DNA from: Candidatus Woesearchaeota archaeon | GTDB taxonomy: Archaea; Nanobdellota; Nanobdellia; Woesearchaeales; JAGWAF01 | Reading direction: 5' to 3' | Length of the DNA: 49,809 bases | NCBI GenBank assembly: GCA_018303205.1 | Contig: JAGVYP010000019.1 | Location: forward strand, 1 to 49,809 | The notes under the pieces: generated by a model | Database searches by the model: none | Told to the model about the DNA's origin: nothing | The model's input: the letters and a program-made list of their open reading frames with translations, nothing else | Position numbers and translations under genes: made by a program | In this document: positions 1 to 49,809 of the stretch, piece by piece | Layout of the letters: every line of letters starts with the position of its first letter | Position numbering within the stretch: position 1 is the first letter of the stretch

Positions 1-86
1 TAAAATAAATATTATAATATAAAATATAGAAAATAATATATTTGAAAACCGAAACCTTCAAATACCACACTTCCTCTGAAACATAC

Positions 87-608
87 ATGGTCTTTGCACA
101 GCAACCTAATCAAGAACAAGTTGATCTTGCAAATGCTATGGGACCACCACCCCAAGCTCCCAAAAAGAAAGGACTCTTTGGAGGAGGCATTTCCTTTGAT
201 CTTTCCAGTCATAAGAAACCACTTGAAGGACAGACAGGAGAAACAAACGCACTTTCACAAGAAGTAAATGCGATCAGCAGAAGACTACGCATGTTAGAAG
301 ATAGAACACAAAATATGCGCGACAAAATGCAAATTCTTGACCAAAATATGCTTGAAAATAACAAGAAACTCCTTGCAGAAGTCAAAACGAATAATGATGA
401 CATCAGAGAGATCAAGCAAAATATGAGCGAGATACAAAACAAGATCCTACTCCTGATCAAGGAACTTCGTTTGTCTGCAAAAAAAGAAGATGTTGATGTC
501 ATGATGAAATACACTGAACTCTGGCAACCCCAAAACTTTGTAACCCGGGAGCAAGTAGAAAAAATAGCAAGAGAAATTTTTGAAGAGTATACCCATCAAA
601 ATATGTGA
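87..608 (+). CDS. Hypothetical coiled-coil protein
   Basis: ORF 42..608, with the ATG at 87 the more likely start. Long heptad-like helical region (RRLRMLEDRTQNMRDKMQILDQNM...). No catalytic motif. Confidence 0.7.
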   Translation: MVFAQQPNQEQVDLANAMGPPPQAPKKKGLFGGGISFDLSSHKKPLEGQTGETNALSQEVNAISRRLRMLEDRTQNMRDKMQILDQNMLENNKKLLAEVKTNNDDIREIKQNMSEIQNKILLLIKELRLSAKKEDVDVMMKYTELWQPQNFVTREQVEKIAREIFEEYTHQNM

Positions 609-646
609 AAGAAAAGAATCAAAATATAAACTTCTTAACAAGAAAA

Positions 647-753
647 AAAAAGTCATTGCCTTGGAGCAAAACCAGAAAACAACTCGATTCATGCAGAGTT
701 GTTTTCGTAAAACCTCCGATCGAAGGAGGAGCAGATCTCCGCAATGACTTTTT
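647..753 (+). repeat. Family A structured intergenic element, copy A1
   Basis: Outer stem AAAAAGTCATTGC/GCAATGACTTTTT. Conserved CCTTGGAGCAAAACCAG, hairpin GAAAACAACTC-[GATTCATGCA]-GAGTTGTTTTC, hairpin CCTCC/GGAGG, then GAGCAGATCTCC. Confidence 0.85.
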
Positions 754-785
754 AGAAAAGGAAAAGGACTTCTAAATAAACTTCT

Positions 786-828
786 CGAAACCTTTAAATA
801 GAGCACGTTCTAAATCAGAAAAGAGGTG
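786..828 (+). promoter_or_regulatory. Archaeal BRE-TATA promoter and RBS
   Basis: CGAAACC-TTTAAATA at 786-800. GAGGTG at 823-828 before the ATG at 833. Confidence 0.65.
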
Positions 829-832
829 TTGC

Positions 833-1495
833 ATGGGTGTATTTGACTTTCTGAAAAAGAAAGATCATCAGGAAGCAATGATGATGGGAGAAATGCCTGC
901 CCAAGCACATGACGAGCTTATGAGCCATGCAGAAAAACCAATCGGAACTCCTACACAAGATGTGTTAAATTTTCGCAAACAAGGTTACACTGATAATCAG
1001 ATAGTACAAACCTTACAACGCCAAGGCTACGAGCCTGCACAGATTTATGACGCTTTAAACCAAGCTGAGCTTATGGGAGGAGTACGCCAAATGCCAACGC
1101 AGGAAGCACCACAAATGACACAACAACAGCAAATGATTCCCGGAGGACCCTTACCCTTACAACAACCTTCAGAAGATTTTGAAGAAATGGCAGAATCCAT
1201 CATTGACCAAAAATGGAAAAGCTTCTCAGGAGAACTCCAGAAAATAACACAATGGAAGGATGACCTTAACACACGCTTAAGCAAAGTAGAACAAAGCTTG
1301 CAAGACGTTAAAGGAGATTTGGATAATATTCATGCCGCGCTGGTAGGAAAACTTAATGACTATGATAAGAATTTACTCAATATAGGAACAGAAATAAAAG
1401 CAATGGAAAAAGTCTTTCAAAAAGTCATTCCTACTTTTACAGAAAACGTACAAGAACTCGCTGAAGTAACTAAAAACTTAAAGAAAACTCGTTAG
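833..1495 (+). CDS. Hypothetical protein: small N-terminal helical domain, Q/P-rich linker, C-terminal coiled coil
   Basis: 220-aa ORF with its own promoter and RBS. GYTDNQIVQTLQRQGYEPAQIYDAL helical motif, then a long heptad region. Confidence 0.75.
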   Translation: MGVFDFLKKKDHQEAMMMGEMPAQAHDELMSHAEKPIGTPTQDVLNFRKQGYTDNQIVQTLQRQGYEPAQIYDALNQAELMGGVRQMPTQEAPQMTQQQQMIPGGPLPLQQPSEDFEEMAESIIDQKWKSFSGELQKITQWKDDLNTRLSKVEQSLQDVKGDLDNIHAALVGKLNDYDKNLLNIGTEIKAMEKVFQKVIPTFTENVQELAEVTKNLKKTR

Positions 1496-1501
1496 CATTC
1501 A

Positions 1502-2071
1502 TTATTCTTCTATGGTCAATCTTTGAATCGCAATCATAGCAATAAGTAAAACAACAATCATACCGAGCACTTTGGTATTGAAAAGAGTTTGAAAAAAAGC
1601 ACCTTGTTGCGTTCCTTCTGCCCCCGTACCTACAAGTTGAGTTTCATTTCCAATATAAGGGCCTGTTGCACCAGGACCAGGAACACCACCTCGCTCTGAA
1701 AAAACACTCGTAATACTACCAATAAGAATCAGGAGTAAAATGATAAAAGTCCACCAGCCAATATGCTTATGATAAGGACCTGAGCTCAACAATGTTTCCG
1801 GTTTGACACCAAAAATACCAAAGGCCATCAACATAAAGATAATGATAATAAAGAAAACAACAAGAATAGGGGTCATACGACCAATAATATCAATAACCAC
1901 TTGAGAAAATAAAGTCATAATAGCAAGAAGAAAAGCAATCATACCTGCTAAAGCTCTTCTTTCTTTCAAAATACTCATGGAAAGAATTGCATAAACAAGC
2001 ACAAGGACTAATAAGAAAGGAAAAAGAATACTAAAGTTTTGCAAAAATCCTATATCAAGGATGGATGCCAT
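1502..2071 (-). CDS. Multi-pass membrane protein (paralogue 3 of 3)
   Basis: About 5 hydrophobic helices. Shares the N-terminal PFLLV..L.YAIL motif with 2080..2676 and 3114..3692. Confidence 0.75.
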   Translation of the reverse strand: MASILDIGFLQNFSILFPFLLVLVLVYAILSMSILKERRALAGMIAFLLAIMTLFSQVVIDIIGRMTPILVVFFIIIIFMLMAFGIFGVKPETLLSSGPYHKHIGWWTFIILLLILIGSITSVFSERGGVPGPGATGPYIGNETQLVGTGAEGTQQGAFFQTLFNTKVLGMIVVLLIAMIAIQRLTIEE

Positions 2072-2079
2072 TGCTCACC

Positions 2080-2676
2080 TTAATGACCGCCGTGGCCGCC
2101 CTTACCTAAACCTTCAAAAAAGCTTTTGATACCATCACCAAAGTGACCTTCCCCAGGCTCTTTGGTAACAAACCAGACGATAAGAGTAAAGATGAGGATA
2201 ATAACAATAACAGCTTGCACTTCTGAATTATCCAGGAAAGACCAGAAAGCTCCACCGTATTGAGCATAACCAGCAGCACGCAAGAAAATCCAGATAATAG
2301 CAATAAAAGAAATAAGAACAATAAAACCAGACATGGACTCTGTCCAACCAGATTTTCCAGCAAATAATCCTATTAAGATAAGAAACATAACAATAGCAAC
2401 CAGTAAGATAGCAACATTAGGAATAGCAGCATTAACAATATTTACAGGATCTGAATTTGGAGGATAAACACCCATAATATGAGGAACAACAACAAGAAGA
2501 GAGATCACTAAAGAAATAACAATATTATATTTTTTAGCATCTTCATCCTTATGACCTAAAACTCCTGATTTTTGTAACGCAACAAAAGAAAGTACAAAGA
2601 AGAGAGCAAAAGGAAGCCATAAGTCTTGTAAGCCGATATTTGTAAGAACCTGTCCTATATTACCCGTATATGCCAT
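2080..2676 (-). CDS. Multi-pass membrane protein (paralogue 2 of 3)
   Basis: GLQDLWLPFALFFVLSFVALQKSGVLG, about 5 TM helices, Gly/His-rich tail. Confidence 0.75.
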   Translation of the reverse strand: MAYTGNIGQVLTNIGLQDLWLPFALFFVLSFVALQKSGVLGHKDEDAKKYNIVISLVISLLVVVPHIMGVYPPNSDPVNIVNAAIPNVAILLVAIVMFLILIGLFAGKSGWTESMSGFIVLISFIAIIWIFLRAAGYAQYGGAFWSFLDNSEVQAVIVIILIFTLIVWFVTKEPGEGHFGDGIKSFFEGLGKGGHGGH

Positions 2677-2755
2677 GTTCTACCCCTTTTTGAATAAACT
2701 CTTTTACCTCTTACCCTATATAAACCTTTTGATTGAAAAAACATACTTACCCACA

Positions 2756-3043
2756 GGAAGGTCATTGCCTTAGAGCAAAATCAGATTTTCGAGCGATTCA
2801 TGCCAGATTTTTAATAAAATCTGGTAAAAACTTGTGGGTTTCGCTTTGCTCAAGCCCACTAACAGAAACAGTGCACGATCATAAATTTATGAGTAGCATC
2901 GTGCATGCGACTTTATGTCGCATCTGTTTCTACCAGATCCCATGGAAATGCAACATTTCTAGGGGCTCAAGAAACAAAAGGTTTCTTTGAGCTTTGTTAA
3001 AGATCTGTGAGGGACGAGCAGTAGATCTCCGCAATGACCTTCC
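2756..3043 (+). repeat. Family A element, expanded copy A2 containing about 180 nt of inserted hairpin modules
   Basis: 13-bp outer stem GGAAGGTCATTGC/GCAATGACCTTCC with conserved A motifs at both ends. After GATTCATGC comes a run of hairpins (CCAGATTTT/AAAATCTGG, GTGGG/CCCAC, ATGCGAC/GTCGCAT, GCTCAAGAAAC/GTTTCTTTGAGC). Confidence 0.85.
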
Positions 3044-3113
3044 AAAGAAGAATAGAGGATAAAACAGAGAGACAGATAAAATTGATAAAAAAAAATAAGA
3101 AGACTAAAAAGCA

Positions 3114-3692
3114 TTAATGATGTTCAGATTTATGCATACTGCCACCACCGCCACTTTTACCGCTTGAGGTTACCCAGTAAATAAATGCTATGACAAGAAC
3201 AATAAAGACAATAGCAGCAACAGCAGAACTTGTCCAATACGCACTCAACCAATCCCAAACTACTTCCAGATACGTCTTGCCATTTTTTGTCGTGATCGCA
3301 TTCAAAAAGATAAAAACAATACCAAAGAACATGATAACCATAAAGATAACATTCCAATAACTATTCAAAGCAAAATCTTCTCCTTGTTTTGCAAAACTTC
3401 CCGCAAGCATCAAAAACAAGACAGAAAGCAGCAAGAGAACAACAATCTGACTAGAAACGGTAAAAATGATTTCTACAATTTTAGAGGAAGCAATAACAAA
3501 AAAGCCAAGAACAAAAGCCATCATCGCATTCAAGTTCTTCTTGGTTTCCCCATTTTCTGTTCCCAATACTTTTGTTTTTTCTAAGATAGCAAAGACCAGA
3601 GTAAAAACAAGAAGAAAAGGCAGGATAACATCATAGACTCCTAGCCTATCAAAAAATTGTACAATATCTACAAGAGCACTATTTTCTGGCAT
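3114..3692 (-). CDS. Multi-pass membrane protein (paralogue 1 of 3)
   Basis: GVYDVILPFLLVFTLVFAILEKTKVLG, about 5 TM helices, Gly/His-rich tail. Confidence 0.75.
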   Translation of the reverse strand: MPENSALVDIVQFFDRLGVYDVILPFLLVFTLVFAILEKTKVLGTENGETKKNLNAMMAFVLGFFVIASSKIVEIIFTVSSQIVVLLLLSVLFLMLAGSFAKQGEDFALNSYWNVIFMVIMFFGIVFIFLNAITTKNGKTYLEVVWDWLSAYWTSSAVAAIVFIVLVIAFIYWVTSSGKSGGGGSMHKSEHH

Positions 3693-3846
3693 ACCCCTTC
3701 TTTGATATCTGGTCTATTTAAACTTTTCGAACAGAAAATGACGTATGATAAATCCCTAAATTTTTCTTTTTTTCCTATAAAAAAAACATCAAAAATGATT
3801 AAAAGTCACCGCCATCTTTATATACACCTCTTTGTTCTGTAATGTC

Positions 3847-4413
3847 ATGATCCTTGACCAAAAAGAATTCAAAGAAATTGCCAAACACCTTGAAGACTTT
3901 GAAAAGAAAAGAGAAGAACAAATTGCAAAGTCAAGAGAAGTCATTAAACTTTCCAAGCAGATTATTTACAGTCTGCATAGAAATGATCTCAAAGAAGCGG
4001 AAAAATATGTTCTTGCAATTAAAAAAGAAATGAAATTGCTTTCTCCAAAAGATTATGATACTGGAATGGTAAGTGTTGCTTTCCAGGAGTATGGCGAAGC
4101 ATTATGCTTTTTTCATTTTGTAAAAGAGAAAAAGATCCCTACTGCTAAAGCATTGAATTTAGATCCTGAATCATATCTCATGGGATTATGTGATCTTACA
4201 GGAGAACTCATGCGCAGAGGTGTGAATGCCGTCATTAAAAAAGATTACGATGAGGCAATACTTTGCAAAGACACGGTTGATGAAATCTATGGCGCTTTTC
4301 TTGCTTTTGATTTTCGCAATGGCGAGCTCAGAAAAAAATTCGACAGCATCAAATGGAACCTGAAAAAATTAGAAGACGTAGCATACGATATTAAGACCAA
4401 GTTAGAGAAATGA
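3847..4413 (+). CDS. Translin/TRAX (C3PO) family RNase-like protein
   Basis: QEYGEA and YLMGLCDLTGELMR motifs carry the acidic catalytic residues. C-terminal LRKKFD. ATG at 3847 follows a TTTATATA box. Confidence 0.85.
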   Translation: MILDQKEFKEIAKHLEDFEKKREEQIAKSREVIKLSKQIIYSLHRNDLKEAEKYVLAIKKEMKLLSPKDYDTGMVSVAFQEYGEALCFFHFVKEKKIPTAKALNLDPESYLMGLCDLTGELMRRGVNAVIKKDYDEAILCKDTVDEIYGAFLAFDFRNGELRKKFDSIKWNLKKLEDVAYDIKTKLEK

Positions 4414-4451
4414 TGCAAAAAGAACACCGTGATCAGATCATGCAAATGCAT

Positions 4452-4555
4452 TACGATCATTGCCTTGGAGCACAACCAGAAAAACAAGTGATTCATGCAG
4501 CTTGTTTTTCGCAATGCCTGCGAGGGACGAGCAGTAGATCTCCGCAATGATCGTA
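4452..4555 (+). repeat. Family A element, copy A3
   Basis: 12-bp outer stem TACGATCATTGC/GCAATGATCGTA. CCTTGGAGCACAACCAG, GAAAAACAAGT-[GATTCATGCA]-GCTTGTTTTTC, GAGCAGTAGATCTCC. Confidence 0.85.
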
Positions 4556-4640
4556 GAAAAAAAGAATAAAAATAAATAAGATAAAGAAAGATAAAAATAC
4601 AAAAATAAAAATTGATAAAAAAAACATAAAAAACCAGAAA

Positions 4641-5204
4641 ATGATAAACATCATCAAATTTCTTTTTGAACTGGGAAATGCAAAGCGAGTAAAAAGATCA
4701 GGATGGTGGCTGGCAGGCATTAAAGATCCTGAGTCTATTGCAGAACATATGTGGAGAGCAACCATTCTTGGAAACCTAATCGCAGAAGAGGAAGGTGCGA
4801 ATACCTCTAAGGTCATGAAGATGTTATTGTTTCATGATATTCCTGAAATACGCTTAAATGACACCCATAAAGTAGGCGCGCGCTATATGAACACCAAAGA
4901 AGCAGAGCACAAAGCTTTGGAAGAACAAATACAAGACCTTTTCTCAACACTCAAAAACGAGATCATGCAATTATGGAAAGAAATGCACGAACTTAAAACC
5001 AAAGAAGCTATCGTCGCAAAAGACGCTGACCTTTTGGAATGCGCATTCCAGGCAAAAGAATACCAAGATCAAGGATATACATGTTGCCAAGACTGGATCA
5101 ACAACGTAAGAAAAAAACTCCAAACCAAAACAGCAAAACAATTGCTTTCTCTTCTGGAAAAAAATTCTTCTACTTCCTGGTGGAATGGACTAAAAAAAAT
5201 ATAG
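4641..5204 (+). CDS. HD-domain 5'-deoxynucleotidase-like hydrolase (HDDC2/YfbR-like)
   Basis: KRVKRSGW, ESIAEHMWR, LFHDIPE and KDADLLE motifs. Confidence 0.85.
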   Translation: MINIIKFLFELGNAKRVKRSGWWLAGIKDPESIAEHMWRATILGNLIAEEEGANTSKVMKMLLFHDIPEIRLNDTHKVGARYMNTKEAEHKALEEQIQDLFSTLKNEIMQLWKEMHELKTKEAIVAKDADLLECAFQAKEYQDQGYTCCQDWINNVRKKLQTKTAKQLLSLLEKNSSTSWWNGLKKI

Positions 5205-5449
5205 ATTTAAAGTAAATTTGTTATTCTTTTCTATTATTTTCATTCCTTTTTCTTTTATGTCTTCTCCAATTATCCTTTTTAAAAAAAAAATTCAAAAACA
5301 ATATGAAAAAAACACAAACAAGAATACAAGATAAACCGTGTAATAGAAAAGAAGAGAATTATCAAAAACATGAAAAAAATATTCTTTAGCAAAGAGCACA
5401 GCGTCTGAAGTGAAGATTTTTATAGGGGTGCAGATTCCTCATTTCTAAG

Positions 5450-6124
5450 ATGTCTAATCCTATTTTTACTGTTCTTTATAGAAAAATAAGAGCGCACTAT
5501 GCTGCTCATCCTGAAGCTGTCCGTTTTATAGGTATTACCGGAGAGTATGCTGCAGGAAAAACCTGGTTTAGTGAAGCGTTTGCTCGATATCTTAGAGAAC
5601 AGAAAATTGATGCACATCCTCTTGAGACAGATATGTACTTTCTTTTTTCAAAGGCAGAACGTTTTGCTCTTGAGGCACGACTACGAGAGGAAGGGCAATT
5701 GGAAGAGAGAAGGCATGAAGGCTATACCTTAGATACTGATCGTTGGCTCACGCATCTTCGCCAATTAAGAGAGCGTACACCTGTATCAGATAGGGGGTTA
5801 TATCAAAGAAAGACAGGAGAAAAAGACCTGGTTCTTGAAGTTTCTTTTAATGGTCAAGAAAAATGGGTTTTATTTGACGGAGTCTGGGTTTCAGGACAAC
5901 CGATAAGGCAATACATGGATGTGATGGTGCAACTCTTAGCAGAGGAAGGAGTGAGAAGGGAAAGAGCACGTCTTAGGGCAGCGAGTCTGAACATACCGTA
6001 TGAGCAAACACCTGAACGCTTTAGGGGCATTGATGAACTCACACGAAGATGCTTATGCAGAGACCCTGAAGATATCGTTATTAATAATTCAAACTTTGAC
6101 AATCCTGTTTTGGTAAAAAAATGA
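5450..6124 (+). CDS. P-loop kinase, uridine kinase/phosphoribulokinase-like
   Basis: IGITGEYAAGKT Walker A, ETDMYF, Y.RKTG, VLFDGVW, terminal DIVINNS. Confidence 0.65.
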   Translation: MSNPIFTVLYRKIRAHYAAHPEAVRFIGITGEYAAGKTWFSEAFARYLREQKIDAHPLETDMYFLFSKAERFALEARLREEGQLEERRHEGYTLDTDRWLTHLRQLRERTPVSDRGLYQRKTGEKDLVLEVSFNGQEKWVLFDGVWVSGQPIRQYMDVMVQLLAEEGVRRERARLRAASLNIPYEQTPERFRGIDELTRRCLCRDPEDIVINNSNFDNPVLVKK

Positions 6125-6771
6125 TTAAAGCAATGATCTTTGATATGGACGGAGTGTTGTCTGATACTGAAAAATCACGGTTTCTTATTTTAAAAAAAAT
6201 TCTCAAAAAAGAAGGCATATCTCTAGATGAAAGCTATTCTAAAAAATTTATTGGTTTGAAATTAGAAAGAATCTTTTCAAAATATTTTAAGGATAAACAT
6301 CTCGATGTCTCACGAATAAGAAAAGAAAAAGACAGAATCATACAATCTCATCCGGAAAAATACATCTTGGGATATCCGGGAACAAAAGAATGTTTGCAGA
6401 GATTATCTGATGATGGACTCCAGTTAGCAGTATGTTCATCTTCAAAAAAAGAAAGTATTCACTTTGCGTTAACCTCCCTTGGTATCCTTGGTTTCTTTTC
6501 ATTGATCATAAGCTCGGATGAGGTCAAAGAACAAAAACCATCACCAGAAATCTATTTGCTCGCATTACGCAAGCTTTGCTTAACACCTTCTGAATGCCTT
6601 GTTATTGAAGATAGCAAGATAGGAATAGAAGCTGCGCATCGTGCTGGAATAAAGTGTATAGGCATTACCAGCAATTTTCAAAAAGATGAGCTCAAAGAAG
6701 CTGATAGAGTGGTATCCTCTTTAGACGAAATAAATACCTCACTCATTCGATTGTTTGAAAATACTAACTAA
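6121..6771 (+). CDS. HAD-family phosphatase (beta-PGM/CbbY-like)
   Basis: FDMDGVLSDT motif I, CSSS motif II, KPSPEIY, IEDS..GIEAA. ATGA overlap with the upstream kinase. Confidence 0.9.
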   Translation: MIKAMIFDMDGVLSDTEKSRFLILKKILKKEGISLDESYSKKFIGLKLERIFSKYFKDKHLDVSRIRKEKDRIIQSHPEKYILGYPGTKECLQRLSDDGLQLAVCSSSKKESIHFALTSLGILGFFSLIISSDEVKEQKPSPEIYLLALRKLCLTPSECLVIEDSKIGIEAAHRAGIKCIGITSNFQKDELKEADRVVSSLDEINTSLIRLFENTN

Positions 6772-7219
6772 GATTCATCCCAAGGATTTCAAAATCTTCT
6801 TGTAATTCCTCTTCATCCTGAGGACAATGAAATCCATTATAAGCAAAGGTAATTTTTCCCTGGATCATATTCTTTTTTTGTCCTTGACCAAACTTCGCAC
6901 GCAAGCTATCTTCATGAGTATCCTGATATCCTATGAAATGACCCAGATCTCTTCTAAGAATAGAGAGGGTATCTCCTTGACGATGCTGAAGAACAAAAAC
7001 AATAAAGGTAGTTCCCCACTTGTTCTTTTGATATCCTGAAAGATAGACCTCTCTTTCCTCATTTGAAAATTCCCCATATTTTTTCTTAACAAAAGACACC
7101 CAGGAAGAAAACTTTTTTTTCCGCAGAATCGTATAACCTTTTTTCTCTAAGTACTGCTGTATCTCTTTTTCTTTTTTTACTACCTCAGGCTTCAAAAGCA
7201 ACAAGGAAATATCATCCAT
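6764..7219 (-). CDS. Nucleoside-diphosphate-kinase-like protein (divergent)
   Basis: LLLLKPE at the N-terminus, DSLRAKFG, and NGFHCPQD..E containing the NDK phospho-His position. Confidence 0.6.
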   Translation of the reverse strand: MDDISLLLLKPEVVKKEKEIQQYLEKKGYTILRKKKFSSWVSFVKKKYGEFSNEEREVYLSGYQKNKWGTTFIVFVLQHRQGDTLSILRRDLGHFIGYQDTHEDSLRAKFGQGQKKNMIQGKITFAYNGFHCPQDEEELQEDFEILGMNLS

Positions 7220-7287
7220 GCTCCTATAAAACACTGCTCCTATAAAAAGCCATAACCTTTATATATCGTGTGGTATCCTCCTCACAT

Positions 7288-9027
7288 ATGCTGAGAACCC
7301 ATACCTGCGGTGAATTAAGAAAGCACTATGCAGAGAAAGAAGTACAGCTTTGTGGTTGGGTACATGCTATCCGCACGCACGGTAATGTTACCTTTATTGA
7401 CTTACGAGACCGCTATGGTATTACCCAATTAGCGTTCGCAGAACATTTGAAAAAAGACATTGCAGAAGTCAAAAAAGAATACGTTCTTCAAGTTCAAGGA
7501 ATGGTAAAGAAAAAACCAGAACCTAACAAAAAACTTCTTACAGGAGACATTGAAGTTGAAGTTTCTTCTTATACCGTACTCAATGAAGCAGAACCCTTAC
7601 CCTTGGACATCGACGGATCAACAGAAATGACAGAAGAAACAAGATTAAAATGGAGATTCCTCGATTTGAGAAGTCAACGCATGCAACAAAACTTGACATT
7701 ACGAAATAACGTGCTCAGAACAGTAAGGGAATTTTATCAAAGAAATAATTTTATAGAAATTGAAACTCCTGTACTTGCAAAATCAACACCCGAAGGAGCA
7801 AGGGACTATCTTGTTCCTAGCAGAGTCAATCCTGGAAAATTCTATGCGCTACCCCAATCACCTCAAATTTTCAAACAACTCTTTATGGTTGCAGGTCTTG
7901 ACAGATATTTTCAAATTGTCAAATGTTTTCGAGATGAAGATTTGAGAGGAGAACGACAACCGGAATTTACACAAATAGATGTGGAAATGAGCTTTGTTGA
8001 ACAAGAAGATATCATTCAACTCCACGAACAACTCATAAAACAAGTATGGAAAGATGCTCTGAAGATTGATACTCCTCTGCCTTTTCCTCGCATGACCTAT
8101 ACAGAAGCCATGGAACAATACGGAAAAGATGCTCCAGACACGAGATTCGCATTGAAACTCAAAAAACTCAATGAGATTTTCAAAAAAACAAATTTTGAAA
8201 TTTTCAAAAAAGCATTAGAAGAAAAAGGATCTATTTACGCAATCAATGTCAAGGGAGCTGCTTCTTTTTCAAGAAAAGAGATTGAAGACTGCACAGAAAT
8301 AGTAAAGGCACATCGTGCAAAAGGCCTTGCATGGCTCAAAATGCAAGAAACCTTTGATGGACCTATTGCTAAATTTTTATCTGAAGAAGAAAAAAAACAG
8401 TTGAAAAAAGAATTAGAAATAGAGAAAGAAGATCTGATTTTCTTTGTTGCAGATCAGAAGCATTTTATATGCCAAACTGCTTTAGGAGCTCTTCGCTTAC
8501 ACTTGGGAAAAAAATTAAACCTGATAGACAAAATCGCATGGAATTTTCTCTGGGTCCTTGACTTTCCCCTCTTTGAATACGATGAAGAAGAGAAAAGACA
8601 CGTTGCAGTACACCATCCTTTTACCAGTCCCAAAAAAGGAGATATTCTTAAAATGGAAACACATCCCTTACAGGTCAGAGCATTAGCTCATGATCTTGTC
8701 TTGAATGGCCATGAAATAGGGGGAGGAAGCATTCGTATTCATCAGCGTACATTACAAGAAAAAATGTTTAAGATTCTTGGTTTTTCAAAAGAAGAAGCTG
8801 AAGAAAAATTTGGGTTTCTCTTAAACGCGTTCAAATATGGAGCTCCTCCTCATGGAGGATTGGCTTTTGGTGTAGATCGCATTATTGCATTACTTTGCGG
8901 AGCAGAAAGCATTCGCGAAGTTATTGCATTTCCTAAAACAAAGGATGCTGAAGACTTAATGATGGGATCTCCCTCCTTTGTTTCACAAAAACAGCTTGAT
9001 GAATTAGGCATTAGCTTAAAAAAGTAA
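7288..9027 (+). CDS. aspS: Aspartate--tRNA ligase, bacterial type with GAD insertion domain
   Basis: MLRTHTCGEL, FIDLRDRYG, STPEGARDYLVPSR, LPQSPQIFKQ, FRDEDLR..RQPEFTQ, GAPPHGGLAFGVDR. About 580 aa. Confidence 0.97.
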   Translation: MLRTHTCGELRKHYAEKEVQLCGWVHAIRTHGNVTFIDLRDRYGITQLAFAEHLKKDIAEVKKEYVLQVQGMVKKKPEPNKKLLTGDIEVEVSSYTVLNEAEPLPLDIDGSTEMTEETRLKWRFLDLRSQRMQQNLTLRNNVLRTVREFYQRNNFIEIETPVLAKSTPEGARDYLVPSRVNPGKFYALPQSPQIFKQLFMVAGLDRYFQIVKCFRDEDLRGERQPEFTQIDVEMSFVEQEDIIQLHEQLIKQVWKDALKIDTPLPFPRMTYTEAMEQYGKDAPDTRFALKLKKLNEIFKKTNFEIFKKALEEKGSIYAINVKGAASFSRKEIEDCTEIVKAHRAKGLAWLKMQETFDGPIAKFLSEEEKKQLKKELEIEKEDLIFFVADQKHFICQTALGALRLHLGKKLNLIDKIAWNFLWVLDFPLFEYDEEEKRHVAVHHPFTSPKKGDILKMETHPLQVRALAHDLVLNGHEIGGGSIRIHQRTLQEKMFKILGFSKEEAEEKFGFLLNAFKYGAPPHGGLAFGVDRIIALLCGAESIREVIAFPKTKDAEDLMMGSPSFVSQKQLDELGISLKK

Positions 9028-9045
9028 TAAGGAAGAATAAAAGAG

Positions 9046-9172
9046 GAAGCTGTACCATCCTCAGGTCGAGCTTCTTAGACAAAAAGAAGAGACAGTGACA
9101 AAGGGGACGCTCCAGTCGGGAAACGTCACTCATCAACAAAAAAGATAACAAGCGAGAAGATGGTACAGCTTC
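9046..9172 (+). repeat. Family B structured intergenic element, copy B1
   Basis: 14-bp perfect outer stem GAAGCTGTACCATC/GATGGTACAGCTTC. CTCAGGTCGA-GCTT ... AAGC-GAGAA, inner stem GTGAC/GTCAC enclosing AAAGGGGACGCTCCAGTCGGGA. Confidence 0.85.
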
Positions 9173-9210
9173 AAAAAGTAAAAAAGAAATAAAGATCTTT
9201 GGTGTAAAAC

Positions 9211-9474
9211 ATGCACTCTCATAAAACCCTACGTTTTTTTCAATCCTTTCAAGGTGTAGAAGAAGGAAGAAAAGGACAATGCACTCCAGAACAATGTGAA
9301 ACTCTCGATGGGAGAAAAGGAAGTGCGTGTTGCAAACTCGGTTATGTATGCCCTTGCTTAAAAAAGAATACGCAATGCGGTGTATATCAAATAAGGCCTC
9401 CTAATTGCAGAGTTTTTCCACGAACAAGAGAAGACTTAAGCTTAGTAAAAAATTGCGGATACTATTGGAAATAA
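9211..9474 (+). CDS. YkgJ-family Cys-cluster (Zn/Fe-S) protein
   Basis: C...C...CC...CP.L....C.VY..RP.NCR.FP...CGY pattern. Confidence 0.75.
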   Translation: MHSHKTLRFFQSFQGVEEGRKGQCTPEQCETLDGRKGSACCKLGYVCPCLKKNTQCGVYQIRPPNCRVFPRTREDLSLVKNCGYYWK

Positions 9475-9475
9475 A

Positions 9476-10576
9476 CTATTTTTGATCTTGCATAAACTCT
9501 TTTTTAAATTTTTCAAATCTTTTTTCTTTAATTGCACTTTTTGCTTGTTCCAAAAGAGCATTCATAAAGTGTAAGTTATGTAGAGTGTTTAAGCGATTGC
9601 TGTGGGGTTCTTTCATTCTGAAAAGATGATGCAGATATGCCCTCGTAAAATGTTTGCAAGTATAACAGGTGCAGTCTTCTTCCAAGGGAGCAAAATCATG
9701 TTCATATCTTTTATTTTTAATATCAAGCGTTCCTTTCATCGTGAATAAAGAACCGTGACGCGCGTTCATGGTTGGAAATCGGGAATCCCAGATGTCTATT
9801 CCTTTGATGATACTCTCCAAAATCTGTTCTGGAACACCAATACCCATCAAATACTTAGGCTTTTCTTTGGGCAATTCTTTCATAGCAATATCAATAGCAT
9901 GGTACATATCCTCTGGTTTTTCTCCTAAAGCAAGTCCTCCTAATGCAAGCCCATCAAAATCAATCTGAGAGATTTTTTGTGCAGCAAGCTTGCGGAGATC
10001 GTCATGTAATCCGCCTTGACTAATACCAAATAAAAGATGGCCATCATTTTTTTTGTCGTGAAATGTTTTGCAACGCTCTGCCCATGCTGTTGTTTTTTTA
10101 ATGCTTTCTAAACATCTCGAATGTCCAGCTCCTAAGCGTGGCATATCATCTAAACACATATGCACATCTGCATTAATCATTAATTGAATTTCCATGCTCC
10201 TTTCAGGTGTGCAAAACACTTCTCCGCCATGGATAGGGTCTTTAAATTTTACGCCGTCTTGATTCGTCATGAGAAGAAAACTATCACTATACATCTGAAA
10301 TCCCCCAGAATCTGTAAAAATATTTTTTTTAAATTTCATAAATTGATGAATTCCCCTACACTTTTCAAAGACCTGCAATCCTGGTGAGAGAGATAACACA
10401 AAGCTATTCGCGATGATGCTTTGCGTTCCTAACATTTCTAAGTCTTTTCCATCAAAGTATTTCCCTACAGCCTTAGTAGCACACGGCATGAAAAAAGGAG
10501 TTTCAAAACTGCCATGCTGTGTTGTTAAGAGACCTACTCTTGCTTTGCCATCTTCTGCAATGATTTCAAAAGTCAT
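9476..10576 (-). CDS. tgt: tRNA-guanine(34) transglycosylase, bacterial type
   Basis: ETPFFMP, TDSGGFQ, GISQGG, GGLALGE, KPKYLMGIG and the Zn site CTCYTC...HNL. 366 aa with no archaeosine-TGT PUA extension. Confidence 0.93.
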   Translation of the reverse strand: MTFEIIAEDGKARVGLLTTQHGSFETPFFMPCATKAVGKYFDGKDLEMLGTQSIIANSFVLSLSPGLQVFEKCRGIHQFMKFKKNIFTDSGGFQMYSDSFLLMTNQDGVKFKDPIHGGEVFCTPERSMEIQLMINADVHMCLDDMPRLGAGHSRCLESIKKTTAWAERCKTFHDKKNDGHLLFGISQGGLHDDLRKLAAQKISQIDFDGLALGGLALGEKPEDMYHAIDIAMKELPKEKPKYLMGIGVPEQILESIIKGIDIWDSRFPTMNARHGSLFTMKGTLDIKNKRYEHDFAPLEEDCTCYTCKHFTRAYLHHLFRMKEPHSNRLNTLHNLHFMNALLEQAKSAIKEKRFEKFKKEFMQDQK

Positions 10577-10701
10577 ATACTGGAGGAAAGAGCAGTATTT
10601 AAAAAACTATCAGTATATTGATCTTCTTTATGATGAAATTAGTTTTTTCTTATTTTTCATTTTTTTAAGTACTTTTTCTTTCTTCTAGACTTTTTTCATA
10701 T

Positions 10702-10849
10702 ATGTCAAAAACCACCGATCATAGATTGGTGGCATGTCGCGACATGCCATTATCCATAGTGGTTTTTGAGCATGCTCAAAAATTTTCCTCTGGTAATTGT
10801 CCATTGGCTTCGAGCCACTCTTCAGAGACTAGTGGAAAATTTTTGACAT
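10702..10849. repeat. Family C modular palindromic element, copy C1
   Basis: Terminal inverted repeat ATGTCAAAAA/TTTTTGACAT. Two modules joined at GAGCATGCTC. Internal palindromes GGCATGTCGCGACATGCC, CCACCGATC/GATTGGTGG and TGGCT/AGCCA. The first ~70 nt are nearly identical to the copy starting at 30358. Confidence 0.85.
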
Positions 10850-11028
10850 TTTTGAAACTTTTAACTTTCTCACACTTCTTTTGTATTTTTGTTTGTATTT
10901 TTATAAAAATAATAAACAGAAAAGAAAGGATATGCCAAAGATTAAAAAATAACAAAAGAAAGAGAACAAATGATAAAAAACAGCCCTGGAATCCAAATAT
11001 TTTTAAACAAGCTCTTCTCCCTGTTTCT

Positions 11029-12327
11029 ATGAAAAAATACCTTACTCTTCAGGAAGCCATAGAACAAGGCTCAGGAAAGGTAGCTTTGCAAGGCTGGGTG
11101 TATCGCGAACGAGGCTCATCTAAGATAAAATTTCTTGTACTCAGAGATCATACTACTATTCTTCAATGTGTTGTTGAAAAAGAAAAAATAGGAGAAAAAA
11201 AGTTTAGTCTGATTGACAAAATACAAATTGAAACCTCTGTACGCTTAGAAGGAACGATCAAAAAAGATGAACGAGCTCCCACAGGATATGAAGTCAATGT
11301 GGAAGACCTTGAAATTGTAGGAATAGCAAATGAGTTTCCTATCCAAAAAGATCAGAGCGTTGAATTTTTAGCAGACAACAGGCATTTATGGCTCAGATCG
11401 AGAAGGATGACAGCAATTCTCAAAATACGGAGCACGGTTTTTCAAGCCATAGATACGTATTTTAGAAATAATAAGTTTTATTTGTACCACAGCCCTATCT
11501 TTTCTCCGAATAATTGCGAAGGAGGAAGCACAGTATTCAAAGTAGACTATTTTGGTAACGAAATGTTTCTCACACAGTCCTGGCAATTATATGCAGAAGC
11601 AGGTATTTTTTCTTTAGGAAATATCTACACCATTGCACCTTCCTTTAGAGCTGAAAGAAGCAAAACATCACGACATTTGACAGAATACTGGCATGCAGAA
11701 ATGGAAATGGTCTGGAACACTTTTGAAGATGTCATGCACCATGCAGAAGGAGTTCTCAAATTTATCCTGAAAGAAGTTTTAGACAAACACCAAGAAGAAT
11801 TCAAAATACTTGAAAGAGACCCCAAAAAGTTAGAGCCTGCACTGAAAAAACCCTTCATAAAAATGACCTATACTGATGCTTTAAAGATTTTAAAAGAAAA
11901 ATGTAAAATGGACGTTGAATGGGGAAAAGATTTGCGTACCCTAGAAGAAGAGAAACTGACCAAGTTATATGATGTGCCCTTACTGGTAACACGATATCCT
12001 AAAAAAATTAAAGCATTTTACATGAAAGAAGACCCTGAAAATTCTGAAGTAGTACTCGGAATGGATTGCCTTGCACCAGAAGGCTATGGAGAAATTATCG
12101 GAGGCTCACAAAGAGAAGAAAACGCAGAAGAAATTGAAAAAAGACTGCGAGAACAAGGAGAAGATCCCTCAGTTTATGGTTGGTATTTGGATTTGAGAAA
12201 ATACGGCTCAGTTCCCCACGGAGGATTTGGATTAGGTGTTGAAAGAGTTATTACCTGGATTTGCGGACTAGACAACATCAAAGATGCAATTCCCTTTCCC
12301 AGAACCATGTTCAGATTTACTCCATGA
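11029..12327 (+). CDS. asnS: Asparagine--tRNA ligase (archaeal type)
   Basis: GWVYRER, RHLWLRS, FLTQSWQLYAE, FRAERSKTSRHLTEYWHAEME, EIIGGSQRE, YGSVPHGGFGLGVER. The real start is ATG 11029; the upstream ORF extension runs through repeat C1. Confidence 0.93.
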   Translation: MKKYLTLQEAIEQGSGKVALQGWVYRERGSSKIKFLVLRDHTTILQCVVEKEKIGEKKFSLIDKIQIETSVRLEGTIKKDERAPTGYEVNVEDLEIVGIANEFPIQKDQSVEFLADNRHLWLRSRRMTAILKIRSTVFQAIDTYFRNNKFYLYHSPIFSPNNCEGGSTVFKVDYFGNEMFLTQSWQLYAEAGIFSLGNIYTIAPSFRAERSKTSRHLTEYWHAEMEMVWNTFEDVMHHAEGVLKFILKEVLDKHQEEFKILERDPKKLEPALKKPFIKMTYTDALKILKEKCKMDVEWGKDLRTLEEEKLTKLYDVPLLVTRYPKKIKAFYMKEDPENSEVVLGMDCLAPEGYGEIIGGSQREENAEEIEKRLREQGEDPSVYGWYLDLRKYGSVPHGGFGLGVERVITWICGLDNIKDAIPFPRTMFRFTP

Positions 12328-12668
12328 GTATAGAACAATACATCAAAAACAATACGTTCTGAAGCATTACCGTTCGCAGGCCGAAGAAGTCCATTGTGAT
12401 CATTGCCTTGGAAAAGGTCACCGTCCTCAGGTCGAGCGTGTAAGCCAAAAGAATCAACGAAGTTCAAGGGGATACTCCCCACGGGAATGAACGATAGAGA
12501 AACAAAAAGGTAACTACGCGAGAAGACGGTGACCAAAAAAGAAAATAAATGAGCAGCAAATCTCTGTGATGACCTTCCAAAAAGAAGAGAAAAAAAGATA
12601 AAATAAACATAAAAAAATGAATAGTGTAAATCAAAAATGAGTATAGAACAATACATCAAAAACAATAC
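12324..12668 (+). mobile_element. Insertion scar: 32-bp direct repeat enclosing nested B and A elements
   Basis: ATGAGTATAGAACAATACATCAAAAACAATAC occurs at 12324-12355 and 12637-12668. Between them lie a degenerate B left arm (12360-12384), an A left arm (12398-12412), a full B copy and an A right arm (12551-12578). Confidence 0.7.
12416..12534 (+). repeat. Family B element, copy B2 (nested inside family A arms)
   Basis: Stem GGTCACCGTC/GACGGTGACC. CTCAGGTCGA-GCGT...ACGC-GAGAA, inner GTTCA/TGAAC enclosing AGGGGATACTCCCCACGGGA. Confidence 0.85.
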
Positions 12669-12879
12669 CCTTTCCATTCTTGTGAAACCTAACTCTTCCA
12701 AAACAGAAATTCTTGGCTGGGATGAAGAAAAGCAAGCTTTGAGAATTGCAATTCATGCTCCTCCTGAAGACAATAAAGCAAATAAAGAACTTCTAAAATT
12801 TCTGAAAAAAACATTGAAAAGAAAAGTTGAATTGATTAAAGGTAAAACTTCAAGAGAGAAAGTAGTTAGGATTTCTTAA
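12637..12879 (+). CDS. DUF167/UPF0235 (YggU-like) protein
   Basis: VKPNSSKTEI, APPEDNKANKEL, LIKGKTSREK. Confidence 0.88.
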   Translation: MSIEQYIKNNTLSILVKPNSSKTEILGWDEEKQALRIAIHAPPEDNKANKELLKFLKKTLKRKVELIKGKTSREKVVRIS

Positions 12880-13630
12880 ACGGTTTAGACTGTTTCCAGA
12901 ATGCATCAAAATAAGACTTAAACGAATCTGCTATTTCTTTATCAATGATTTCAATAACCATTTCTTTGCTTTGTAAGAAAATAGCAGTCACATCTTTATA
13001 ATTAAGAAACCATGATGGCGTTTCAATACCTGGTGGCATGTAACGTGCTTCAGAACCTTTGTAACTATTTCTATTTAACAAAGTAGAACGTGGAGTGCCA
13101 TGATTAAAAAGCATTTTGCATGTAATACCTGCTTTTGCTCTTCGAAGGTGATCTCTTTTCCAATAAAGGTCATATCTTTCTTCTTGATTTGTAGGGATTC
13201 CCCAGGAATAAAATTCTTCGCCTTTCTTTAATTTGAGATACGTGTGTTCTGCAACGGTTATTATTCCTTTGAATCCTTCATAGATTTGTGCTTCACTTGA
13301 TTTTTTTGCAGATTGTTTTTGCAATTGCAATTGAGGAATCAGTTCATTCATAGCTTTTCTTTGTTGTTCAAGTGTTTTTTCTTTTTGGTCTATATAGTCT
13401 TGAAATTTAATAGGATCTTCTGCTTGATAGTATTTTGTTTTCTGTTTGACGATGTAAGAAACAAGTCCTTTAGTGATGAGTCGTTCAACCACTTCATAGA
13501 TTTTTGATCTTGCTACTCCTGACTTTTCTGTTAAAGGTCCAGAAGTGGTTGAACCTAAATAAAGAAGGGCAAGATAAACTTTAGTTTCACTTTCAGTTAA
13601 TCCGATGTCTCGTAGTACGGAGTAATTCAT
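12866..13630 (-). CDS. TrmB-family transcriptional regulator
   Basis: IGLTESETKVYLALL...RSKIYEVVERLITKGLVS HTH, followed by YEGFKG and an effector domain ending in YFDAFW. Confidence 0.88.
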   Translation of the reverse strand: MNYSVLRDIGLTESETKVYLALLYLGSTTSGPLTEKSGVARSKIYEVVERLITKGLVSYIVKQKTKYYQAEDPIKFQDYIDQKEKTLEQQRKAMNELIPQLQLQKQSAKKSSEAQIYEGFKGIITVAEHTYLKLKKGEEFYSWGIPTNQEERYDLYWKRDHLRRAKAGITCKMLFNHGTPRSTLLNRNSYKGSEARYMPPGIETPSWFLNYKDVTAIFLQSKEMVIEIIDKEIADSFKSYFDAFWKQSKPFKKS

Positions 13631-13724
13631 AGCATTACAAGAAGGAGCTTCTATATAAAACTAAGTATTGCTTAACCCTATAGGGGGAGGCGATCTTTAT
13701 TTATTTCCTATACTATACTCTGTT

Positions 13725-14789
13725 ATGGCTATTACAGAAAATGCTCGAATTACTGGTGCCCATTATACAGAAGCTAAAAAATCAGCGTGTATATTGTTAG
13801 ATCAATTAGGTAAATCATTAATCTATCATAGAAAAGCGCATACTACAGATTTTGTTGTACCTGCAGCATTAGCAATTGCAGAAAGAGAAGGATTTTCTTT
13901 AGAAGATAAATTAATTGTTAGTATTGCGGCTGCATTTCATGATACTGGTTTTGTTAGACAATATAATGCAAATGAGTCTATTGGTGCTCAATTTGCTGAA
14001 GATTATATGAGATCTTCTATGCAAGAGTATACAGAAGAGCAAATCAGATTAGTAAAAGATGCAATCATAAATACAGATATGAAAGAAGTACCTAAAACAA
14101 AATATGAAAAAGTGTTAAGAGACGCTGATTTAGCGATTTTAGGACATCATGATTTTGTTCAATGGAATAATGATTTAAGGAGAGAATGTAAATTACATCC
14201 TGAATCGCCTATGCATCAAGCTTCTTTGGATAGATCAAAATGGGCTCAATCACAATTAGGATTTATTTCATCTCATACGTGGTTTACAGAGGGTGCGAAA
14301 ACATTGTACGAAGAGTCTAAACAACAAAATATTCTTGCTTTCAAAAAGGAGTATCCATTGACACAACAATACGCAGTATTTGTAAGAAGTAAAAATTGTG
14401 ATGATAGTTCGGACATTGTCCTTCTCGTTCTAAGATTATCTGAAAGAGATTTGTCTAGTGCAGATTTTTTTCCAAAGGATGACGCGCAAAGATCTGAAGG
14501 GGGATATCCGCAAAAGATATGGCGATTTGATAGTCTTGAAGACGCAAAACGTAAAGCTGAAGAAACAGCTGATGGTAATTTTGTTCTTGAAGCGGGGGTT
14601 GTACCGATAGATACCGGAGAGCATCGTTATGTCGCCATGAGTCAAGAAATTTGTATGGGAGATCCAGTTTATGCTGTAAAAGTTGTAAGAACTCTTAGAG
14701 AAATAAGAAATTATGATAGAAAGAATTGGAAAGAAACATTGGAAGAGACATGCAAAAGAGATGAGCATTGGAAGCATATAAGCATATAG
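13725..14789 (+). CDS. HD-domain phosphohydrolase with an uncharacterised C-terminal extension
   Basis: YH...HT, AAAFHDTGF, LRDADL, LRRE, H.WFT. About 140 additional residues follow YPL. Confidence 0.75.
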   Translation: MAITENARITGAHYTEAKKSACILLDQLGKSLIYHRKAHTTDFVVPAALAIAEREGFSLEDKLIVSIAAAFHDTGFVRQYNANESIGAQFAEDYMRSSMQEYTEEQIRLVKDAIINTDMKEVPKTKYEKVLRDADLAILGHHDFVQWNNDLRRECKLHPESPMHQASLDRSKWAQSQLGFISSHTWFTEGAKTLYEESKQQNILAFKKEYPLTQQYAVFVRSKNCDDSSDIVLLVLRLSERDLSSADFFPKDDAQRSEGGYPQKIWRFDSLEDAKRKAEETADGNFVLEAGVVPIDTGEHRYVAMSQEICMGDPVYAVKVVRTLREIRNYDRKNWKETLEETCKRDEHWKHISI

Positions 14790-14915
14790 AAACATCGGAT
14801 TTTTCGAATATTTTTCGGTAAAAAACTCAAAAGACGGAAAAAAGAACGACAAAAGCGAAATCTTTTCGGAAAAATAACCGCAAAGTATTTCTTAACTAAA
14901 AAACAAGATTATGAA

Positions 14916-15176
14916 ATGTCTTTCATAACATTAATTGTAATTGAAAAAGAAGATATAAAAATTATTCCTGAGCATTATAATACGATTATTAGGATTATGA
15001 ATCATGATTTTAAGAATGCGAAGCATTACCTAAAAGAAGCTGAAGAAATTCCGCTAGATGCAGGCTACCTTCTTGTTGATATGAATAAAAAAATTATCAT
15101 AAATGGGCAGTCAGCTTTTGCACGTCAGCATCTCCATCCCAAATACAGCACTGAATGGTTCTGGATCGAGGTGTAG
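14916..15176 (+). CDS. Hypothetical protein
   Basis: 86-aa ORF with typical composition, directly upstream of the toxin-antitoxin pair. Confidence 0.55.
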   Translation: MSFITLIVIEKEDIKIIPEHYNTIIRIMNHDFKNAKHYLKEAEEIPLDAGYLLVDMNKKIIINGQSAFARQHLHPKYSTEWFWIEV

Positions 15177-15184
15177 TATACAAT

Positions 15185-15397
15185 ATGAATATTATTTTTA
15201 CTTCCCATGTGAAAGAAAGGATGGAACTAAGAAAAATCTTGAAAGAAGAAGTAATAGATGCCATCCTCCATCCAGATATAATCATAAAGGAATACGGTGA
15301 ATATTATTTTCAAAAGAAACTGGAAAGAGGCACTATTGAATTGCCCTGTGAGAGAACGGAAACTTATATAAAGGTGATTACCGTATACTGGTTGTAA
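15185..15397 (+). CDS. DUF4258-family putative toxin (RelE/BrnT-like)
   Basis: FTSHVKERMELRKI..EEV..AI..PD ... KVITVY. Paired with a DUF2283 gene. Confidence 0.75.
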   Translation: MNIIFTSHVKERMELRKILKEEVIDAILHPDIIIKEYGEYYFQKKLERGTIELPCERTETYIKVITVYWL

Positions 15398-15398
15398 C

Positions 15399-15611
15399 AT
15401 GGAAATAAACTACGATAAAGATGCTGATGCTTTGTATATTGAATTTCGTAAAGGCAATTTTGCTAAAAACAAAAAAATTGATGATTTTACTATTATAGAT
15501 ATAGATAAAGAAGGAAATCTTTTGGGCATTGAACTCTTAAGAGTAAGTAAAAGAATACCAAAAGATTCCCTTTCTCACATCAATGTCAAAAATCTTGTGG
15601 TAGCACAATAA
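15399..15611 (+). CDS. DUF2283-family putative antitoxin
   Basis: MEINYDKDADALYIEF ... IDIDKEGNLLGIELL..SK. Confidence 0.85.
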   Translation: MEINYDKDADALYIEFRKGNFAKNKKIDDFTIIDIDKEGNLLGIELLRVSKRIPKDSLSHINVKNLVVAQ

Positions 15612-15632
15612 ACTGTTGATTAAGATTTTACA

Positions 15633-15862
15633 ATTAAAAACGAACTTAATTTGTACTATGATGAAGAAGAGATTTCTTAGAATTGCAGATAGGAGACTAT
15701 ACAGAAGGATACTTCAAGAATCTTGGAAACGGAATTTTTGAGAGAAGAGACAAGAAAACAGAAAAAATAACAGGCATCGCGATTCACAGCTTTAAAAAAA
15801 GAACTTTAGGATTAAAAGAAAGAAAAATTTCCCTGCCTTTTAAGGTCGAAATAACTTCTTAA
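15633..15862 (+). pseudogene. Frameshifted DUF2283-like gene
   Basis: Manual translation gives (I)KNELNLYYDEE, then a 1-nt loss at about 15669, then DFLELQIGDYTEGYFKNLGNGIFERRDKKTEKITGIAIHSFKKRT...KVEITS*. No ATG. Confidence 0.7.
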
Positions 15863-15874
15863 AGATGGTATAAA

Positions 15875-16237
15875 ATGAGAATACGATTAGTTGAAAGTTA
15901 TGAAAAAGATAACGAAGAAGTATGGGACTATATCATGGATGTAGGAGCTGGAAGAAGAGAAATTGATCCTGAAAGAGCAAAGAGAACTTTAGTGTTGACT
16001 CCCAAAACTTTTGCGCAAGTCTTTTCTCCTGAAAGAATGAGGATTATTCTAAAATTGAAAGAAAAAAAATACTTGAATATTTATCAATTGGCAAAAGAAT
16101 TAGGAAGAAAATATGAAGCAGTGCATCGTAATGTGAGTTACTTATCTCACCGAGGTATTATTAAGATTAAAACAAAAGACAAGAAAAAGATTCCTTATAT
16201 ACATGAACCCATTTCAATACCTCAGTTGACAAGTTAA
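15875..16237 (+). CDS. Winged-HTH DNA-binding protein (HVO_A0114-like orphan antitoxin/regulator)
   Basis: VFSPERMRII..L...NIYQLAKELGRKYEAVHRNV..L...GII.....K..PY. Confidence 0.75.
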   Translation: MRIRLVESYEKDNEEVWDYIMDVGAGRREIDPERAKRTLVLTPKTFAQVFSPERMRIILKLKEKKYLNIYQLAKELGRKYEAVHRNVSYLSHRGIIKIKTKDKKKIPYIHEPISIPQLTS

Positions 16238-16294
16238 GATTATAGGTACATGATGAAAAAGAGATTTCTTAGTAGCTCTAAATTAAAAAAAGAG

Positions 16295-16798
16295 TTAGTC
16301 ACTTAAATCGTACTGTTCTAAGTCATAGAATTCTAATTTGTGAACTTTTAAGACTAGGATCCCTTCCCAATCAGCGATAATATGGCTAAATTTTTGCCTA
16401 ATCTCTGTTGATATTTTTTCGAATTCAGGCGCGTTTTTGGCGATAAAGACACAGGTAATATCTGTATTTCCTACAGTTGAAAATAAATCAATAACTCTTG
16501 GATGATTTTTTAAATGATTGATAAATTGATTTTTTGCATCTTCAGTGATGTTTTGTAATTTAATTTTGATGTCAAGAGTGAGTGGAAAACCTATCGCTTT
16601 AGGATCGATAGCTGTCCAAAACTCAAATATTTTTTTCCTCTGCATTTCTTTAATACGTTTGTTGACAGAATCGATAGAAAGATGGACTTGTTTTGCAATA
16701 TGGGTAAGGCTTTCGCGAGCGTTTTTCTGCAGAATCATAAGGATTTGCCTATCTTTTTCATCTAAAATTCTCGATTTTAAAGCGCTTTCATAAGGCAT
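16295..16798 (-). CDS. Lrp/AsnC-family transcriptional regulator
   Basis: LDEKDRQILMILQKNARESLTHIAKQV.LS...V..RIK HTH, IDPKAIGF, and a RAM domain with VGNTD. Confidence 0.92.
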   Translation of the reverse strand: MPYESALKSRILDEKDRQILMILQKNARESLTHIAKQVHLSIDSVNKRIKEMQRKKIFEFWTAIDPKAIGFPLTLDIKIKLQNITEDAKNQFINHLKNHPRVIDLFSTVGNTDITCVFIAKNAPEFEKISTEIRQKFSHIIADWEGILVLKVHKLEFYDLEQYDLSD

Positions 16799-16829
16799 GT
16801 TAGTAGATAAAATAGGATTAATATTTAAA

Positions 16830-16852
16830 TATATCTTAAATTTTAAGATATA
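16830..16852. promoter_or_regulatory. Palindromic operator candidate in the divergent Lrp/operon promoter
   Basis: TATATCTTAAA-T-TTTAAGATATA is a perfect 11-1-11 inverted repeat. A second palindrome, TCTTATATAAGA, lies at 16877-16888. Confidence 0.55.
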
Positions 16853-16893
16853 ATATGAATAATACTTAATAAATTATCTTATATAAGAGTTAT

Positions 16894-18111
16894 ATGGAAA
16901 ATGCGCTTATGGAAAATTTAGCAGCCTATGCTGCCAAGCAACAAACTATCACGATAGAAGATCTGAGAAGTATGAGTAGTGATACCGGAAAAGTTTTTTT
17001 CAAAGCATTTTGCAGTTTTTTAGCAGGAAAATATCCGGAAAAAGATGATACGATAGTGGAAGGCATCCTCAACATAAAATCGCATGGACAGGGTATTCAT
17101 ATTCCGGAAACAGTAAAACGGAAAGGAATAGCGGCATTTCCCAAAGGGTATCTTGAAGAAAATCAAATGCCAGTACATGAAAATCTTGCTCAGGTAAAGA
17201 TACTACATAACGAAAAAGCATTTCCTATTGAAACCTTTTTTTCAAGAACAACAAGAAATATTTTATTATACGCAAAAGAGAAAGGAGCAAACTGTATATC
17301 AAAATCATATAGGATGGATAAACAAGTAAAAGAAATACATTCTACCATCGATTTTCTAAAATTATTTGAAAGAAGAACAAAACAACTAGAGCATATAAGA
17401 AAATTGGATGATAAAGAAGTACCGTTATTTCCTGAGATTATTACATTCGCCTTAGAAGCTCCCTCAGTTTTATTTGAAGCTGAAAAACAAAAAGAACAAT
17501 TGGTTATTGCATTGCCAGGAACATTAGGAAATCATGCTGAAAAAGATCATGAGCAAGTATTTTGTTATTTTAACAACGAAGCAATTTTTGCAAATGAAAT
17601 GATAAAAAAAGGAAAGAAGATAACCATTCTTGATATTGATGCCAGTTTTGGCAATGGAACATATCATCTTCTTTTAGGAAAACAAAATATAACTTTGATG
17701 GGGATACAAGTAAATCCTGAGGTAGATCCTACTCTTTATGAAAGAGATGCTCTAACACAGAAAAATAGTTTTCAACATAACCTTGAATTAGGAACAAACG
17801 GTAAAACCTATCTTGAAGTATTGAAAGAAGCGCTAAAAAAAATACCTGAACATACTGATATTCTTCTTATTACGGGAGGAGTGAATCAATATCTTTATGA
17901 TAGTTGTGGATTGTTATGCGTAGAAGCACAGTATTTTGAGAAAATAGGAAAAGCAATTGCTGAAGCAGCAAAAGATATTCCAAAAATCATTCTTACGCAA
18001 GCAGGAGGTTTTGAAAAAGATTCTCATATTCTTTTCCTTGATCTTGCATCAGGAATACAAAAAAACTTAGGAGGTAAACAAACATGGCATACGAACAAAG
18101 CCCAGAAATAA
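16894..18111 (+). CDS. Histone-deacetylase/acetylpolyamine amidohydrolase-fold protein with a degenerate active site
   Basis: GNHA, FCYFNN.AI, ILDIDASFGNGT, GGVNQYLYDSCG and QAGGF align to canonical GHHA, GFC.FNN, D.D.HHGNGT, G.D....DP.G and EGGY. Confidence 0.75.
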   Translation: MENALMENLAAYAAKQQTITIEDLRSMSSDTGKVFFKAFCSFLAGKYPEKDDTIVEGILNIKSHGQGIHIPETVKRKGIAAFPKGYLEENQMPVHENLAQVKILHNEKAFPIETFFSRTTRNILLYAKEKGANCISKSYRMDKQVKEIHSTIDFLKLFERRTKQLEHIRKLDDKEVPLFPEIITFALEAPSVLFEAEKQKEQLVIALPGTLGNHAEKDHEQVFCYFNNEAIFANEMIKKGKKITILDIDASFGNGTYHLLLGKQNITLMGIQVNPEVDPTLYERDALTQKNSFQHNLELGTNGKTYLEVLKEALKKIPEHTDILLITGGVNQYLYDSCGLLCVEAQYFEKIGKAIAEAAKDIPKIILTQAGGFEKDSHILFLDLASGIQKNLGGKQTWHTNKAQK

Positions 18112-18497
18112 AGAGTTATTTGCAAATAAACAAAGTAGGAAAAGCACTCGAGTATCAGACAACAAGGGGTGCATTAAGACCAAGAGTTGTAAGTCCATTG
18201 CAAGCAAACCAGAACTATGGTGAAGCAGTAGAATATGTAGAACAAAGACTGGCTGAACTAAGGAGAGCGTACAAAGAACAAGTGCCTGGCAAAGATGCAG
18301 TGCAGTATGGAGTTTGGCAAAGTATACAAAGCGTTGTGAAGGCATACACAGAAAAGGAACCAGATACCTACGAAAAAGCAAGAGAAGCATTGGCAAAAAT
18401 AAAAGAAGATTTGGGTAAGAATGATGCACTTTCATTACAAGTAGGAAAACAAGTTGGTTTTGTCATAGAAAGAGAAGAAGATTGTGTTGGATTTTGA
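18084..18497 (+). CDS. Hypothetical protein
   Basis: 137-aa ORF with a strong GGAGGT RBS, overlapping both neighbours in the operon. Confidence 0.7.
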   Translation: MAYEQSPEIKSYLQINKVGKALEYQTTRGALRPRVVSPLQANQNYGEAVEYVEQRLAELRRAYKEQVPGKDAVQYGVWQSIQSVVKAYTEKEPDTYEKAREALAKIKEDLGKNDALSLQVGKQVGFVIEREEDCVGF

Positions 18498-18502
18498 TAA
18501 AA

Positions 18503-19351
18503 ATGAGTGAGTACAGCAGAAAAATTACAGAAAATGTAGTGCAAACCTTGAAAGACAGTTTAGCACCCAGATTAGCTACAGGATATTATGTCATGTTAAG
18601 TGCTGGACCGGGAGTTGGTAACACAGGAGCTCCTGGAATGTCCAGCGCTGTGGCTCTGAGATTATGTGTAGAAGCTGTTGGCCCAGAATATGTAAAAGCA
18701 GTTACGTTTACTCTTGATGGATATACCAGACCTGATTGGGTTGCGAAAGCAGGAGCATATGCTCATCAGCTTGGTGTTCTCTGGGAAACCGTGGATATGA
18801 CAAAAGCAATACAGCCGTATGCAAAACAAATGGAAATGCATCCTGCATCTGCTGCAACCAGTTTTAGATCACTTTTTGCAAAAGATCTTGCACACAAATT
18901 AGGATATCTTTCTGTAGCAGGTTATACGCTCATTTCTAGCGCATTTTATGCAGTAGATCAGATTAATGACGCTGCAAGAGTAGCCCCTGTTGGGAATTTT
19001 GATAGGTCAACGACGATTGCAATAGGAAAAGCATTGGGAATTGATGGAAATATTCTTTATCAAAGACCAAGCAATGGTGCAATTGAAGAAGGAAACAGGA
19101 CGATGAGCCGCATTTTTACAAAGCATCATGAATGGAATTTAGATTTATCAAGAATACTCGACCAATTTCTTTTAAATTTGCAATCAGGAAAACCTGTTTT
19201 GGAAGGAATAGCAGAAAGTGATGATGAGAAAATAAAAATTGCAGCAAGAAATGCTGAACAAGCATATCATACTTTAAAGGGGCAACTTGAAGTGATCATG
19301 GGAGAAAATGCTACTCACGAAGAAAGACAAATTTTTCTTTTTGAATCTTAA
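18503..19351 (+). CDS. NH3-dependent NAD+ synthetase (NadE)-fold protein with a degenerate active site
   Basis: V.LSAG...GMSSAVA..LCVEAVGPE.VKAV, LG......D, P.G..D......IG..LGI...IL...PS follow the NadE layout, but the SGGxDS PP-loop is broken. Confidence 0.6.
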   Translation: MSEYSRKITENVVQTLKDSLAPRLATGYYVMLSAGPGVGNTGAPGMSSAVALRLCVEAVGPEYVKAVTFTLDGYTRPDWVAKAGAYAHQLGVLWETVDMTKAIQPYAKQMEMHPASAATSFRSLFAKDLAHKLGYLSVAGYTLISSAFYAVDQINDAARVAPVGNFDRSTTIAIGKALGIDGNILYQRPSNGAIEEGNRTMSRIFTKHHEWNLDLSRILDQFLLNLQSGKPVLEGIAESDDEKIKIAARNAEQAYHTLKGQLEVIMGENATHEERQIFLFES

Positions 19352-19704
19352 TTAAAGTATCTTGGATCATCTGACCTAATAGTTATTTCTGTCGGGTTTT
19401 TTCTTTTTTGGATAATGTTTTCAGGACTTTTATTTTCATTTTTTCCGTTCAGATTAATAACATTGTTGATTTCAAAGATTTTCTTTGCATTCACATTTCC
19501 GCAAGACAAACAAGAAAAATAAACACCCCATTTTCCTGTCTTGAGATCAGCAAATTTTCCACAAACGCATTTCATTTCTCCGAGAAGAGCAGAAATATGG
19601 TTTCTACAAACAATTAAGCCTTGTTTGTTGAATGTTATTGCTTGCTGATCGCAAAAAGGACATTTTTCAACCTTGCTCTTTCCGTATTTTTTTGGGATGA
19701 ACAT
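19348..19704 (-). CDS. Zinc-ribbon hypothetical protein
   Basis: CPFC, C..H, CVCG and CLSCG pairs; C-terminal IRSDDPRY. Confidence 0.75.
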   Translation of the reverse strand: MFIPKKYGKSKVEKCPFCDQQAITFNKQGLIVCRNHISALLGEMKCVCGKFADLKTGKWGVYFSCLSCGNVNAKKIFEINNVINLNGKNENKSPENIIQKRKNPTEITIRSDDPRYFN

Positions 19705-19725
19705 GATTTTGATTTATTATAATGA

Positions 19726-20643
19726 TTATTTAAAGTTGTCTCTTTTCTTTAGCAGTTTCTTGTCTTTAGCATCTTTTTTTGGCAGTAAGAAATGTAATCC
19801 TAGAACAATAAGTACGATGCTTCCAATCATAGAAAGAGTGAGAATTTCTTCGAAAAAAAGAAAGGAAAGTATTGCTACAAAAACAGGAACGAAAGTATAA
19901 ACAAAACTTGATGTTTTGGTTGCTCCTAGTTTATGAATACTCATATTAAACAAGAGATGACCGATTCCTGATGCGAAAATACCCATGTACAAAATAGAAA
20001 AGAAAGAAGTCATCGAAATAGTTTGTAGTTGAGTTATCCCTCCTTCAAAAAGTGATAAAAAGAAAAGAAAGAAGACTCCTGTTAAGGAAGCATAGAAAGT
20101 GATAGTAAAACTATGATATACTTTTGATAAATGTTTGATAAGAAGTGTATAAAAAACAGAACAAAGAACCGCAAGGAGCATGAGAAGATCTCCGAAATTA
20201 AAGTTAAGAGTGAGTAATACGGTAAGATTTCCTTTTGTTAAGAGAAGAAGTACTCCTAAAAAACTTAAGAGGACACCTACATAATTTTTCTTGGTAAGTC
20301 TTTCTTTGAGAAAAAATGCTGCTCCTATTCCTGTAAGAATGGGAATAAAAGCATTAAGAATTGCTGTATTCGTAACAGAAGTATAATGAAGACTGCTGAA
20401 GAAAAAATAGTGATAAAGCACAATTCCTGAAATTCCTAAGAGACTGAAAAGAATAAGATGTTTTTTCTGTATGTATAACAGTTTAGGTTTATAATAAAAA
20501 ATGAGAAATGATAGAAAAATGAGTGCGACAACGTAGCGAAGAAAAGAGGTTGTTAAAGGTCCAAGATCATAGGTGGTGTATTTTCCAGCTATAAAACTGC
20601 CTGCGAAAAACAAAGCAGTGAAAAAAGGTAGGAAGATATTCAT
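19726..20643 (-). CDS. DMT/EamA-family transporter
   Basis: About 10 TM helices in two EamA repeats (FLKERL; FFEEILT). Confidence 0.9.
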   Translation of the reverse strand: MNIFLPFFTALFFAGSFIAGKYTTYDLGPLTTSFLRYVVALIFLSFLIFYYKPKLLYIQKKHLILFSLLGISGIVLYHYFFFSSLHYTSVTNTAILNAFIPILTGIGAAFFLKERLTKKNYVGVLLSFLGVLLLLTKGNLTVLLTLNFNFGDLLMLLAVLCSVFYTLLIKHLSKVYHSFTITFYASLTGVFFLFFLSLFEGGITQLQTISMTSFFSILYMGIFASGIGHLLFNMSIHKLGATKTSSFVYTFVPVFVAILSFLFFEEILTLSMIGSIVLIVLGLHFLLPKKDAKDKKLLKKRDNFK

Positions 20644-20692
20644 GAAAGATCAGAAATCGTTTAGTTTAAAAAAGTATGGAATGAAAAATCCA

Positions 20693-21433
20693 TTAAAATC
20701 CCCCTAGTGTTTTCTGTTTTGCATCAAAGCGTTCTAGATACTTAGGAGGCTTTACTGCGACAAAGCTAAAGCCTTCTTGGAGTAAAAGAGCTTCTGCGTT
20801 TGAACTTATTTCAGGAGCAGCAAGAATGCCCCTCACAAAAGAGATTCCTTTTGCTTGCTTGATTTTCTCAACATATCTTTTTAATTGCTCAACTGCTTTG
20901 AAATCTGCAGTATACCGTTTACATTCAACAACAACGAGATTATTATTTTTATCATAACCAAAAAGGTCGATAAAACCAAATTGGGTTTGTTCTTCCATGC
21001 TTAAGGGTTTAAATCCCATTTCAAGCATTTCAGGCTGTTCAAAAAGCATTTGTGCCATATCCTTTTCTGTTCCACTCAAGGCTATCTTTTGACCATCTTC
21101 AAGATATTTATTTTCAAAAAAATGAACTCCTTGAATTTCAATATCCATGTACTCCTTATGTTCAAGATTGCGAGAACGCAAGAAGTATTTTCCTTCATCA
21201 AAGGTAATGCTATGACTGCTTCCTGGCTTCATATAATTCACAGGAACATTACCTGTAGGCTGATGCACCAAAAGAGTATGATCTGCTTTAAGAATAATAA
21301 GACGCTCTCCAAAGGGAAGAAAGCTTTCTGCTCTTCCGCTATACAGCACAGAACAGGTACAACCTATAACAACAACTTCATTTTTCTTTAATGCATTCTG
21401 TAAGAGCCGTGCATAATCACTCAGTTCAAGCAT
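20693..21433 (-). CDS. nucS: Mismatch-specific endonuclease NucS/EndoMS
   Basis: YSGRAES.L..GER..I.K.D...LVH....PVNY, then GFIDL...VVVECKR, AVEQLKRY and RGILAAP. Confidence 0.92.
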   Translation of the reverse strand: MLELSDYARLLQNALKKNEVVVIGCTCSVLYSGRAESFLPFGERLIILKADHTLLVHQPTGNVPVNYMKPGSSHSITFDEGKYFLRSRNLEHKEYMDIEIQGVHFFENKYLEDGQKIALSGTEKDMAQMLFEQPEMLEMGFKPLSMEEQTQFGFIDLFGYDKNNNLVVVECKRYTADFKAVEQLKRYVEKIKQAKGISFVRGILAAPEISSNAEALLLQEGFSFVAVKPPKYLERFDAKQKTLGGF

Positions 21434-21509
21434 AAAAAAAAGAAAAGAAAACTGGTTTAAAAGGCTTTTCTATTGAAAGACTCTGTCCCAAATCTCACTA
21501 TCGTTCGGG

Positions 21510-21586
21510 TTAGCAGCTTCTCGTGTAGCTCTTCTTTTTGTTGATGAGTGCCATTTCCCGTCTGGAGCATCCCCTTTGTCACTATC
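21510..21586 (-). repeat. Family B element, 5'-truncated copy B3 on the minus strand
   Basis: The reverse complement GATAGTGACAAAGGGGATGCTCCAGACGGGAAATGGCACTCATCAACAAAAAGAAGAGCTACACGAGAAG matches the B1 interior and 3' motif. It starts immediately after the stop of 21587..22372. Confidence 0.8.
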
Positions 21587-22372
21587 TTATTTTTTTCTCA
21601 TATAATCAACCAGTAAATATACACCTAAAGAAAAAAGAACTCCGATGAAAAACCATAAAGCAATATTATGCCACAAAGAAGGCTCTGTGCTTATTTGTTG
21701 GATAATCGTTTCTTTTGTAACAACTTGAGCAAGCTCTTGTCCTGTTGTATTTGCTATTTCATCAGAAACATCTTGGGCTAGAGAAGGCACTGCTTGTTCA
21801 AGAACAAGACTTGTTCCTTCCTCAGCTGATTTCTCTACTGCAACCTCTGAAGCCATACGAAGAGCATCATAGCTTGCTTCCTCAACAAAAGGTTGAGCAG
21901 CTTGCTGCACCATCTGCTGAGCTACAGGAGTACTTTCTGTAAAAACCTGTTCTTGCATGGTTTGAGCAACAGGAAAATATCGCGAAAGCCATTGGACAAG
22001 AGCAGTAATGCCTACTGCAGCAAGAAGAACAGGAAGGATACTCCTCAGTTTTTCCTTAAATCCATGTACCCCCTTAGGTGCAATGATAATATACTGATTA
22101 GCAAGACTGTAATGATTAACCTCTTTTCCTTTGACTGAATAATGGAACTCCTCAATTTTTACAAGGCCACCTTTAACTAAGAGTTGGAGATTGTAATGAA
22201 CAGTAGGCAAGGGAACAGCTAAATCTTGAGAAACTTGACTTTCAGTAATGCTTTCATGTTCTGAAAGATAGTCAAGAATTCTTCTACAGGTAGCATTACT
22301 AATCACTTGAGCGAGTTCTGCAGCTTTTTGATCTTGTAAGGAAACCAGTAAAAACTTATTTTTCTTTCCCAT
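21587..22372 (-). CDS. ArsR-type HTH protein with two transmembrane helices
   Basis: ISNATCRRILDYL...TES.VS..L.VPL.TVHYNL..L...GLV HTH. TM segments at about aa 112-130 and at the C-terminus flank a Q/E/A-rich linker. Confidence 0.8.
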   Translation of the reverse strand: MGKKNKFLLVSLQDQKAAELAQVISNATCRRILDYLSEHESITESQVSQDLAVPLPTVHYNLQLLVKGGLVKIEEFHYSVKGKEVNHYSLANQYIIIAPKGVHGFKEKLRSILPVLLAAVGITALVQWLSRYFPVAQTMQEQVFTESTPVAQQMVQQAAQPFVEEASYDALRMASEVAVEKSAEEGTSLVLEQAVPSLAQDVSDEIANTTGQELAQVVTKETIIQQISTEPSLWHNIALWFFIGVLFSLGVYLLVDYMRKK

Positions 22373-22532
22373 AGTAATGATAAGGAAGTCTGTTTTTAAA
22401 TAGGTATCGATGAGTTTGAATGAAGTGGAAGTCTAGAATAACGTATCTTGGTATTTTTCATTTATTGAAATTTATATTTTTTTATAAGGTAATATTGCTA
22501 CAAAGAAAATAAAAAAAATCATAAAAAATACA

Positions 22533-22913
22533 TTACCAAGAACGACATTTTGCAACACCAATGATGGGTACGCTATCATCTGTTATCTCTTTGCCAGCTG
22601 CGTCTATACAAAGATCACACTCACCAGAACACTCATCATTGCTTTCACATACCATTCCACAAGCTGAAGAAGATATAAGAATAGGTTTAGGAGGTGGTGT
22701 GGGAGGAGGAGTAGCTCTCATTAATTCTGGTTTTAAGCTACCATAATGCATAAGTTCAGGGTATGCTTTGCCGGTAGTATCTTGTTCTATAGGATTTATA
22801 ATTGATATGGGTAATACAAGAACAACTAAAGCTACAATAGCAACGATCGCAACAAGAGAAAGCATGACAAAGTTTGATTTTTTGATTTTTCTTCCATAAC
22901 GCATTTTTAGCAA
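22533..22913 (-). CDS. Membrane-anchored Cys-rich hypothetical protein
   Basis: N-terminal hydrophobic anchor, TTGKA, poly-Pro linker and a 6-Cys C-terminal module. Confidence 0.6.
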   Translation of the reverse strand: MLKMRYGRKIKKSNFVMLSLVAIVAIVALVVLVLPISIINPIEQDTTGKAYPELMHYGSLKPELMRATPPPTPPPKPILISSSACGMVCESNDECSGECDLCIDAAGKEITDDSVPIIGVAKCRSW

Positions 22914-22951
22914 TTAGGATATATAAAAACATCGTTTTGGAGCAGTGATCT

Positions 22952-22965
22952 GAAAGATTTATATA
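22952..22965 (+). promoter_or_regulatory. BRE-TATA promoter, probably leaderless
   Basis: GAAAGA-TTTATATA ends about 22 nt before ATG 22987. Confidence 0.6.
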
Positions 22966-22986
22966 GGTAAGAGTGTAAAAACAGCT

Positions 22987-23694
22987 ATGATAGACCCTAT
23001 ACCCTTAGTGATCATTTTTGGTATTATCCTCACGGTTGTTCATTATTTTTCAGAAAGTATTGGAGCTCATTTTAAGAAATACCGAGTAAAATTAGTCTCA
23101 TTCTCAGCAGGGGTGTCTATTGCTTATTTTTTCCTGATGCTCATGCCTGAAATTTACGGAGGAATAGAAAGCCTTGACAAGTTTATTTTTGTATACATCC
23201 TTATCGGTTTTATTCTATTCCATTTGATAGAAAAATACCTCTACCAGCATGAAGAAAAAGAAAGACTGATTGAAGAATTGAAGGAAGCACACTCTCTGGT
23301 ATTTTTTGTCTACCATTTTGTGGTAGGAATGGTCCTCGTAAACATTACTTTGAGAAATATCACAGAGGGAATTTTGTTATTCATTCCCTTGCTTTTTCAT
23401 CTTTCTATTACTAATGTTTCACTTCGTGAAATTCATCATAGCTTGATAGAAAGAAAATTCGCTAGATTTTTTCTCTGTCTTTCAACGATCTTAGGAATTC
23501 TTTTCGCTTCTTTTATTCAGATAAGCGCTATGCTCTATTTTACTCTTTTTGCATTTATCGGAGGAGCAATTCTTTACATCGTTGTCAGAGAAGAGATTCC
23601 GGAAGAAAAAAGAGGAAAACCCGGGTATTTTATTCTAGGAACCTTTTTGTATACCCTCCTTATTATTCTGCTCTGGCTCTTAGAAGGAATTTGA
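22987..23694 (+). CDS. ZIP-like metal transporter membrane protein
   Basis: SFSAGVSIAY.FL.LMPE, His residues in the TM segments, AFIGGAILYIVVREEIPE. Confidence 0.7.
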   Translation: MIDPIPLVIIFGIILTVVHYFSESIGAHFKKYRVKLVSFSAGVSIAYFFLMLMPEIYGGIESLDKFIFVYILIGFILFHLIEKYLYQHEEKERLIEELKEAHSLVFFVYHFVVGMVLVNITLRNITEGILLFIPLLFHLSITNVSLREIHHSLIERKFARFFLCLSTILGILFASFIQISAMLYFTLFAFIGGAILYIVVREEIPEEKRGKPGYFILGTFLYTLLIILLWLLEGI

Positions 23695-23923
23695 GCAAAA
23701 AAAACATCCGTTTTACAAATTTTATAGTTTTTTAGTCATTTATATCTATTTTATCATCTATTATTCTTGTTTATTTTTTGAATTTTTTTTAAAAAGTTAA
23801 AAATTTGTTTTTAATTTTCACAACATAGTGAAAAAATAAACGATAAAGAAGAGAGAAAAAGTACCCGCCAAAAAATAAGAATCGAAAAGCAACTTTTATA
23901 TACCTTAACAAAACAAAGAAGGT

Positions 23924-25159
23924 ATGCATCAAGATCTTGTGAAGAACATTAAAGAACAGACAAAGATCAAAGGAATGATAACCCCTTGCTATGACGGATT
24001 AAATCTTGTCAATATCAGTAATAGTATACTCCAACACTTCAAGGCAAAAGCTCCCAATCCTGGAATAAAAGATCTCCCCCCTGAAATGTTCAAAGGAGTA
24101 AAGCATGTTGTTTTATTTCTCATAGATGGCCTAGGTTATCATCAACTACTCAACACCACACAGAAAAATAAAAATCTTCATTTGAAAAAAATAATGGAAA
24201 AGGACTTCTTTTTTCCACTGACCAGTGTTTGTCCTTCTACGACTGCAACTGCATTAACGAGCGTGAATACTGCTCTTGCACCTACCCAACACGGCTTTGT
24301 AGGCTATAATCTTTTCTTAAAAGAATTTGGTGCAATAAGCAATATGATGCGCTTTAAAGCTACAGTTGCACAAGAAAGTTATACTGCACTGGGTGTAGAA
24401 GCAAGAGAATTTTTTCCTCTTCCAACAATATACCATCGCTTAGCAAAAAGCAAAGTGAAAGGTTTTACATTAATGCCTGAGGACATTGCAAACTCTGGAT
24501 TATCAGAAATGACCCATCATGGAGGAGAAAGCATGGAGTATATTTCTACTGCTCACATGTGCACACAATTACGCAAAAACATTATGCTTAATACCACAAA
24601 AAAAACTTTTACTTATGTGTACACTCCTTTTGTGGATACCCTTAATCATGTCTATGGAGATCAAAGTGAAGAATCAGAAGCACAGATTGCAAGCCTTGAC
24701 TTTAGTTTAGCGTATGATCTTTTAGAGAATAAAAAGATAAAAGACACGTTAATACTGATCACTTCTGATCATGGCTTTATTAAAGTCAATCCTAAAAAAA
24801 GAATTAATCTTTTACAACACCAGGAGATTATGCAAAATCTGGTTATGATACCCACAGGAGAATCACGTTTTGTATCGTTGTATGTTAAACAAGGAAAATT
24901 AGAAATGGTAAAAAAATATTGTGAAGATCATTTCGGAAAAAATGCGTTAGTCATGACCATGCAACAAGTGCTCTCTTTAGGATTATTAGGACCTCCCCCT
25001 ATTTTACAAGATACTGCTGATCGTCTTGGAGACCTTATTCTCATTCCAAAAGAGGAGTATACGTTTTCCTTCAAACCCAAACCTTCTGAGATGCTAGGAA
25101 AACATGGAGGCTTAACTGAAGAAGAAATGCTTATTCCCTTGATTGCAAAGCGATTATAA
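23924..25159 (+). CDS. Alkaline phosphatase superfamily nucleotide pyrophosphatase/phosphodiesterase
   Basis: LIDGLG, TSVCPSTTATAL, D..NH.YG, ITSDHG, GKHGGLT.EEM.IP. Confidence 0.9.
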   Translation: MHQDLVKNIKEQTKIKGMITPCYDGLNLVNISNSILQHFKAKAPNPGIKDLPPEMFKGVKHVVLFLIDGLGYHQLLNTTQKNKNLHLKKIMEKDFFFPLTSVCPSTTATALTSVNTALAPTQHGFVGYNLFLKEFGAISNMMRFKATVAQESYTALGVEAREFFPLPTIYHRLAKSKVKGFTLMPEDIANSGLSEMTHHGGESMEYISTAHMCTQLRKNIMLNTTKKTFTYVYTPFVDTLNHVYGDQSEESEAQIASLDFSLAYDLLENKKIKDTLILITSDHGFIKVNPKKRINLLQHQEIMQNLVMIPTGESRFVSLYVKQGKLEMVKKYCEDHFGKNALVMTMQQVLSLGLLGPPPILQDTADRLGDLILIPKEEYTFSFKPKPSEMLGKHGGLTEEEMLIPLIAKRL

Positions 25160-25181
25160 TATTATGCTGAAATTACCTTTA

Positions 25182-25742
25182 TCAATGTAAACTTCTTTTT
25201 TTCCTAAGGAATCGCAGTGTTATCAAAAATGCGATAAAAGAAAATAAGAACATAATGATAAACAAAATTTTAAAGCCAAATACAGAAGCAATAATGGCAC
25301 CAAGAAATGCTGATATTCCCTCAACGATACGAACGGAAGATTCCATGGTACCCCATCCGGAATCCATTTTTGTTTTTGCAAGATTTTTCGAATAAACACT
25401 GTCAAGCGCCGGAGTGCCAAAAGCCCATCCAAAACCTAGAATTGCTTGCACGATGAACAAATGCCAGGGTTTTGTTACAAATAAATAACCAAGAAAACCT
25501 AGAGAAGCAAGGAAAAATCCGAGAACAACAACCAAATGATCTTTTTTGAATTTATCTTCAAGCTTTCCCATAAAGTACAAGGTAATGCCACAAACAATAG
25601 CAAATAAAGACGCTGCCCAACCTGCAGTAAGAATATCTCCTCCGATTCTTTCAACAAAAATTGCGTATATGGGACCGAATAATCCCGCAGAAAATGCGTA
25701 CAGGGACTCTGAATAAAGAAGATACCTTGCTTGCCATTTCAT
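25182..25742 (-). CDS. Half-size (6-TM) MFS transporter-like protein
   Basis: MFS motif-A-like GKLEDKFKK. Only 186 aa with 6 TM helices. Confidence 0.75.
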   Translation of the reverse strand: MKWQARYLLYSESLYAFSAGLFGPIYAIFVERIGGDILTAGWAASLFAIVCGITLYFMGKLEDKFKKDHLVVVLGFFLASLGFLGYLFVTKPWHLFIVQAILGFGWAFGTPALDSVYSKNLAKTKMDSGWGTMESSVRIVEGISAFLGAIIASVFGFKILFIIMFLFSFIAFLITLRFLRKKRSLH

Positions 25743-25812
25743 AGTCTAGACTCTAGACCCTTCGTTATATATAATTTACTATTCCTTATTCTATCATTCT
25801 CAAAAAAAATAG

Positions 25813-25829
25813 CCGAAACCCTTATAAAT
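25813..25829 (+). promoter_or_regulatory. BRE-TATA promoter of the thyA operon
   Basis: CCGAAACC-CTTATAAAT upstream of ATG 25858. Confidence 0.6.
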
Positions 25830-25857
25830 CATGTAGGATTAACAAAAAGGGGGTAAC

Positions 25858-26757
25858 ATGGAGCAGTATTTAGCTTTGCTAAGACATATTCTGGAAAAAG
25901 GAAAAGAAAAGGAAGACAGAACAGGAGTAGGAACAAAAAGCATTTTTGGCTATCAAATGAGATTTGATTTGAGCAAAGGTTTTCCACTTTTAACAACAAA
26001 AAAAGTATATTTACGAGGAATTATACACGAACTTCTTTGGTTTCTTACAGGGAATACCAACATTCGTTATCTTGTGCAAAATGACGTAAAAATTTGGAAC
26101 GATTGGCCTTATGCTGTTTACAAAGAAAGTAAAGAGTATCAAGGAGAGTCTATGGAACAATTTATTGAGAAGATAAAAAATGATTATCATTTTGCAAAAC
26201 AATGGGGAAACTTAGGACCTGTGTATGGAAAACAATGGACTGCATGGGAAGCAGGAGATGGAACAACCATCAATCAGATAAAAAATGTTATAGAGATGAT
26301 TAAGAAAGATCCTAATTCAAGAAGACTCATTGTCAGTGGATGGAATGTTGCAGACATTCAAAGTTTAGTAAAAGGAAAGATAAGTGCTCCTCCTTTATGT
26401 CATACGATGTTTCAGTTTTATGTACAAGATAATAAACTTTCTTGTCAACTCTATCAAAGAAGTGCAGATGTTTTTTTAGGAGTTCCCTTTAACATTGCTT
26501 CCTATTCTTTATTAACCATGATGATAGCTCAAGTCTGTGATTTGCAACCCGGAGAATTCATTCATACCTTTGGTGATGCACATATTTACAACAATCATGC
26601 TGAACAAGTAAAAGAACAATTACAAAGACAGCCCAAACCTTTGCCAAAAATGAGAATAAACGCGGAAGTAAAAGATATTTTTAGTTTCAAGTTTGAAGAT
26701 TTCACACTTGAAGAGTATGACCCTCATCCACCTATTAAAGCACCGATTGCAGTGTAG
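25858..26757 (+). CDS. thyA: Thymidylate synthase, bacterial type
   Basis: [65 protein letters not shown]. Confidence 0.97.
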
Positions 26758-26760
26758 AAA

Positions 26761-27894
26761 ATGAAAAAAATAACAATAGTATTATTAGTTATCCTTCTTG
26801 TAGGCTGTACTCTCCCCTTAGGACAAAAATTATCAAAACCAAATATAGAAATAACATATAGATTAGAGGGGGGTATCCTTAATGAAAAAGCTGATAGGGG
26901 AGGGAGTTATGGTTATGGATGGTCTCCAAGTCTTGTTACAGAAATAACAGCAAACAACAATAAAGTAGAAATGATCTCTTATGATCAAGAAAACGATTAT
27001 GAAGTAAAAAAATCATATACTCCTGGACCTCCAGAAGAATATTTAGACTGGTTAGTTAAAGAATCAAATTTTTTTAATTTGCAGGAAAGATATGTGAATG
27101 AAACTGCTATGAATTATGAGGGAGCTGAAATTGATCAAATAACTGTAAGAAAAGGAGACACAGAAAAAAGTGTGAGGATAGAACCGAATCTTGATGAAAA
27201 CTTACCTAAAGAACTCGAAGACATATATAACTACTTTTTTCAACAAAAAAGTGCATTTCTCGGTTGTGGAAATGCTTGTATGAATTATCAAGTGACTTTT
27301 TCCCCTCTTATAAATAGCACACAAGATCCAGAAGAAATAGTATATACTACTCTACGTATTTTTGGAGATGAAGCTAGGTTAATAAAAAGAAATAGAGAAT
27401 CACTTATATTATGGAGCAATGTACTCCCATTTAATGATCTAGAGTTGATACGAAAAATTCTTTTAGTGTATGCTTTAGAATCCGAAAAATTAGAAAATGC
27501 ATCAAGGTATCATGATCCAAGTGAATATCGCACAGATAACCCGAGCTACATAGGTTTATTAGGAGTATCATCTGTATTTAAGGGTAAAAGCATAAAAATT
27601 AGTGATCCAAGAAGACAAGAAGAAGAGAGATACCAAAGATTACAAGATTTAAAAGAACAGGGAATTTTTGAAAAAGATGTCGTGATTACTGAAGAACAAT
27701 ACAAATCCCAACTTCCTGAGCTTCCGGATACTTATAAAGAGTTAATTGAGGATCTACTGAAAATAAAAAAAGAAATAGAACAAAACTGCGCAGAAAATTG
27801 TGTGGTGCAAACTTCAGAAGAAGCTCAAAAAGAAATAGATGATTATCGTAAAAAATACGATGTTCCTTCATCAGTTCCAGTAATAATGTGGTGA
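26761..27894 (+). CDS. Putative lipoprotein, hypothetical
   Basis: MKKITIVLLVILLVGC lipobox-like signal and an acidic soluble body. Confidence 0.7.
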   Translation: MKKITIVLLVILLVGCTLPLGQKLSKPNIEITYRLEGGILNEKADRGGSYGYGWSPSLVTEITANNNKVEMISYDQENDYEVKKSYTPGPPEEYLDWLVKESNFFNLQERYVNETAMNYEGAEIDQITVRKGDTEKSVRIEPNLDENLPKELEDIYNYFFQQKSAFLGCGNACMNYQVTFSPLINSTQDPEEIVYTTLRIFGDEARLIKRNRESLILWSNVLPFNDLELIRKILLVYALESEKLENASRYHDPSEYRTDNPSYIGLLGVSSVFKGKSIKISDPRRQEEERYQRLQDLKEQGIFEKDVVITEEQYKSQLPELPDTYKELIEDLLKIKKEIEQNCAENCVVQTSEEAQKEIDDYRKKYDVPSSVPVIMW

Positions 27895-27898
27895 CAAA

Positions 27899-28378
27899 AT
27901 GATTTCACTCATTGTAGGAATGACCCCGGAAAGGGTTATTGGTAATAAGAATGAACTTCCCTGGTACATTTCAGAAGATTTGAAAAACTTCAAAGCTCTG
28001 ACAAGTGAAAATATAGTTATCATGGGAAGAAATACCTATGATTCCATCATAGCACGAATAGGAAAACCCTTGCCTAACAGAACAAACATCGTTATTAGCA
28101 GATCAATGGAGGAAAAAGAAGGAATTCAGGTATGTAGAAGCATCCAAGAAGCAATAGCATTAACAAAAAAAGAAAACAAAGAAGCATTTATCATCGGAGG
28201 AGCACAAATCTACAAAGAAGCATTGCCTTTTGTGGATAAGATGTACATTTCCTATGTTAAAAAAGCATATAAAGGAGACACCCTTTTCCCAGAATGGAAT
28301 AAGAACGAATGGGAAGAAATTGAGAAAAAACCATTCGAAGAATTTGATTTTGTCATCTTACAGAGGAAGAAAAAATGA
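27899..28378 (+). CDS. folA: Dihydrofolate reductase
   Basis: VIGNKNELPW.ISEDL..FK, IMGR.TYDSI, PLPNRTNIVIS, IIGGAQIY, GDTLFP. Confidence 0.96.
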   Translation: MISLIVGMTPERVIGNKNELPWYISEDLKNFKALTSENIVIMGRNTYDSIIARIGKPLPNRTNIVISRSMEEKEGIQVCRSIQEAIALTKKENKEAFIIGGAQIYKEALPFVDKMYISYVKKAYKGDTLFPEWNKNEWEEIEKKPFEEFDFVILQRKKK

Positions 28379-29667
28379 GAAGCATGAAAGAACAAGATCC
28401 TGAAGTGTACCATCTGATAGAACATGAAAAAGAGCGTCAGAGAAACGTATTGAATATGATTCCTTCTGAAAATTATGTCACTGAAGCAGTGTTAACTGCA
28501 TGTGGTAGTGTGTTGAACAACAAGTATTCTGAAGGATATCCTAAAGGCAGGTATTATCAAGGCCATGAATTTATAGATGATGTTGAGCTTCTTGCTATTG
28601 AAAGAGCAAAAAAATTGTTTGGAGCAGAACATGTCAATGTACAACCTTATTCAGGAAGCCCTGCAAATATGGCAGTGTATCATGCATTGTTGAAACCTGG
28701 AGATAAAATTATGGGTATGCGATTGGATATGGGAGGACATCTTACGCATGGGCATAATGTTAATTTTTCAGCGAGATACTTTACCTCAACACAATACACC
28801 GTAGATCCGGAAACAGAGTTACTTGATTTGGATGCTATACGAAGACAAGCAATAAAAGAAAAACCAAAAATTATCGTCTCTGGCGCAACTGCATATCCTA
28901 GAATTATAGATTTTAAAGCATTTCATGAAATTGCAGAAGAAATAGGAGCATACTCTTTAGCAGATATAAGCCATGTGTCTGGTTTAATAGCAGGTAAGGT
29001 ACATCCTTCTCCTTTTCCTTTTACTGATGTGGTCATGACAACGACACATAAGACCTTAAGAGGACCAAGAGCTGCTATGCTGATGTGCAAAAAAGAAGAT
29101 CGCTTAGCAAAAACAGAAGGAATGGACGAAAAACAAGCAGCACAAGAAAAAGACCTAGCAAGAAAGATCGATCGAGCAGTTTTTCCAGGATTACAAGGAG
29201 GACCTCATGATCATATCATTGCAGCAAAAGCAGTTTGCTTTAAGGAAGCACTACAACCCGAGTTTAAAGTATATGCTCATCAAATTGTAAAAAATGCAAA
29301 GGCACTCGCTGAGGAATTACTTGCACAAGGCTTACGCTTAGTAACAGGAGGAACAGACAACCATCTTATTTTAATTGATTTAACACCCAAAGGAATTGGA
29401 TTAGGAAAAGAAGGTGCCATAGCATTGGAAAATGCAGGAATGTGCACAAATATGAATACTGTACCTTACGATAAGAGCACACCTTTTAGACCATCAGGTA
29501 TCCGTATAGGAACCCCCATCCTTACCACACGAGGAATGAAAGAAAGTGAAATGAAACAAATAGGAGCATGGATGGGCCAAATTTTAGGAGATATGAAGAA
29601 CACAGACTTACAACAGAGAGTTAGGCAAGATGTGAAAACATTATGTGATCAGTTTCCTTTTTATTAA
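28375..29667 (+). CDS. glyA: Serine hydroxymethyltransferase
   Basis: IPSENY, NKYSEGYP..RYY, NVQPYSGSPAN, GGHLTHG, TTTHKTLRGPR (PLP Lys), VFPGLQGGP, SGIRIGTP. Confidence 0.97.
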   Translation: MRSMKEQDPEVYHLIEHEKERQRNVLNMIPSENYVTEAVLTACGSVLNNKYSEGYPKGRYYQGHEFIDDVELLAIERAKKLFGAEHVNVQPYSGSPANMAVYHALLKPGDKIMGMRLDMGGHLTHGHNVNFSARYFTSTQYTVDPETELLDLDAIRRQAIKEKPKIIVSGATAYPRIIDFKAFHEIAEEIGAYSLADISHVSGLIAGKVHPSPFPFTDVVMTTTHKTLRGPRAAMLMCKKEDRLAKTEGMDEKQAAQEKDLARKIDRAVFPGLQGGPHDHIIAAKAVCFKEALQPEFKVYAHQIVKNAKALAEELLAQGLRLVTGGTDNHLILIDLTPKGIGLGKEGAIALENAGMCTNMNTVPYDKSTPFRPSGIRIGTPILTTRGMKESEMKQIGAWMGQILGDMKNTDLQQRVRQDVKTLCDQFPFY

Positions 29668-29694
29668 TTTCTTTGCATCCTTAAGAGAAAAGAG

Positions 29695-30324
29695 ATGGAA
29701 CAGAATATAAAAAGAATCATTGCAGAACTTAAAAAACAGAACATTCTCATAATTGCTGCTTCTAAAGGAAGATCTGTTGAACAAATTAGAAAACTGTACG
29801 AACAAGGTATATTTCATTTTGGAGAAAATTATGTCCAAGAAGCTGAAAAGAAGATAAAAGCATTGCAAGATACCAAAATAGTTTGGCATTTTATTGGTCA
29901 TTTGCAAAAAAACAAGGCAAACAAAGCAGCAGCATTATGCAATGCTATCGATACCGTTGATTCTTTTGAACTTGCAAAGAAATTGAATGAGCAATTTCAG
30001 AAACAAGGAAAAACAGGAAAAGTCCTAATACAAGTGAATATTTCTGGAGAAGAACAAAAACAAGGATGCAAACCAGAAGAAATTGAAACATTGCTAGAGA
30101 ACATACAAAAATTAAAAAATATGGTTTGTGAAGGATTTATGATTATAGGATCAAGAGAAAAGAGTCTAGAAGAATTTAGAAGAATGAAGAATCTTTTTGA
30201 AAAATACAAAAAACAGTATCATTTAACAAGACTTTCTATGGGTATGAGCGAAACGTATCAAGAAGCCATTCAACAAGGAGCAACAGAAGTCAGATTAGGA
30301 AGAATTCTCTTTCAAAAAGAGTAA
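29695..30324 (+). CDS. yggS: PLP homeostasis protein, YggS family
   Basis: AASK, FGENYVQE, WHFIGHLQKNK, IQVNISGE..K.G, LSMGMS, GAT.VRLG. Confidence 0.93.
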   Translation: MEQNIKRIIAELKKQNILIIAASKGRSVEQIRKLYEQGIFHFGENYVQEAEKKIKALQDTKIVWHFIGHLQKNKANKAAALCNAIDTVDSFELAKKLNEQFQKQGKTGKVLIQVNISGEEQKQGCKPEEIETLLENIQKLKNMVCEGFMIIGSREKSLEEFRRMKNLFEKYKKQYHLTRLSMGMSETYQEAIQQGATEVRLGRILFQKE

Positions 30325-30357
30325 GTTTTAAAAATAAACAACCTTTAAAAAAAAATA

Positions 30358-30501
30358 ATGTCAAAAACCACCAATCATAGATTGGTGGCATGTAGCGACA
30401 TGCCACTATCATAGTGGTTTTTGAGCACGCCAAAATTCCACATATTCCTTCGTGGTTTACGAAGTAAACCACCATTCAAAGAATGGTGGAATTTTTAGCG
30501 T
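30358..30501. repeat. Family C modular palindromic element, copy C2
   Basis: Module 1 (ATGTCAAAAACCAC...GTGGTTTTTGAGCA) is near-identical to C1. Module 2 (CGCCAAAATTCCAC...GTGGAATTTTTAGCG) carries different internal hairpins (GTGGTTTAC/GTAAACCAC, CCATTC/GAATGG). Confidence 0.85.
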
Positions 30502-30509
30502 TTAAAAAA

Positions 30510-30971
30510 ATGGACGAAAACACACTGACTAAGGAATTAGAAGAAATTCTCCAATCCTTTCTCAACAGAGAAAAAGAAGAAGAGACAACCACGTACGAAC
30601 TCCCTGTTACAGAACAGCAAAGCGAAGAGTATGAAGAAACAACACAGCCTTTAAACCTGTTAGTAGCAGAGGAAAAAGAACTACCGGATGCACTAGAAAA
30701 AGAAGAGGAAGAAGAAACTCCATACCTTCTTCCAGAGGAAAATCAAGAAGACATTTACCAATATGCTCCTAGCCAACATACTGAAGACCCTTACTCTCTT
30801 GAAAGTCATCCTGAAGAAGAGGTTAAATATATAGGAAGGGATGCAGCCCAGCCTGTTGCTTTTTCTGAACAAATGTCAGATGAAGTACTTCTTAAAGTCC
30901 TAGGAAAAATGGCTTTAATTGGCATCATTGACCATGGCAGAGATGTAGGACAAGCGCCAGATGCGGATTAG
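30510..30971 (+). CDS. Acidic hypothetical protein
   Basis: Very Glu-rich ORF. ATG 30510 lies just outside repeat C2. Confidence 0.65.
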   Translation: MDENTLTKELEEILQSFLNREKEEETTTYELPVTEQQSEEYEETTQPLNLLVAEEKELPDALEKEEEEETPYLLPEENQEDIYQYAPSQHTEDPYSLESHPEEEVKYIGRDAAQPVAFSEQMSDEVLLKVLGKMALIGIIDHGRDVGQAPDAD

Positions 30972-31018
30972 CGCGCTCCATTCGAAAAATAGATAAAGAT
31001 CAAGGAAAAGAAATTCTT

Positions 31019-31858
31019 ATGAAAGTCAAAATAGCAGTGGTTCAAATGGAGATTGCACAATACGCTCCTGAAAAGAACCTAGCACGTGCAGAGGATTATA
31101 TCAAAAAAGCATCTGCTAGAAACGCAAATATTATTGTTTTTCCGGAAGATTTTATTACAGGACCCTTTGAAGACGGTATACATGAAAAATATGCAGACAA
31201 AGAAAAAAGATATGCCAGACATTTTCAAAGATTGGCAAAAAAGTATAAGATAGATATTGTTCCTGGTTCTATTATTGAAAAAGAAAAATCAAAATTTTAC
31301 AATACAACCTGTTATATCAATGCAAAAGGAAGAATATTAGCAAGCTATAGAAAAATGAATTTATGGTCTGAAGAGAAAAAGAATATTACGCCAGGAAAGA
31401 ATATTACCATGTGCAAAACAAGATATGGAAGGATAGGCCTAATGATCTGTTGGGATATGATGTTTCCTGAAATGTTTAGAAAAATGATGAAGAAAGATGT
31501 AAATATCGTTTTTTGTCCAACCTTTTGGGTATATGGGGATGCGGGAAGAAAAGGATTACAGCATGATAAGAATTCAGACATAAAATTGGTCGATGCAGTA
31601 AGCACCTGCAGGGCTTTTGAGAACGAGATTATTTTTGTCTGCTGCAATGCTGCCGGAAGATTAAGATGGAATAAGTATCAAGATACCTTATTAGGACATT
31701 CACAGATTACCGTTCCTTTTAAAGGAGCAATTAAAAAGTCAGATCATCATAGGGAAGAGATGTTTATCCAGGAAGTTGACACTTCTCTTTTGAGAGACGC
31801 AGAAAAAGTATACCAAATAAAAAAGGACATTAAAAAGATAAAAAAATCAACCCTGTAG
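31019..31858 (+). CDS. Carbon-nitrogen hydrolase (nitrilase superfamily)
   Basis: Catalytic triad in VFPE, YRK.NL and ICWD..FPE. Also RAFEN and GHS. Confidence 0.92.
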   Translation: MKVKIAVVQMEIAQYAPEKNLARAEDYIKKASARNANIIVFPEDFITGPFEDGIHEKYADKEKRYARHFQRLAKKYKIDIVPGSIIEKEKSKFYNTTCYINAKGRILASYRKMNLWSEEKKNITPGKNITMCKTRYGRIGLMICWDMMFPEMFRKMMKKDVNIVFCPTFWVYGDAGRKGLQHDKNSDIKLVDAVSTCRAFENEIIFVCCNAAGRLRWNKYQDTLLGHSQITVPFKGAIKKSDHHREEMFIQEVDTSLLRDAEKVYQIKKDIKKIKKSTL

Positions 31859-32662
31859 AATATGTTTTGTAATCGTTAAAGCTTGTTTGTGCTCTTTCAC
31901 ATCATGACATCTGATGATATTTGCACCCTGAAGAACAGCTAAGAGATGTGCAGCGAGAGTTCCTGGCAAGCGATCATGCACTTCAGCACCTGTCAGTTTT
32001 CCAATAAAACTTTTTCTTGAAGCTCCAATAAGCACAGGAAATCCAAGATCAACAAAAACCTTCAGATGATGGAGTAATGCAAGATTATCTTCTACTCTTT
32101 TTCCAAAGCCTATGCCAGGATCAAGAATAATCTGCTTTACACCTGCTTTTTTTAATTGTTGAATTTTCTCAACAAAAAAATCCTTTACTTCACTTACGAC
32201 ATCCTCATAATGAGGTTGTTCCTGCATAGTCTTAGGAGTACCTTGCATATGCATAAGAACATAAGGAACATTATATTTTACAACAATGGGCCAAAGACCA
32301 GGGTCTTTACCTCCAGAAATATCATTGATCATATGTGCTCCTCCTTTCAAGCACGCTTCTGCTACTGAAGCTTTGTACGTATCTACAGAAACCAAGAATT
32401 TCCTGTTTACCAGCTTTTTTACCACAGGAAGAACTCGTTTCAACTCTTCTTTTTCACTAATAACATCACTCCCTGGCCTTGAGCTTTCTCCTCCCACATC
32501 AATGAGAAATGCACCATCCTTGACCATCTGCTCTGCCATCGATACTGCTTGGTACACATCAAGAGTACCATCACCTGAAAAACTATCTGGAGTACAATTG
32601 ATAACCCCCATCAACAAAGGCGAAGAAAGATCAACTTCTTTTTTTCCTAGCTTCAAACGCAT
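31847..32662 (-). CDS. folP: Dihydropteroate synthase
   Basis: MGVINCTPDSFSGDG, IDVGGESSRPG, SVDTYK, INDISG, LMHMQG.P, LDPGIGFGK, GASRKSF, IRCHDV. Confidence 0.96.
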   Translation of the reverse strand: MRLKLGKKEVDLSSPLLMGVINCTPDSFSGDGTLDVYQAVSMAEQMVKDGAFLIDVGGESSRPGSDVISEKEELKRVLPVVKKLVNRKFLVSVDTYKASVAEACLKGGAHMINDISGGKDPGLWPIVVKYNVPYVLMHMQGTPKTMQEQPHYEDVVSEVKDFFVEKIQQLKKAGVKQIILDPGIGFGKRVEDNLALLHHLKVFVDLGFPVLIGASRKSFIGKLTGAEVHDRLPGTLAAHLLAVLQGANIIRCHDVKEHKQALTITKHILQG

Positions 32663-33800
32663 GCATAACCTCTCCTACAAGGTACAAAGAACCAAAGCAC
32701 ACTATTAAACCTTTTGGTGTAAGCCTTTGCGCGCTTTCTAAAGCTTCCTGAAGGTCAGGAATCACTATTCCTTGGCCAAGCTCAGAAGGATCAAGAGCAT
32801 CTTCATGGCTTGACTTAGTAACAATAAGCACATCATGCTCTGGAAATAAAGAGATCATCTTATCATAGTCTTTTTTCTTTCCCACACCAAAAAGAAGCGT
32901 CAGCATAGAATAGTTTTTTCTGAGAGAATTAACATATTCAGCGAGCACTTTGACTCCTGCTTCGTTATGCGCTCCATCAACAAGAAAGTTGTTATCTAAA
33001 AATTGACACCTTCCAGGCCAAAATGCTGTTGCTAAGCCCTCCTTGATGGTTTTTTCTTCAATATCAAGTGCTTTTGCTGCTGTAAAAGCAATTCCTGCGT
33101 TTATTTTTTGAAAACTACCTTGTAAAGCAATTTTTCCTTCATAGGATATTGCGATCTGAAGACTTGCTTTTTGTTCCCTTACCTTTTGTTCAATAAGAGA
33201 AAGTGCAGGCTGATCAGAAGGAATAACAACGACACACTCTTTTTTGATGATACCACACTTATCCTTGGTTATTTCTTCAACAGTATTACCCAAGAACTCT
33301 GTATGGTCCATGCTTATACTTGTTAAAATACAAAGTTTTGGCATGATGACATTGGTAGCATCCCAAGTACCCCCTAAGCCAGCTTCAATAACAGCATAGT
33401 CCACTTTTCGTTCTGCAAAATAAAGAAAAGCTACTGCTGTCATGATCTCAAAAAAGGTAAGCTCAGTATGCACCTCTTTTGCTTTTTTTTGAACAAAGAG
33501 AACAAGACGCAAGAAATCCTCTTTTGAAATTTGTTGATCATTGATAACTATTCTTTCTCTCACATCAACAAGATGAGGAGAAGTATACCTTCCTACAGAG
33601 TATCCTGCTTTTTGAAGAATACTATCAAGCATTGCACAGACAGAACCCTTACCATTAGTACCCGCAACATGAATACAGATTAATGAGAGGTGAGGATTAT
33701 TCAAGACTCCTAAGACATTTTTAATATGGTCAAGAGTAGGATTAATACCATGATGTTTTCTTAGATGAAATAATTCTTCTATAAGGAGGTCATAGTTCAT
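32631..33800 (-). CDS. folC: Folylpolyglutamate/dihydrofolate synthase
   Basis: HVAGTNGKGS, YTSPHL, TFFE, EAGLGG..DATN, DH..FLG, WPGR, DGAHN, FGSLYLVGE. Confidence 0.95.
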   Translation of the reverse strand: MNYDLLIEELFHLRKHHGINPTLDHIKNVLGVLNNPHLSLICIHVAGTNGKGSVCAMLDSILQKAGYSVGRYTSPHLVDVRERIVINDQQISKEDFLRLVLFVQKKAKEVHTELTFFEIMTAVAFLYFAERKVDYAVIEAGLGGTWDATNVIMPKLCILTSISMDHTEFLGNTVEEITKDKCGIIKKECVVVIPSDQPALSLIEQKVREQKASLQIAISYEGKIALQGSFQKINAGIAFTAAKALDIEEKTIKEGLATAFWPGRCQFLDNNFLVDGAHNEAGVKVLAEYVNSLRKNYSMLTLLFGVGKKKDYDKMISLFPEHDVLIVTKSSHEDALDPSELGQGIVIPDLQEALESAQRLTPKGLIVCFGSLYLVGEVMHAFEARKKRS

Positions 33801-33815
33801 AGGATGGGGAAGAGC

Positions 33816-33835
33816 TAAAGCTTTATATAGCTTTA
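33816..33835. promoter_or_regulatory. Symmetric bidirectional TATA promoter shared by folC and tmk
   Basis: TAAAGCT-TTATAT-AGCTTTA is centred at 33825.5, exactly midway between the start codons at 33800 (-) and 33851 (+). Confidence 0.7.
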
Positions 33836-33850
33836 TTTGCTGCTCACACT

Positions 33851-34570
33851 ATGGGCTTCTTTGTGATGATTGACGGCCTTGATGGCTCAGGAAAAGGAAC
33901 TGCATTAGATGCGCTAAAACAATGGGCAGCAAAAAAGAAAAAAGTTCTTGATCTCAGAGAATACGGAAAAAAAGATCAAGGTTACCCTAAAAGCATAGCA
34001 GAATATGATGTAATTATTTCCGCAGAGCCTACGTATGTGGGATATGGCAAAAAGATACGAGAAGAACTCATTCAAAAAAATAAAAAACACAGCGCACAGG
34101 AAATAGCAGAAGCCTTTGCAAAAGACAGGGAAGCATTATATACCAAAATTATTATTCCAGCCCTACAACAAGGCAAATGGGTTTTTCAAGAACGAGGAAT
34201 TGTAACCTCCTTAGTATACCAGCCAGCACAAGGAGTTTCATTAGAAAAAGTAAAAGCACTTCCAGGAAACAAACTTACCCTAGAGCATGCACCTGACCTA
34301 CTGATTATTATGAAAGTAAAGCCAGAAACAACCATGCTCAGGCTTGAAAAAAGAAAAAAGAAAGACAATGCCATCTTTGAAAATATTGCATTTCAAAAGA
34401 AAATAGAAAATGTTTATGAAAGCTCATGGCTAAAAAAACTCTTTGAAAAAAAAGGAAGCACTGTTGTCTATCTTTCTACAGACCCTCCTCTAACAGCAAA
34501 AGACACCAAGAAAGAGATTGTTAAAATAGTAAGAACAAAAATTGAAGAAGAAAAAAGAGAAGTATGGTGA
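33851..34570 (+). CDS. tmk: Thymidylate kinase
   Basis: IDGLDGSGKGT, AEPT, FA.DR, ER...TSLVYQ, PDL, RL..R, FE...FQ. Confidence 0.88.
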   Translation: MGFFVMIDGLDGSGKGTALDALKQWAAKKKKVLDLREYGKKDQGYPKSIAEYDVIISAEPTYVGYGKKIREELIQKNKKHSAQEIAEAFAKDREALYTKIIIPALQQGKWVFQERGIVTSLVYQPAQGVSLEKVKALPGNKLTLEHAPDLLIIMKVKPETTMLRLEKRKKKDNAIFENIAFQKKIENVYESSWLKKLFEKKGSTVVYLSTDPPLTAKDTKKEIVKIVRTKIEEEKREVW

Positions 34571-34592
34571 GTATTCCCTTTATTATTATACA

Positions 34593-34697
34593 GAAGGTCA
34601 TCACCTTGGAGCAAAATCAGGAGAAAGCCTGATTCATGCAAGGCTTTCGACGCAAGATCTCTGATCAACGGAAGAGTAAATCTCCGTGATGACCTTC
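34593..34697 (+). repeat. Family A element, copy A5
   Basis: 12-bp outer stem GAAGGTCATCAC/GTGATGACCTTC, which co-varies relative to A1-A3. CCTTGGAGCAAAATCAG, GAAAGCCT-[GATTCATGCA]-AGGCTTTC, GAGTAAATCTCC. Confidence 0.85.
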
Positions 34698-34777
34698 AAA
34701 AAGATCACATTGATAAAAAACAAACAAAAAAATTATGAAAAAAGAAGATAAAAAAAAATTAAAAGAAGATATAACCT

Positions 34778-34873
34778 TCACATCGCAAAAGAAATAGGAG
34801 AAAAGAGCACTAAATCTTCTACTTCAGAGCGCCAGAACAAACTAGGCAAATTTTTTCCAAGAAGAATATTCAT
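34778..34873 (-). CDS. Putative 31-aa micro-protein MNILLGKNLPSLFWRSEVEDLVLFSPISFAM
   Basis: Manual translation. ATGA overlap with the upstream micro-ORF, and an AGGTGAT RBS. Confidence 0.35.
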   Translation of the reverse strand: MNILLGKNLPSLFWRSEVEDLVLFSPISFAM

Positions 34874-34953
34874 TCCACATCACCTTCTTCTTTTTCTTCA
34901 AGAAATTGACCAAGAGTCTTATTTTTCTTTACCGCGTTAAAACTAACTGCCAT
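34870..34953 (-). CDS. Putative 27-aa micro-protein MAVSFNAVKKNKTLGQFLEEKEEGDVE
   Basis: Manual translation. GAGGTG RBS at 34965-34960 and an upstream AAAGC-TTATATAG promoter (about 35004-34992). Confidence 0.5.
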   Translation of the reverse strand: MAVSFNAVKKNKTLGQFLEEKEEGDVE

Positions 34954-35234
34954 ATAAAACACCTCTTTTGATAAAAAAGTATTTTTTTCTGCTATATAAG
35001 CTTTGCTTCACGGAATTTCAGTAGTAACGAATCAAATCTTACTTTTTAGTATTCTATCGATCATTTTTGATTTTTTCATTGTGAAATTTTAAGAAATTTT
35101 TGTTGAATAAAGATATAAAAATGAAGAAGAGAAAGGGTAGTGATCCTATACTATTCGAGATTCTTATTTTAAAAAAGAATTTTGTGATGTAGAACGATAA
35201 AAAGAAAAAGATAGAAAAAATATCACTCAAACGA

Positions 35235-35666
35235 TTAATGATATCCAGAACTTCCAAAACCTTTTTCTTGTCTTTCCGTTTCATCCAAAACTTCAACTTC
35301 TTCTAAGACAGCATGAGTTGCAACAGGTTGTATCAACATTTGTGCAATACGCATTCCTCGTTCTATCTGAAAAGCTTCTTTACCAAGATTAATCAGAATA
35401 ACACAGAGTTCTCCACGGTATCCCGAATCAATGACGCCACCAAGACAATGCAAGGAATGTTTTGCTGCAAGACCGCTTCTATCCCAGATTAAGCCAACAT
35501 AATGCTCAGGAATTGCTATTTTAAGCCCTGTTTTAATAATGGCTTTTTCCATGGACTGCAAGAGCTTTTCTTCAGCGCTAGAGAGATCAAACGCTGCATC
35601 ACCCTCATGATGATACTTCGGAAGAAGAATTGTTTTATCCAATCTTTGTATTTTAATTTGCATCAT
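35235..35666 (-). CDS. dut: dUTP diphosphatase (trimeric)
   Basis: AAFDL, DRSGLA, GVIDSGYRGE, RIAQM, R..KGFGSSG. Confidence 0.96.
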   Translation of the reverse strand: MMQIKIQRLDKTILLPKYHHEGDAAFDLSSAEEKLLQSMEKAIIKTGLKIAIPEHYVGLIWDRSGLAAKHSLHCLGGVIDSGYRGELCVILINLGKEAFQIERGMRIAQMLIQPVATHAVLEEVEVLDETERQEKGFGSSGYH

Positions 35667-36157
35667 CCCATCCTCGTCATATCCATTAAAGAATCAATAT
35701 GATGTTGCAAGAGCGCTCCATCTTCTGCTGAAATTTTGATGTTAATCGTTTTCATAGATTGCGTAACCAAGGTAATGTTAAATACTTGGCCTATTTCCAA
35801 ATGTTGGAGAATAATAAAACTCTTGAAAACCAGTTCACCACCATATTCTCTACTTTGAAGTTTTTTTGCAACTCCCAAAGCTTCTTGCGGAGCAACCTTT
35901 ATCTTTTCTGTGTTCAGTTCTTGAATTTTTTTGTTAGGCTCTTTGAAAACCTCACTTTCTTCTGATTTTTGAACACTTGATTCTTCTACAAAAAAAGTAG
36001 TTATTTTCTCATTGCGAGGATCAAAATAACCTACTTGACATTGACCCTCTTCAAAAAAGAAGTGAACAAGATATGCGTCCGGATGATCTTTTTTCCATTC
36101 CTGATAATAATCACTTTCTTCCACTGCCTGACGTACTTCCTTGGGTTCCATAAACAA
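35663..36157 (-). CDS. Hypothetical protein
   Basis: 164-aa ORF translationally coupled to dut. Confidence 0.7.
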   Translation of the reverse strand: MFMEPKEVRQAVEESDYYQEWKKDHPDAYLVHFFFEEGQCQVGYFDPRNEKITTFFVEESSVQKSEESEVFKEPNKKIQELNTEKIKVAPQEALGVAKKLQSREYGGELVFKSFIILQHLEIGQVFNITLVTQSMKTINIKISAEDGALLQHHIDSLMDMTRMG

Positions 36158-36178
36158 AAAAGAATATGCAATACTTTA

Positions 36179-36517
36179 TTAGGGTTTCGATCCATTAATC
36201 TCTTCCCATTTTCTTTTATATTCTTCTAGATACTTAGAAAAATCAGGACGTTCTGGAGTGAGCACAGAACTTTCTGCTTTTACCCACATGGTATCTCCTT
36301 CCCTTCTCGTCATAAGGATTACATAATCAAGAGAATCTGATCCGTGAGGTCGGAGATCACCATAAACAATAAGTTGTGTGGGATGAGCACTAGGGATATG
36401 TTCAATAATACGTGTTTCTGGAATTAAGTCTGGATAAGAGAAATGTAGTTGAGGTTTGTTGGTATCTGCACAGCCAGCAAGAACCAAAGCAGCTAAAGCA
36501 ATAATTGTTTTTTTCAT
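36179..36517 (-). CDS. Putative small lipoprotein
   Basis: MKKTIIALAALVLAGC lipobox. A GAGGTG RBS precedes ATG 36517. Confidence 0.7.
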   Translation of the reverse strand: MKKTIIALAALVLAGCADTNKPQLHFSYPDLIPETRIIEHIPSAHPTQLIVYGDLRPHGSDSLDYVILMTRREGDTMWVKAESSVLTPERPDFSKYLEEYKRKWEEINGSKP

Positions 36518-36521
36518 AGTT

Positions 36522-37028
36522 TCACCTCTCAGACCACTGTCGTAGAGCATAACGCATAGGAGGAAGGATAAACGTATAAGCTCCTGCAAGAGTGCTTTGA
36601 GCAATAGTGGATGCTGTAGTAGGATCCATGCCTTCCTTTTGCAAACGGCATTGAGCATACGTTCTTGCCACAAGATAAAGAGTTTCCATGAAAACACTCA
36701 GGATTCCATATTCTCCCATTTTTTTACCTAAAGAACGAAAACTAAAAGACCCGTCGGAATTTCGCATTTTTTTGCGATCCCTAAATGCTAATTGAGAGAC
36801 TAAAGAAATCCAATACGTACTGACATCAACAAGGGAGGTTGCAGCTGCTAGTTCTATGTCTGAAGTAAATGAATCTTGTGCTCCTGCAAAAAAACCTGCT
36901 GATGCTCCTAAAGAGATACCTACTGAAGTGAGATGATTACCCATCGTTGCCCATTCTTCAGTATAGATGCGACGTAGTAATCCTTGTTGTGATTCATCCA
37001 CAGTCGTTTCTAAACTTTCAGTTGTCAT
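36522..37028 (-). CDS. Hypothetical (membrane-associated) protein
   Basis: 168-aa ORF with moderately hydrophobic helices, divergent from a TrmB gene. Confidence 0.65.
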   Translation of the reverse strand: MTTESLETTVDESQQGLLRRIYTEEWATMGNHLTSVGISLGASAGFFAGAQDSFTSDIELAAATSLVDVSTYWISLVSQLAFRDRKKMRNSDGSFSFRSLGKKMGEYGILSVFMETLYLVARTYAQCRLQKEGMDPTTASTIAQSTLAGAYTFILPPMRYALRQWSER

Positions 37029-37116
37029 GAAAAAGAATAAGGGGAGAAGCTACTTAAAATTGTGTTGTACTAATTATTACAAAAGTTTTATATATGAGCC
37101 AACGTAAAGAAGAGCT

Positions 37117-37842
37117 ATGGATCTTAAGATTTTGGAAGAATTTGGATTAACAAAGAATGAACAAGATATCTTTTTGACGATAATAAAAAACGGAACAATA
37201 AGTGCTACTCACATAGCAAGAGGCACAGGATTAAACAGACCTTATGTGTACTACGCGTTAGAAAGACTTCTTGAGAAAGGCTATCTTTCTGAAATAAGTG
37301 TAAATGGAAAAAAACATTTCAAAGCAATAGATTTGAATCAGATAACATCTTTAGAACAAGAAAAAGTAGAAATGCTAAAAAAAACCTTGCAAGCTTTAAA
37401 ACAACAAGAATCAAGAGAGAAAGAAGAGCTCCAAGTTGAAGTATGGAAAGGAAGATACGCACTGAGAAACATTCATAAAAAAATAACAGCAGAGGTAAAA
37501 TCCAACCAAGAAATACTCTACCTTGGATTAAATGAAGACATTATGGAAGAGACAGATCCTCTTTATTTACGAAAATCACTACAGAATATAGAAAGGAAAA
37601 AAATTAGAGAAAGAATTATTATCAAGAGAGGAACAAAAAAACTCCCCTATGCTAAAACAGCAAAGTATCGCTTTATAAAAAAAGAATTAATAGGACAAAC
37701 AGCAAGAGTAATCTATCAAGATATTGTCATTGAGATTTTATATGGAACCCCTGTCTATGTTATTGTAAAAAGAAATGCTCATTTGGCAGACATTGCAAAA
37801 CAACAGTTTGAAGTGTTCTGGAAGTTAGCTAAATCTCAATAA
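37117..37842 (+). CDS. TrmB-family transcriptional regulator
   Basis: FGLTKNEQDIFLTII...ATHIARGTGLNRPYVYYALERLLEKGYLS, then VWKG and FEVFW. Confidence 0.88.
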   Translation: MDLKILEEFGLTKNEQDIFLTIIKNGTISATHIARGTGLNRPYVYYALERLLEKGYLSEISVNGKKHFKAIDLNQITSLEQEKVEMLKKTLQALKQQESREKEELQVEVWKGRYALRNIHKKITAEVKSNQEILYLGLNEDIMEETDPLYLRKSLQNIERKKIRERIIIKRGTKKLPYAKTAKYRFIKKELIGQTARVIYQDIVIEILYGTPVYVIVKRNAHLADIAKQQFEVFWKLAKSQ

Positions 37843-38446
37843 GTTCTCCATCGGGACCTGGGTTTATAAGAATGCAGTTTCCTATTTTGTCGTGTTTGTG
37901 AAAGTTTTCATGCAAATGCCCGCAGAGATAAAGAATAATCTTCTGTGCATGTTTGGTAAGAAATTGTTTAAAGCTTATGTTGCCACAATGCTCCCCCACG
38001 ATCGGATCTAATGTGGTCTGATAAGGAGGTCCATGAGTTATCATGATCACTTTTTCATAGGGTTTCATTTCCTTTTCAAAAAAAGGAGCAAAGGCTTCAA
38101 ATTTTTTATCGGTCTGGGAAAATCCTCCACCACCGTACCATAAAAAAAGAATTTCTTGAATGACACAAGTTTCCTTATGAAAAAAATGAAGGTTGCTGTA
38201 TTTCTTTGAAAGCTTTCTTACTTCCTGCTCATCCTCATGATTACCATGAGTAAAATAAAAAGGCTTTCCTAACTCATGAAATTTTTTGAGCATCATTTCT
38301 GTTTGTCGAGTGAAAATAGTGAAATCTCCTGAACAAATGATCATATCAGGGTTTTCTTTCTCTACTTTTTCCTTGACTTTTTGCAATTGTTTTTCAGACG
38401 TATGGGGATCAGTAAAAGCGAGAATTTTCATAAGGATAAAAAACAA
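37829..38446 (-). CDS. Calcineurin-like metallophosphoesterase
   Basis: TDPH, SGDFT, GNHE, THGPP, CGHLHE, INPG. Confidence 0.9.
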   Translation of the reverse strand: MFFILMKILAFTDPHTSEKQLQKVKEKVEKENPDMIICSGDFTIFTRQTEMMLKKFHELGKPFYFTHGNHEDEQEVRKLSKKYSNLHFFHKETCVIQEILFLWYGGGGFSQTDKKFEAFAPFFEKEMKPYEKVIMITHGPPYQTTLDPIVGEHCGNISFKQFLTKHAQKIILYLCGHLHENFHKHDKIGNCILINPGPDGELIEI

Positions 38447-38684
38447 AAGGATCTATTTAAAGATAGCGTATCAAAGTCCTAGTATAGATCACTATCCGCA
38501 CTTTTTATTTTTTCATATATCTCTTCGTTTAATATCTTTTATTCATTTTATCTCTGTCATATAGCATATTTTCTCATTTTTTTTTTGAAATGTTGATAAA
38601 GAATAATAAAAATAAAAGAAAAAAATGAGTGAAAGAAGAGATAGAAAGAATAAGTTTTATTAAGACAAGAAAAAATAAGAAACT

Positions 38685-39734
38685 ATGAACTTAGGGGATT
38701 TTTATAAAAATCAAATCTCACTTACAGAATGGTTTGAGCACGTACAGCACAAAGACTCCGCTTTATTGAGAAAAGAAGACAATGAGAAAAGAGATAGATT
38801 AGAAAAGCTCTCACAACTCATAGGATTACCGTATGATAAGCCTATCAAATTTAAAGCAACAGATCTGCTCAATAAAACTCCTGTGTTTTTAACATTTTTT
38901 GAAGAAAAAAAAGATGAGATTTGCTCACTCCGACTTATACCCCATAATCCGAACATGCCCAAACTACGATTACGAGGATATACCGTAGAAAAAGTCATGC
39001 ACTGGTTCCGTGAACAAAAAATTGCCCATAAAGAGTATCAAGCACAATTCTTGCCCCACGCAAAAAAGAACACGTGGTCAACTATTTTTATCGTCGGAGA
39101 AAAAGGAATTTTTGGAGAAATCATCAAAGGAGGACATTATCAACTAACCCAAGGATTTTATGAGCATGCAAAACCCTCCCTTTTTTCATTTGATTTTAAA
39201 AAATTATATTTGAAAGAAGAGAATAAAGACATGAAAAATCATCTGATGACAATCATCAACCACCTCAAAGTAGAGCAGAAGGAAATGAGGGACAAGATAC
39301 AAAGAGAAGTAGGAGCACAATTTGTCCAGCACTACCTTAAAGGATATTTTGAAACCGTAGCTTCAGAAGATTATGGATTATGGTTTGTAGACTATAATAG
39401 AATTCTTGGAAACCTCTATGAACCCTTTTTTACACAAGGACAATGCGCATCACCAGGAAAAGCACAAGGAAAAGTACGCATCATTACCAATCCAAAACAA
39501 GAAGGGTTTGAAGAAGGAGACATTCTCGTCTGTGAAATGACCTCTCCAGATTACCTTCCTTTGATGCAGAAAGCAAGTGCAATCATTACAGAAAAAGGAG
39601 GAATTTTAACCCACGCTGCAATCATTGCCAGAGAATTAAAAAAACCCTGCATCGTCGGAATAGGAAAAACACCATTGAAAAATGGAGAATACGTTGAAGT
39701 TGATGCAGAGAAAGGAATAATAAAGAGGGTATAA
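38685..39734 (+). CDS. Protein with a C-terminal PEP-utilising enzyme mobile (phospho-His) domain
   Basis: ASPGKAQGKVRII, GDILVCEMTSPD, AIITEKGGILTHAAIIARELKKPCIVG, VDAEKG. The N-terminal ~250 aa are unassigned. Confidence 0.85.
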   Translation: MNLGDFYKNQISLTEWFEHVQHKDSALLRKEDNEKRDRLEKLSQLIGLPYDKPIKFKATDLLNKTPVFLTFFEEKKDEICSLRLIPHNPNMPKLRLRGYTVEKVMHWFREQKIAHKEYQAQFLPHAKKNTWSTIFIVGEKGIFGEIIKGGHYQLTQGFYEHAKPSLFSFDFKKLYLKEENKDMKNHLMTIINHLKVEQKEMRDKIQREVGAQFVQHYLKGYFETVASEDYGLWFVDYNRILGNLYEPFFTQGQCASPGKAQGKVRIITNPKQEGFEEGDILVCEMTSPDYLPLMQKASAIITEKGGILTHAAIIARELKKPCIVGIGKTPLKNGEYVEVDAEKGIIKRV

Positions 39735-39857
39735 AACAATTTTTCAAGATCTTATGAATACGCTCGGTTCTCAGAAAAAACGAAAGCTTTATAAATAATA
39801 GCTGTTTATATGCATTATAATACAAAATTTTGTTAAAAATTATGCATTATAAAAAAA

Positions 39858-41074
39858 ATGATAAGAGATGCTTTAATACTGCAAAAAAGAGAACTCGAAA
39901 AAAAACTCGAAGAACCATACGGTGAAAGAGAGATATCTTCTAGGAAATTCGAGAATACCATGATTAAAGTAATTATAGGTCCTCGAAGAGCCGGAAAATC
40001 ATTTTTTGCGATGCATGCTCTCGCTCGCTTGGGAACATTTGGATATGTTAATTTTGACGATGAAAAATTAGTAAATGTAAAGGATTATGATGAGATTGTT
40101 GATACGATAAAGAGCCTCTATAAAAACCCTGAATATCTACTCTTTGATGAAATCCAAAACCTGCCAGAATGGGAACTCTTTGTCAATAGAATGCAACGAC
40201 AGGATTACAACCTTATTATTACAGGAAGTAATGCAAATTTGCTCAGTAAAGAATTGGCAACGCACCTTACAGGAAGACACTTGCTTATAGTGCTTTTTCC
40301 TTTTTCTTTTAGGGAAATGATTGCCCTTGAAAAAAAAGAGCTTACAAGCAATGAAATCAAGCAGCCACATTGTTTAACGCAATTCTCTACAAAGATATCA
40401 TAAAAAGATTTAATATACGATTCATAACAGGTATAGAAGATTTGGCTCTCTATCTTATTTCAAATATTGCAAAAGAATTTTCATATGGAACGTTAAGTAA
40501 GGTAACAAAATGCAAAAGCTCCCATACGATAGAAAAGTATATTAGCTATTTGGAAGAAGCATTTCTCTTCTTCGAATTGCATAAATTTTCTTTTAAGGTA
40601 AAAGAGCAAATATCATCTAATAAAAAGATCTATTGCTTTGACAATGGTTTGATCAATGCCAAAGCATTCAAAGTGAGCCAGGATCTAGGGAGGGTATATG
40701 AAAATACGGTTGCGATTGAATTAAAAAGAATGGCAATGCAACAACACATTTCAGTATATTATTGGAAATCTCCGTCACAAGAAGAAGTTGACTTTGTTAT
40801 TAAAGAAGGAACAAAAGTAAAAGAACTGATTCAAGTATGTTATAAGAGTACAGATCATAAGACAAGGCAAAGGGAAGTCAGTGCGCTTCTCAGAGCAGGA
40901 AGATTATTAAAATGTAAAAATTTGACCATCATCACAGAGAGTAAAGAAGGAGCAAAAAAGGAAAGCTGGTTTGGAATGAAGGATATGATTCATGAAGTTC
41001 CTTTATGGAAATGGCTACTGGGAAAAAGGATAGATGGAAAAGGTAATTATGCGTTATCTTTTCAAAAGAAATAA
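39858..41074 (+). pseudogene. AAA_14/DUF4143 ATP-binding protein split by an internal deletion and frameshift
   Basis: The first frame has GPRRAGKS, FDEIQN, ITGSN and LTGR. The second has KDI..R, KKIY..DNG, YEN.V and EVDF. The central GGFPE segment is missing at the junction near 40360. Confidence 0.8.
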
Positions 41075-41198
41075 TAATTAGCACATAAAAAAACAAAAAA
41101 AGTATTTGGTTACGCTATTCATAACCTGAAGAAACAAAAGAAGCCAAGAACCCATGACATTGAAATAGATATTCAAGCTCTGATGAGTTCTTAAGAGA

Positions 41199-41846
41199 TT
41201 ATTTATTTTCTGTTAGAAAAGGAATAAGCTTCTTCTCTGCTTTATGCAAATGCTCTTGAAATGTTTCTCTCCTTACTTTAGCGATCTTCGCAAGATCTTC
41301 CAAATAAATCTTTCTTGGAAAGTTATAATATCCTTCTTTCACAGCTAATTCAACAGCTTCTTTTTGTTTGGGAGACAATTTTGGAGAAATATGTGGTAAA
41401 ATAATATCAGTAACTTTTGATTTTTTGATAGACTTCACTTTAATATCATAAACAGGAATATCAAACACTTGCATTAGCTTTTTCTTATTCCACGATGCTA
41501 TTTCCCAGTCTTCATACCCATCTATTCTTTGTATAACAGGTTTTATCTGAATAATTTGAGGATCAAAAGCAGGATCTATAGATTCACTTAATAATTCTTC
41601 TCTCAAAGTAAAAAGACATCCATCCTCATACTCGGCTTTTTTCACATTTTTTTGTTTTTTAAAATCTCTGACAAATTTCTTTTTGTCTTGCTCCCCGCCC
41701 TGCAAGATATGAAACTGTGTATAATAAAATTTGTTTTTTTCTGTCCAACATTTTAATATATAAACAAAATCAGTTACATGATACTTTTTACATAAAGGTC
41801 GTATATTGCATGTCTTATGCCAAACCTTAAACTTTGCAATCCACAT
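41199..41846 (-). CDS. HTH_10 (Bat-type) transcriptional regulator
   Basis: C-terminal LSPKQKEAVELAVKEGYYNFPRKIYLEDLAK.......FQEHL.KAEKKL. Confidence 0.88.
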   Translation of the reverse strand: MWIAKFKVWHKTCNIRPLCKKYHVTDFVYILKCWTEKNKFYYTQFHILQGGEQDKKKFVRDFKKQKNVKKAEYEDGCLFTLREELLSESIDPAFDPQIIQIKPVIQRIDGYEDWEIASWNKKKLMQVFDIPVYDIKVKSIKKSKVTDIILPHISPKLSPKQKEAVELAVKEGYYNFPRKIYLEDLAKIAKVRRETFQEHLHKAEKKLIPFLTENK

Positions 41847-41959
41847 ATTGACTCTAAAAGAAGAGTTACTATAAAAAGCTTCACTTTTTACTACATATGT
41901 AGGTTTAATTTAGTTTAATAAGCTCTATTTTTCATAATGATAGACAAGGAGTATATACA

Positions 41960-42184
41960 ATGGCACCTGAATATGAACATGAATATAGTAGAACAAGTGG
42001 AACAGGGTATTTAGTTACGAGAATAAGATTTTATCAACCTAAGAATGGTGGAGGAATGCTTAAGGTAGTAACTATTGAAGATAGAAGAACAGGTAGAGTT
42101 GAAGTGAGATATGATCAAAGTGGAGAACTTAATCGATGTTACAGAACTATATCAGGATTGGAAAGAGATCTTGATAATGTTTAA
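41960..42184 (+). CDS. Small hypothetical protein
   Basis: 74-aa ORF with an AAGGAG RBS, divergent from the HTH_10 regulator. Palindrome CTACATATGTAG at 41891-41902. Confidence 0.6.
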   Translation: MAPEYEHEYSRTSGTGYLVTRIRFYQPKNGGGMLKVVTIEDRRTGRVEVRYDQSGELNRCYRTISGLERDLDNV

Positions 42185-42196
42185 TTAAAAAAATTA

Positions 42197-43387
42197 TCAC
42201 ACCACGCTATAATAATCTTCCAAGACAATACCTCCTATTTCTGCAAGGTCTCTGACAAGATAGAGTTTTCCTTCACCTATAGCAGTGAGATCTTTTGCAA
42301 AATGTGCAGCATCTTTGTCAAGAGAAATACCAATCAAAGAGATGGTAATACCATGCACGCGCGCTTGAGCAACTGCTTCCAAGGATTTTTTACGCGGATC
42401 TTCACCTACAGTAGGCTGCGCATCAGTCAAAATCACAAGATGTTTTGTGCCCTGCTGATGAGAAAAGAGCAGGATGGCTTTTTCTATCATCAGAGCAAAA
42501 TTCGTTTCACGAGTTGCTCGTATCGTAGTTATCTTTTTCAGCAAAAGAGGAAAGTTGAGAGTAGGAGCAGCTTCTTCTGTTATTTCAGAACCAAAAACGA
42601 GTAAGCCAACTTTGTCTTTTTTATCAATGGCTTTGTATGCTAATCCTATTCCGGCTTTTTTGCACATCTCTATTTTTCTTCCCTTCATACTGCCTGAAGC
42701 GTCTAGCGCATAAATGATGCTTACTTGCCCTTTGCTTTTTCTTTCAAAGGTTTTCAAATCAGAAGATTGCACATGATGATGCCCTCTTCTGAGAGCAAGA
42801 TGCACAGACTTTTTTACTGCAAGATCTTTATAGCGATCACCTTGGTGAAATAAACGCACGTCATCTTTTTCACCATAATGCGTTTTTTTCTTATGGAGTT
42901 TTTCACCAAAATACCCATGAGGAATAAGTTCTTCCAATTCCTGCATGTACAAGACTAAAGATGCAAGGGAAACCCCTTTTTCAGTAACTACGCCAAGATC
43001 ATCAATCAAGCCATCATCTTTTAATTTTTCAATCGCTGATTTGATATTTCCCTGCAAAGAACGCTGAAATTCAGGAATGTTGATGTTTTTCTTCACATAG
43101 CTTGCATCGTATCCGGAAAGCAAGCTGATAAGACGTTCTCCCATGATCTGCTCTGCAAGCCGGTAATTTTGCACCAGGTGCTGAAATGCCAAATCAGGAG
43201 AAAAACTCTGCAAGTTATTGTTAAACGCTTCATTAATAATTTTTCCTTCATCAAGAGTTTTTTTATCATTTTCCAGAACAGACTTCATAAGCTTGTCTTC
43301 TTCAAATTGAGAATTAAGATTTCCTTGAAGTTGTTCTATTTCTTCAACTTCCTCTGGAATTTGAGTAAGGTTCTCAGGGAACATCAT
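42197..43387 (-). CDS. von Willebrand factor A domain protein
   Basis: MIDAS motif LDASGSM, DKVGLLVF, TN and ILTDAQPT. Coupled to the upstream AAA+ gene. Confidence 0.88.
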   Translation of the reverse strand: MMFPENLTQIPEEVEEIEQLQGNLNSQFEEDKLMKSVLENDKKTLDEGKIINEAFNNNLQSFSPDLAFQHLVQNYRLAEQIMGERLISLLSGYDASYVKKNINIPEFQRSLQGNIKSAIEKLKDDGLIDDLGVVTEKGVSLASLVLYMQELEELIPHGYFGEKLHKKKTHYGEKDDVRLFHQGDRYKDLAVKKSVHLALRRGHHHVQSSDLKTFERKSKGQVSIIYALDASGSMKGRKIEMCKKAGIGLAYKAIDKKDKVGLLVFGSEITEEAAPTLNFPLLLKKITTIRATRETNFALMIEKAILLFSHQQGTKHLVILTDAQPTVGEDPRKKSLEAVAQARVHGITISLIGISLDKDAAHFAKDLTAIGEGKLYLVRDLAEIGGIVLEDYYSVV

Positions 43388-44348
43388 CCTCTTCTTCACC
43401 CTGCTCTTCAGCAAAGAGTTTGAGCTGATTTTGCACAAATTGTTCTCTGCTTTGAAGATATTTTACAGAAGGCTTTAATTCAAGACGATGAGGAACTACT
43501 GTTAAGACAGCATCTTGCAAATCTTGAAAAGTAACTTGTCTTCTCTTTGCAAGAAACGCATTTGCCTGGGCACGCTCATACAATCCCAAAGATGCTCTTA
43601 CGCTAGGCTTTTGTTCAACATCTTTATGCTCTCTTAACAAACGAATAAAAACAACAGCTGCGGTAACGAGTTTATCATGCATGTCAACGGCTAACTTTTT
43701 TCCTTTCAGGAGAACAATCTTTTTTTCAAGCTCGGCAGATTCAGGATACGACATAGGAATCACATCAAACCTATCAAGAAAAACACTACTCAGCTTTTCT
43801 GTGCTACTATCTTCTGGATTCATCGTACCAATAAAGATAAAGTTTGTAGGAAAATCAACCGTAAAAGAACCTAAGGTTGCTCTTCCTTCTTCTAGGACTT
43901 GAAGTAATGCGTTTTGCAACTTTTCAGGACAACGATTCACTTCATCAAAAAAAAGAATGCCCTTATTTGCCTTAAATATTTTTCCAGGAGTAAAAGCTTC
44001 TACAGATAAAGCGCCGTACTTAAGCGCTTTTTCAGGATCAATGTCTCCCAATAAGTCTTCTACGGTTAGATCAGGGCTTCCTTGAATACGAATAAAGCGT
44101 TCTTCTCCTTTGATGACTTTTTTTGTTTTTTTTCCATGAATTTCTTCTTCAACTTCAAGATCAGGCAAGCTCTTCGCAATATTTCTTGCAAGCGTTGTCT
44201 TTCCGATGCCTGGTGGACCAATAAGAATAATGTGCCTTTGCATGAGCAAAGCAGATTTGATATGCCTTTTCGTGACTTCTTGTCCTAAAATAGAAGGAAA
44301 AGGATCTGGTGTGTTCAGGAAAATCTTTTCAAAGTTCGTAGTAATCAT
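43374..44348 (-). CDS. AAA+ ATPase, MoxR/chelatase-like
   Basis: GPPGIGKTT, RIQGSPDLT.EDL.G, FFDEVNR, QNALLQVLEEG, GTMNP, FLDRF, PSVR. Confidence 0.9.
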   Translation of the reverse strand: MITTNFEKIFLNTPDPFPSILGQEVTKRHIKSALLMQRHIILIGPPGIGKTTLARNIAKSLPDLEVEEEIHGKKTKKVIKGEERFIRIQGSPDLTVEDLLGDIDPEKALKYGALSVEAFTPGKIFKANKGILFFDEVNRCPEKLQNALLQVLEEGRATLGSFTVDFPTNFIFIGTMNPEDSSTEKLSSVFLDRFDVIPMSYPESAELEKKIVLLKGKKLAVDMHDKLVTAAVVFIRLLREHKDVEQKPSVRASLGLYERAQANAFLAKRRQVTFQDLQDAVLTVVPHRLELKPSVKYLQSREQFVQNQLKLFAEEQGEEEDDVP

Positions 44349-44465
44349 GGCCCCCTATAGAAGAGGAGTTTATTTATAAAAGTATGGGTAGCCTATTTAG
44401 GATTATTTATTTTATGTTCTTTTTTGAGTATGAGAATGATGAAGAAAAAAAATAATAGAGATAGT

Positions 44466-44598
44466 GTATTTGTTTAGCATCCTTAAGTCAAGCGTGTAGG
44501 CGAAAAGAATATGCGAAGTTCAGGGGGACGTCCCTTACGGGGCTTGAACGAAACATAAGCAAAAAGAATGACTACGCGAGAAGATGCTAAACAAATAC
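44466..44598 (+). repeat. Family B element, copy B4
   Basis: 16-bp perfect stem GTATTTGTTTAGCATC/GATGCTAAACAAATAC. CTTAAGTCAA-GCGT...ACGC-GAGAA, inner GTTCA/TGAAC enclosing GGGGGACGTCCCTTACGGGG. Confidence 0.85.
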
Positions 44599-44658
44599 GA
44601 GATGAGAATTAAAGAAAAAAATTAAGGACATTTTTGTAAAAGAGAAAAAGAGGACTCC

Positions 44659-46032
44659 CTACTGTTTGGGAGGGGAGCGCCTCTTCTTTTGGGTTTCTGG
44701 AGAGGATTGTTTTTTAGGAAGTACTCTTGCCATGATGAGAATGGCAACAATTGCAACTAAGATAAGAAGGATTAAGAAAGGAATGTAAAATCCGCTTGTT
44801 CTGAAGCTTTGTGAGCTTGAAGTTGTTGCGTAAATACGATTATCTCCTAATACAAGAGTAGGTTGTTGTACAACAGCAGGTTGTGCAACGTTTCTCTGAG
44901 GAGGTTGCTGTGATGTAGTTTGAGGAACAGATGGTTCTTCTCCGCAAGAGATTTGAATACTGCCTGTCTGAGTATCAGTAATGCGACCATCATCTGCAAG
45001 AACGCTGACTTCAAAATAGGAAAGACCTTCTTCCCCTTGAGAAGGCAAGGAAAGAGTAAAACGCACATTTTCTGTGTCATCTTCTTCTACTTCTATTCCT
45101 GAAACTTCTTCATTAATACGGAGCTTGTCGTTCAGTACTTGAACGGTTACATCATCTTGATTATCTTCACCAATATTTTCTATACCCACCCGAAGTGTCA
45201 CTTGCTGACCACAGGATGCCTGCTGAGGATGATCCAAACTTCGGATAATAACAAAATCATCTTCACGTTCTATTTCAAAAGACGCATTGATTCTTGAACC
45301 ATGCCTTGCTTGATTTTCATCAGTACCGCAAACAAAAACTGAGACAGGATACGTGTCATCATCTTCATCAAAATCAATATCAAAAGAGATTTCTTCAATA
45401 ACATCTCTGTCTGCTCTGAGATCATCCACATCAACATCTTCATTGATATCTAACTCATCTGATTCTATAAATAAAGTGATATCTTCAATGTCAAAGCCGT
45501 CATCATCAAAGTCATTTTCTATTTCTGCGATAAGAGTAATATCAGAATCTAATTCAAGATCTATGGTGTCTCCTTCATCAAAGGACTCTGAGCCCCCATT
45601 AAATTCAATGTCCACATCTTGAAAGACAAGATGATTTGCTCTCTGCATGAAAAGATTGGTTTGAGCAGATGAAGTATTAGTTGTTATGGATATAGTTCCT
45701 AGAGAAAATGCACTGGGAACACATTCAGGAGTAACTGCGTGAAAAGAGAGAGGAATAGTACCTGTAACAGTAATAAGAGCACTTTGACCTACCGTAAGAT
45801 TTTCAGGGATACCTGAAAATTGAATTGCATAAACACCACTTGCTGTAGTAGAAAGGGTAAAATTGCTTAAAGTTTCATTTCCTGTATTGGTAATGCGAAA
45901 TTGAGCTTGTACTACTCCTGCTTCTTGCCCTTCATTTCCCAGAGTTACATTTACATCGCTGGTAAGATTTGCGAGAATAGGTGCTGAAAGAAGGATGAGC
46001 AAAATCAGGGAAATAATAGTTAGTTTTTTCAT
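44659..46032 (-). CDS. Secreted, C-terminally anchored acidic surface (S-layer/Ig-like) protein
   Basis: Signal peptide, many N-x-T/S sequons, beta-rich D/E-rich domains (ENIGEDNQDDV), Q/P linker, C-terminal TM helix and basic tail. Confidence 0.75.
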   Translation of the reverse strand: MKKLTIISLILLILLSAPILANLTSDVNVTLGNEGQEAGVVQAQFRITNTGNETLSNFTLSTTASGVYAIQFSGIPENLTVGQSALITVTGTIPLSFHAVTPECVPSAFSLGTISITTNTSSAQTNLFMQRANHLVFQDVDIEFNGGSESFDEGDTIDLELDSDITLIAEIENDFDDDGFDIEDITLFIESDELDINEDVDVDDLRADRDVIEEISFDIDFDEDDDTYPVSVFVCGTDENQARHGSRINASFEIEREDDFVIIRSLDHPQQASCGQQVTLRVGIENIGEDNQDDVTVQVLNDKLRINEEVSGIEVEEDDTENVRFTLSLPSQGEEGLSYFEVSVLADDGRITDTQTGSIQISCGEEPSVPQTTSQQPPQRNVAQPAVVQQPTLVLGDNRIYATTSSSQSFRTSGFYIPFLILLILVAIVAILIMARVLPKKQSSPETQKKRRSPPKQ

Positions 46033-46263
46033 ACGAGTTGCCTCTGTTCGTACATAACCCCTTCCCCCACATACTAAAAATAGTCAGTCTATAAATAGAT
46101 TAGCTAGGCAAAAAGAATAGTGCAAACTTTTAGAGGTATTATTTTAGTTTTTTATTAAAAATAAGACTTTTTAGAACTTTTTTATATGAAATAAGATATT
46201 TTAGTGCTTATTAAATAAAAATAAGTGTTATTTATACTTTTAAAAATAAGATAAAAAGAGTGA

Positions 46264-47067
46264 TTAGAAAAGCTGTACTTCTATAATAGCAGCTATCGTA
46301 ACAAGAACCAAGCCTAAAACAAGAAATATAAGGCCATCAGTAATAATATGATGAAACTTCTCTGAAAACAAGTCTTCCCTTAAAACTGCCTTGGAAACAA
46401 CACCACCCACAATAGCAGCTGAAAAATAGCTTAATGCCTCTGTAACCATATGCGGCAAGACAGGAATGATCGTTGCTCCAAAATAATACAAAGCATTACC
46501 TGAAGCAGCAAAAGCAGATTGCTGAGCAACATACCCAAAAATAGTACCCCAAACAGAAGCGTTCCACACAATAAAAAGAATAGAACCAGCACCATACACA
46601 AAAGACAAGACAAGACAAACAAAAAGCACTTTGATATTATTGAGAAGAATACTCCATAAAATATCACTCTGAAAAGCCTGCCCTGCAAAACCACCCACAG
46701 CTAATTGAGTAGAAAAGAGATGAAACACAGAAGCTTCAGGCATCAACAACGCTAACAAAGCATATGTCATAAAAATACCCATAAAAAGAAAAAAGTAAAT
46801 ACCAAAAATATCCTTATGATCTAAAAAAAGCATTTTCAACGATAATTTTTTTTCCCTAATCTCAACGTTTTCTTCATCAAGAAGAAGACGATTCAAAGAA
46901 GGAATTAACAAGACAGAAGTAAAAGCGACAGTCATCATACTCGGATTTTTCCCAAAAATAAGACGCGCACTGATAATACCAAGAATAGAATAACACACAC
47001 CAAGAAGAAAAGCATACCGTGGCTTTCTCTCAATCCAATCTGTCCTAAATAATTGTTCAAATACCAT
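46264..47067 (-). CDS. SpoIIM (DUF95) family membrane protein
   Basis: ILLNNIKV, WNASVWG, LPH.V.E..SYF.AA..GG, AA.IE. Confidence 0.82.
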   Translation of the reverse strand: MVFEQLFRTDWIERKPRYAFLLGVCYSILGIISARLIFGKNPSMMTVAFTSVLLIPSLNRLLLDEENVEIREKKLSLKMLFLDHKDIFGIYFFLFMGIFMTYALLALLMPEASVFHLFSTQLAVGGFAGQAFQSDILWSILLNNIKVLFVCLVLSFVYGAGSILFIVWNASVWGTIFGYVAQQSAFAASGNALYYFGATIIPVLPHMVTEALSYFSAAIVGGVVSKAVLREDLFSEKFHHIITDGLIFLVLGLVLVTIAAIIEVQLF

Positions 47068-47429
47068 TATCGTTTTGTTTTTTTACTTTTTTGATCAAGA
47101 ACATGGGATACTACCTTTTCTGCGCGTTTAACTACTCTTTTTGCTGTGCGCTTTACAACAGATTTTCCCAGATGAGCGACTGAACGAACAACAGGCATTG
47201 CACGTTTTTTTACACCCTTAACTTCTTCACGAAGGAACGTATGCACCTGTTTTTTCTCTTGCTTTATTTCCTCAAGTACCATACGCTTTAACTGCTTTGC
47301 CTCTGCAGAAGTAAGAACCCCTGACAAGCTCAGAGCTTTGATTTCCTTCATCACTTCTTGTTCTGTAACATGAGCAAGTTGTTTTCCTCTAGACAAGAGG
47401 GAAATGAGATAATTGCGCAAACGCTCCAT
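47067..47429 (-). CDS. Basic phasin-like hypothetical protein
   Basis: Amphipathic helices (G.LT..EAK) and a K/R-rich tail. Lies downstream of the UbiB/AarF gene, a known gene pairing. Confidence 0.5.
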   Translation of the reverse strand: MERLRNYLISLLSRGKQLAHVTEQEVMKEIKALSLSGVLTSAEAKQLKRMVLEEIKQEKKQVHTFLREEVKGVKKRAMPVVRSVAHLGKSVVKRTAKRVVKRAEKVVSHVLDQKSKKTKR

Positions 47430-47460
47430 ATCCCTTTTCCAGAAGATAAGATATAAAAAT

Positions 47461-49146
47461 CTATCGCAACTTACTCCATCTACCTTCTTTAAAAATAGAA
47501 AGGATCAGAAACAAACTAATGATGCTCGCTCCGCTGAAACAAAGAAGTGCAAAAAGAGGCATGCCCCATAGATAAGGTTCTATGTCTGTTTGCATCAACA
47601 ATGCTCCTCCCACAATAAGACTTGCAATGATCATAGAAAAAGCAAGCCTGTTACTACTTCTATCCATTTCTTGAGTAAGATGGGTAACTTCTTCTTTTGC
47701 AACAGCAACATTCAACTTTCCCTTTTGAATCGTATCAAGTACACTCAACATCTCTCGAGGAACAGCTTTCAAAGTATCTTTCAATTGAAGTGCTTCCTTG
47801 AGCAAATGCTGTGGTTGCACACTCTTCTTGATTTTTTGTTTTAAAAATTGCGTAAGATAAGGCTTTGCAATGCTCACAAAATCAAAATCAGGATCAAGCT
47901 GGGCACAGGTTGCTTCTACGGTTACTAAAGCTTTACCTAACAAAATCATGTCAACAGGCAAGCTTACATGACGAGCAAGACATGCATCAAAAAGATGATG
48001 CAACATGGAAGTAACACGCACTTCAGAAAGCGTAGTTCCATACCAACGCATGAGAATGTCATGAGCATCACGCTTTAATGCTTCAAGATCAGTATCTTCA
48101 TGCACTTCTCCCATACGCACCAAAGCATTCACAACACCTTGCACATCCTTTTCAAGAAGAGCTAAAAAAAGATCAATGCCTTTTGAGCGCAATTCCGCAT
48201 CTAAACTTCCTACAATGCCAAAGTCAAGAAGAGCAATTTTCCCCTTAGGCAAAATAAGAATGTTTCCCGGATGCAAGTCTGCATGAAACACGTCAGATGC
48301 AAAAACTTGCTGCAATGCAGTTTCCACAAGCTGCTGCGCAATCTGCTTTCTCGGAAAAACCGTTTTTGAAGCAAGTAAATCTGACAGCTTTTTTCCTTCC
48401 ACGTGTTCCATCACTAAAATAGAAGTCGTTGATAAGGAACTATACACTCTGGGAATTTTGATAAGAGGAGCATGCTGAAAAGCAAGACCAAAGAGTTCCA
48501 GATTTCTTCGTTCAAAACGATAATCTAACTCTTTTTTTGTATAACGCTCAAACTCCTGCAGGATAATAAGGGGAGAAAAGTTTTCATAATGATAATACTT
48601 ATCTAATTTTCCAAAAAGATAATAGAGAATATCAATATCCTCTGCAAAGATCTCCTGAATATGGGGGCGTTGCACTTTTACTACGACTTGAGTTCCCTCA
48701 TGTAAGGTTGCACGATGCACTTGACCTACCGAAGCGCTGCCGAGAGGCTTTTCTTCAAAAGAAGAAAAAACTTCTTTGAGTGGTTTTCCTAATTCTTTTT
48801 CAACAGATTGTTTTGCTTCTGAAAAAGGAAAAGAAGGAACCTGATCTTGGAGTTTACTAAACTCTTTACAATACGCAAGAGGAACCAAGTCAGGGCGTAT
48901 GCTCAACAATTGTCCAAGCTTAATGTACGCCCCCCCTAATTTCTCCATAGACCTACGCAAGCGCACTTCAAGAGGAATGTAATCCTTCTGAGTAAACTGG
49001 TAGAGCTGAATATTTTTATGAAGAGGAAGATGCCAACGCAGTTTCATTTTATCAACAAAGTATCCAAGACCTTCATTCACAAGAACAAGAACTACTTCGC
49101 GTATCCTTTCTGCATCACGAAAAGTATTGCGAAGATGTGATTTCAT
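47461..49146 (-). CDS. AarF/ABC1/UbiB family atypical kinase
   Basis: LGGAYIKLGQLLSIRPDL, LQD.VP, GSASVGQVHRA, VVKVQRP, ELDY..E, FHADLHPGN, LLDFGIVG and two C-terminal TMs. Starts at MKSH. Confidence 0.93.
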   Translation of the reverse strand: MKSHLRNTFRDAERIREVVLVLVNEGLGYFVDKMKLRWHLPLHKNIQLYQFTQKDYIPLEVRLRRSMEKLGGAYIKLGQLLSIRPDLVPLAYCKEFSKLQDQVPSFPFSEAKQSVEKELGKPLKEVFSSFEEKPLGSASVGQVHRATLHEGTQVVVKVQRPHIQEIFAEDIDILYYLFGKLDKYYHYENFSPLIILQEFERYTKKELDYRFERRNLELFGLAFQHAPLIKIPRVYSSLSTTSILVMEHVEGKKLSDLLASKTVFPRKQIAQQLVETALQQVFASDVFHADLHPGNILILPKGKIALLDFGIVGSLDAELRSKGIDLFLALLEKDVQGVVNALVRMGEVHEDTDLEALKRDAHDILMRWYGTTLSEVRVTSMLHHLFDACLARHVSLPVDMILLGKALVTVEATCAQLDPDFDFVSIAKPYLTQFLKQKIKKSVQPQHLLKEALQLKDTLKAVPREMLSVLDTIQKGKLNVAVAKEEVTHLTQEMDRSSNRLAFSMIIASLIVGGALLMQTDIEPYLWGMPLFALLCFSGASIISLFLILSIFKEGRWSKLR

Positions 49147-49255
49147 AGATTCCTCTTTTTCTCTCTTCTCACGAATGTTCTTTATAAATGTTGTGTTCAA
49201 AAAAAATGAAAGAAAAAAGGAGGACAAAAGAGGAGAAAAGTAGTGTTTACTATCA

Positions 49256-49383
49256 TGAAGCGTTACCGTCCTCAGGTCGAGCTTCTGAGACAAGATGAAG
49301 AAACACTGACAAGAGGGTTGTCTCATCCGGAGAATGTCAGTTATAGACGAAAATATTGCAAGCGAGAAGACGGTACCGCTTCA
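49256..49383 (+). repeat. Family B element, copy B5
   Basis: 15-bp stem with 1 mismatch, TGAAGCGTTACCGTC/GACGGTACCGCTTCA. CTCAGGTCGA-GCTT...AAGC-GAGAA, inner CTGACA/TGTCAG enclosing AGAGGGTTG-TCTC/GAGA. Confidence 0.85.
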
Positions 49384-49471
49384 GAAAAATAAATGAGGTA
49401 TACTTTAAGATGAAAAGAAAAATATTCATAAAAAAGATACTTTTTTAATTAATACCCTCCTTGATTTTGCC

Positions 49472-49809
49472 ATGGACAAAAAAGAAGAAAAAATATGGGG
49501 AATAGTATTAGGAGCAATTGTACTATTTATTTTACTTTTTCTCATTTCTTTTGTTTTTCCAGAAGAAATAACACAACAAATACAGAAACAGATGATTCCT
49601 CTAGGACTCTTACTCGTAGGTGGAACATTTATAGGTGTATCCGTATATGGCTTAAAAACAGGAAAAACATTTCTTCCTCCGGCAAAAGGTATAAAAGCGA
49701 TATCTTTTATTATGACCCATACACCTGATCAGCCATTGAGTAAAGAGATTGACAGAAAAAAACAACCAGGAAAATATCAATCTTATATTTTTTATTATCT
49801 TATGATGGG
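49472..49809 (+). CDS. Membrane hypothetical protein, truncated by the window end
   Basis: Manual translation MDKKEEKIWGIVLGAIVLFILLFLISFVFPEE... stays open to the end of the window. It is absent from the ORF track because it has no stop. Confidence 0.7.
   Translation, partial: MDKKEEKIWGIVLGAIVLFILLFLISFVFPEEITQQIQKQMIPLGLLLVGGTFIGVSVYGLKTGKTFLPPAKGIKAISFIMTHTPDQPLSKEIDRKKQPGKYQSYIFYYLMM

Follow-up and report, generated by a model that had tools for sequence, protein, structure and literature searches.

Family A, a repeat that occurs five times on the + strand of the window (the whole 49,809-nucleotide stretch of Candidatus Woesearchaeota DNA analysed here), is a mobile element, a MITE. We consider it probable that its copies are miniature transposons with a structured core, mobilised in trans by the transposases of resident insertion sequences (IS). 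They are short, without coding capacity and dispersed in many copies, as MITEs are: a covariance model finds 72 of them in the 1.42 Mb source genome of the window (G000), on more than 40 contigs, and 67 of these matches are 95-110 nt long. A motif-and-stem script run on the same genome gives 75 motif pairs, 63 of which span 96-101 nt; of the 12 longer ones, 7 are insertion-bearing copies (124-234 nt) and 5, of 2.4-12 kb, arise by chance or across copies. No gene-sized cargo was found among the 75 pairs, the longest true copies measuring about 290 nt. In an alignment read by eye, the loop of helix P4 differs in length by one base among copies, so that they share no common reading frame.

The distribution of family A is patchy. 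Two of 41 relatives have matches, with 38 in a genome of a sister genus (G004). A sample of 151 genomes of the order includes 5 with matches, G000 among them; other genomes hold 46, 25 and 10 matches. Runs of equal scores in one of the genomes (G104) suggest bursts of copying.

All five copies in the window lie where a first, sequence-only reading had placed them, four of them 22-68 nt past a + strand stop codon, as it had also noted. Copy A1 (648..752, +), a short form, scores 116.1 bits with the covariance model (R1) and has a fold z-score of -6.0. Mapped from the alignment and the motif positions, its helices are P1 (648-659/741-752), P2 (663-666/737-740), P3 (675-685/696-706, with the loop GAUUCAUGCA at 686-695) and P4 (714-717/728-731), and its CUU bulge is at 660-662, all on the + strand. 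Two further short forms are A3 (4452..4555, +; 104.4 bits, z -5.6), whose P1 of 12 bp reads UACGAUCAUUGC, and A5 (34593..34697, +; 114.9 bits, z -4.8), with the P1 GAAGGUCAUCAC and a P3 of the subtype that carries a tandem G·A/A·G at its base.

Copy A2 (2756..3043, +) is composite. Its arms (2756-2768/3031-3043) and both ends of its core are intact, and another repeat, family C, is nested with about 197 nt behind GAUUCAUGC at about 2804-3000, where it takes the place of the 3' arm of P3. The insert has arms of its own (2819-2831/2926-2938, from an inverted-repeat search), and sequence of its type is also found in or beside other family A copies of G000. The fold z-score of A2 against shuffles is -8.9, and R1 gives no match to it at E <= 0.01. 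Copy A4 (12396..12580, +) consists of arms only: P1, CCUUGGA and GAGCAGCAAAUCUCUG are retained, and the interior has been swapped for a different structured core, family B, at 12416-12534 (arms 12416-12428/12522-12534). R1 does not match A4, and its fold is unremarkable (z -1.25; 16 of 200 shuffles fold equally well). A remnant of the A-type CCUU(GGA) junction, exact or degraded, precedes the family B core in 7 of 12 matches, the copy in the window included.

Allowing up to 3 mismatches, the 5' junction motif has 5 matches in the window against 0.38 expected, a number reached by 0 of 100 shuffles; four coincide with copies and the fifth, at 29217, is a stray. The 5 matches of the 3' junction motif in the window (0.16 expected) are all at copies. 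The loop decamer alone is not significant there, with 9 matches where 5.4 are expected, a count that 7 of 100 shuffles also attain.

The family A fold comprises four helices. The variable helix P1 closes a core of about 80 nt, in which the CUU bulge and P2 lead to a three-way junction with P3 and P4, the latter capped by a GA...GA loop. P4 (CUGC/GCAG) was absent from the earlier description. The outer stem, given there a length of 8, has 9-15 bp in 61 of 67 copies, and GGAG/CUCC, taken for a fixed junction, is itself a covarying helix that reads GUAG/CUAC in 5 of 23 copies.

Among 23 copies from G000, compensatory change is seen in 25 of 31 pairs (reached by 0 of 500 shuffles), and 92.8% of cells are paired versus 66.9% in shuffles and 34-49% in slid controls. 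An independent RNAalifold run returned the identical four helices. Among 65 distinct metagenome copies, 29 of the 31 pairs change on both sides, again reached by 0 of 500 shuffles, so the covariation noticed between the few copies of the window is significant in larger alignments, from the genome and from metagenomes. That stems vary while unpaired positions are fixed is likewise borne out by the information content per column: the mean is 1.38 bits in unpaired columns versus 0.98 in paired ones, and the CUU bulge (1.9 bits) and the P3 loop (1.88 bits) stand against 0.73-0.85 bits for the arms of P1 and P3. Across genomes the G+C content of the elements spans 33-68%; over this range the loops, bulge and junctions are almost invariant and the stems are saturated with change.

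The sequence-only reading could match the element to no riboswitch, ribozyme or sRNA, and Rfam gave nothing at family A copies either: 0 matches at gathering thresholds, and at E <= 5 four weak matches, none of them at a copy. To our knowledge, the core does not resemble those of the hammerhead, twister, pistol, hatchet or hairpin ribozymes. An archaeal bulge-helix-bulge (BHB) intron or processing site was considered and rejected. A BHB has two 3-nt bulges on opposite strands, a 4-bp helix between them and a further helix past the second bulge; family A has the CUU bulge and the 4-bp P2, but in an alignment read by eye columns 20-22 and 87-89, where that further helix would lie, neither pair nor covary with each other.

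The core might be a functional structured RNA, either a 3'-UTR motif that binds a protein or an element for processing or self-cleavage, with its loops as binding surface or active site; the transposon features would then be a mere vehicle. We find this rather unlikely. It agrees with loops and junctions far more conserved than stems, and with four helices that covary in two independent sets. A long form of the element also fits: about 55 nt with three hairpins are placed between GAUUC and UGCA, at one fixed position of the P3 loop, identical in place and different in sequence in two genomes, an optional domain such as many structured RNAs have. The tandem G·A/A·G at the base of P3 is strand-specific, its purines always being on the + strand (84 cells, 0 as pyrimidine pairs). 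The wobble excess, however, is absent: G·U and A·C number 24 and 23 in 67 copies, and 31 and 30 in 49 copies. G·U being no commoner than A·C, the counts give no support for RNA-level selection, and neutral decay after insertion would give the same ratio; the sequence-only reading had inferred selection on a folded RNA or ssDNA, of which the RNA is not supported. The reverse complement moreover folds nearly equally well (z -5.5, -3.2 and -3.7 against shuffles for A1, A3 and A5), and the lack of an Rfam match to family A even at E <= 5 weighs on the same side. A search for RNA runs that contain the locus gave none.

Equal numbers of G·U and A·C mismatches and the folding of both strands also agree with stems that are a mutational by-product, as do the seven loop-proximal P3 pairs, which have zero unpaired cells in the 65 distinct metagenome copies. 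Template switching at quasi-palindromes in the course of replication would then copy arm onto arm and produce covariation without selection, in an element that is only a transposon. We judge this very unlikely: it leaves unexplained both the near-invariant loops, bulge and junctions of elements so different in G+C and the fixed length of the motif pairs, and it would erase the tandem G·A mismatches, yet those are conserved.

The miniature transposons that we favour are seen in a related genome (G043), in which nine copies are identical over 165/165 bp. Their ends are GGGTATGTCCCGA and TCGGGACACACCC, with a 13-bp imperfect terminal inverted repeat at both ends, and an exact 9-bp direct repeat stands at a fixed boundary in eight of the nine; the ninth fits with a 1-nt shift. 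In G000, outer arms are present in subfamilies I-IV. Subfamily I has the inverted repeat GGTAAAGTCAAG and flanking 9-mers that match at 8 or more of 9 positions in 5 of 8 copies, subfamily II has TAA/TAA or TTA/TTA flanks (TWA) in 5 of 5, and subfamily III has exact flanking 9-mers in 2 of 4. Altogether, exact flanking 9-mers accompany 11 of 67 G000 copies versus 3.8 expected with flanks re-paired (maximum 10 in 100 trials). One core is found within MITEs of differing termini and duplication lengths (9 bp, TWA). Only about 15 of the 67 G000 copies show a recognisable outer repeat or target duplication; most end at P1, and in these the 9-15 bp of P1 are the sole terminal repeat. How this majority moved we infer from the minority and from G043.

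The presence and absence of insertions differs between G004 and G000, as in MITEs: by synteny, 0 of 6 G004 insertions have a counterpart in G000, where 3 of the corresponding places are plainly empty. Since no insertion is conserved between the genera, no single locus depends on the element, a further point against a functional RNA for which the transposon is a vehicle. The REP/RPE-like non-autonomous mobile element, one of the candidates of the sequence-only reading, is supported by the inverted repeats, target duplications, identical copies, partner IS and non-shared sites.

IS ends that share their outer 16-20 nt with the MITE of G043 were located at 6 fetched contig ends of that genome. 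G000 holds a related IS whose end begins with GGCTCTGTCCTAA; 3 copies lie at contig breaks, with reverse-complementary 9-mers on the two sides. The partner is, as judged from sequence similarity, a predicted DDE (IS5-like) transposase, its gene having been read only in the homologue from G233, with the IS interiors of G043 and G000 unassembled. In this homologous IS, assembled over 890 bp, lies the gene of a 278-aa protein with a match to DDE_Tnp_1 (6.5e-14); its best NCBIfam match, IS5_2 (1.9e-33, 116 bits), is under the 140-bit cut-off, so its subgroup is only putative. The IS903-like group of the IS5 family has a 9-bp duplication and GGC ends (ISfinder). With its GG(C/G)T..TGTCC ends and 9-bp duplications the partner IS is similar, and family A itself encodes nothing. 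In G043 the identical chassis also spreads with a different core, in at least 6 copies, so the core is dispensable for transposition by the G043 enzyme. Nor does the DDE mechanism explain why the core is conserved, because it needs neither internal hairpins nor conserved loops.

Folded single-stranded DNA would offer another role for the core, as the recognition structure of an HUH (IS200/IS605, REP/RAYT-like) or tyrosine (attC-like) enzyme that moves P1-ended copies without duplications, the IS5-type arms being secondary. The stems are strictly Watson-Crick, strand-symmetric and without wobble tolerance, target duplications are absent from most G000 copies, and the sequence of the closing stem is free while unpaired bases are fixed, as is the case in attC sites; the orientation bias described below could mirror replication direction. 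We nevertheless regard this role as highly improbable. The copies young enough to judge have terminal repeats that match the DDE IS and duplications of fixed length, and the sole transposase among 90 ORFs neighbouring the copies is of the DDE type. Like attC and REP/RAYT elements, family A has a folded single strand where pairing, together with a few unpaired bases, outweighs stem sequence, and lies just behind genes in the same orientation. Those systems, however, have conserved ends, arrays or clusters near the enzyme and no 9-bp duplications; family A is their opposite, with variable ends and a fixed centre, single copies dispersed over more than 40 contigs, no cassette arrays, and transposase-type ends in young copies. 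IS200/IS605 and REP/RAYT elements make no target duplication and have a subterminal hairpin, with a Y1 HUH transposase in the genome; young family A copies have duplications, which speaks against an element of this kind, and in most G000 copies none was seen. Integron attC sites carry conserved core sites at both ends and form cassette arrays beside the integrase. Such a site was rejected for family A, whose ends are its most variable part and whose copies are single and dispersed.

For the miniature transposons we now propose a mechanism. The elements, non-coding and non-autonomous, would be copied genome-wide in trans by resident IS transposases. In recently active lineages, outer arms with transposase terminal inverted repeats would prolong P1; at least one lineage would rely on an IS5-family DDE transposase and 9-bp target duplications, and another would produce 3-bp TWA duplications. 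In DNA a long perfect helix amounts to an inverted repeat, so the closing helix could readily become a pair of transposase ends, and such a conversion would account for one core riding with different transposases. Individual insertions appear to be young and the core old and fold-keeping, so that selection may act on element lineages: only folded cores would persist and spread.

MITEs are usually viewed as decaying deletion products of IS, with ends that matter and an interior that drifts. Family A inverts this view: its interior is conserved, with a four-helix fold and near-invariant loops in elements of widely differing G+C. It has the general traits of prokaryotic MITEs such as QMITE2 of Coxiella and the archaeal MITEs of Sulfolobus, Halobacterium and Haloquadratum, and differs from them in its varying termini, with at least three kinds of termini and duplications on one core. 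It also shows compensatory change in helix after helix, and its loops are near-invariant in many genomes. Prokaryotic MITEs are described in a review as short, non-coding, multicopy elements with terminal inverted repeats and target duplications, mobilised in trans by related IS; they are mostly intergenic, and stable stem-loops are predicted in their transcripts (PMC10969869). A survey lists a 'Woesearchaea genome' among the highest archaeal MITE densities, with 105 per Mb (PMC11602168). A description of family A was not found in our literature search, and the supplementary lists of that survey (PMC11602168) may contain it. BOX and SPRITE elements are mentioned in the same review (PMC10969869). 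Compared by description only, BOX and Correia elements are like family A in being structured or modular small repeats; they are bacterial, and their sequence, stems included, is conserved and not covarying, unlike that of family A. BOX (Streptococcus pneumoniae) and Correia (Neisseria) elements are co-transcribed with neighbouring genes, their modules combine variously, and their RNA hairpins can influence message stability or termination. We know of no three-way-junction core with fixed loops in either.

In G000, 52 of 75 copies share their strand with the neighbour upstream (crude ORF caller), as do 30 of 43 copies at metagenome loci. Of the 45 G000 copies that lie among tandem genes, 36 are co-oriented with these genes (p 6.6e-5, with the same crude ORF caller); the corresponding metagenome bias is weak (9 of 14). 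A T5 run on either side of the element accompanies just 9 of 48 upstream genes, whereas 42% of genes overall have one no more than 60 nt from the stop. Co-orientation and this scarcity of T5 runs speak for the structured RNA raised above, as does a core common to MITEs with different termini; the adjoining genes, which are unrelated housekeeping genes, speak against it. The core is no plain oligo-T terminator, for T5 runs are equally frequent on the sense and antisense strands (9 and 10 of 67).

Tentatively, the core of the miniature transposons, read on the + strand, may turn an insertion downstream of a gene into one that does no harm, or is of use, to the transcript, whose 3' end it would shape, stabilise or insulate. 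It is unlikely that the core represents a new structured-RNA class of DPANN-type archaea, a ribozyme or a dock for an RNA-processing or RNA-binding protein; carried by MITEs, it would be spread by different transposases to gene 3' ends, where it would shape message ends or stability, with the three-hairpin long form as a natural variant.

Family A joins one core to various transposase ends, and a single chassis can bear alternative cores. If the core acts on transcripts, tiny gene-dense symbiont genomes could acquire ready-made RNA signals in this way; if it acts as folded DNA, it would point to an unrecognised requirement or helper in MITE spread. In practice, strong helix covariation in a multicopy element is by itself no proof of an RNA gene. 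Finally, the A-rich tract that the sequence-only reading saw 3' of the copies is real (A makes up 55% of the 40 nt that follow 48 copies) and is part of the neighbouring promoter or terminator region, not of the element.

Family A, the dispersed folded module of about 100 nt carried in five copies on the forward strand of the window, constitutes a family of MITEs whose folded core is conserved. The five places held what the sequence-only reading had described: A1 (648-752), A3 (4452-4555) and A5 (34593-34697) in full, the composite A2 (2756-3043), and A4 (12396-12580), of which only the arms belong to the family. The 5' and 3' junction motifs of the module each match five times in the window, against 0.38 and 0.16 expected matches respectively; the decamer of the P3 loop alone is not in significant excess there (9 matches, 5.4 expected). 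Compared with shuffled sequence, A1, A3 and A5 fold with z of -6.0, -5.6 and -4.8, and their reverse complements fold well too (-5.5, -3.2 and -3.7).

To describe the core we used 47 short copies, found by a script that looked for the two junction motifs and a complementary stem, and aligned 23 of them: three from the window and 20 picked for diversity. In this alignment P1, with 12 modelled pairs, is followed by a CUU bulge and by P2 (GGAG/CUCC); the junction CAAAAYCA leads to P3, of 11 pairs and closed by the loop GAUUCAUGCA; the junction GCAAAAU leads to P4 (CUGC/GCAG), whose loop has GA at its start and end, and UAGAU follows P4. The length is tight, with 63 of 75 motif pairs spanning 96-101 nt. 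Conservation is concentrated in the unpaired parts: the bulge carries 1.9 bits and the P3 loop 1.88, compared with 0.73-0.85 in the P1 and P3 arms; P2 stands at 1.7 bits. A long form is present in G004, a genome of the same family as that of the window (G000) and of another genus, and in G041. There, the P3 loop is interrupted after GAUUC by about 55 nt that make up a closing stem plus three hairpins, and resumes with UGCA; the place and layout of this insert are common to both genomes, its sequence differs.

The covariation claimed for the stems holds. Pairing occupies 92.8% of the cells of the 23-copy alignment, against 66.9% after shuffling and 34-49% with the partners slid, and 25 of the 31 pairs changed on both sides, a number reached by none of 500 shuffles. 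RNAalifold recovered the same helices independently. Among 65 distinct metagenome copies 92.6% of the cells are paired and 29 of 31 pairs show two-sided change (0 of 500 shuffles), in an alignment that was fitted to the family A covariance model (R1), which favours the structure.

No known Rfam family corresponds to the core, as had been supposed: there were no matches at gathering scores and none at the copies at E ≤ 5. Several other readings were set aside. By eye, a tRNA-like fold is out, with constant loops and neither a T nor a D arm, and ARAGORN found no tRNA in the window. A K-turn at P3 or P4 lacks the 3-nt bulge beside G·A pairs, and G29-C60 covaries; a BHB site would need a helix beyond a second bulge, and the bases in that position, judged by eye, neither pair nor covary; a small ORF starting from the ATG of the loop has no conserved frame in the copy alignment, judged by eye; and T5 runs, as an oligo-T terminator would have, occur in 9 sense and 10 antisense strands of 67 copies. 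A pseudoknot between the P3 loop and the junctions was rejected as well: the loop is invariant, so covariation is impossible for it.

That MITEs can have stem-loops predicted to be stable is well established, in archaea too (PMC10969869), and PMC11602168 reports a high MITE density for a Woesearchaeal genome. We found no description of the family A core in the literature; the supplementary MITE lists of PMC11602168 may include it. What is new here is that the usual MITE pattern is inverted, the centre being conserved and the ends free, that one core is common to MITEs with different termini, that cores are swapped within one chassis (the MITE ends plus the closing helix), and that the core has short and long forms.

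A search of the whole genome with R1 gave 72 matches in G000. Among 40 relatives only G004 has the family (38 matches), making two of 41 genomes with G000 included, and in an order-level sample it occurs in 5 of 151 genomes, again with G000. In that sample 26 candidates were scored per genome, which makes the copy numbers lower bounds; G104 has at least 26 matches, many of equal score. An exact-pattern scan over one genome per species, for which we calculate about 70 chance matches, gave 80 loci among the matches listed. R1 confirms 55 of them (56 matches), all from MAGs titled Woesearchaeota, Nanoarchaeota or 'Methanosarcinales'; the 25 others all carry bacterial or other archaeal titles. Metagenome contigs hold at least 125 pattern matches, and the 80 loci fetched contain 71 matches confirmed by R1. 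The G+C content of the element is 40-68% in metagenome copies and 33-66% in genome loci. Viral contigs gave a single exact-pattern match, which R1 did not confirm.

Five carriers (G041-G045; loci L071, L080, L094, L100 and L109) are titled 'uncultured Methanosarcinales archaeon', at 1.0-1.8 Mb each, and have 46, 6, 25, 1 and 10 matches. Their title taxonomy looks wrong. McrA is absent from all five and present in control methanogens, and the hits in G042 have coordinates identical to those in G052, which is assigned to the order of G000. For these two reasons the label is doubtful, and we claim no transfer of family A between phyla.

Some family A lineages owe their movement to an IS5-like DDE transposase. 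Nine scattered copies in G043 agree at 165 of 165 bp, with the 105-nt core in the middle and an imperfect 13-bp inverted repeat at the ends. An exact 9-bp direct repeat adjoins eight of the nine on both sides at a fixed boundary, and the ninth fits with a 1-nt shift. The end sequence of this MITE recurs at six fetched contig ends, identical over the outer 16-20 nt; from there about 55 nt of different sequence lead up to the end of the contig, the pattern to be expected where a multicopy IS interrupts an assembly. In G000, three copies of a related IS can be deduced from common 99-nt contig ends with reverse-complementary 9-mers on both sides. This IS is unassembled (contig ends C18/C23, C64/C59 and C29/C19); it has ends GGCTCTGTCCTAA and 9-bp target duplications. 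A homologous IS is assembled in another genome, G233 (L151, 66-955): its 890 bp encode a protein of 278 aa that has a DDE_Tnp_1 domain and, in NCBIfam, matches IS5_2 best, below the cut-off. We take the 9-bp duplication and the GG(C) ends of the partner IS to fit the IS903 group of the IS5 family.

Four subfamilies of G000 have outer arms that extend beyond P1. Subfamily I ends in GGTAAAGTCAAG, and in five of eight copies its flanking 9-mers match at 8 or more of nine positions; subfamily II ends in GAACCTATC, with TAA or TTA on both sides in all five copies; subfamily III has GG..TTATGAAACCC ends and exact 9-mers in two of four copies; in subfamily IV, with TAGTAGAAGACA ends, the duplication is indistinguishable from the repeat. 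Exact flanking 9-mers accompany 11 of 67 G000 copies, against 3.8 with re-paired flanks (maximum 10 in 100 trials). Most G000 copies, A1, A3 and A5 among them, terminate at P1 with no convincing duplication. A1 does have an exact flanking 9-mer; as it has no outer repeat, this may be chance.

Turnover of the insertions is faster than the divergence of genera. None of six G004 copies has a counterpart between matching flanking genes in G000, and at three of the six sites the flanking G000 genes are adjacent with no copy in between. With terminal repeats, duplications, partner IS ends and unshared insertion sites all seen, the mobile element is the one of the candidates proposed at the outset that the data bear out. 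Pairing core motifs and complementary stems up to 12 kb apart revealed no autonomous copy; all that turned up were motifs of two different copies matched with each other, or matches by chance. Among the 90 ORFs that neighbour metagenome copies there is one transposase (DUF772 + DDE_Tnp_1, L187), which shows no terminal-repeat relationship to the adjoining family A copy. In contigs of four DNA runs over window positions 1-20000, breaks fall at or beside family A copies and no empty site was readable; the joints 666->3002 and 2835->4518 connect one copy with another, as repeats do in assemblies. No RNA run was found to contain window positions 1-6000.

The window is the entire contig C45 of a genome of 1.42 Mb in 74 contigs, 85% complete. 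Its genes have an archaeal look (translin, TrmB, CARDB) with bacterial-type additions (AspRS with GAD domain, TGT, Mur ligase). In this genome ARAGORN predicts no more than some 15 tRNA genes, which cover 10 amino acids; many tRNA genes may be interrupted, unusual or unassembled.

Family A copies tend to lie behind genes and to point with them. In tandem-gene settings of G000, 36 of 45 copies follow the gene direction (p 6.6e-5), and the upstream neighbour is co-stranded for 52 of 75 copies, both counts resting on a crude ORF caller; in metagenome loci the upstream neighbour is co-oriented in 30 of 43 cases and the downstream one in 24 of 52. The median distance from the upstream stop to the copy is 36.5 nt. 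A T5 run is found in this gap for 7 of 48 copies and within 40 nt after the element for 2 of 48; across all genes, 42% show such a run no more than 60 nt from the stop. The A-rich tracts seen after the copies are indeed present; they carry ATTGATAAAAAA about 31 nt before the next ATG, and we infer that they are the promoter of the next gene. The same motif stands at 4600-4640, 34710-34725 and 3085-3100 of the window and in many G000 intergenic regions, about 31 nt before starts; it is probably the promoter consensus (TATA/BRE) of the organism, whose leaders would be very short or missing. In G043, seven of the nine identical insertions (L120-L127) lie about 10 nt upstream of AAGGCTTAAATAC, a motif that a divergently read gene has 24-35 nt ahead of its start codon: an apparent preference of this MITE for the space just upstream of promoters.

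The sequence-only reading saw in the fold an RNA or ssDNA under selection. Its observations stand, unpaired parts being conserved while stems covary, but the pairs themselves lend no support to RNA pairing: G·U and A·C are at parity, with 24 and 23 cells among 2077 in 67 G000 copies and 31 and 30 in 49 copies from other genomes, singletons for the most part. Such parity is equally expected from neutral decay after insertion, and selection at the RNA level stays compatible with it. The comparison contains no strand signal, and under it DNA-level selection and neutral decay look alike. Two features of family A are strand-specific: the orientation, and the tandem G·A/A·G at the base of P3, found in 84 cells on the forward strand and never as pyrimidine pairs. 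The transposition mechanism shown has no need of the loops. Our preferred guess is that the core exerts a putative strand-specific effect on transcripts behind genes. Rival readings take it for a functional RNA that stands alone, for a folded-DNA site recognised by another enzyme, or for a by-product of mutation. The core would be old, with its fold kept, and single insertions young, which together would imply selection on element lineages. At the DNA level a long closing helix forms an inverted repeat and can thus become, or be extended by, the ends of any resident IS, which would account for the variety of termini on a single core.

Finally, cores and chassis recombine with each other, as seen from an alternative core in the G043 chassis, a second repeat (family B) within the A4 arms and a third (family C) nested in A2. 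In G043, the ends and the P1 (GGGTGGCACTGC) of the family A MITE also enclose a different core of about 125 nt, in at least six MITEs of about 200-210 bp each, with the swap falling precisely where P1 ends on its inner side. This multi-hairpin alternative can be seen in L129, L131 and L136, and on the other strand in L130. Family B, with the motif AGGTCGAGYGT...ACAAGRGGGNNNNCCC, is the structured core enclosed by the A arms of A4 (12416-12534); it recurs in the window from 21479 and from about 49261 onward, with no Rfam match, and elsewhere in G000 at C19:15371-15536, C55:18823-18988 and C71:5806-5971. Its surroundings are of three kinds: A-type arms, arms of its own (GGTCACCGTCCTC/GAAGACGGTGACC), and MITEs of 165-275 bp with resident-IS ends and 9-bp duplications. 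Family C, which reads CAGATYTTTAATAARATCTGG and then a GTG.GTTTCGC...GCTCAAGC.CAC hairpin, spans about 2804-3000 of the window (arms 2819-2831/2926-2938); elsewhere it is found within other family A copies or immediately ahead of them, with G000 examples at C32:3296-3360, C68:13778-13842 and C62:1981-2040.

Follow-up and report, generated by a model that had tools for sequence, protein, structure and literature searches.

Family B, a set of dispersed elements in a 49,809-nt stretch of DNA (the window analysed here) from a 1.42-Mb Woesearchaeota-type draft genome of a tiny-celled DPANN archaeon, is very probably a family of non-coding MITEs, of which one group, subfamily i, is linked to co-resident insertion sequences probably of the IS5 family. 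The preliminary description had left these elements between a structured ncRNA and a mobile element, and the mobile half of that proposal is upheld by inverted termini, by target-site duplications of 9 bp, by an uneven spread among genomes in multiple copies, and by insertion sequences whose ends match. Its suggestion of a new system did not survive, as the element belongs to a known kind. What is unusual is the reuse of one conserved folded core among several sets of transposon ends. An apparent new RNA system thereby becomes an annotated transposon family of a poorly studied archaeal order, now equipped with a covariance model, defined ends, a known length of duplication and insertion sequences that are candidate partners.

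Trained on 24 copies of the host genome, the covariance model recovered all four complete plus-strand copies first reported from the window, at 103–132 bits each (Table 1). The truncated minus-strand copy is also real and had been drawn too short, since it reaches about position 21479 and takes in a terminal repeat on its 3′ side; the left-arm relic was likewise borne out. The first copy lies 16 nt 3′ of the stop codon of a bacterial-type AspRS gene and the subfamily iv element 3′ of a LysRS gene, both co-oriented with the gene in question; the latter element has 5′ and 3′ terminal modules in common with a family A element at 2756–3042. The truncated copy adjoins the stop codon of an HTH gene (21587–22372), the subfamily ii copy is antisense to both of its flanking genes (MoxR-like and CARDB), and the last copy is situated between divergent genes for an ABC1 kinase and a small membrane protein.

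Table 1. Family B elements of the window and two probable IS5-family insertion sequences with their coordinates.
Feature	Location	Strand	Model score (bits)	Remarks
Subfamily iii copy	9046..9172	+	132	P1 of the GAAGC...GCTTC kind; model match 9043-9176
Subfamily iii relic (5′ arm plus loop)	12360..12389	+		Interrupted by the following element; similar to the 5′ portion of the C34 copy
Whole subfamily iv element	12398..12578	+	103	Core at 12416-12534
5′-truncated subfamily i copy	21479..21586	-	53	P3/P4, 3′ P2/P1 and 3′ outer terminal repeat
Subfamily ii copy	44466..44598	+	116.5	P1 serves as terminal inverted repeat, GTATTTG...CAAATAC
Subfamily iii copy	49256..49383	+	119.4	
ISb	G000:C1:5202-6277			1076 bp; 323-aa transposase; flanking direct repeat of 8 bp with a one-base shift
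ISc	C66:14048-15065			304-aa transposase; terminal repeat 17/17; duplication 8/9

Family B elements are non-coding and measure 130–190 bp, apart from long forms of ~276 bp that carry an additional structured domain inside the P4 loop. A conserved folded core of ~105 nt, consisting of the loop and stems P2–P4, is housed in four or more distinct types of ends. The conserved asymmetric loop, CTCAGGTCGA opposite GAGAA, stands as originally described. P1, thought to be unique to each copy, instead sorts into four subfamilies, and several copies run past it into further terminal repeats. The terminal inverted repeats are formed by an outer stem in subfamily i and by P1 in subfamily ii, and in both cases the duplications begin precisely where these repeats stop; subfamilies iii and iv mostly have indistinct ends.

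Insertion proceeds by a staggered cut of 9 bp, whose trace is a target-site duplication of the same length. Among 36 copies of subfamily i, the two repeats agree at 9/9 positions in 19, at 8/9 in nine and at 7/9 in three, giving at least 7/9 in 31, and all 11 of the subfamily i copies in the host genome reach at least 8/9. A blind scan for a 9-mer direct repeat with at most one mismatch, placed outside the inverted termini, succeeded in 28 of 105 copies, against a mean of 2.8 in controls with mismatched flanks. Clear duplications are confined to subfamily i; those of subfamilies iii and iv are indistinct, and subfamily ii has few (9 bp in L167 and C68, 8–9 bp in L158). The C2 long form is flanked by a perfect 9-bp duplication, and it was also returned by a scan for longer elements (perfect 9-bp duplication plus inverted ends) together with three chance pairs, of which the two examined closely contain ordinary genes. 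In contigs from four DNA runs, no empty-site joint bridging the flanks was seen; the contigs break at repeats.

The target sites share a setting as well. Of 31 copies, 21 have an all-A/T 8-mer 5–6 nt before the 5′ duplication and 15 have one after the 3′ duplication; ISc and a 166-bp ISc derivative occupy insertion sites of the same AT-rich kind. A 9-bp duplication and a palindromic AT-rich target motif are also listed for IS903, a member of the IS5 family (PMC2577343, Table 1), although the motif of IS903 directly abuts the duplication, whereas the AT-rich flank of family B is 5–6 nt away. Insertion at a distance of 5–6 bp from a TATA-like box might conceivably influence promoters in archaea.

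The search for a mobilising enzyme, which had been proposed at the outset, yielded a candidate for subfamily i in the form of insertion sequences with matching ends, probably of the IS5 family, located in the host genome and a relative. Here, the first 14–17 bases are held in common: the termini of subfamily i and ISa agree in 14 identical bases (17/20) and in their left/right asymmetry, and another family B copy is identical to ISb over its first 14 bases. ISa ends terminate six contigs of the draft, with contig pairs sharing three perfect 9-bp duplications, and a complete 897-bp copy was found in a related genome (G015). The best NCBIfam match of the transposases is NF033579 (IS5 family; E 4e-38 and 6e-34), with scores of 131.6 and 117.8, both under the curated cut-off of 140; they also match Pfam DDE_Tnp_1 above its cut-off. 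Subfamily i and these insertion sequences have like ends, duplications of ~9 bp and an AT-rich, TATA-like neighbourhood in common. DDE transposases of the ISa/ISb type may therefore be pictured as moving subfamily i in trans, and related, putative enzymes would move subfamilies ii–iv, for which the search returned no partner insertion sequence. Across 61 genomes, the transposase and the element occur in 20 each and together in seven, with 6.6 expected by chance and hence no association, and the copy-rich genomes G045, G006 and G004 showed no such transposase; this missing co-occurrence is weak evidence, because draft assemblies lose insertion sequences, as happened with ISa here. Other candidate mobilisers were discarded, namely an IS1595-family transposase (0/61 genomes), IS1 (0/5 genomes) and IS256 (G006 only).

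The distribution of family B is that of a multi-copy element with shifting positions. The model gives 43 matches in the host genome and 1–30 copies in each of 19 of 60 related genomes, and in a phylum-wide sample 24 of 150 genomes were positive, all 24 from the same order as the host. Insertion positions differ between genera without positional conservation: relatives have no copy 3′ of AspRS or LysRS, and a single copy 5′ of AspRS. Copies are intergenic, many of them immediately 3′ of stop codons, and in co-directional gene contexts the host genome has a weak bias towards sense (12 vs 4 antisense), with 5 sense and 4 antisense for subfamilies ii–iv in relatives. The proteins flanking 12 copies are mutually dissimilar, with no common neighbour among them, and a query with one copy gave no matches in annotated phage and plasmid collections.

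The placement of so many copies directly 3′ of stop codons, like the strong covariation discussed below, is what might be expected of small RNA genes or cis-regulatory elements that do not move and whose flanking repeats are coincidental. Such an account is nevertheless highly improbable. It is largely refuted by the 9-bp duplications, which are perfect and outside the inverted termini in over half of the subfamily i copies and few in controls, and it also has to contend with element ends identical to insertion-sequence ends, with nested and truncated copies, and with positions that vary between genomes, relatives carrying from 0 to 43 copies.

Given that family B is most plausibly a MITE family, the point of interest becomes its multi-helix core, which is independent of the transposase, conserved by compensatory change and reused with different ends. 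The co-variation first noticed in P2, P3 and P4 was confirmed, and with 79 copies from other, related genomes strong covariation extends over all four stems: paired cells make up 88.6%, against 35–42% when the partners are slid, and changes on both sides occur at 28/28 pairs, figures that lean toward structure because the 79-copy alignment was itself fitted to the covariance model. On the MITE reading, the outer stem (like P1 in subfamily ii) co-varies simply because the two transposon ends match each other. The covariation of the inner stems P2–P4 is not accounted for by a transposase binding double-stranded DNA. Together with the tandem G-A pairs and conserved unpaired bases, it points to an additional selection on the fold of a single strand.

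Which strand folds is less clear-cut than was first supposed. The excess of G-U over A-C that had pointed to the plus strand exists, though it amounts to only 83 vs 56 cells, and both strands fold about equally, with z-scores of -2.0 to -5.4 for the plus strand and -2.9 to -7.1 for the minus strand. In P3 alone, the ratio is 29 G-U to 8 A-C cells. Our best guess, which may well prove wrong, is a fold adopted by the plus strand in read-through RNA. Such a fold could render insertions tolerable or could affect neighbouring transcripts, as is reported for the ERIC and Correia elements considered below.

A possible, though doubtful, extension of the MITE assignment is that the elements carry a functional RNA, a structured core that would act on neighbours or in trans, possibly as a two-state switch involving the G-tract, and that was recruited repeatedly into different ends. 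The identical core type in at least four kinds of termini fits this proposal, as do its absence from the insertion sequences (eight loci searched, best E 0.38), the both-sided changes at all inner pairs in an order-wide sample, the asymmetric conserved unpaired bases, the replacement of tandem G-A pairs by Watson-Crick pairs in two lineages, and the G-U preponderance in P3. As for the switch, which had been hinted at as a pairing of the G-tract with P4, the alternative helix is left with a single co-varying pair (GC 58, AU 14, other 1). Against a functional RNA stand the weak orientation bias, the comparable folding of both strands, and the lack of an identified promoter or terminator of its own. 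It is also without a relative in Rfam: no family of Rfam 15 gave a match anywhere in the window at gathering scores, nothing fell on the elements in region 8900–12700 at E values up to 10, and 20 host-genome copies yielded just two chance-level matches (E 0.72 and 6.3). A hammerhead core, a k-turn, SRP RNA helix 8 and integron attC were considered and dropped, with no Rfam match and no cassette-array arrangement.

In its fullest version, the proposal is somewhat unlikely: the core of ~105 nt, a functional structured RNA, would travel as cargo throughout an archaeal order in MITE frames unrelated to one another, maybe with two states set by the G-tract and P4. The core would then be kept either for action on transcripts at promoter-proximal and 3′-end landing sites or for aiding its own mobilisation. 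If true, family B would be more than inert filler between transposon ends: it would represent a regulatory RNA module of DPANN archaea that is itself mobile.

The similar z-scores of the two strands, together with the rod-like shape of the entire element, could also reflect a fold at the DNA level, whereby extrusion of a hairpin or cruciform joins both ends for the transposase and only rod-like copies keep multiplying. Subfamily-specific compensatory changes in the stems would suit such selection on proliferating lineages, and the elements are about as long as the DNA persistence length or shorter. Yet the two A-rich linkers, of ~20 nt each, are not complementary to each other, and the tandem G-A pairs and G-U excess are strand-specific; moreover, we know of no precedent for fold-assisted end pairing by IS5-family transposases. 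We consider this explanation unlikely.

As a MITE family, family B most resembles the IS5-derived MITEs of the IS903 type, which are likewise short and non-coding, with the ends of co-resident IS5-family elements, a 9-bp duplication and AT-rich flanks. It differs in that just its terminal 14–17 bases are in common with the insertion sequence, the interior being an unrelated conserved hairpin, and in that its host is a DPANN archaeon. The ERIC (IRU) elements are MITEs of similar size that are also intergenic and often 3′ of genes. Compensatory changes in ERIC stems were reportedly noted by Wilson and Sharp in 2006. The duplication and ends of ERIC differ from those of family B; furthermore, ERIC is bacterial and has a single kind of ends, whereas the family B core occurs with several. 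In the portions of PMC10969869 devoted to them, ERIC elements of enterobacteria are given as ~127-bp MITEs, intergenic and often in 3′ untranslated regions, whose transcript hairpins alter mRNA stability, and the Correia elements (CREE) of Neisseria as high-copy MITEs near promoters that provide promoters, an IHF site and hairpin cleavage by RNase III. Correia elements resemble family B as high-copy MITEs with a hairpin, but are bacterial and have no sequence or structural similarity to it.

Closer in host, the Sulfolobus SM1–SM4 and other archaeal MITE families also reach tens of copies per genome according to the archaeal part of the same review (PMC10969869), and in a published census one Woesearchaea genome reaches a density of 105 MITEs per Mb (PMC11602168). 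The portions of the archaeal MITE literature examined contain no description of the family B core, nor of any conserved multi-helix core with order-wide covariation in other archaeal MITEs, although the supplements to PMC11602168 may list the family.

Family B elements have practical consequences too, as they interrupt assemblies and occupy the intergenic space of small genomes. The ISa copies allow three contig pairs in the draft to be joined.

Copies of family B that belong to subfamily i, in which an extra outer stem of ~15 bp encloses the element, are bounded immediately outside that stem by perfect 9-bp direct repeats whose sequence varies from copy to copy. In a blind scan of 105 copies, 28 had such repeats, whereas a control that joined upstream and downstream flanks taken from different copies averaged 2.8. 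When 36 subfamily i copies (12 genomes and one MAG locus) were scanned specifically, 19 had perfect 9-bp repeats, nine matched at 8/9 positions and three at 7/9. These repeats are target-site duplications, and the outer stem is thus a pair of terminal inverted repeats. Copies were also found nested inside, or truncated by, other family B copies, and many lie at contig ends. The flanking genes bear no relation to one another, and in relatives no copy was located downstream of AspRS or of LysRS, the arrangement in the window. The preliminary description had proposed a structured ncRNA or mobile element; the mobile-element part is supported by terminal repeats, 9-bp duplications, nested copies and insertion sequences with the same ends. 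Subfamily i displays the defining features of a MITE, and the other subfamilies display part of them.

Searching the draft genome that contains the window for DDE_Tnp_1 revealed two insertion sequences, ISc and ISb; ISc adjoins the end of a family B copy exactly. In addition, six contigs carry the commonest subfamily i terminus right at their ends, and pairing them (C64/C59, C29/C19 and C18/C23) yielded three perfect 9-bp duplications, each contig ending ~98 nt inside the mobile sequence. This shared terminus belongs to a third insertion sequence, ISa, of which the genome has at least three copies, their interior missing from the assembly; with common ISa ends and a shared duplication, the paired contigs are probably neighbours in the genome. 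The three transposases share 27-32% identity, and their top match is an NCBIfam IS5-family model, slightly under its cut-off. Family B and ISa termini have 14 identical bases and agree at 17 of 20 overall, left with left and right with right, while the family B core was not found inside eight loci bearing such transposases. With ends held in common and a core missing from these loci, the MITE thus consists of insertion-sequence ends around unrelated cargo. Transposase and family B co-occurred no more often than by chance (seven genomes with both, 6.6 expected), in draft genomes, which lose insertion sequences.

The non-coding 166-bp ISc derivatives form a separate MITE family, and in two places they have inserted into the duplication that a family B copy had itself produced.

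Coordinates of insertion sequences and other features (C, contigs of the draft genome containing the window; G015, genome of a relative)
Feature	Location	Strand	Size	Description
ISc	C66:14048-15065 (locus L199, 1076-2093)		1018 bp	17-bp perfect terminal repeat; 304-aa transposase; nine-base duplication, 8/9
ISb	C1:5202-6277			323-aa transposase; first 14 bases of ends common to one family B variant
ISa, complete copy	G015		897 bp	278-aa transposase
ISc derivative	C27:9425-9590		166 bp	Non-coding; ISc ends; 9-bp duplication
ISc derivative	C69:15410-15575		166 bp	Non-coding; ISc ends; 9-bp duplication
Family A	window 2756-3042	+	~290 nt	Long terminal stem
Copy with insert	C33:6780-7050			~55 nt hairpin-containing insert, in tandem, between P4 and P3 3' strand
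Copy with insert	C66:36790-37020			~55 nt hairpin-containing insert between P4 and P3 3' strand
AspRS	window 7270-9027			GAD domain (bacterial type)
LysRS	window 10702-12327			Class II
Deep stretch	window 10468-11131			LysRS gene start; summed contig depth 10-30 times adjacent bins in four metagenome runs
Loose contig ends	window 10701-10737			Many, in the same four runs

The elements show a target preference, which may reflect either DNA sequence or promoter-bound proteins. An all-A/T 8-mer similar to an archaeal TATA box terminates 5-6 nt ahead of the 5' duplication in 21 of 31 copies, and one begins a few bases past the 3' duplication in 15 of 31. Within the draft genome, most subfamily i copies sit between divergent genes. 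On C53, 23 nt separate the TATA-like box from the start codon of a divergently read gene, and on C19 a box lies 2 nt past the 3' duplication and precedes a tRNA-Cys gene by 25 nt. ISc and a 166-bp derivative occupy the same kind of AT-rich site. For IS903, an IS5-family member, Table 1 of PMC2577343 gives 9-bp duplications and a palindromic AT-rich motif; on these entries, duplication length and AT-rich target are like those of subfamily i, whereas the spacing of the AT motif differs.

The closest analogues of family B are IS5-derived MITEs; as a known kind of element, it is not a new system, for which it had been put forward as a candidate. In hairpin behaviour, it comes closest to the ERIC and Correia elements, as portrayed in PMC10969869, and a census already reports a MITE-dense Woesearchaea genome (PMC11602168). 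What is noteworthy is the reuse of a co-varying core with different ends, together with TATA-proximal targeting.

Every copy described in the window, whether full (four), truncated or a relic, was recovered in place, the truncated copy reaching farther than thought, to ~21479 with its terminal repeat included. P1, described as different in every copy, instead falls into four subfamilies: the 35 near-full copies of the draft genome comprise 11 of subfamily i, four of ii, 12 of iii (P1 GAAGC...GCTTC) and eight iv-like. Subfamily ii ends flush with P1, with some 8-9-bp duplications; subfamily iii carries more outer repeats in some genomes; and the two terminal modules of subfamily iv recur in the larger family A element. 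A single core is thus found with ends of at least four kinds. Long forms additionally hold a co-varying domain of ~110 nt in the P4 loop, whose modules occur in family A too; internal hairpins of family A recur in this insertion. The ~55 nt insert of some copies possibly represents a further mobile repeat of very small size.

The multi-helix architecture was upheld: P1 closes a bulge of 6 nt that faces one A, after which come two base pairs (UC/GA), tandem G-A, P2, a pair of A-rich linkers, P3, a G-tract and a short P4 hairpin. Covariation was assessed on 79 copies from related genomes and named archaeal MAG contigs, collected as independent material outside the draft genome. Here, 88.6% of cells were paired against 35-42% with slid partners, a large margin even though the figures lean to structure because the alignment was fitted to the covariance model; two-sided changes occurred in 28 of 28 pairs. 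In the two-pair helix, UC/GA gives way to GU/AC or GC/GC, and the tandem G-A becomes A-U pairs in two lineages. Transposase binding accounts only for matching ends, and covariation in P2-P4 goes beyond it; we infer selection on a single-stranded fold. As for which strand folds, the G-U bias that the preliminary description had read as favouring the plus strand is small overall, at 83 G-U to only 56 A-C cells, and the two strands are equal in folding; a surplus of G-U in P3 (29 to 8), like the tandem G-A pairs, weakly favours the plus strand. The alternative pairing of the G-tract with the P4 5' strand, suggested as a switch, comes down to a single co-varying pair (GC 58, AU 14, other 1).

A profile built from four copies gave 53 matches in the 1.42-Mb draft genome (36% G+C), and a covariance model from 24 copies gave 43. 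Pattern scanning of species genomes returned ~105 single matches, mostly in G+C-rich bacteria, where they look like chance, and repeated matches in MAGs whose titles read Woesearchaeota, Nanoarchaeia or 'archaeon', which the covariance model confirmed. Of 60 relatives, 19 contain family B (7 of the 10 from the same family and 12 of the 50 from elsewhere in the order), with 1 to 30 copies in each positive genome; in a phylum sample, 24 of 150 genomes were positive, every one within the same order. An Rfam search with the copies matched no family.

Orientation relative to neighbouring genes is only mildly biased in co-directional contexts, at 12 sense to 4 antisense in the draft genome and 5 to 4 for subfamilies ii-iv in relatives. 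The window itself encodes NucS, TrmB and CARDB proteins alongside bacterial-type AspRS and LysRS. Such an AspRS in an archaeal genome, together with a class II LysRS, fits gene transfer from bacteria. The deep stretch at the LysRS gene start suggests either a repeat or sequence that many other organisms have as well.

Follow-up and report, generated by a model that had tools for sequence, protein, structure and literature searches.

The asnS and DUF167 genes of a Candidatus Woesearchaeota genome (G000) are separated by a 281-nt block of repeat elements flanked on both sides by an identical copy of the first 32 nt of DUF167, and at this tight gene junction a single event of the insertion type has very probably left the 32-bp duplication behind as its scar. 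According to our preferred reading, to which we assign a probability of about 0.5, asnS and DUF167 overlapped by ATGA in the ancestral state, and one non-canonical insertion would have placed the ready-made 281-bp block between them while duplicating the first 32 nt of DUF167; the ancestral overlap, the single event and its mechanism are what we infer from the arrangement described below. Copy 1 would have persisted over the asnS stop as a dead stub of 12 codons, and copy 2 would have become the DUF167 start behind the block, whose A-rich tail may give DUF167 a new promoter or leader. Such an event is more likely to have been the repair of a widely staggered break, or a replication template switch, than a transposition of the IS5 type. 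In the template-switch version, the block would have been copied from another locus, with re-priming 32 nt behind the point of departure.

Within the window (the whole 49,809-nt stretch of DNA that was analysed), the 32-mer ATGAGTATAGAACAATACATCAAAAACAATAC occupies positions 12324–12355 (copy 1) and 12637–12668 (copy 2) of the plus strand, 313 nt from start to start, and the block fills positions 12356–12636. As the original prediction held, the two copies match exactly. The identity ends sharply, with zero further matching bases on either side: ...TTTACTCC precedes copy 1, both copies read ATGAGT...AATAC, and CCTTTCC follows copy 2. The asnS gene (asparagine--tRNA ligase; 11029–12327, plus strand; NCBIfam NF003037, E 4e-155) codes for a protein ending in ...RFTP, and the final A of its last codon is the first base of copy 1 (CCA TGA), which contains the asnS TGA within the ATGA overlap. 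Copy 1 then breaks off, as was also claimed, in a relic ORF of 12 codons, MSIEQYIKNNTF* (12324–12362, plus strand), which was read from the sequence and consists of copy 1 and 7 nt of the block. Copy 2, the native 5′ end of DUF167, opens an intact plus-strand gene of 80 aa (12637–12879; TIGR00251, E 5e-22), whose N-terminus MSIEQYIKNNT matches MNIEQYVHNNT of the orthologue in G004, a genome of the same family and a different genus. With both asnS and DUF167 intact, the idea that the gene start was regenerated and the host gene survived held as well. DUF167 is present in 36 of 41 related genomes, the studied one counted. Other genes near the locus, among them those for TrmB-like regulators, an archaeal-type NucS and a PACE-CTERM S-layer protein, point to a DPANN host.

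The exactness of the repeat, its uniqueness in the genome and its start on the A of ATGA speak for our reading. The two copies at asnS/DUF167 are the only occurrences of the 32-mer in the 1.42-Mb, 74-contig assembly, and in an orientation-matched chance control 0 of 509 mismatched flank pairs shared a repeat longer than 23 nt, versus 32 nt here.

Four public runs, from four studies, contained the stretch, with no RNA run listed among them, and Logan contigs from them crossed every junction with 0 differences, as the read-support check proposed along with the original prediction would have it. A contig of run X4 (12013–12371) extended from asnS over copy 1 and 16 nt into the block, contigs of X1 (12326–12666) and X2 (12324–12666) connected copy 1 with copy 2 across the whole block, and one of X3 (12450–12732) joined the block to copy 2 and the body of DUF167. 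Since each junction was seen in contigs of several studies, all junctions exist in reads. Logan contigs are built at k=31 and break at the repeat in X1 and X2, so that none bridges both copies alone; they are also blind to an empty allele, every 31-mer of which occurs in the filled site as well, and the lack of an asnS-to-DUF167 joint among those listed accordingly carries no weight. An assembly artefact, with the two copies belonging to different strains or to a graph loop that had collapsed, would suit a genome in 74 contigs and the splitting of X1 and X2 at the repeat, but the joint passage of X4, X1, X2 and X3 over all junctions makes it extremely improbable.

The end of the asnS product was used to decide which copy marks the old junction. 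In all 21 genomes compared (20 relatives and G000), AsnRS ends at the same position with a C-terminal Pro followed by the stop, in the context ...FPR-x-x-R-x-x-P; in G004 the protein is 81% identical, ends RFNP-TAA and is followed by a convergent gene. Because this end is fixed in 21/21, the TGA within copy 1 stands at the ancestral stop position. Without copy 1, AsnRS would end ..TPF*, one residue longer, as it does in none of the 20 relatives. This favours copy 1 as the probable mark of the old asnS/DUF167 junction, from which the block with copy 2 would have been displaced downstream. The empty site expected by the original prediction, with a single 32-mer over the stop, was found neither among 40 relatives nor in metagenome contigs, where the nearest DUF167 was only 63% identical. 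asnS stood beside DUF167 at 0 of 40 related loci, and the metagenome contigs likewise had no asnS neighbour; these results count against our reading.

The neighbour of DUF167 in relatives was a different gene. A tfs homologue occurs in the DUF167 locus at 25 of the 40 related loci, mostly abutting or overlapping, with a signal-peptidase-like gene (sip) before it, and in G004 the order is tfs, a B element and DUF167. The ancestral arrangement in this taxonomic order is sip-tfs-DUF167. The studied genome keeps sip-tfs-B at C35:3800-4929 (B at C35:4790-4929), and this B shares GGGYGAGCGAAT and CGCGARCAGATGG with the orthologous B of G004; by this comparison the tfs-adjacent B has stayed in place from a time before the split of the two genera. 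Behind it, where DUF167 would be expected, lie ~300 nt of non-coding DNA and then an unrelated gene. The retention of sip-tfs-B without DUF167 indicates that DUF167 moved in this lineage. An overlap of asnS and DUF167 thus requires an earlier relocation of DUF167 from tfs, which is itself unexplained and counts against our reading.

The same gene orders are what a chain of template switches would build on, in which one complex rearrangement carried DUF167 from behind tfs to the end of asnS and the two genes never overlapped. The path would have run from the asnS stop to the first 32 nt of DUF167, on to 281 nt of a composite repeat locus and finally into the whole of DUF167. Entry into DUF167 could have used a 2-nt AT microhomology between the ATG and an ancestral CCATAA stop, as 5 of 21 orthologues have it, and a stop would then have stayed in frame. 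Three switches would be needed in one event, though; we consider this history possible, at a probability well short of even. Two histories fit the locus: DUF167 overlapping asnS and then being split off, or one multi-step template-switch event.

The block contains, in the order originally proposed, parts of both repeat families of this genome, A and B, all on the plus strand. A left-arm relic of B (12361–12395; 71% over 28 nt in the repeat search), a B with its interior deleted, is identical at ~20 of 25 nt, counted by hand, to the copy at 49257, and the left edge of the block lies at most 5 nt from its start. It is followed by an A-type left arm found by alignment (12395–12412; the P1 5′ strand and CCTTGGA), which has no right-arm partner, by a complete B (12416–12534; nhmmer, 95 bits) with P1 strands GGTCACCGTC and GACGGTGACC, by an orphan A-type right arm (12551–12578; the 3′ half of P3, CTCT and GTGATGACCTTCC; repeat search, and nhmmer model positions 87–122) and by an A-rich tail (12579–12636; alignment flanks) like those found repeatedly 3′ of A copies. 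The parts and order of this B/A/B stack were borne out. The arms of A proved to be something other than one split A element: the left arm, of the GATCATTGCC type, and the right arm, of the GTGATGACC type, belong to different P1 classes and are mutually non-complementary, which shows that they are not two halves of one element.

The joints between these parts are found elsewhere in the genome. The junction of the A left arm with B, CCTTGGAAAAGGTCACC, is identical at C2 and has a similar counterpart at C66; C24:47837-47888 matches the unit of B relic and A left arm at 85% identity over 52 nt; and orphan right arms of this A type stand behind a B at C33 and at C69 and behind a complete A at C24. 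The recurrence of the internal junctions at C2, C66, C24, C33 and C69 indicates that the block was pre-assembled, and the stack appears to have been built elsewhere and to have arrived, or been copied, in one piece. This removes the ground for the earlier proposal that A and B repeatedly reused one hotspot, since the stack was not built at this site. A full-length donor of the block was not found in the genome, which is 85% complete; the best paralogue is 80.5% identical over 154 nt. The B of the block ranks 20th of 34 for nearest-neighbour identity, and its 77% to the nearest copy, set against 32/32 in the repeat, fits our reading poorly unless the donor is unassembled or foreign, or the two copies have been kept alike.

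The ends of the block, GTTCTGAAGC... and ...GTAAATCAAAA, are not inverted, and the block (12356–12636) is flanked by 32 bp rather than 9 bp, which sets it apart from an IS5-derived MITE. Integrase-mediated insertion leaves identical direct repeats of ~30 nt that rebuild a gene end, and the flanking copies could in this way be an attL/attR pair of a site-specific integrating element that carried the DUF167 start and was mostly deleted later. The block, however, consists only of A and B modules, which are chromosomal repeats, and holds no ORF except the stub; no integrase gene was present among the window genes scanned. We judge such an origin highly improbable.

A function of copy 1 would offer another reason for the perfect repeat. 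As a 12-codon leader ORF coupled to asnS, it might steer folding of the B and A arms and expression of DUF167, so that the two copies were kept identical. The repeat is indeed 32/32 identical although the elements that it encloses look old, the stub ends 7 nt into the block, and by eye the 5′ strand of P1 of B (AAGGTCACCG) could pair with its own 3′ strand or with the orphan A arm (GTGATGACCTTCC), an alternative-pairing arrangement also present at C69. No comparable leader was seen at other A/B loci, though, and the region 12356–12600, folded as one RNA, was not more stable than shuffled sequence (z -1.0). A leader ORF would also account for the maintenance of the repeat and not for its origin, and we regard it as an unlikely explanation.

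How A and B normally move was read from copies outside the block. When young copies were aligned together with their flanks, the core was found at the tip of a longer outer stem that starts with GG and ends with CC, and copies with such a shell lie between direct repeats of 9 bp whose sequence varies among copies (GATCTTCCA, GTTCTTTTT, GATTTTAAA and others). A scan for an exact 9-mer duplication beside inverted ends matching at ≥6 of 8 positions picked out six A copies among 69 and six B copies among 34, where mismatched flanks would give 0.3 and 0; all of these duplications are perfect, and 9 of the 12 copies pass a stricter filter. Only these 12 of 103 full-length copies are bounded in this way. 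Most A and B copies are bare cores without a detectable duplication, which could come from age or from another way of spreading. The A core occurs in at least four different outer shells. Two counted shell types, with GGCTAATATGAAACCCT and GGSTSTGTC ends, enclose 4 of 69 A and 7 of 34 B copies, the studied block not among them, and three more types are visible.

Two DDE_Tnp_1 genes were found in the genome, 32% identical to each other and each bounded by inverted repeats. Both transposases score just below the cut-off of 140 bits of NF033579, the NCBIfam model for the IS5 family. The first IS (L119:1076-2093; a 304-aa DDE_Tnp_1+DUF772 transposase, 131.6 bits) has GGCTAATATGAAACCCT ends between flanking repeats that agree at 8 of 9 positions; the second (L120; 139.1 bits) has GGCTCTGTAGAAAAC... 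ends and is flanked by a repeat of 8 bp. At C14:11124, the A-bearing copy shares its outermost 17 nt exactly with the ends of the first IS, and the ends of A copies at C69, C27 and C74 are a few bases off; the A and B families thus have an autonomous partner in the IS at L119. The shell of young B copies shares with the second IS a common stretch of only 8 nt, GGCTCTGT. A search for multi-copy transposases gave no protein with ≥50% identity in more than three copies, and a search with PF00872 (IS256-type) gave no match.

The 9-bp duplications together with IS5-type inverted ends indicate that both families normally move by short-duplication DDE transposition, as IS5-type MITEs. Elements of the IS903 group make 9-bp duplications. 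Target duplications of IS elements span 1–14 bp according to an excerpt of one source (PMC11708052), and a woesearchaeal genome is listed among the most MITE-dense archaea in an excerpt of a census (PMC11602168). The mobility of A and B claimed from the asnS/DUF167 locus is real, by the testimony of the 12 copies elsewhere; the 32-bp duplication as a sign of how the families move did not survive, their normal signature being DDE-type and 9 bp. Promoter targeting was considered for the clean insertions and discarded: a TATA-like box lies 3–8 nt upstream of the duplication in 9 of 9, but a mirror motif lies downstream in 5 of 9, and the target of the IS at L120 is itself AT-rich and palindromic. 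We read the clean insertions as reflecting a probable preference for palindromic AT-rich targets rather than promoter targeting.

The original prediction had read the long duplication and the A-rich 3′ tract as target-primed (retro-type) or replicative insertion of the stack, with a long duplication of variable length. The asnS/DUF167 locus alone does resemble SINE and LINE insertions in its long duplication and A-rich 3′ side, a second locus described below also has a long repeat, of unequal length (18 versus 32 nt), around a block with an A-rich end, and one reverse transcriptase gene (RVT_1, E 2e-23) is present in the genome. Against this stand the documented insertions, in which A and B show 9-bp duplications and DDE-type ends. 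The sole reverse transcriptase has an HTH_40 domain and no endonuclease hit, and no LINE-like combination of the two was recovered, in one RVT_1 search of this 85% complete genome; its LGNLTSQ motif we take to be that of diversity-generating retroelements. The A-rich tract lost its value as evidence as well. The 60 nt 3′ of A copies are 44–53% A in all four gene-orientation classes, and this independence of the neighbouring genes shows that the tract travels with the element. As a candidate poly(A)-like insertion scar it was rejected, for it is a recurring purine-rich sequence beside A copies in any context, neither a homopolymer nor a simple-repeat tail made by insertion. Variable long duplications at many copies, as a SINE-like retroposon would leave, were not seen at the A and B loci compared. 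Target-primed or replicative insertion in place of a DDE mechanism is very unlikely.

Those comparisons covered 128 loci into which the hits in the genome were grouped, with 150-nt flanks. Long flanking repeats were present at two of them, asnS/DUF167 (32 nt) and a locus at C28 (18 nt), and the other 126 had none comparable. At C28, the 18-nt repeat AAAAATACAAAAAAATTG surrounds a bare B and an A-rich tail, and removal of the block and one repeat restores a TGA-N4-ATG junction. Control flanks reached 16 nt in 3 of 636 pairs and exceeded 16 nt in 1 of 509 (at 23 nt). This locus could be a second case; its repeat is A-rich and could also have arisen by chance. The genes flanking it were not found in G004. 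Among 64 A loci in other genomes (67 model matches less two partial ones and one cut at the locus end), no exact flanking repeat longer than 11 nt was found outside the element. The long duplications expected at other copies are therefore confined to 2 of 128 loci here and 0 of 64 A loci elsewhere, and the 32-bp repeat is an exception, not a family trait.

Profiles built from copies gathered by BLAST gave 88 A and 50 B hits with nhmmer over the whole genome, fragments counted. Median nearest-neighbour identity among full-length copies is 86% for A and 80% for B, with a few subfamilies at 95–99%. In an alignment of 43 copies, the A core folds into a terminal stem of 10 bp, a CUU bulge, a helix of 4 bp (GGAG/CUCC) and two hairpins whose loops, GAUUCAUGCA and GAUCAACGGA, are invariant or nearly so. 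Compensatory changes occur at 23 of its 27 pairs. Over these pairs 97.8% of cells are paired versus 73.4% in shuffled alignments, with 290 double changes versus 78, and 0 of 500 shuffles reached the observed values for cells paired, for pairs or cells with double changes or for the covariation score; 33 of 500 reached the number of further pair types. Slid controls were 33–49% paired, and a hand count of mismatches gave 14 G-U versus 8 A-C, which favours neither strand. For B, alignment of the block's copy with 24 others revealed compensatory changes at 16 of 19 predicted pairs. A structured A element is thereby indicated, with the reading that a constraint on DNA hairpins would give the same pattern. 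A copies between co-directional genes are sense in 41 cases and antisense in 14, by rough ORF calls of our own.

The comparison with known systems gave partial likenesses. A and B resemble IS5-derived prokaryotic MITEs in being non-coding, 110–240 nt long, intergenic, multi-copy and patchily spread among genomes, and a subset carries the inverted ends of a transposase-bearing IS of the same genome and 9-bp duplications. Unlike in such MITEs, the conserved part is a structured core and not the ends, most copies lack a shell or detectable duplication, and the stems of the A core covary while its loops are invariant. REP/BIME, Correia/NEMIS and ERIC sequences are abundant structured intergenic repeats, often in gaps between co-directional genes, with composite mosaics and an orientation bias. 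A and B are likewise abundant, structured, mosaic and orientation-biased, but they have no sequence or Rfam relation to these repeats, the host is archaeal, and the A core is a 117-nt three-way junction rather than a simple hairpin. Rfam 15 gave 0 matches at the gathering score over the window and, for one A and one B copy at E up to 10, chance-level matches only.

The cores behave like selected structures, with covarying stems, invariant loops, a retained fold and at least two copies orthologous between genera; besides the tfs-adjacent B, an A element lies at a conserved site beside the orthologue of C71:11980-13470. A broader and doubtful proposal is that the A and B cores are two undescribed, selected modules of structured RNA (or single-strand DNA) in Woesearchaeota and not transposon debris. 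Kept at orthologous sites across genera, they would hitch in unrelated IS5-type shells; a second route, independent of transposase, could copy them into tight gene junctions as well, where it would leave long duplications together with an A-rich leader or promoter that faces outward, and would split operons without gene loss. Should the cores be functional RNAs, they would add new multi-copy families to the RNAs of an uncultured archaeal lineage. Much of the intergenic structure here stems from two repeat families that move in part through IS5-family transposases with 9-bp duplications, which matters for the reading of DPANN genomes; the asnS/DUF167 locus is a small curiosity beside this, a clean example of a repeat block that, on our reading, splits a translationally coupled gene pair and leaves both genes intact.

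A covariance model of A was used for counts across genomes. It matched 72 loci here and 39 in G004, gave no matches in nine other genomes of the family and, across the order, matched in 5 of 141 sampled genomes, the studied one counted, one of them with at least 26 scored matches. Viral contigs scanned for the A core had 0 matches. Among species-representative genomes, a motif scan yielded at least 84 stretches, in a collection where well over a hundred chance matches to the pattern are estimated; 80 loci were put to the model and 67 matched, while the 13 without a match included singletons in bacterial records. Among the matches listed, nearly all model-matching loci lie in MAGs labelled Candidatus Woesearchaeota, and some in MAGs deposited under the labels Methanosarcinales or Nanoarchaeota. 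As hairpin repeats, A and B are both abundant and strongly covarying, and their distribution in Woesearchaeota-labelled genomes is patchy. The GC content of the element ranges from 0.35 to 0.63 among the listed A loci, and the fold is kept throughout.

Nine clean insertions with 9-bp target duplications were found in the genome of the window (contig positions C71:5826, C9:2870, C19:15386, C73:2153, C55:18838, C53:5236, C69:15435, C65:3332 and C13:26252). All nine carried a TATA-like box (TATAAA, TTTAAA or TTAAAA) 3–8 nt upstream of the duplication, and a mirror motif of the box was also present downstream in five. By sequence, these insertions appeared to prefer palindromic AT-rich targets; the TATA-like boxes may alternatively reflect promoter-proximal targeting.

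Between two co-directional genes, a bare B element with an A-rich tail was surrounded by an 18-nt direct repeat (C28:9741-9998, corresponding to L118:1742-1999 of the extracted locus), and removal of this block would restore a TGA-N4-ATG junction. Here an element may for a second time be accompanied by a long duplication, although the 18-nt repeat itself is A-rich.

The B element directly 3′ of the tfs stop was orthologous across two genera (C35:4790-4929 in the genome of the window and L007:303-427 in the relative G004), both copies sharing the derived motifs GGGYGAGCGAAT and CGCGARCAGATGG, and the A element adjoining the orthologue of C71:11980-13470 was likewise conserved. Some of the copies are thus old and have been retained. 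At the same G004 locus, the DUF167 gene may be truncated, since its reading frame (L007:88-267) stopped after 59 codons versus 80 in the genome of the window. G099, a genome from another family of the order, yielded at least 26 scored A matches; eight of the matches listed had an identical score of 70.7 bits, which suggests that a single A subfamily underwent a burst recently.

Two IS5-family insertion sequences, located at C66:14048-15065 (L119:1076-2093) and C1:5202-6277 (L120:1073-2148), encoded DDE_Tnp_1 transposases of 304 and 323 aa, respectively, with 32% identity to one another. Their inverted ends were 17 nt and ~14 nt long, and both were flanked by 8–9-bp repeats. The ends of the L119 element were also present on miniature copies bearing A. 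Contig C21 ended within the gene of a reverse transcriptase (L121:2-1642), of which at least 546 aa were encoded. The protein carried LGNLTSQ and YVDD motifs as well as HTH_40 at its C-terminus and, by its motif, resembles the enzyme of a diversity-generating retroelement; no connection of it to A or B was found.

Within the window, the A element at 2758-3053 was split, its left part (to GATTCATGC) and right arm lying ~215 nt apart, with other sequence rich in hairpins nested between them at the P2 loop; a similar insert was nested at the same A loop at C14:11124. A third repeat of 53 nt, consisting of two hairpins (CCACCGATCATAGATTGGTGG and GCATGTCGCGACATGC), occurred as 94% identical copies at 10702-10754 and 30358-30410, and upstream of asnS it falsely lengthened the ORF of this gene at the N-terminal end.
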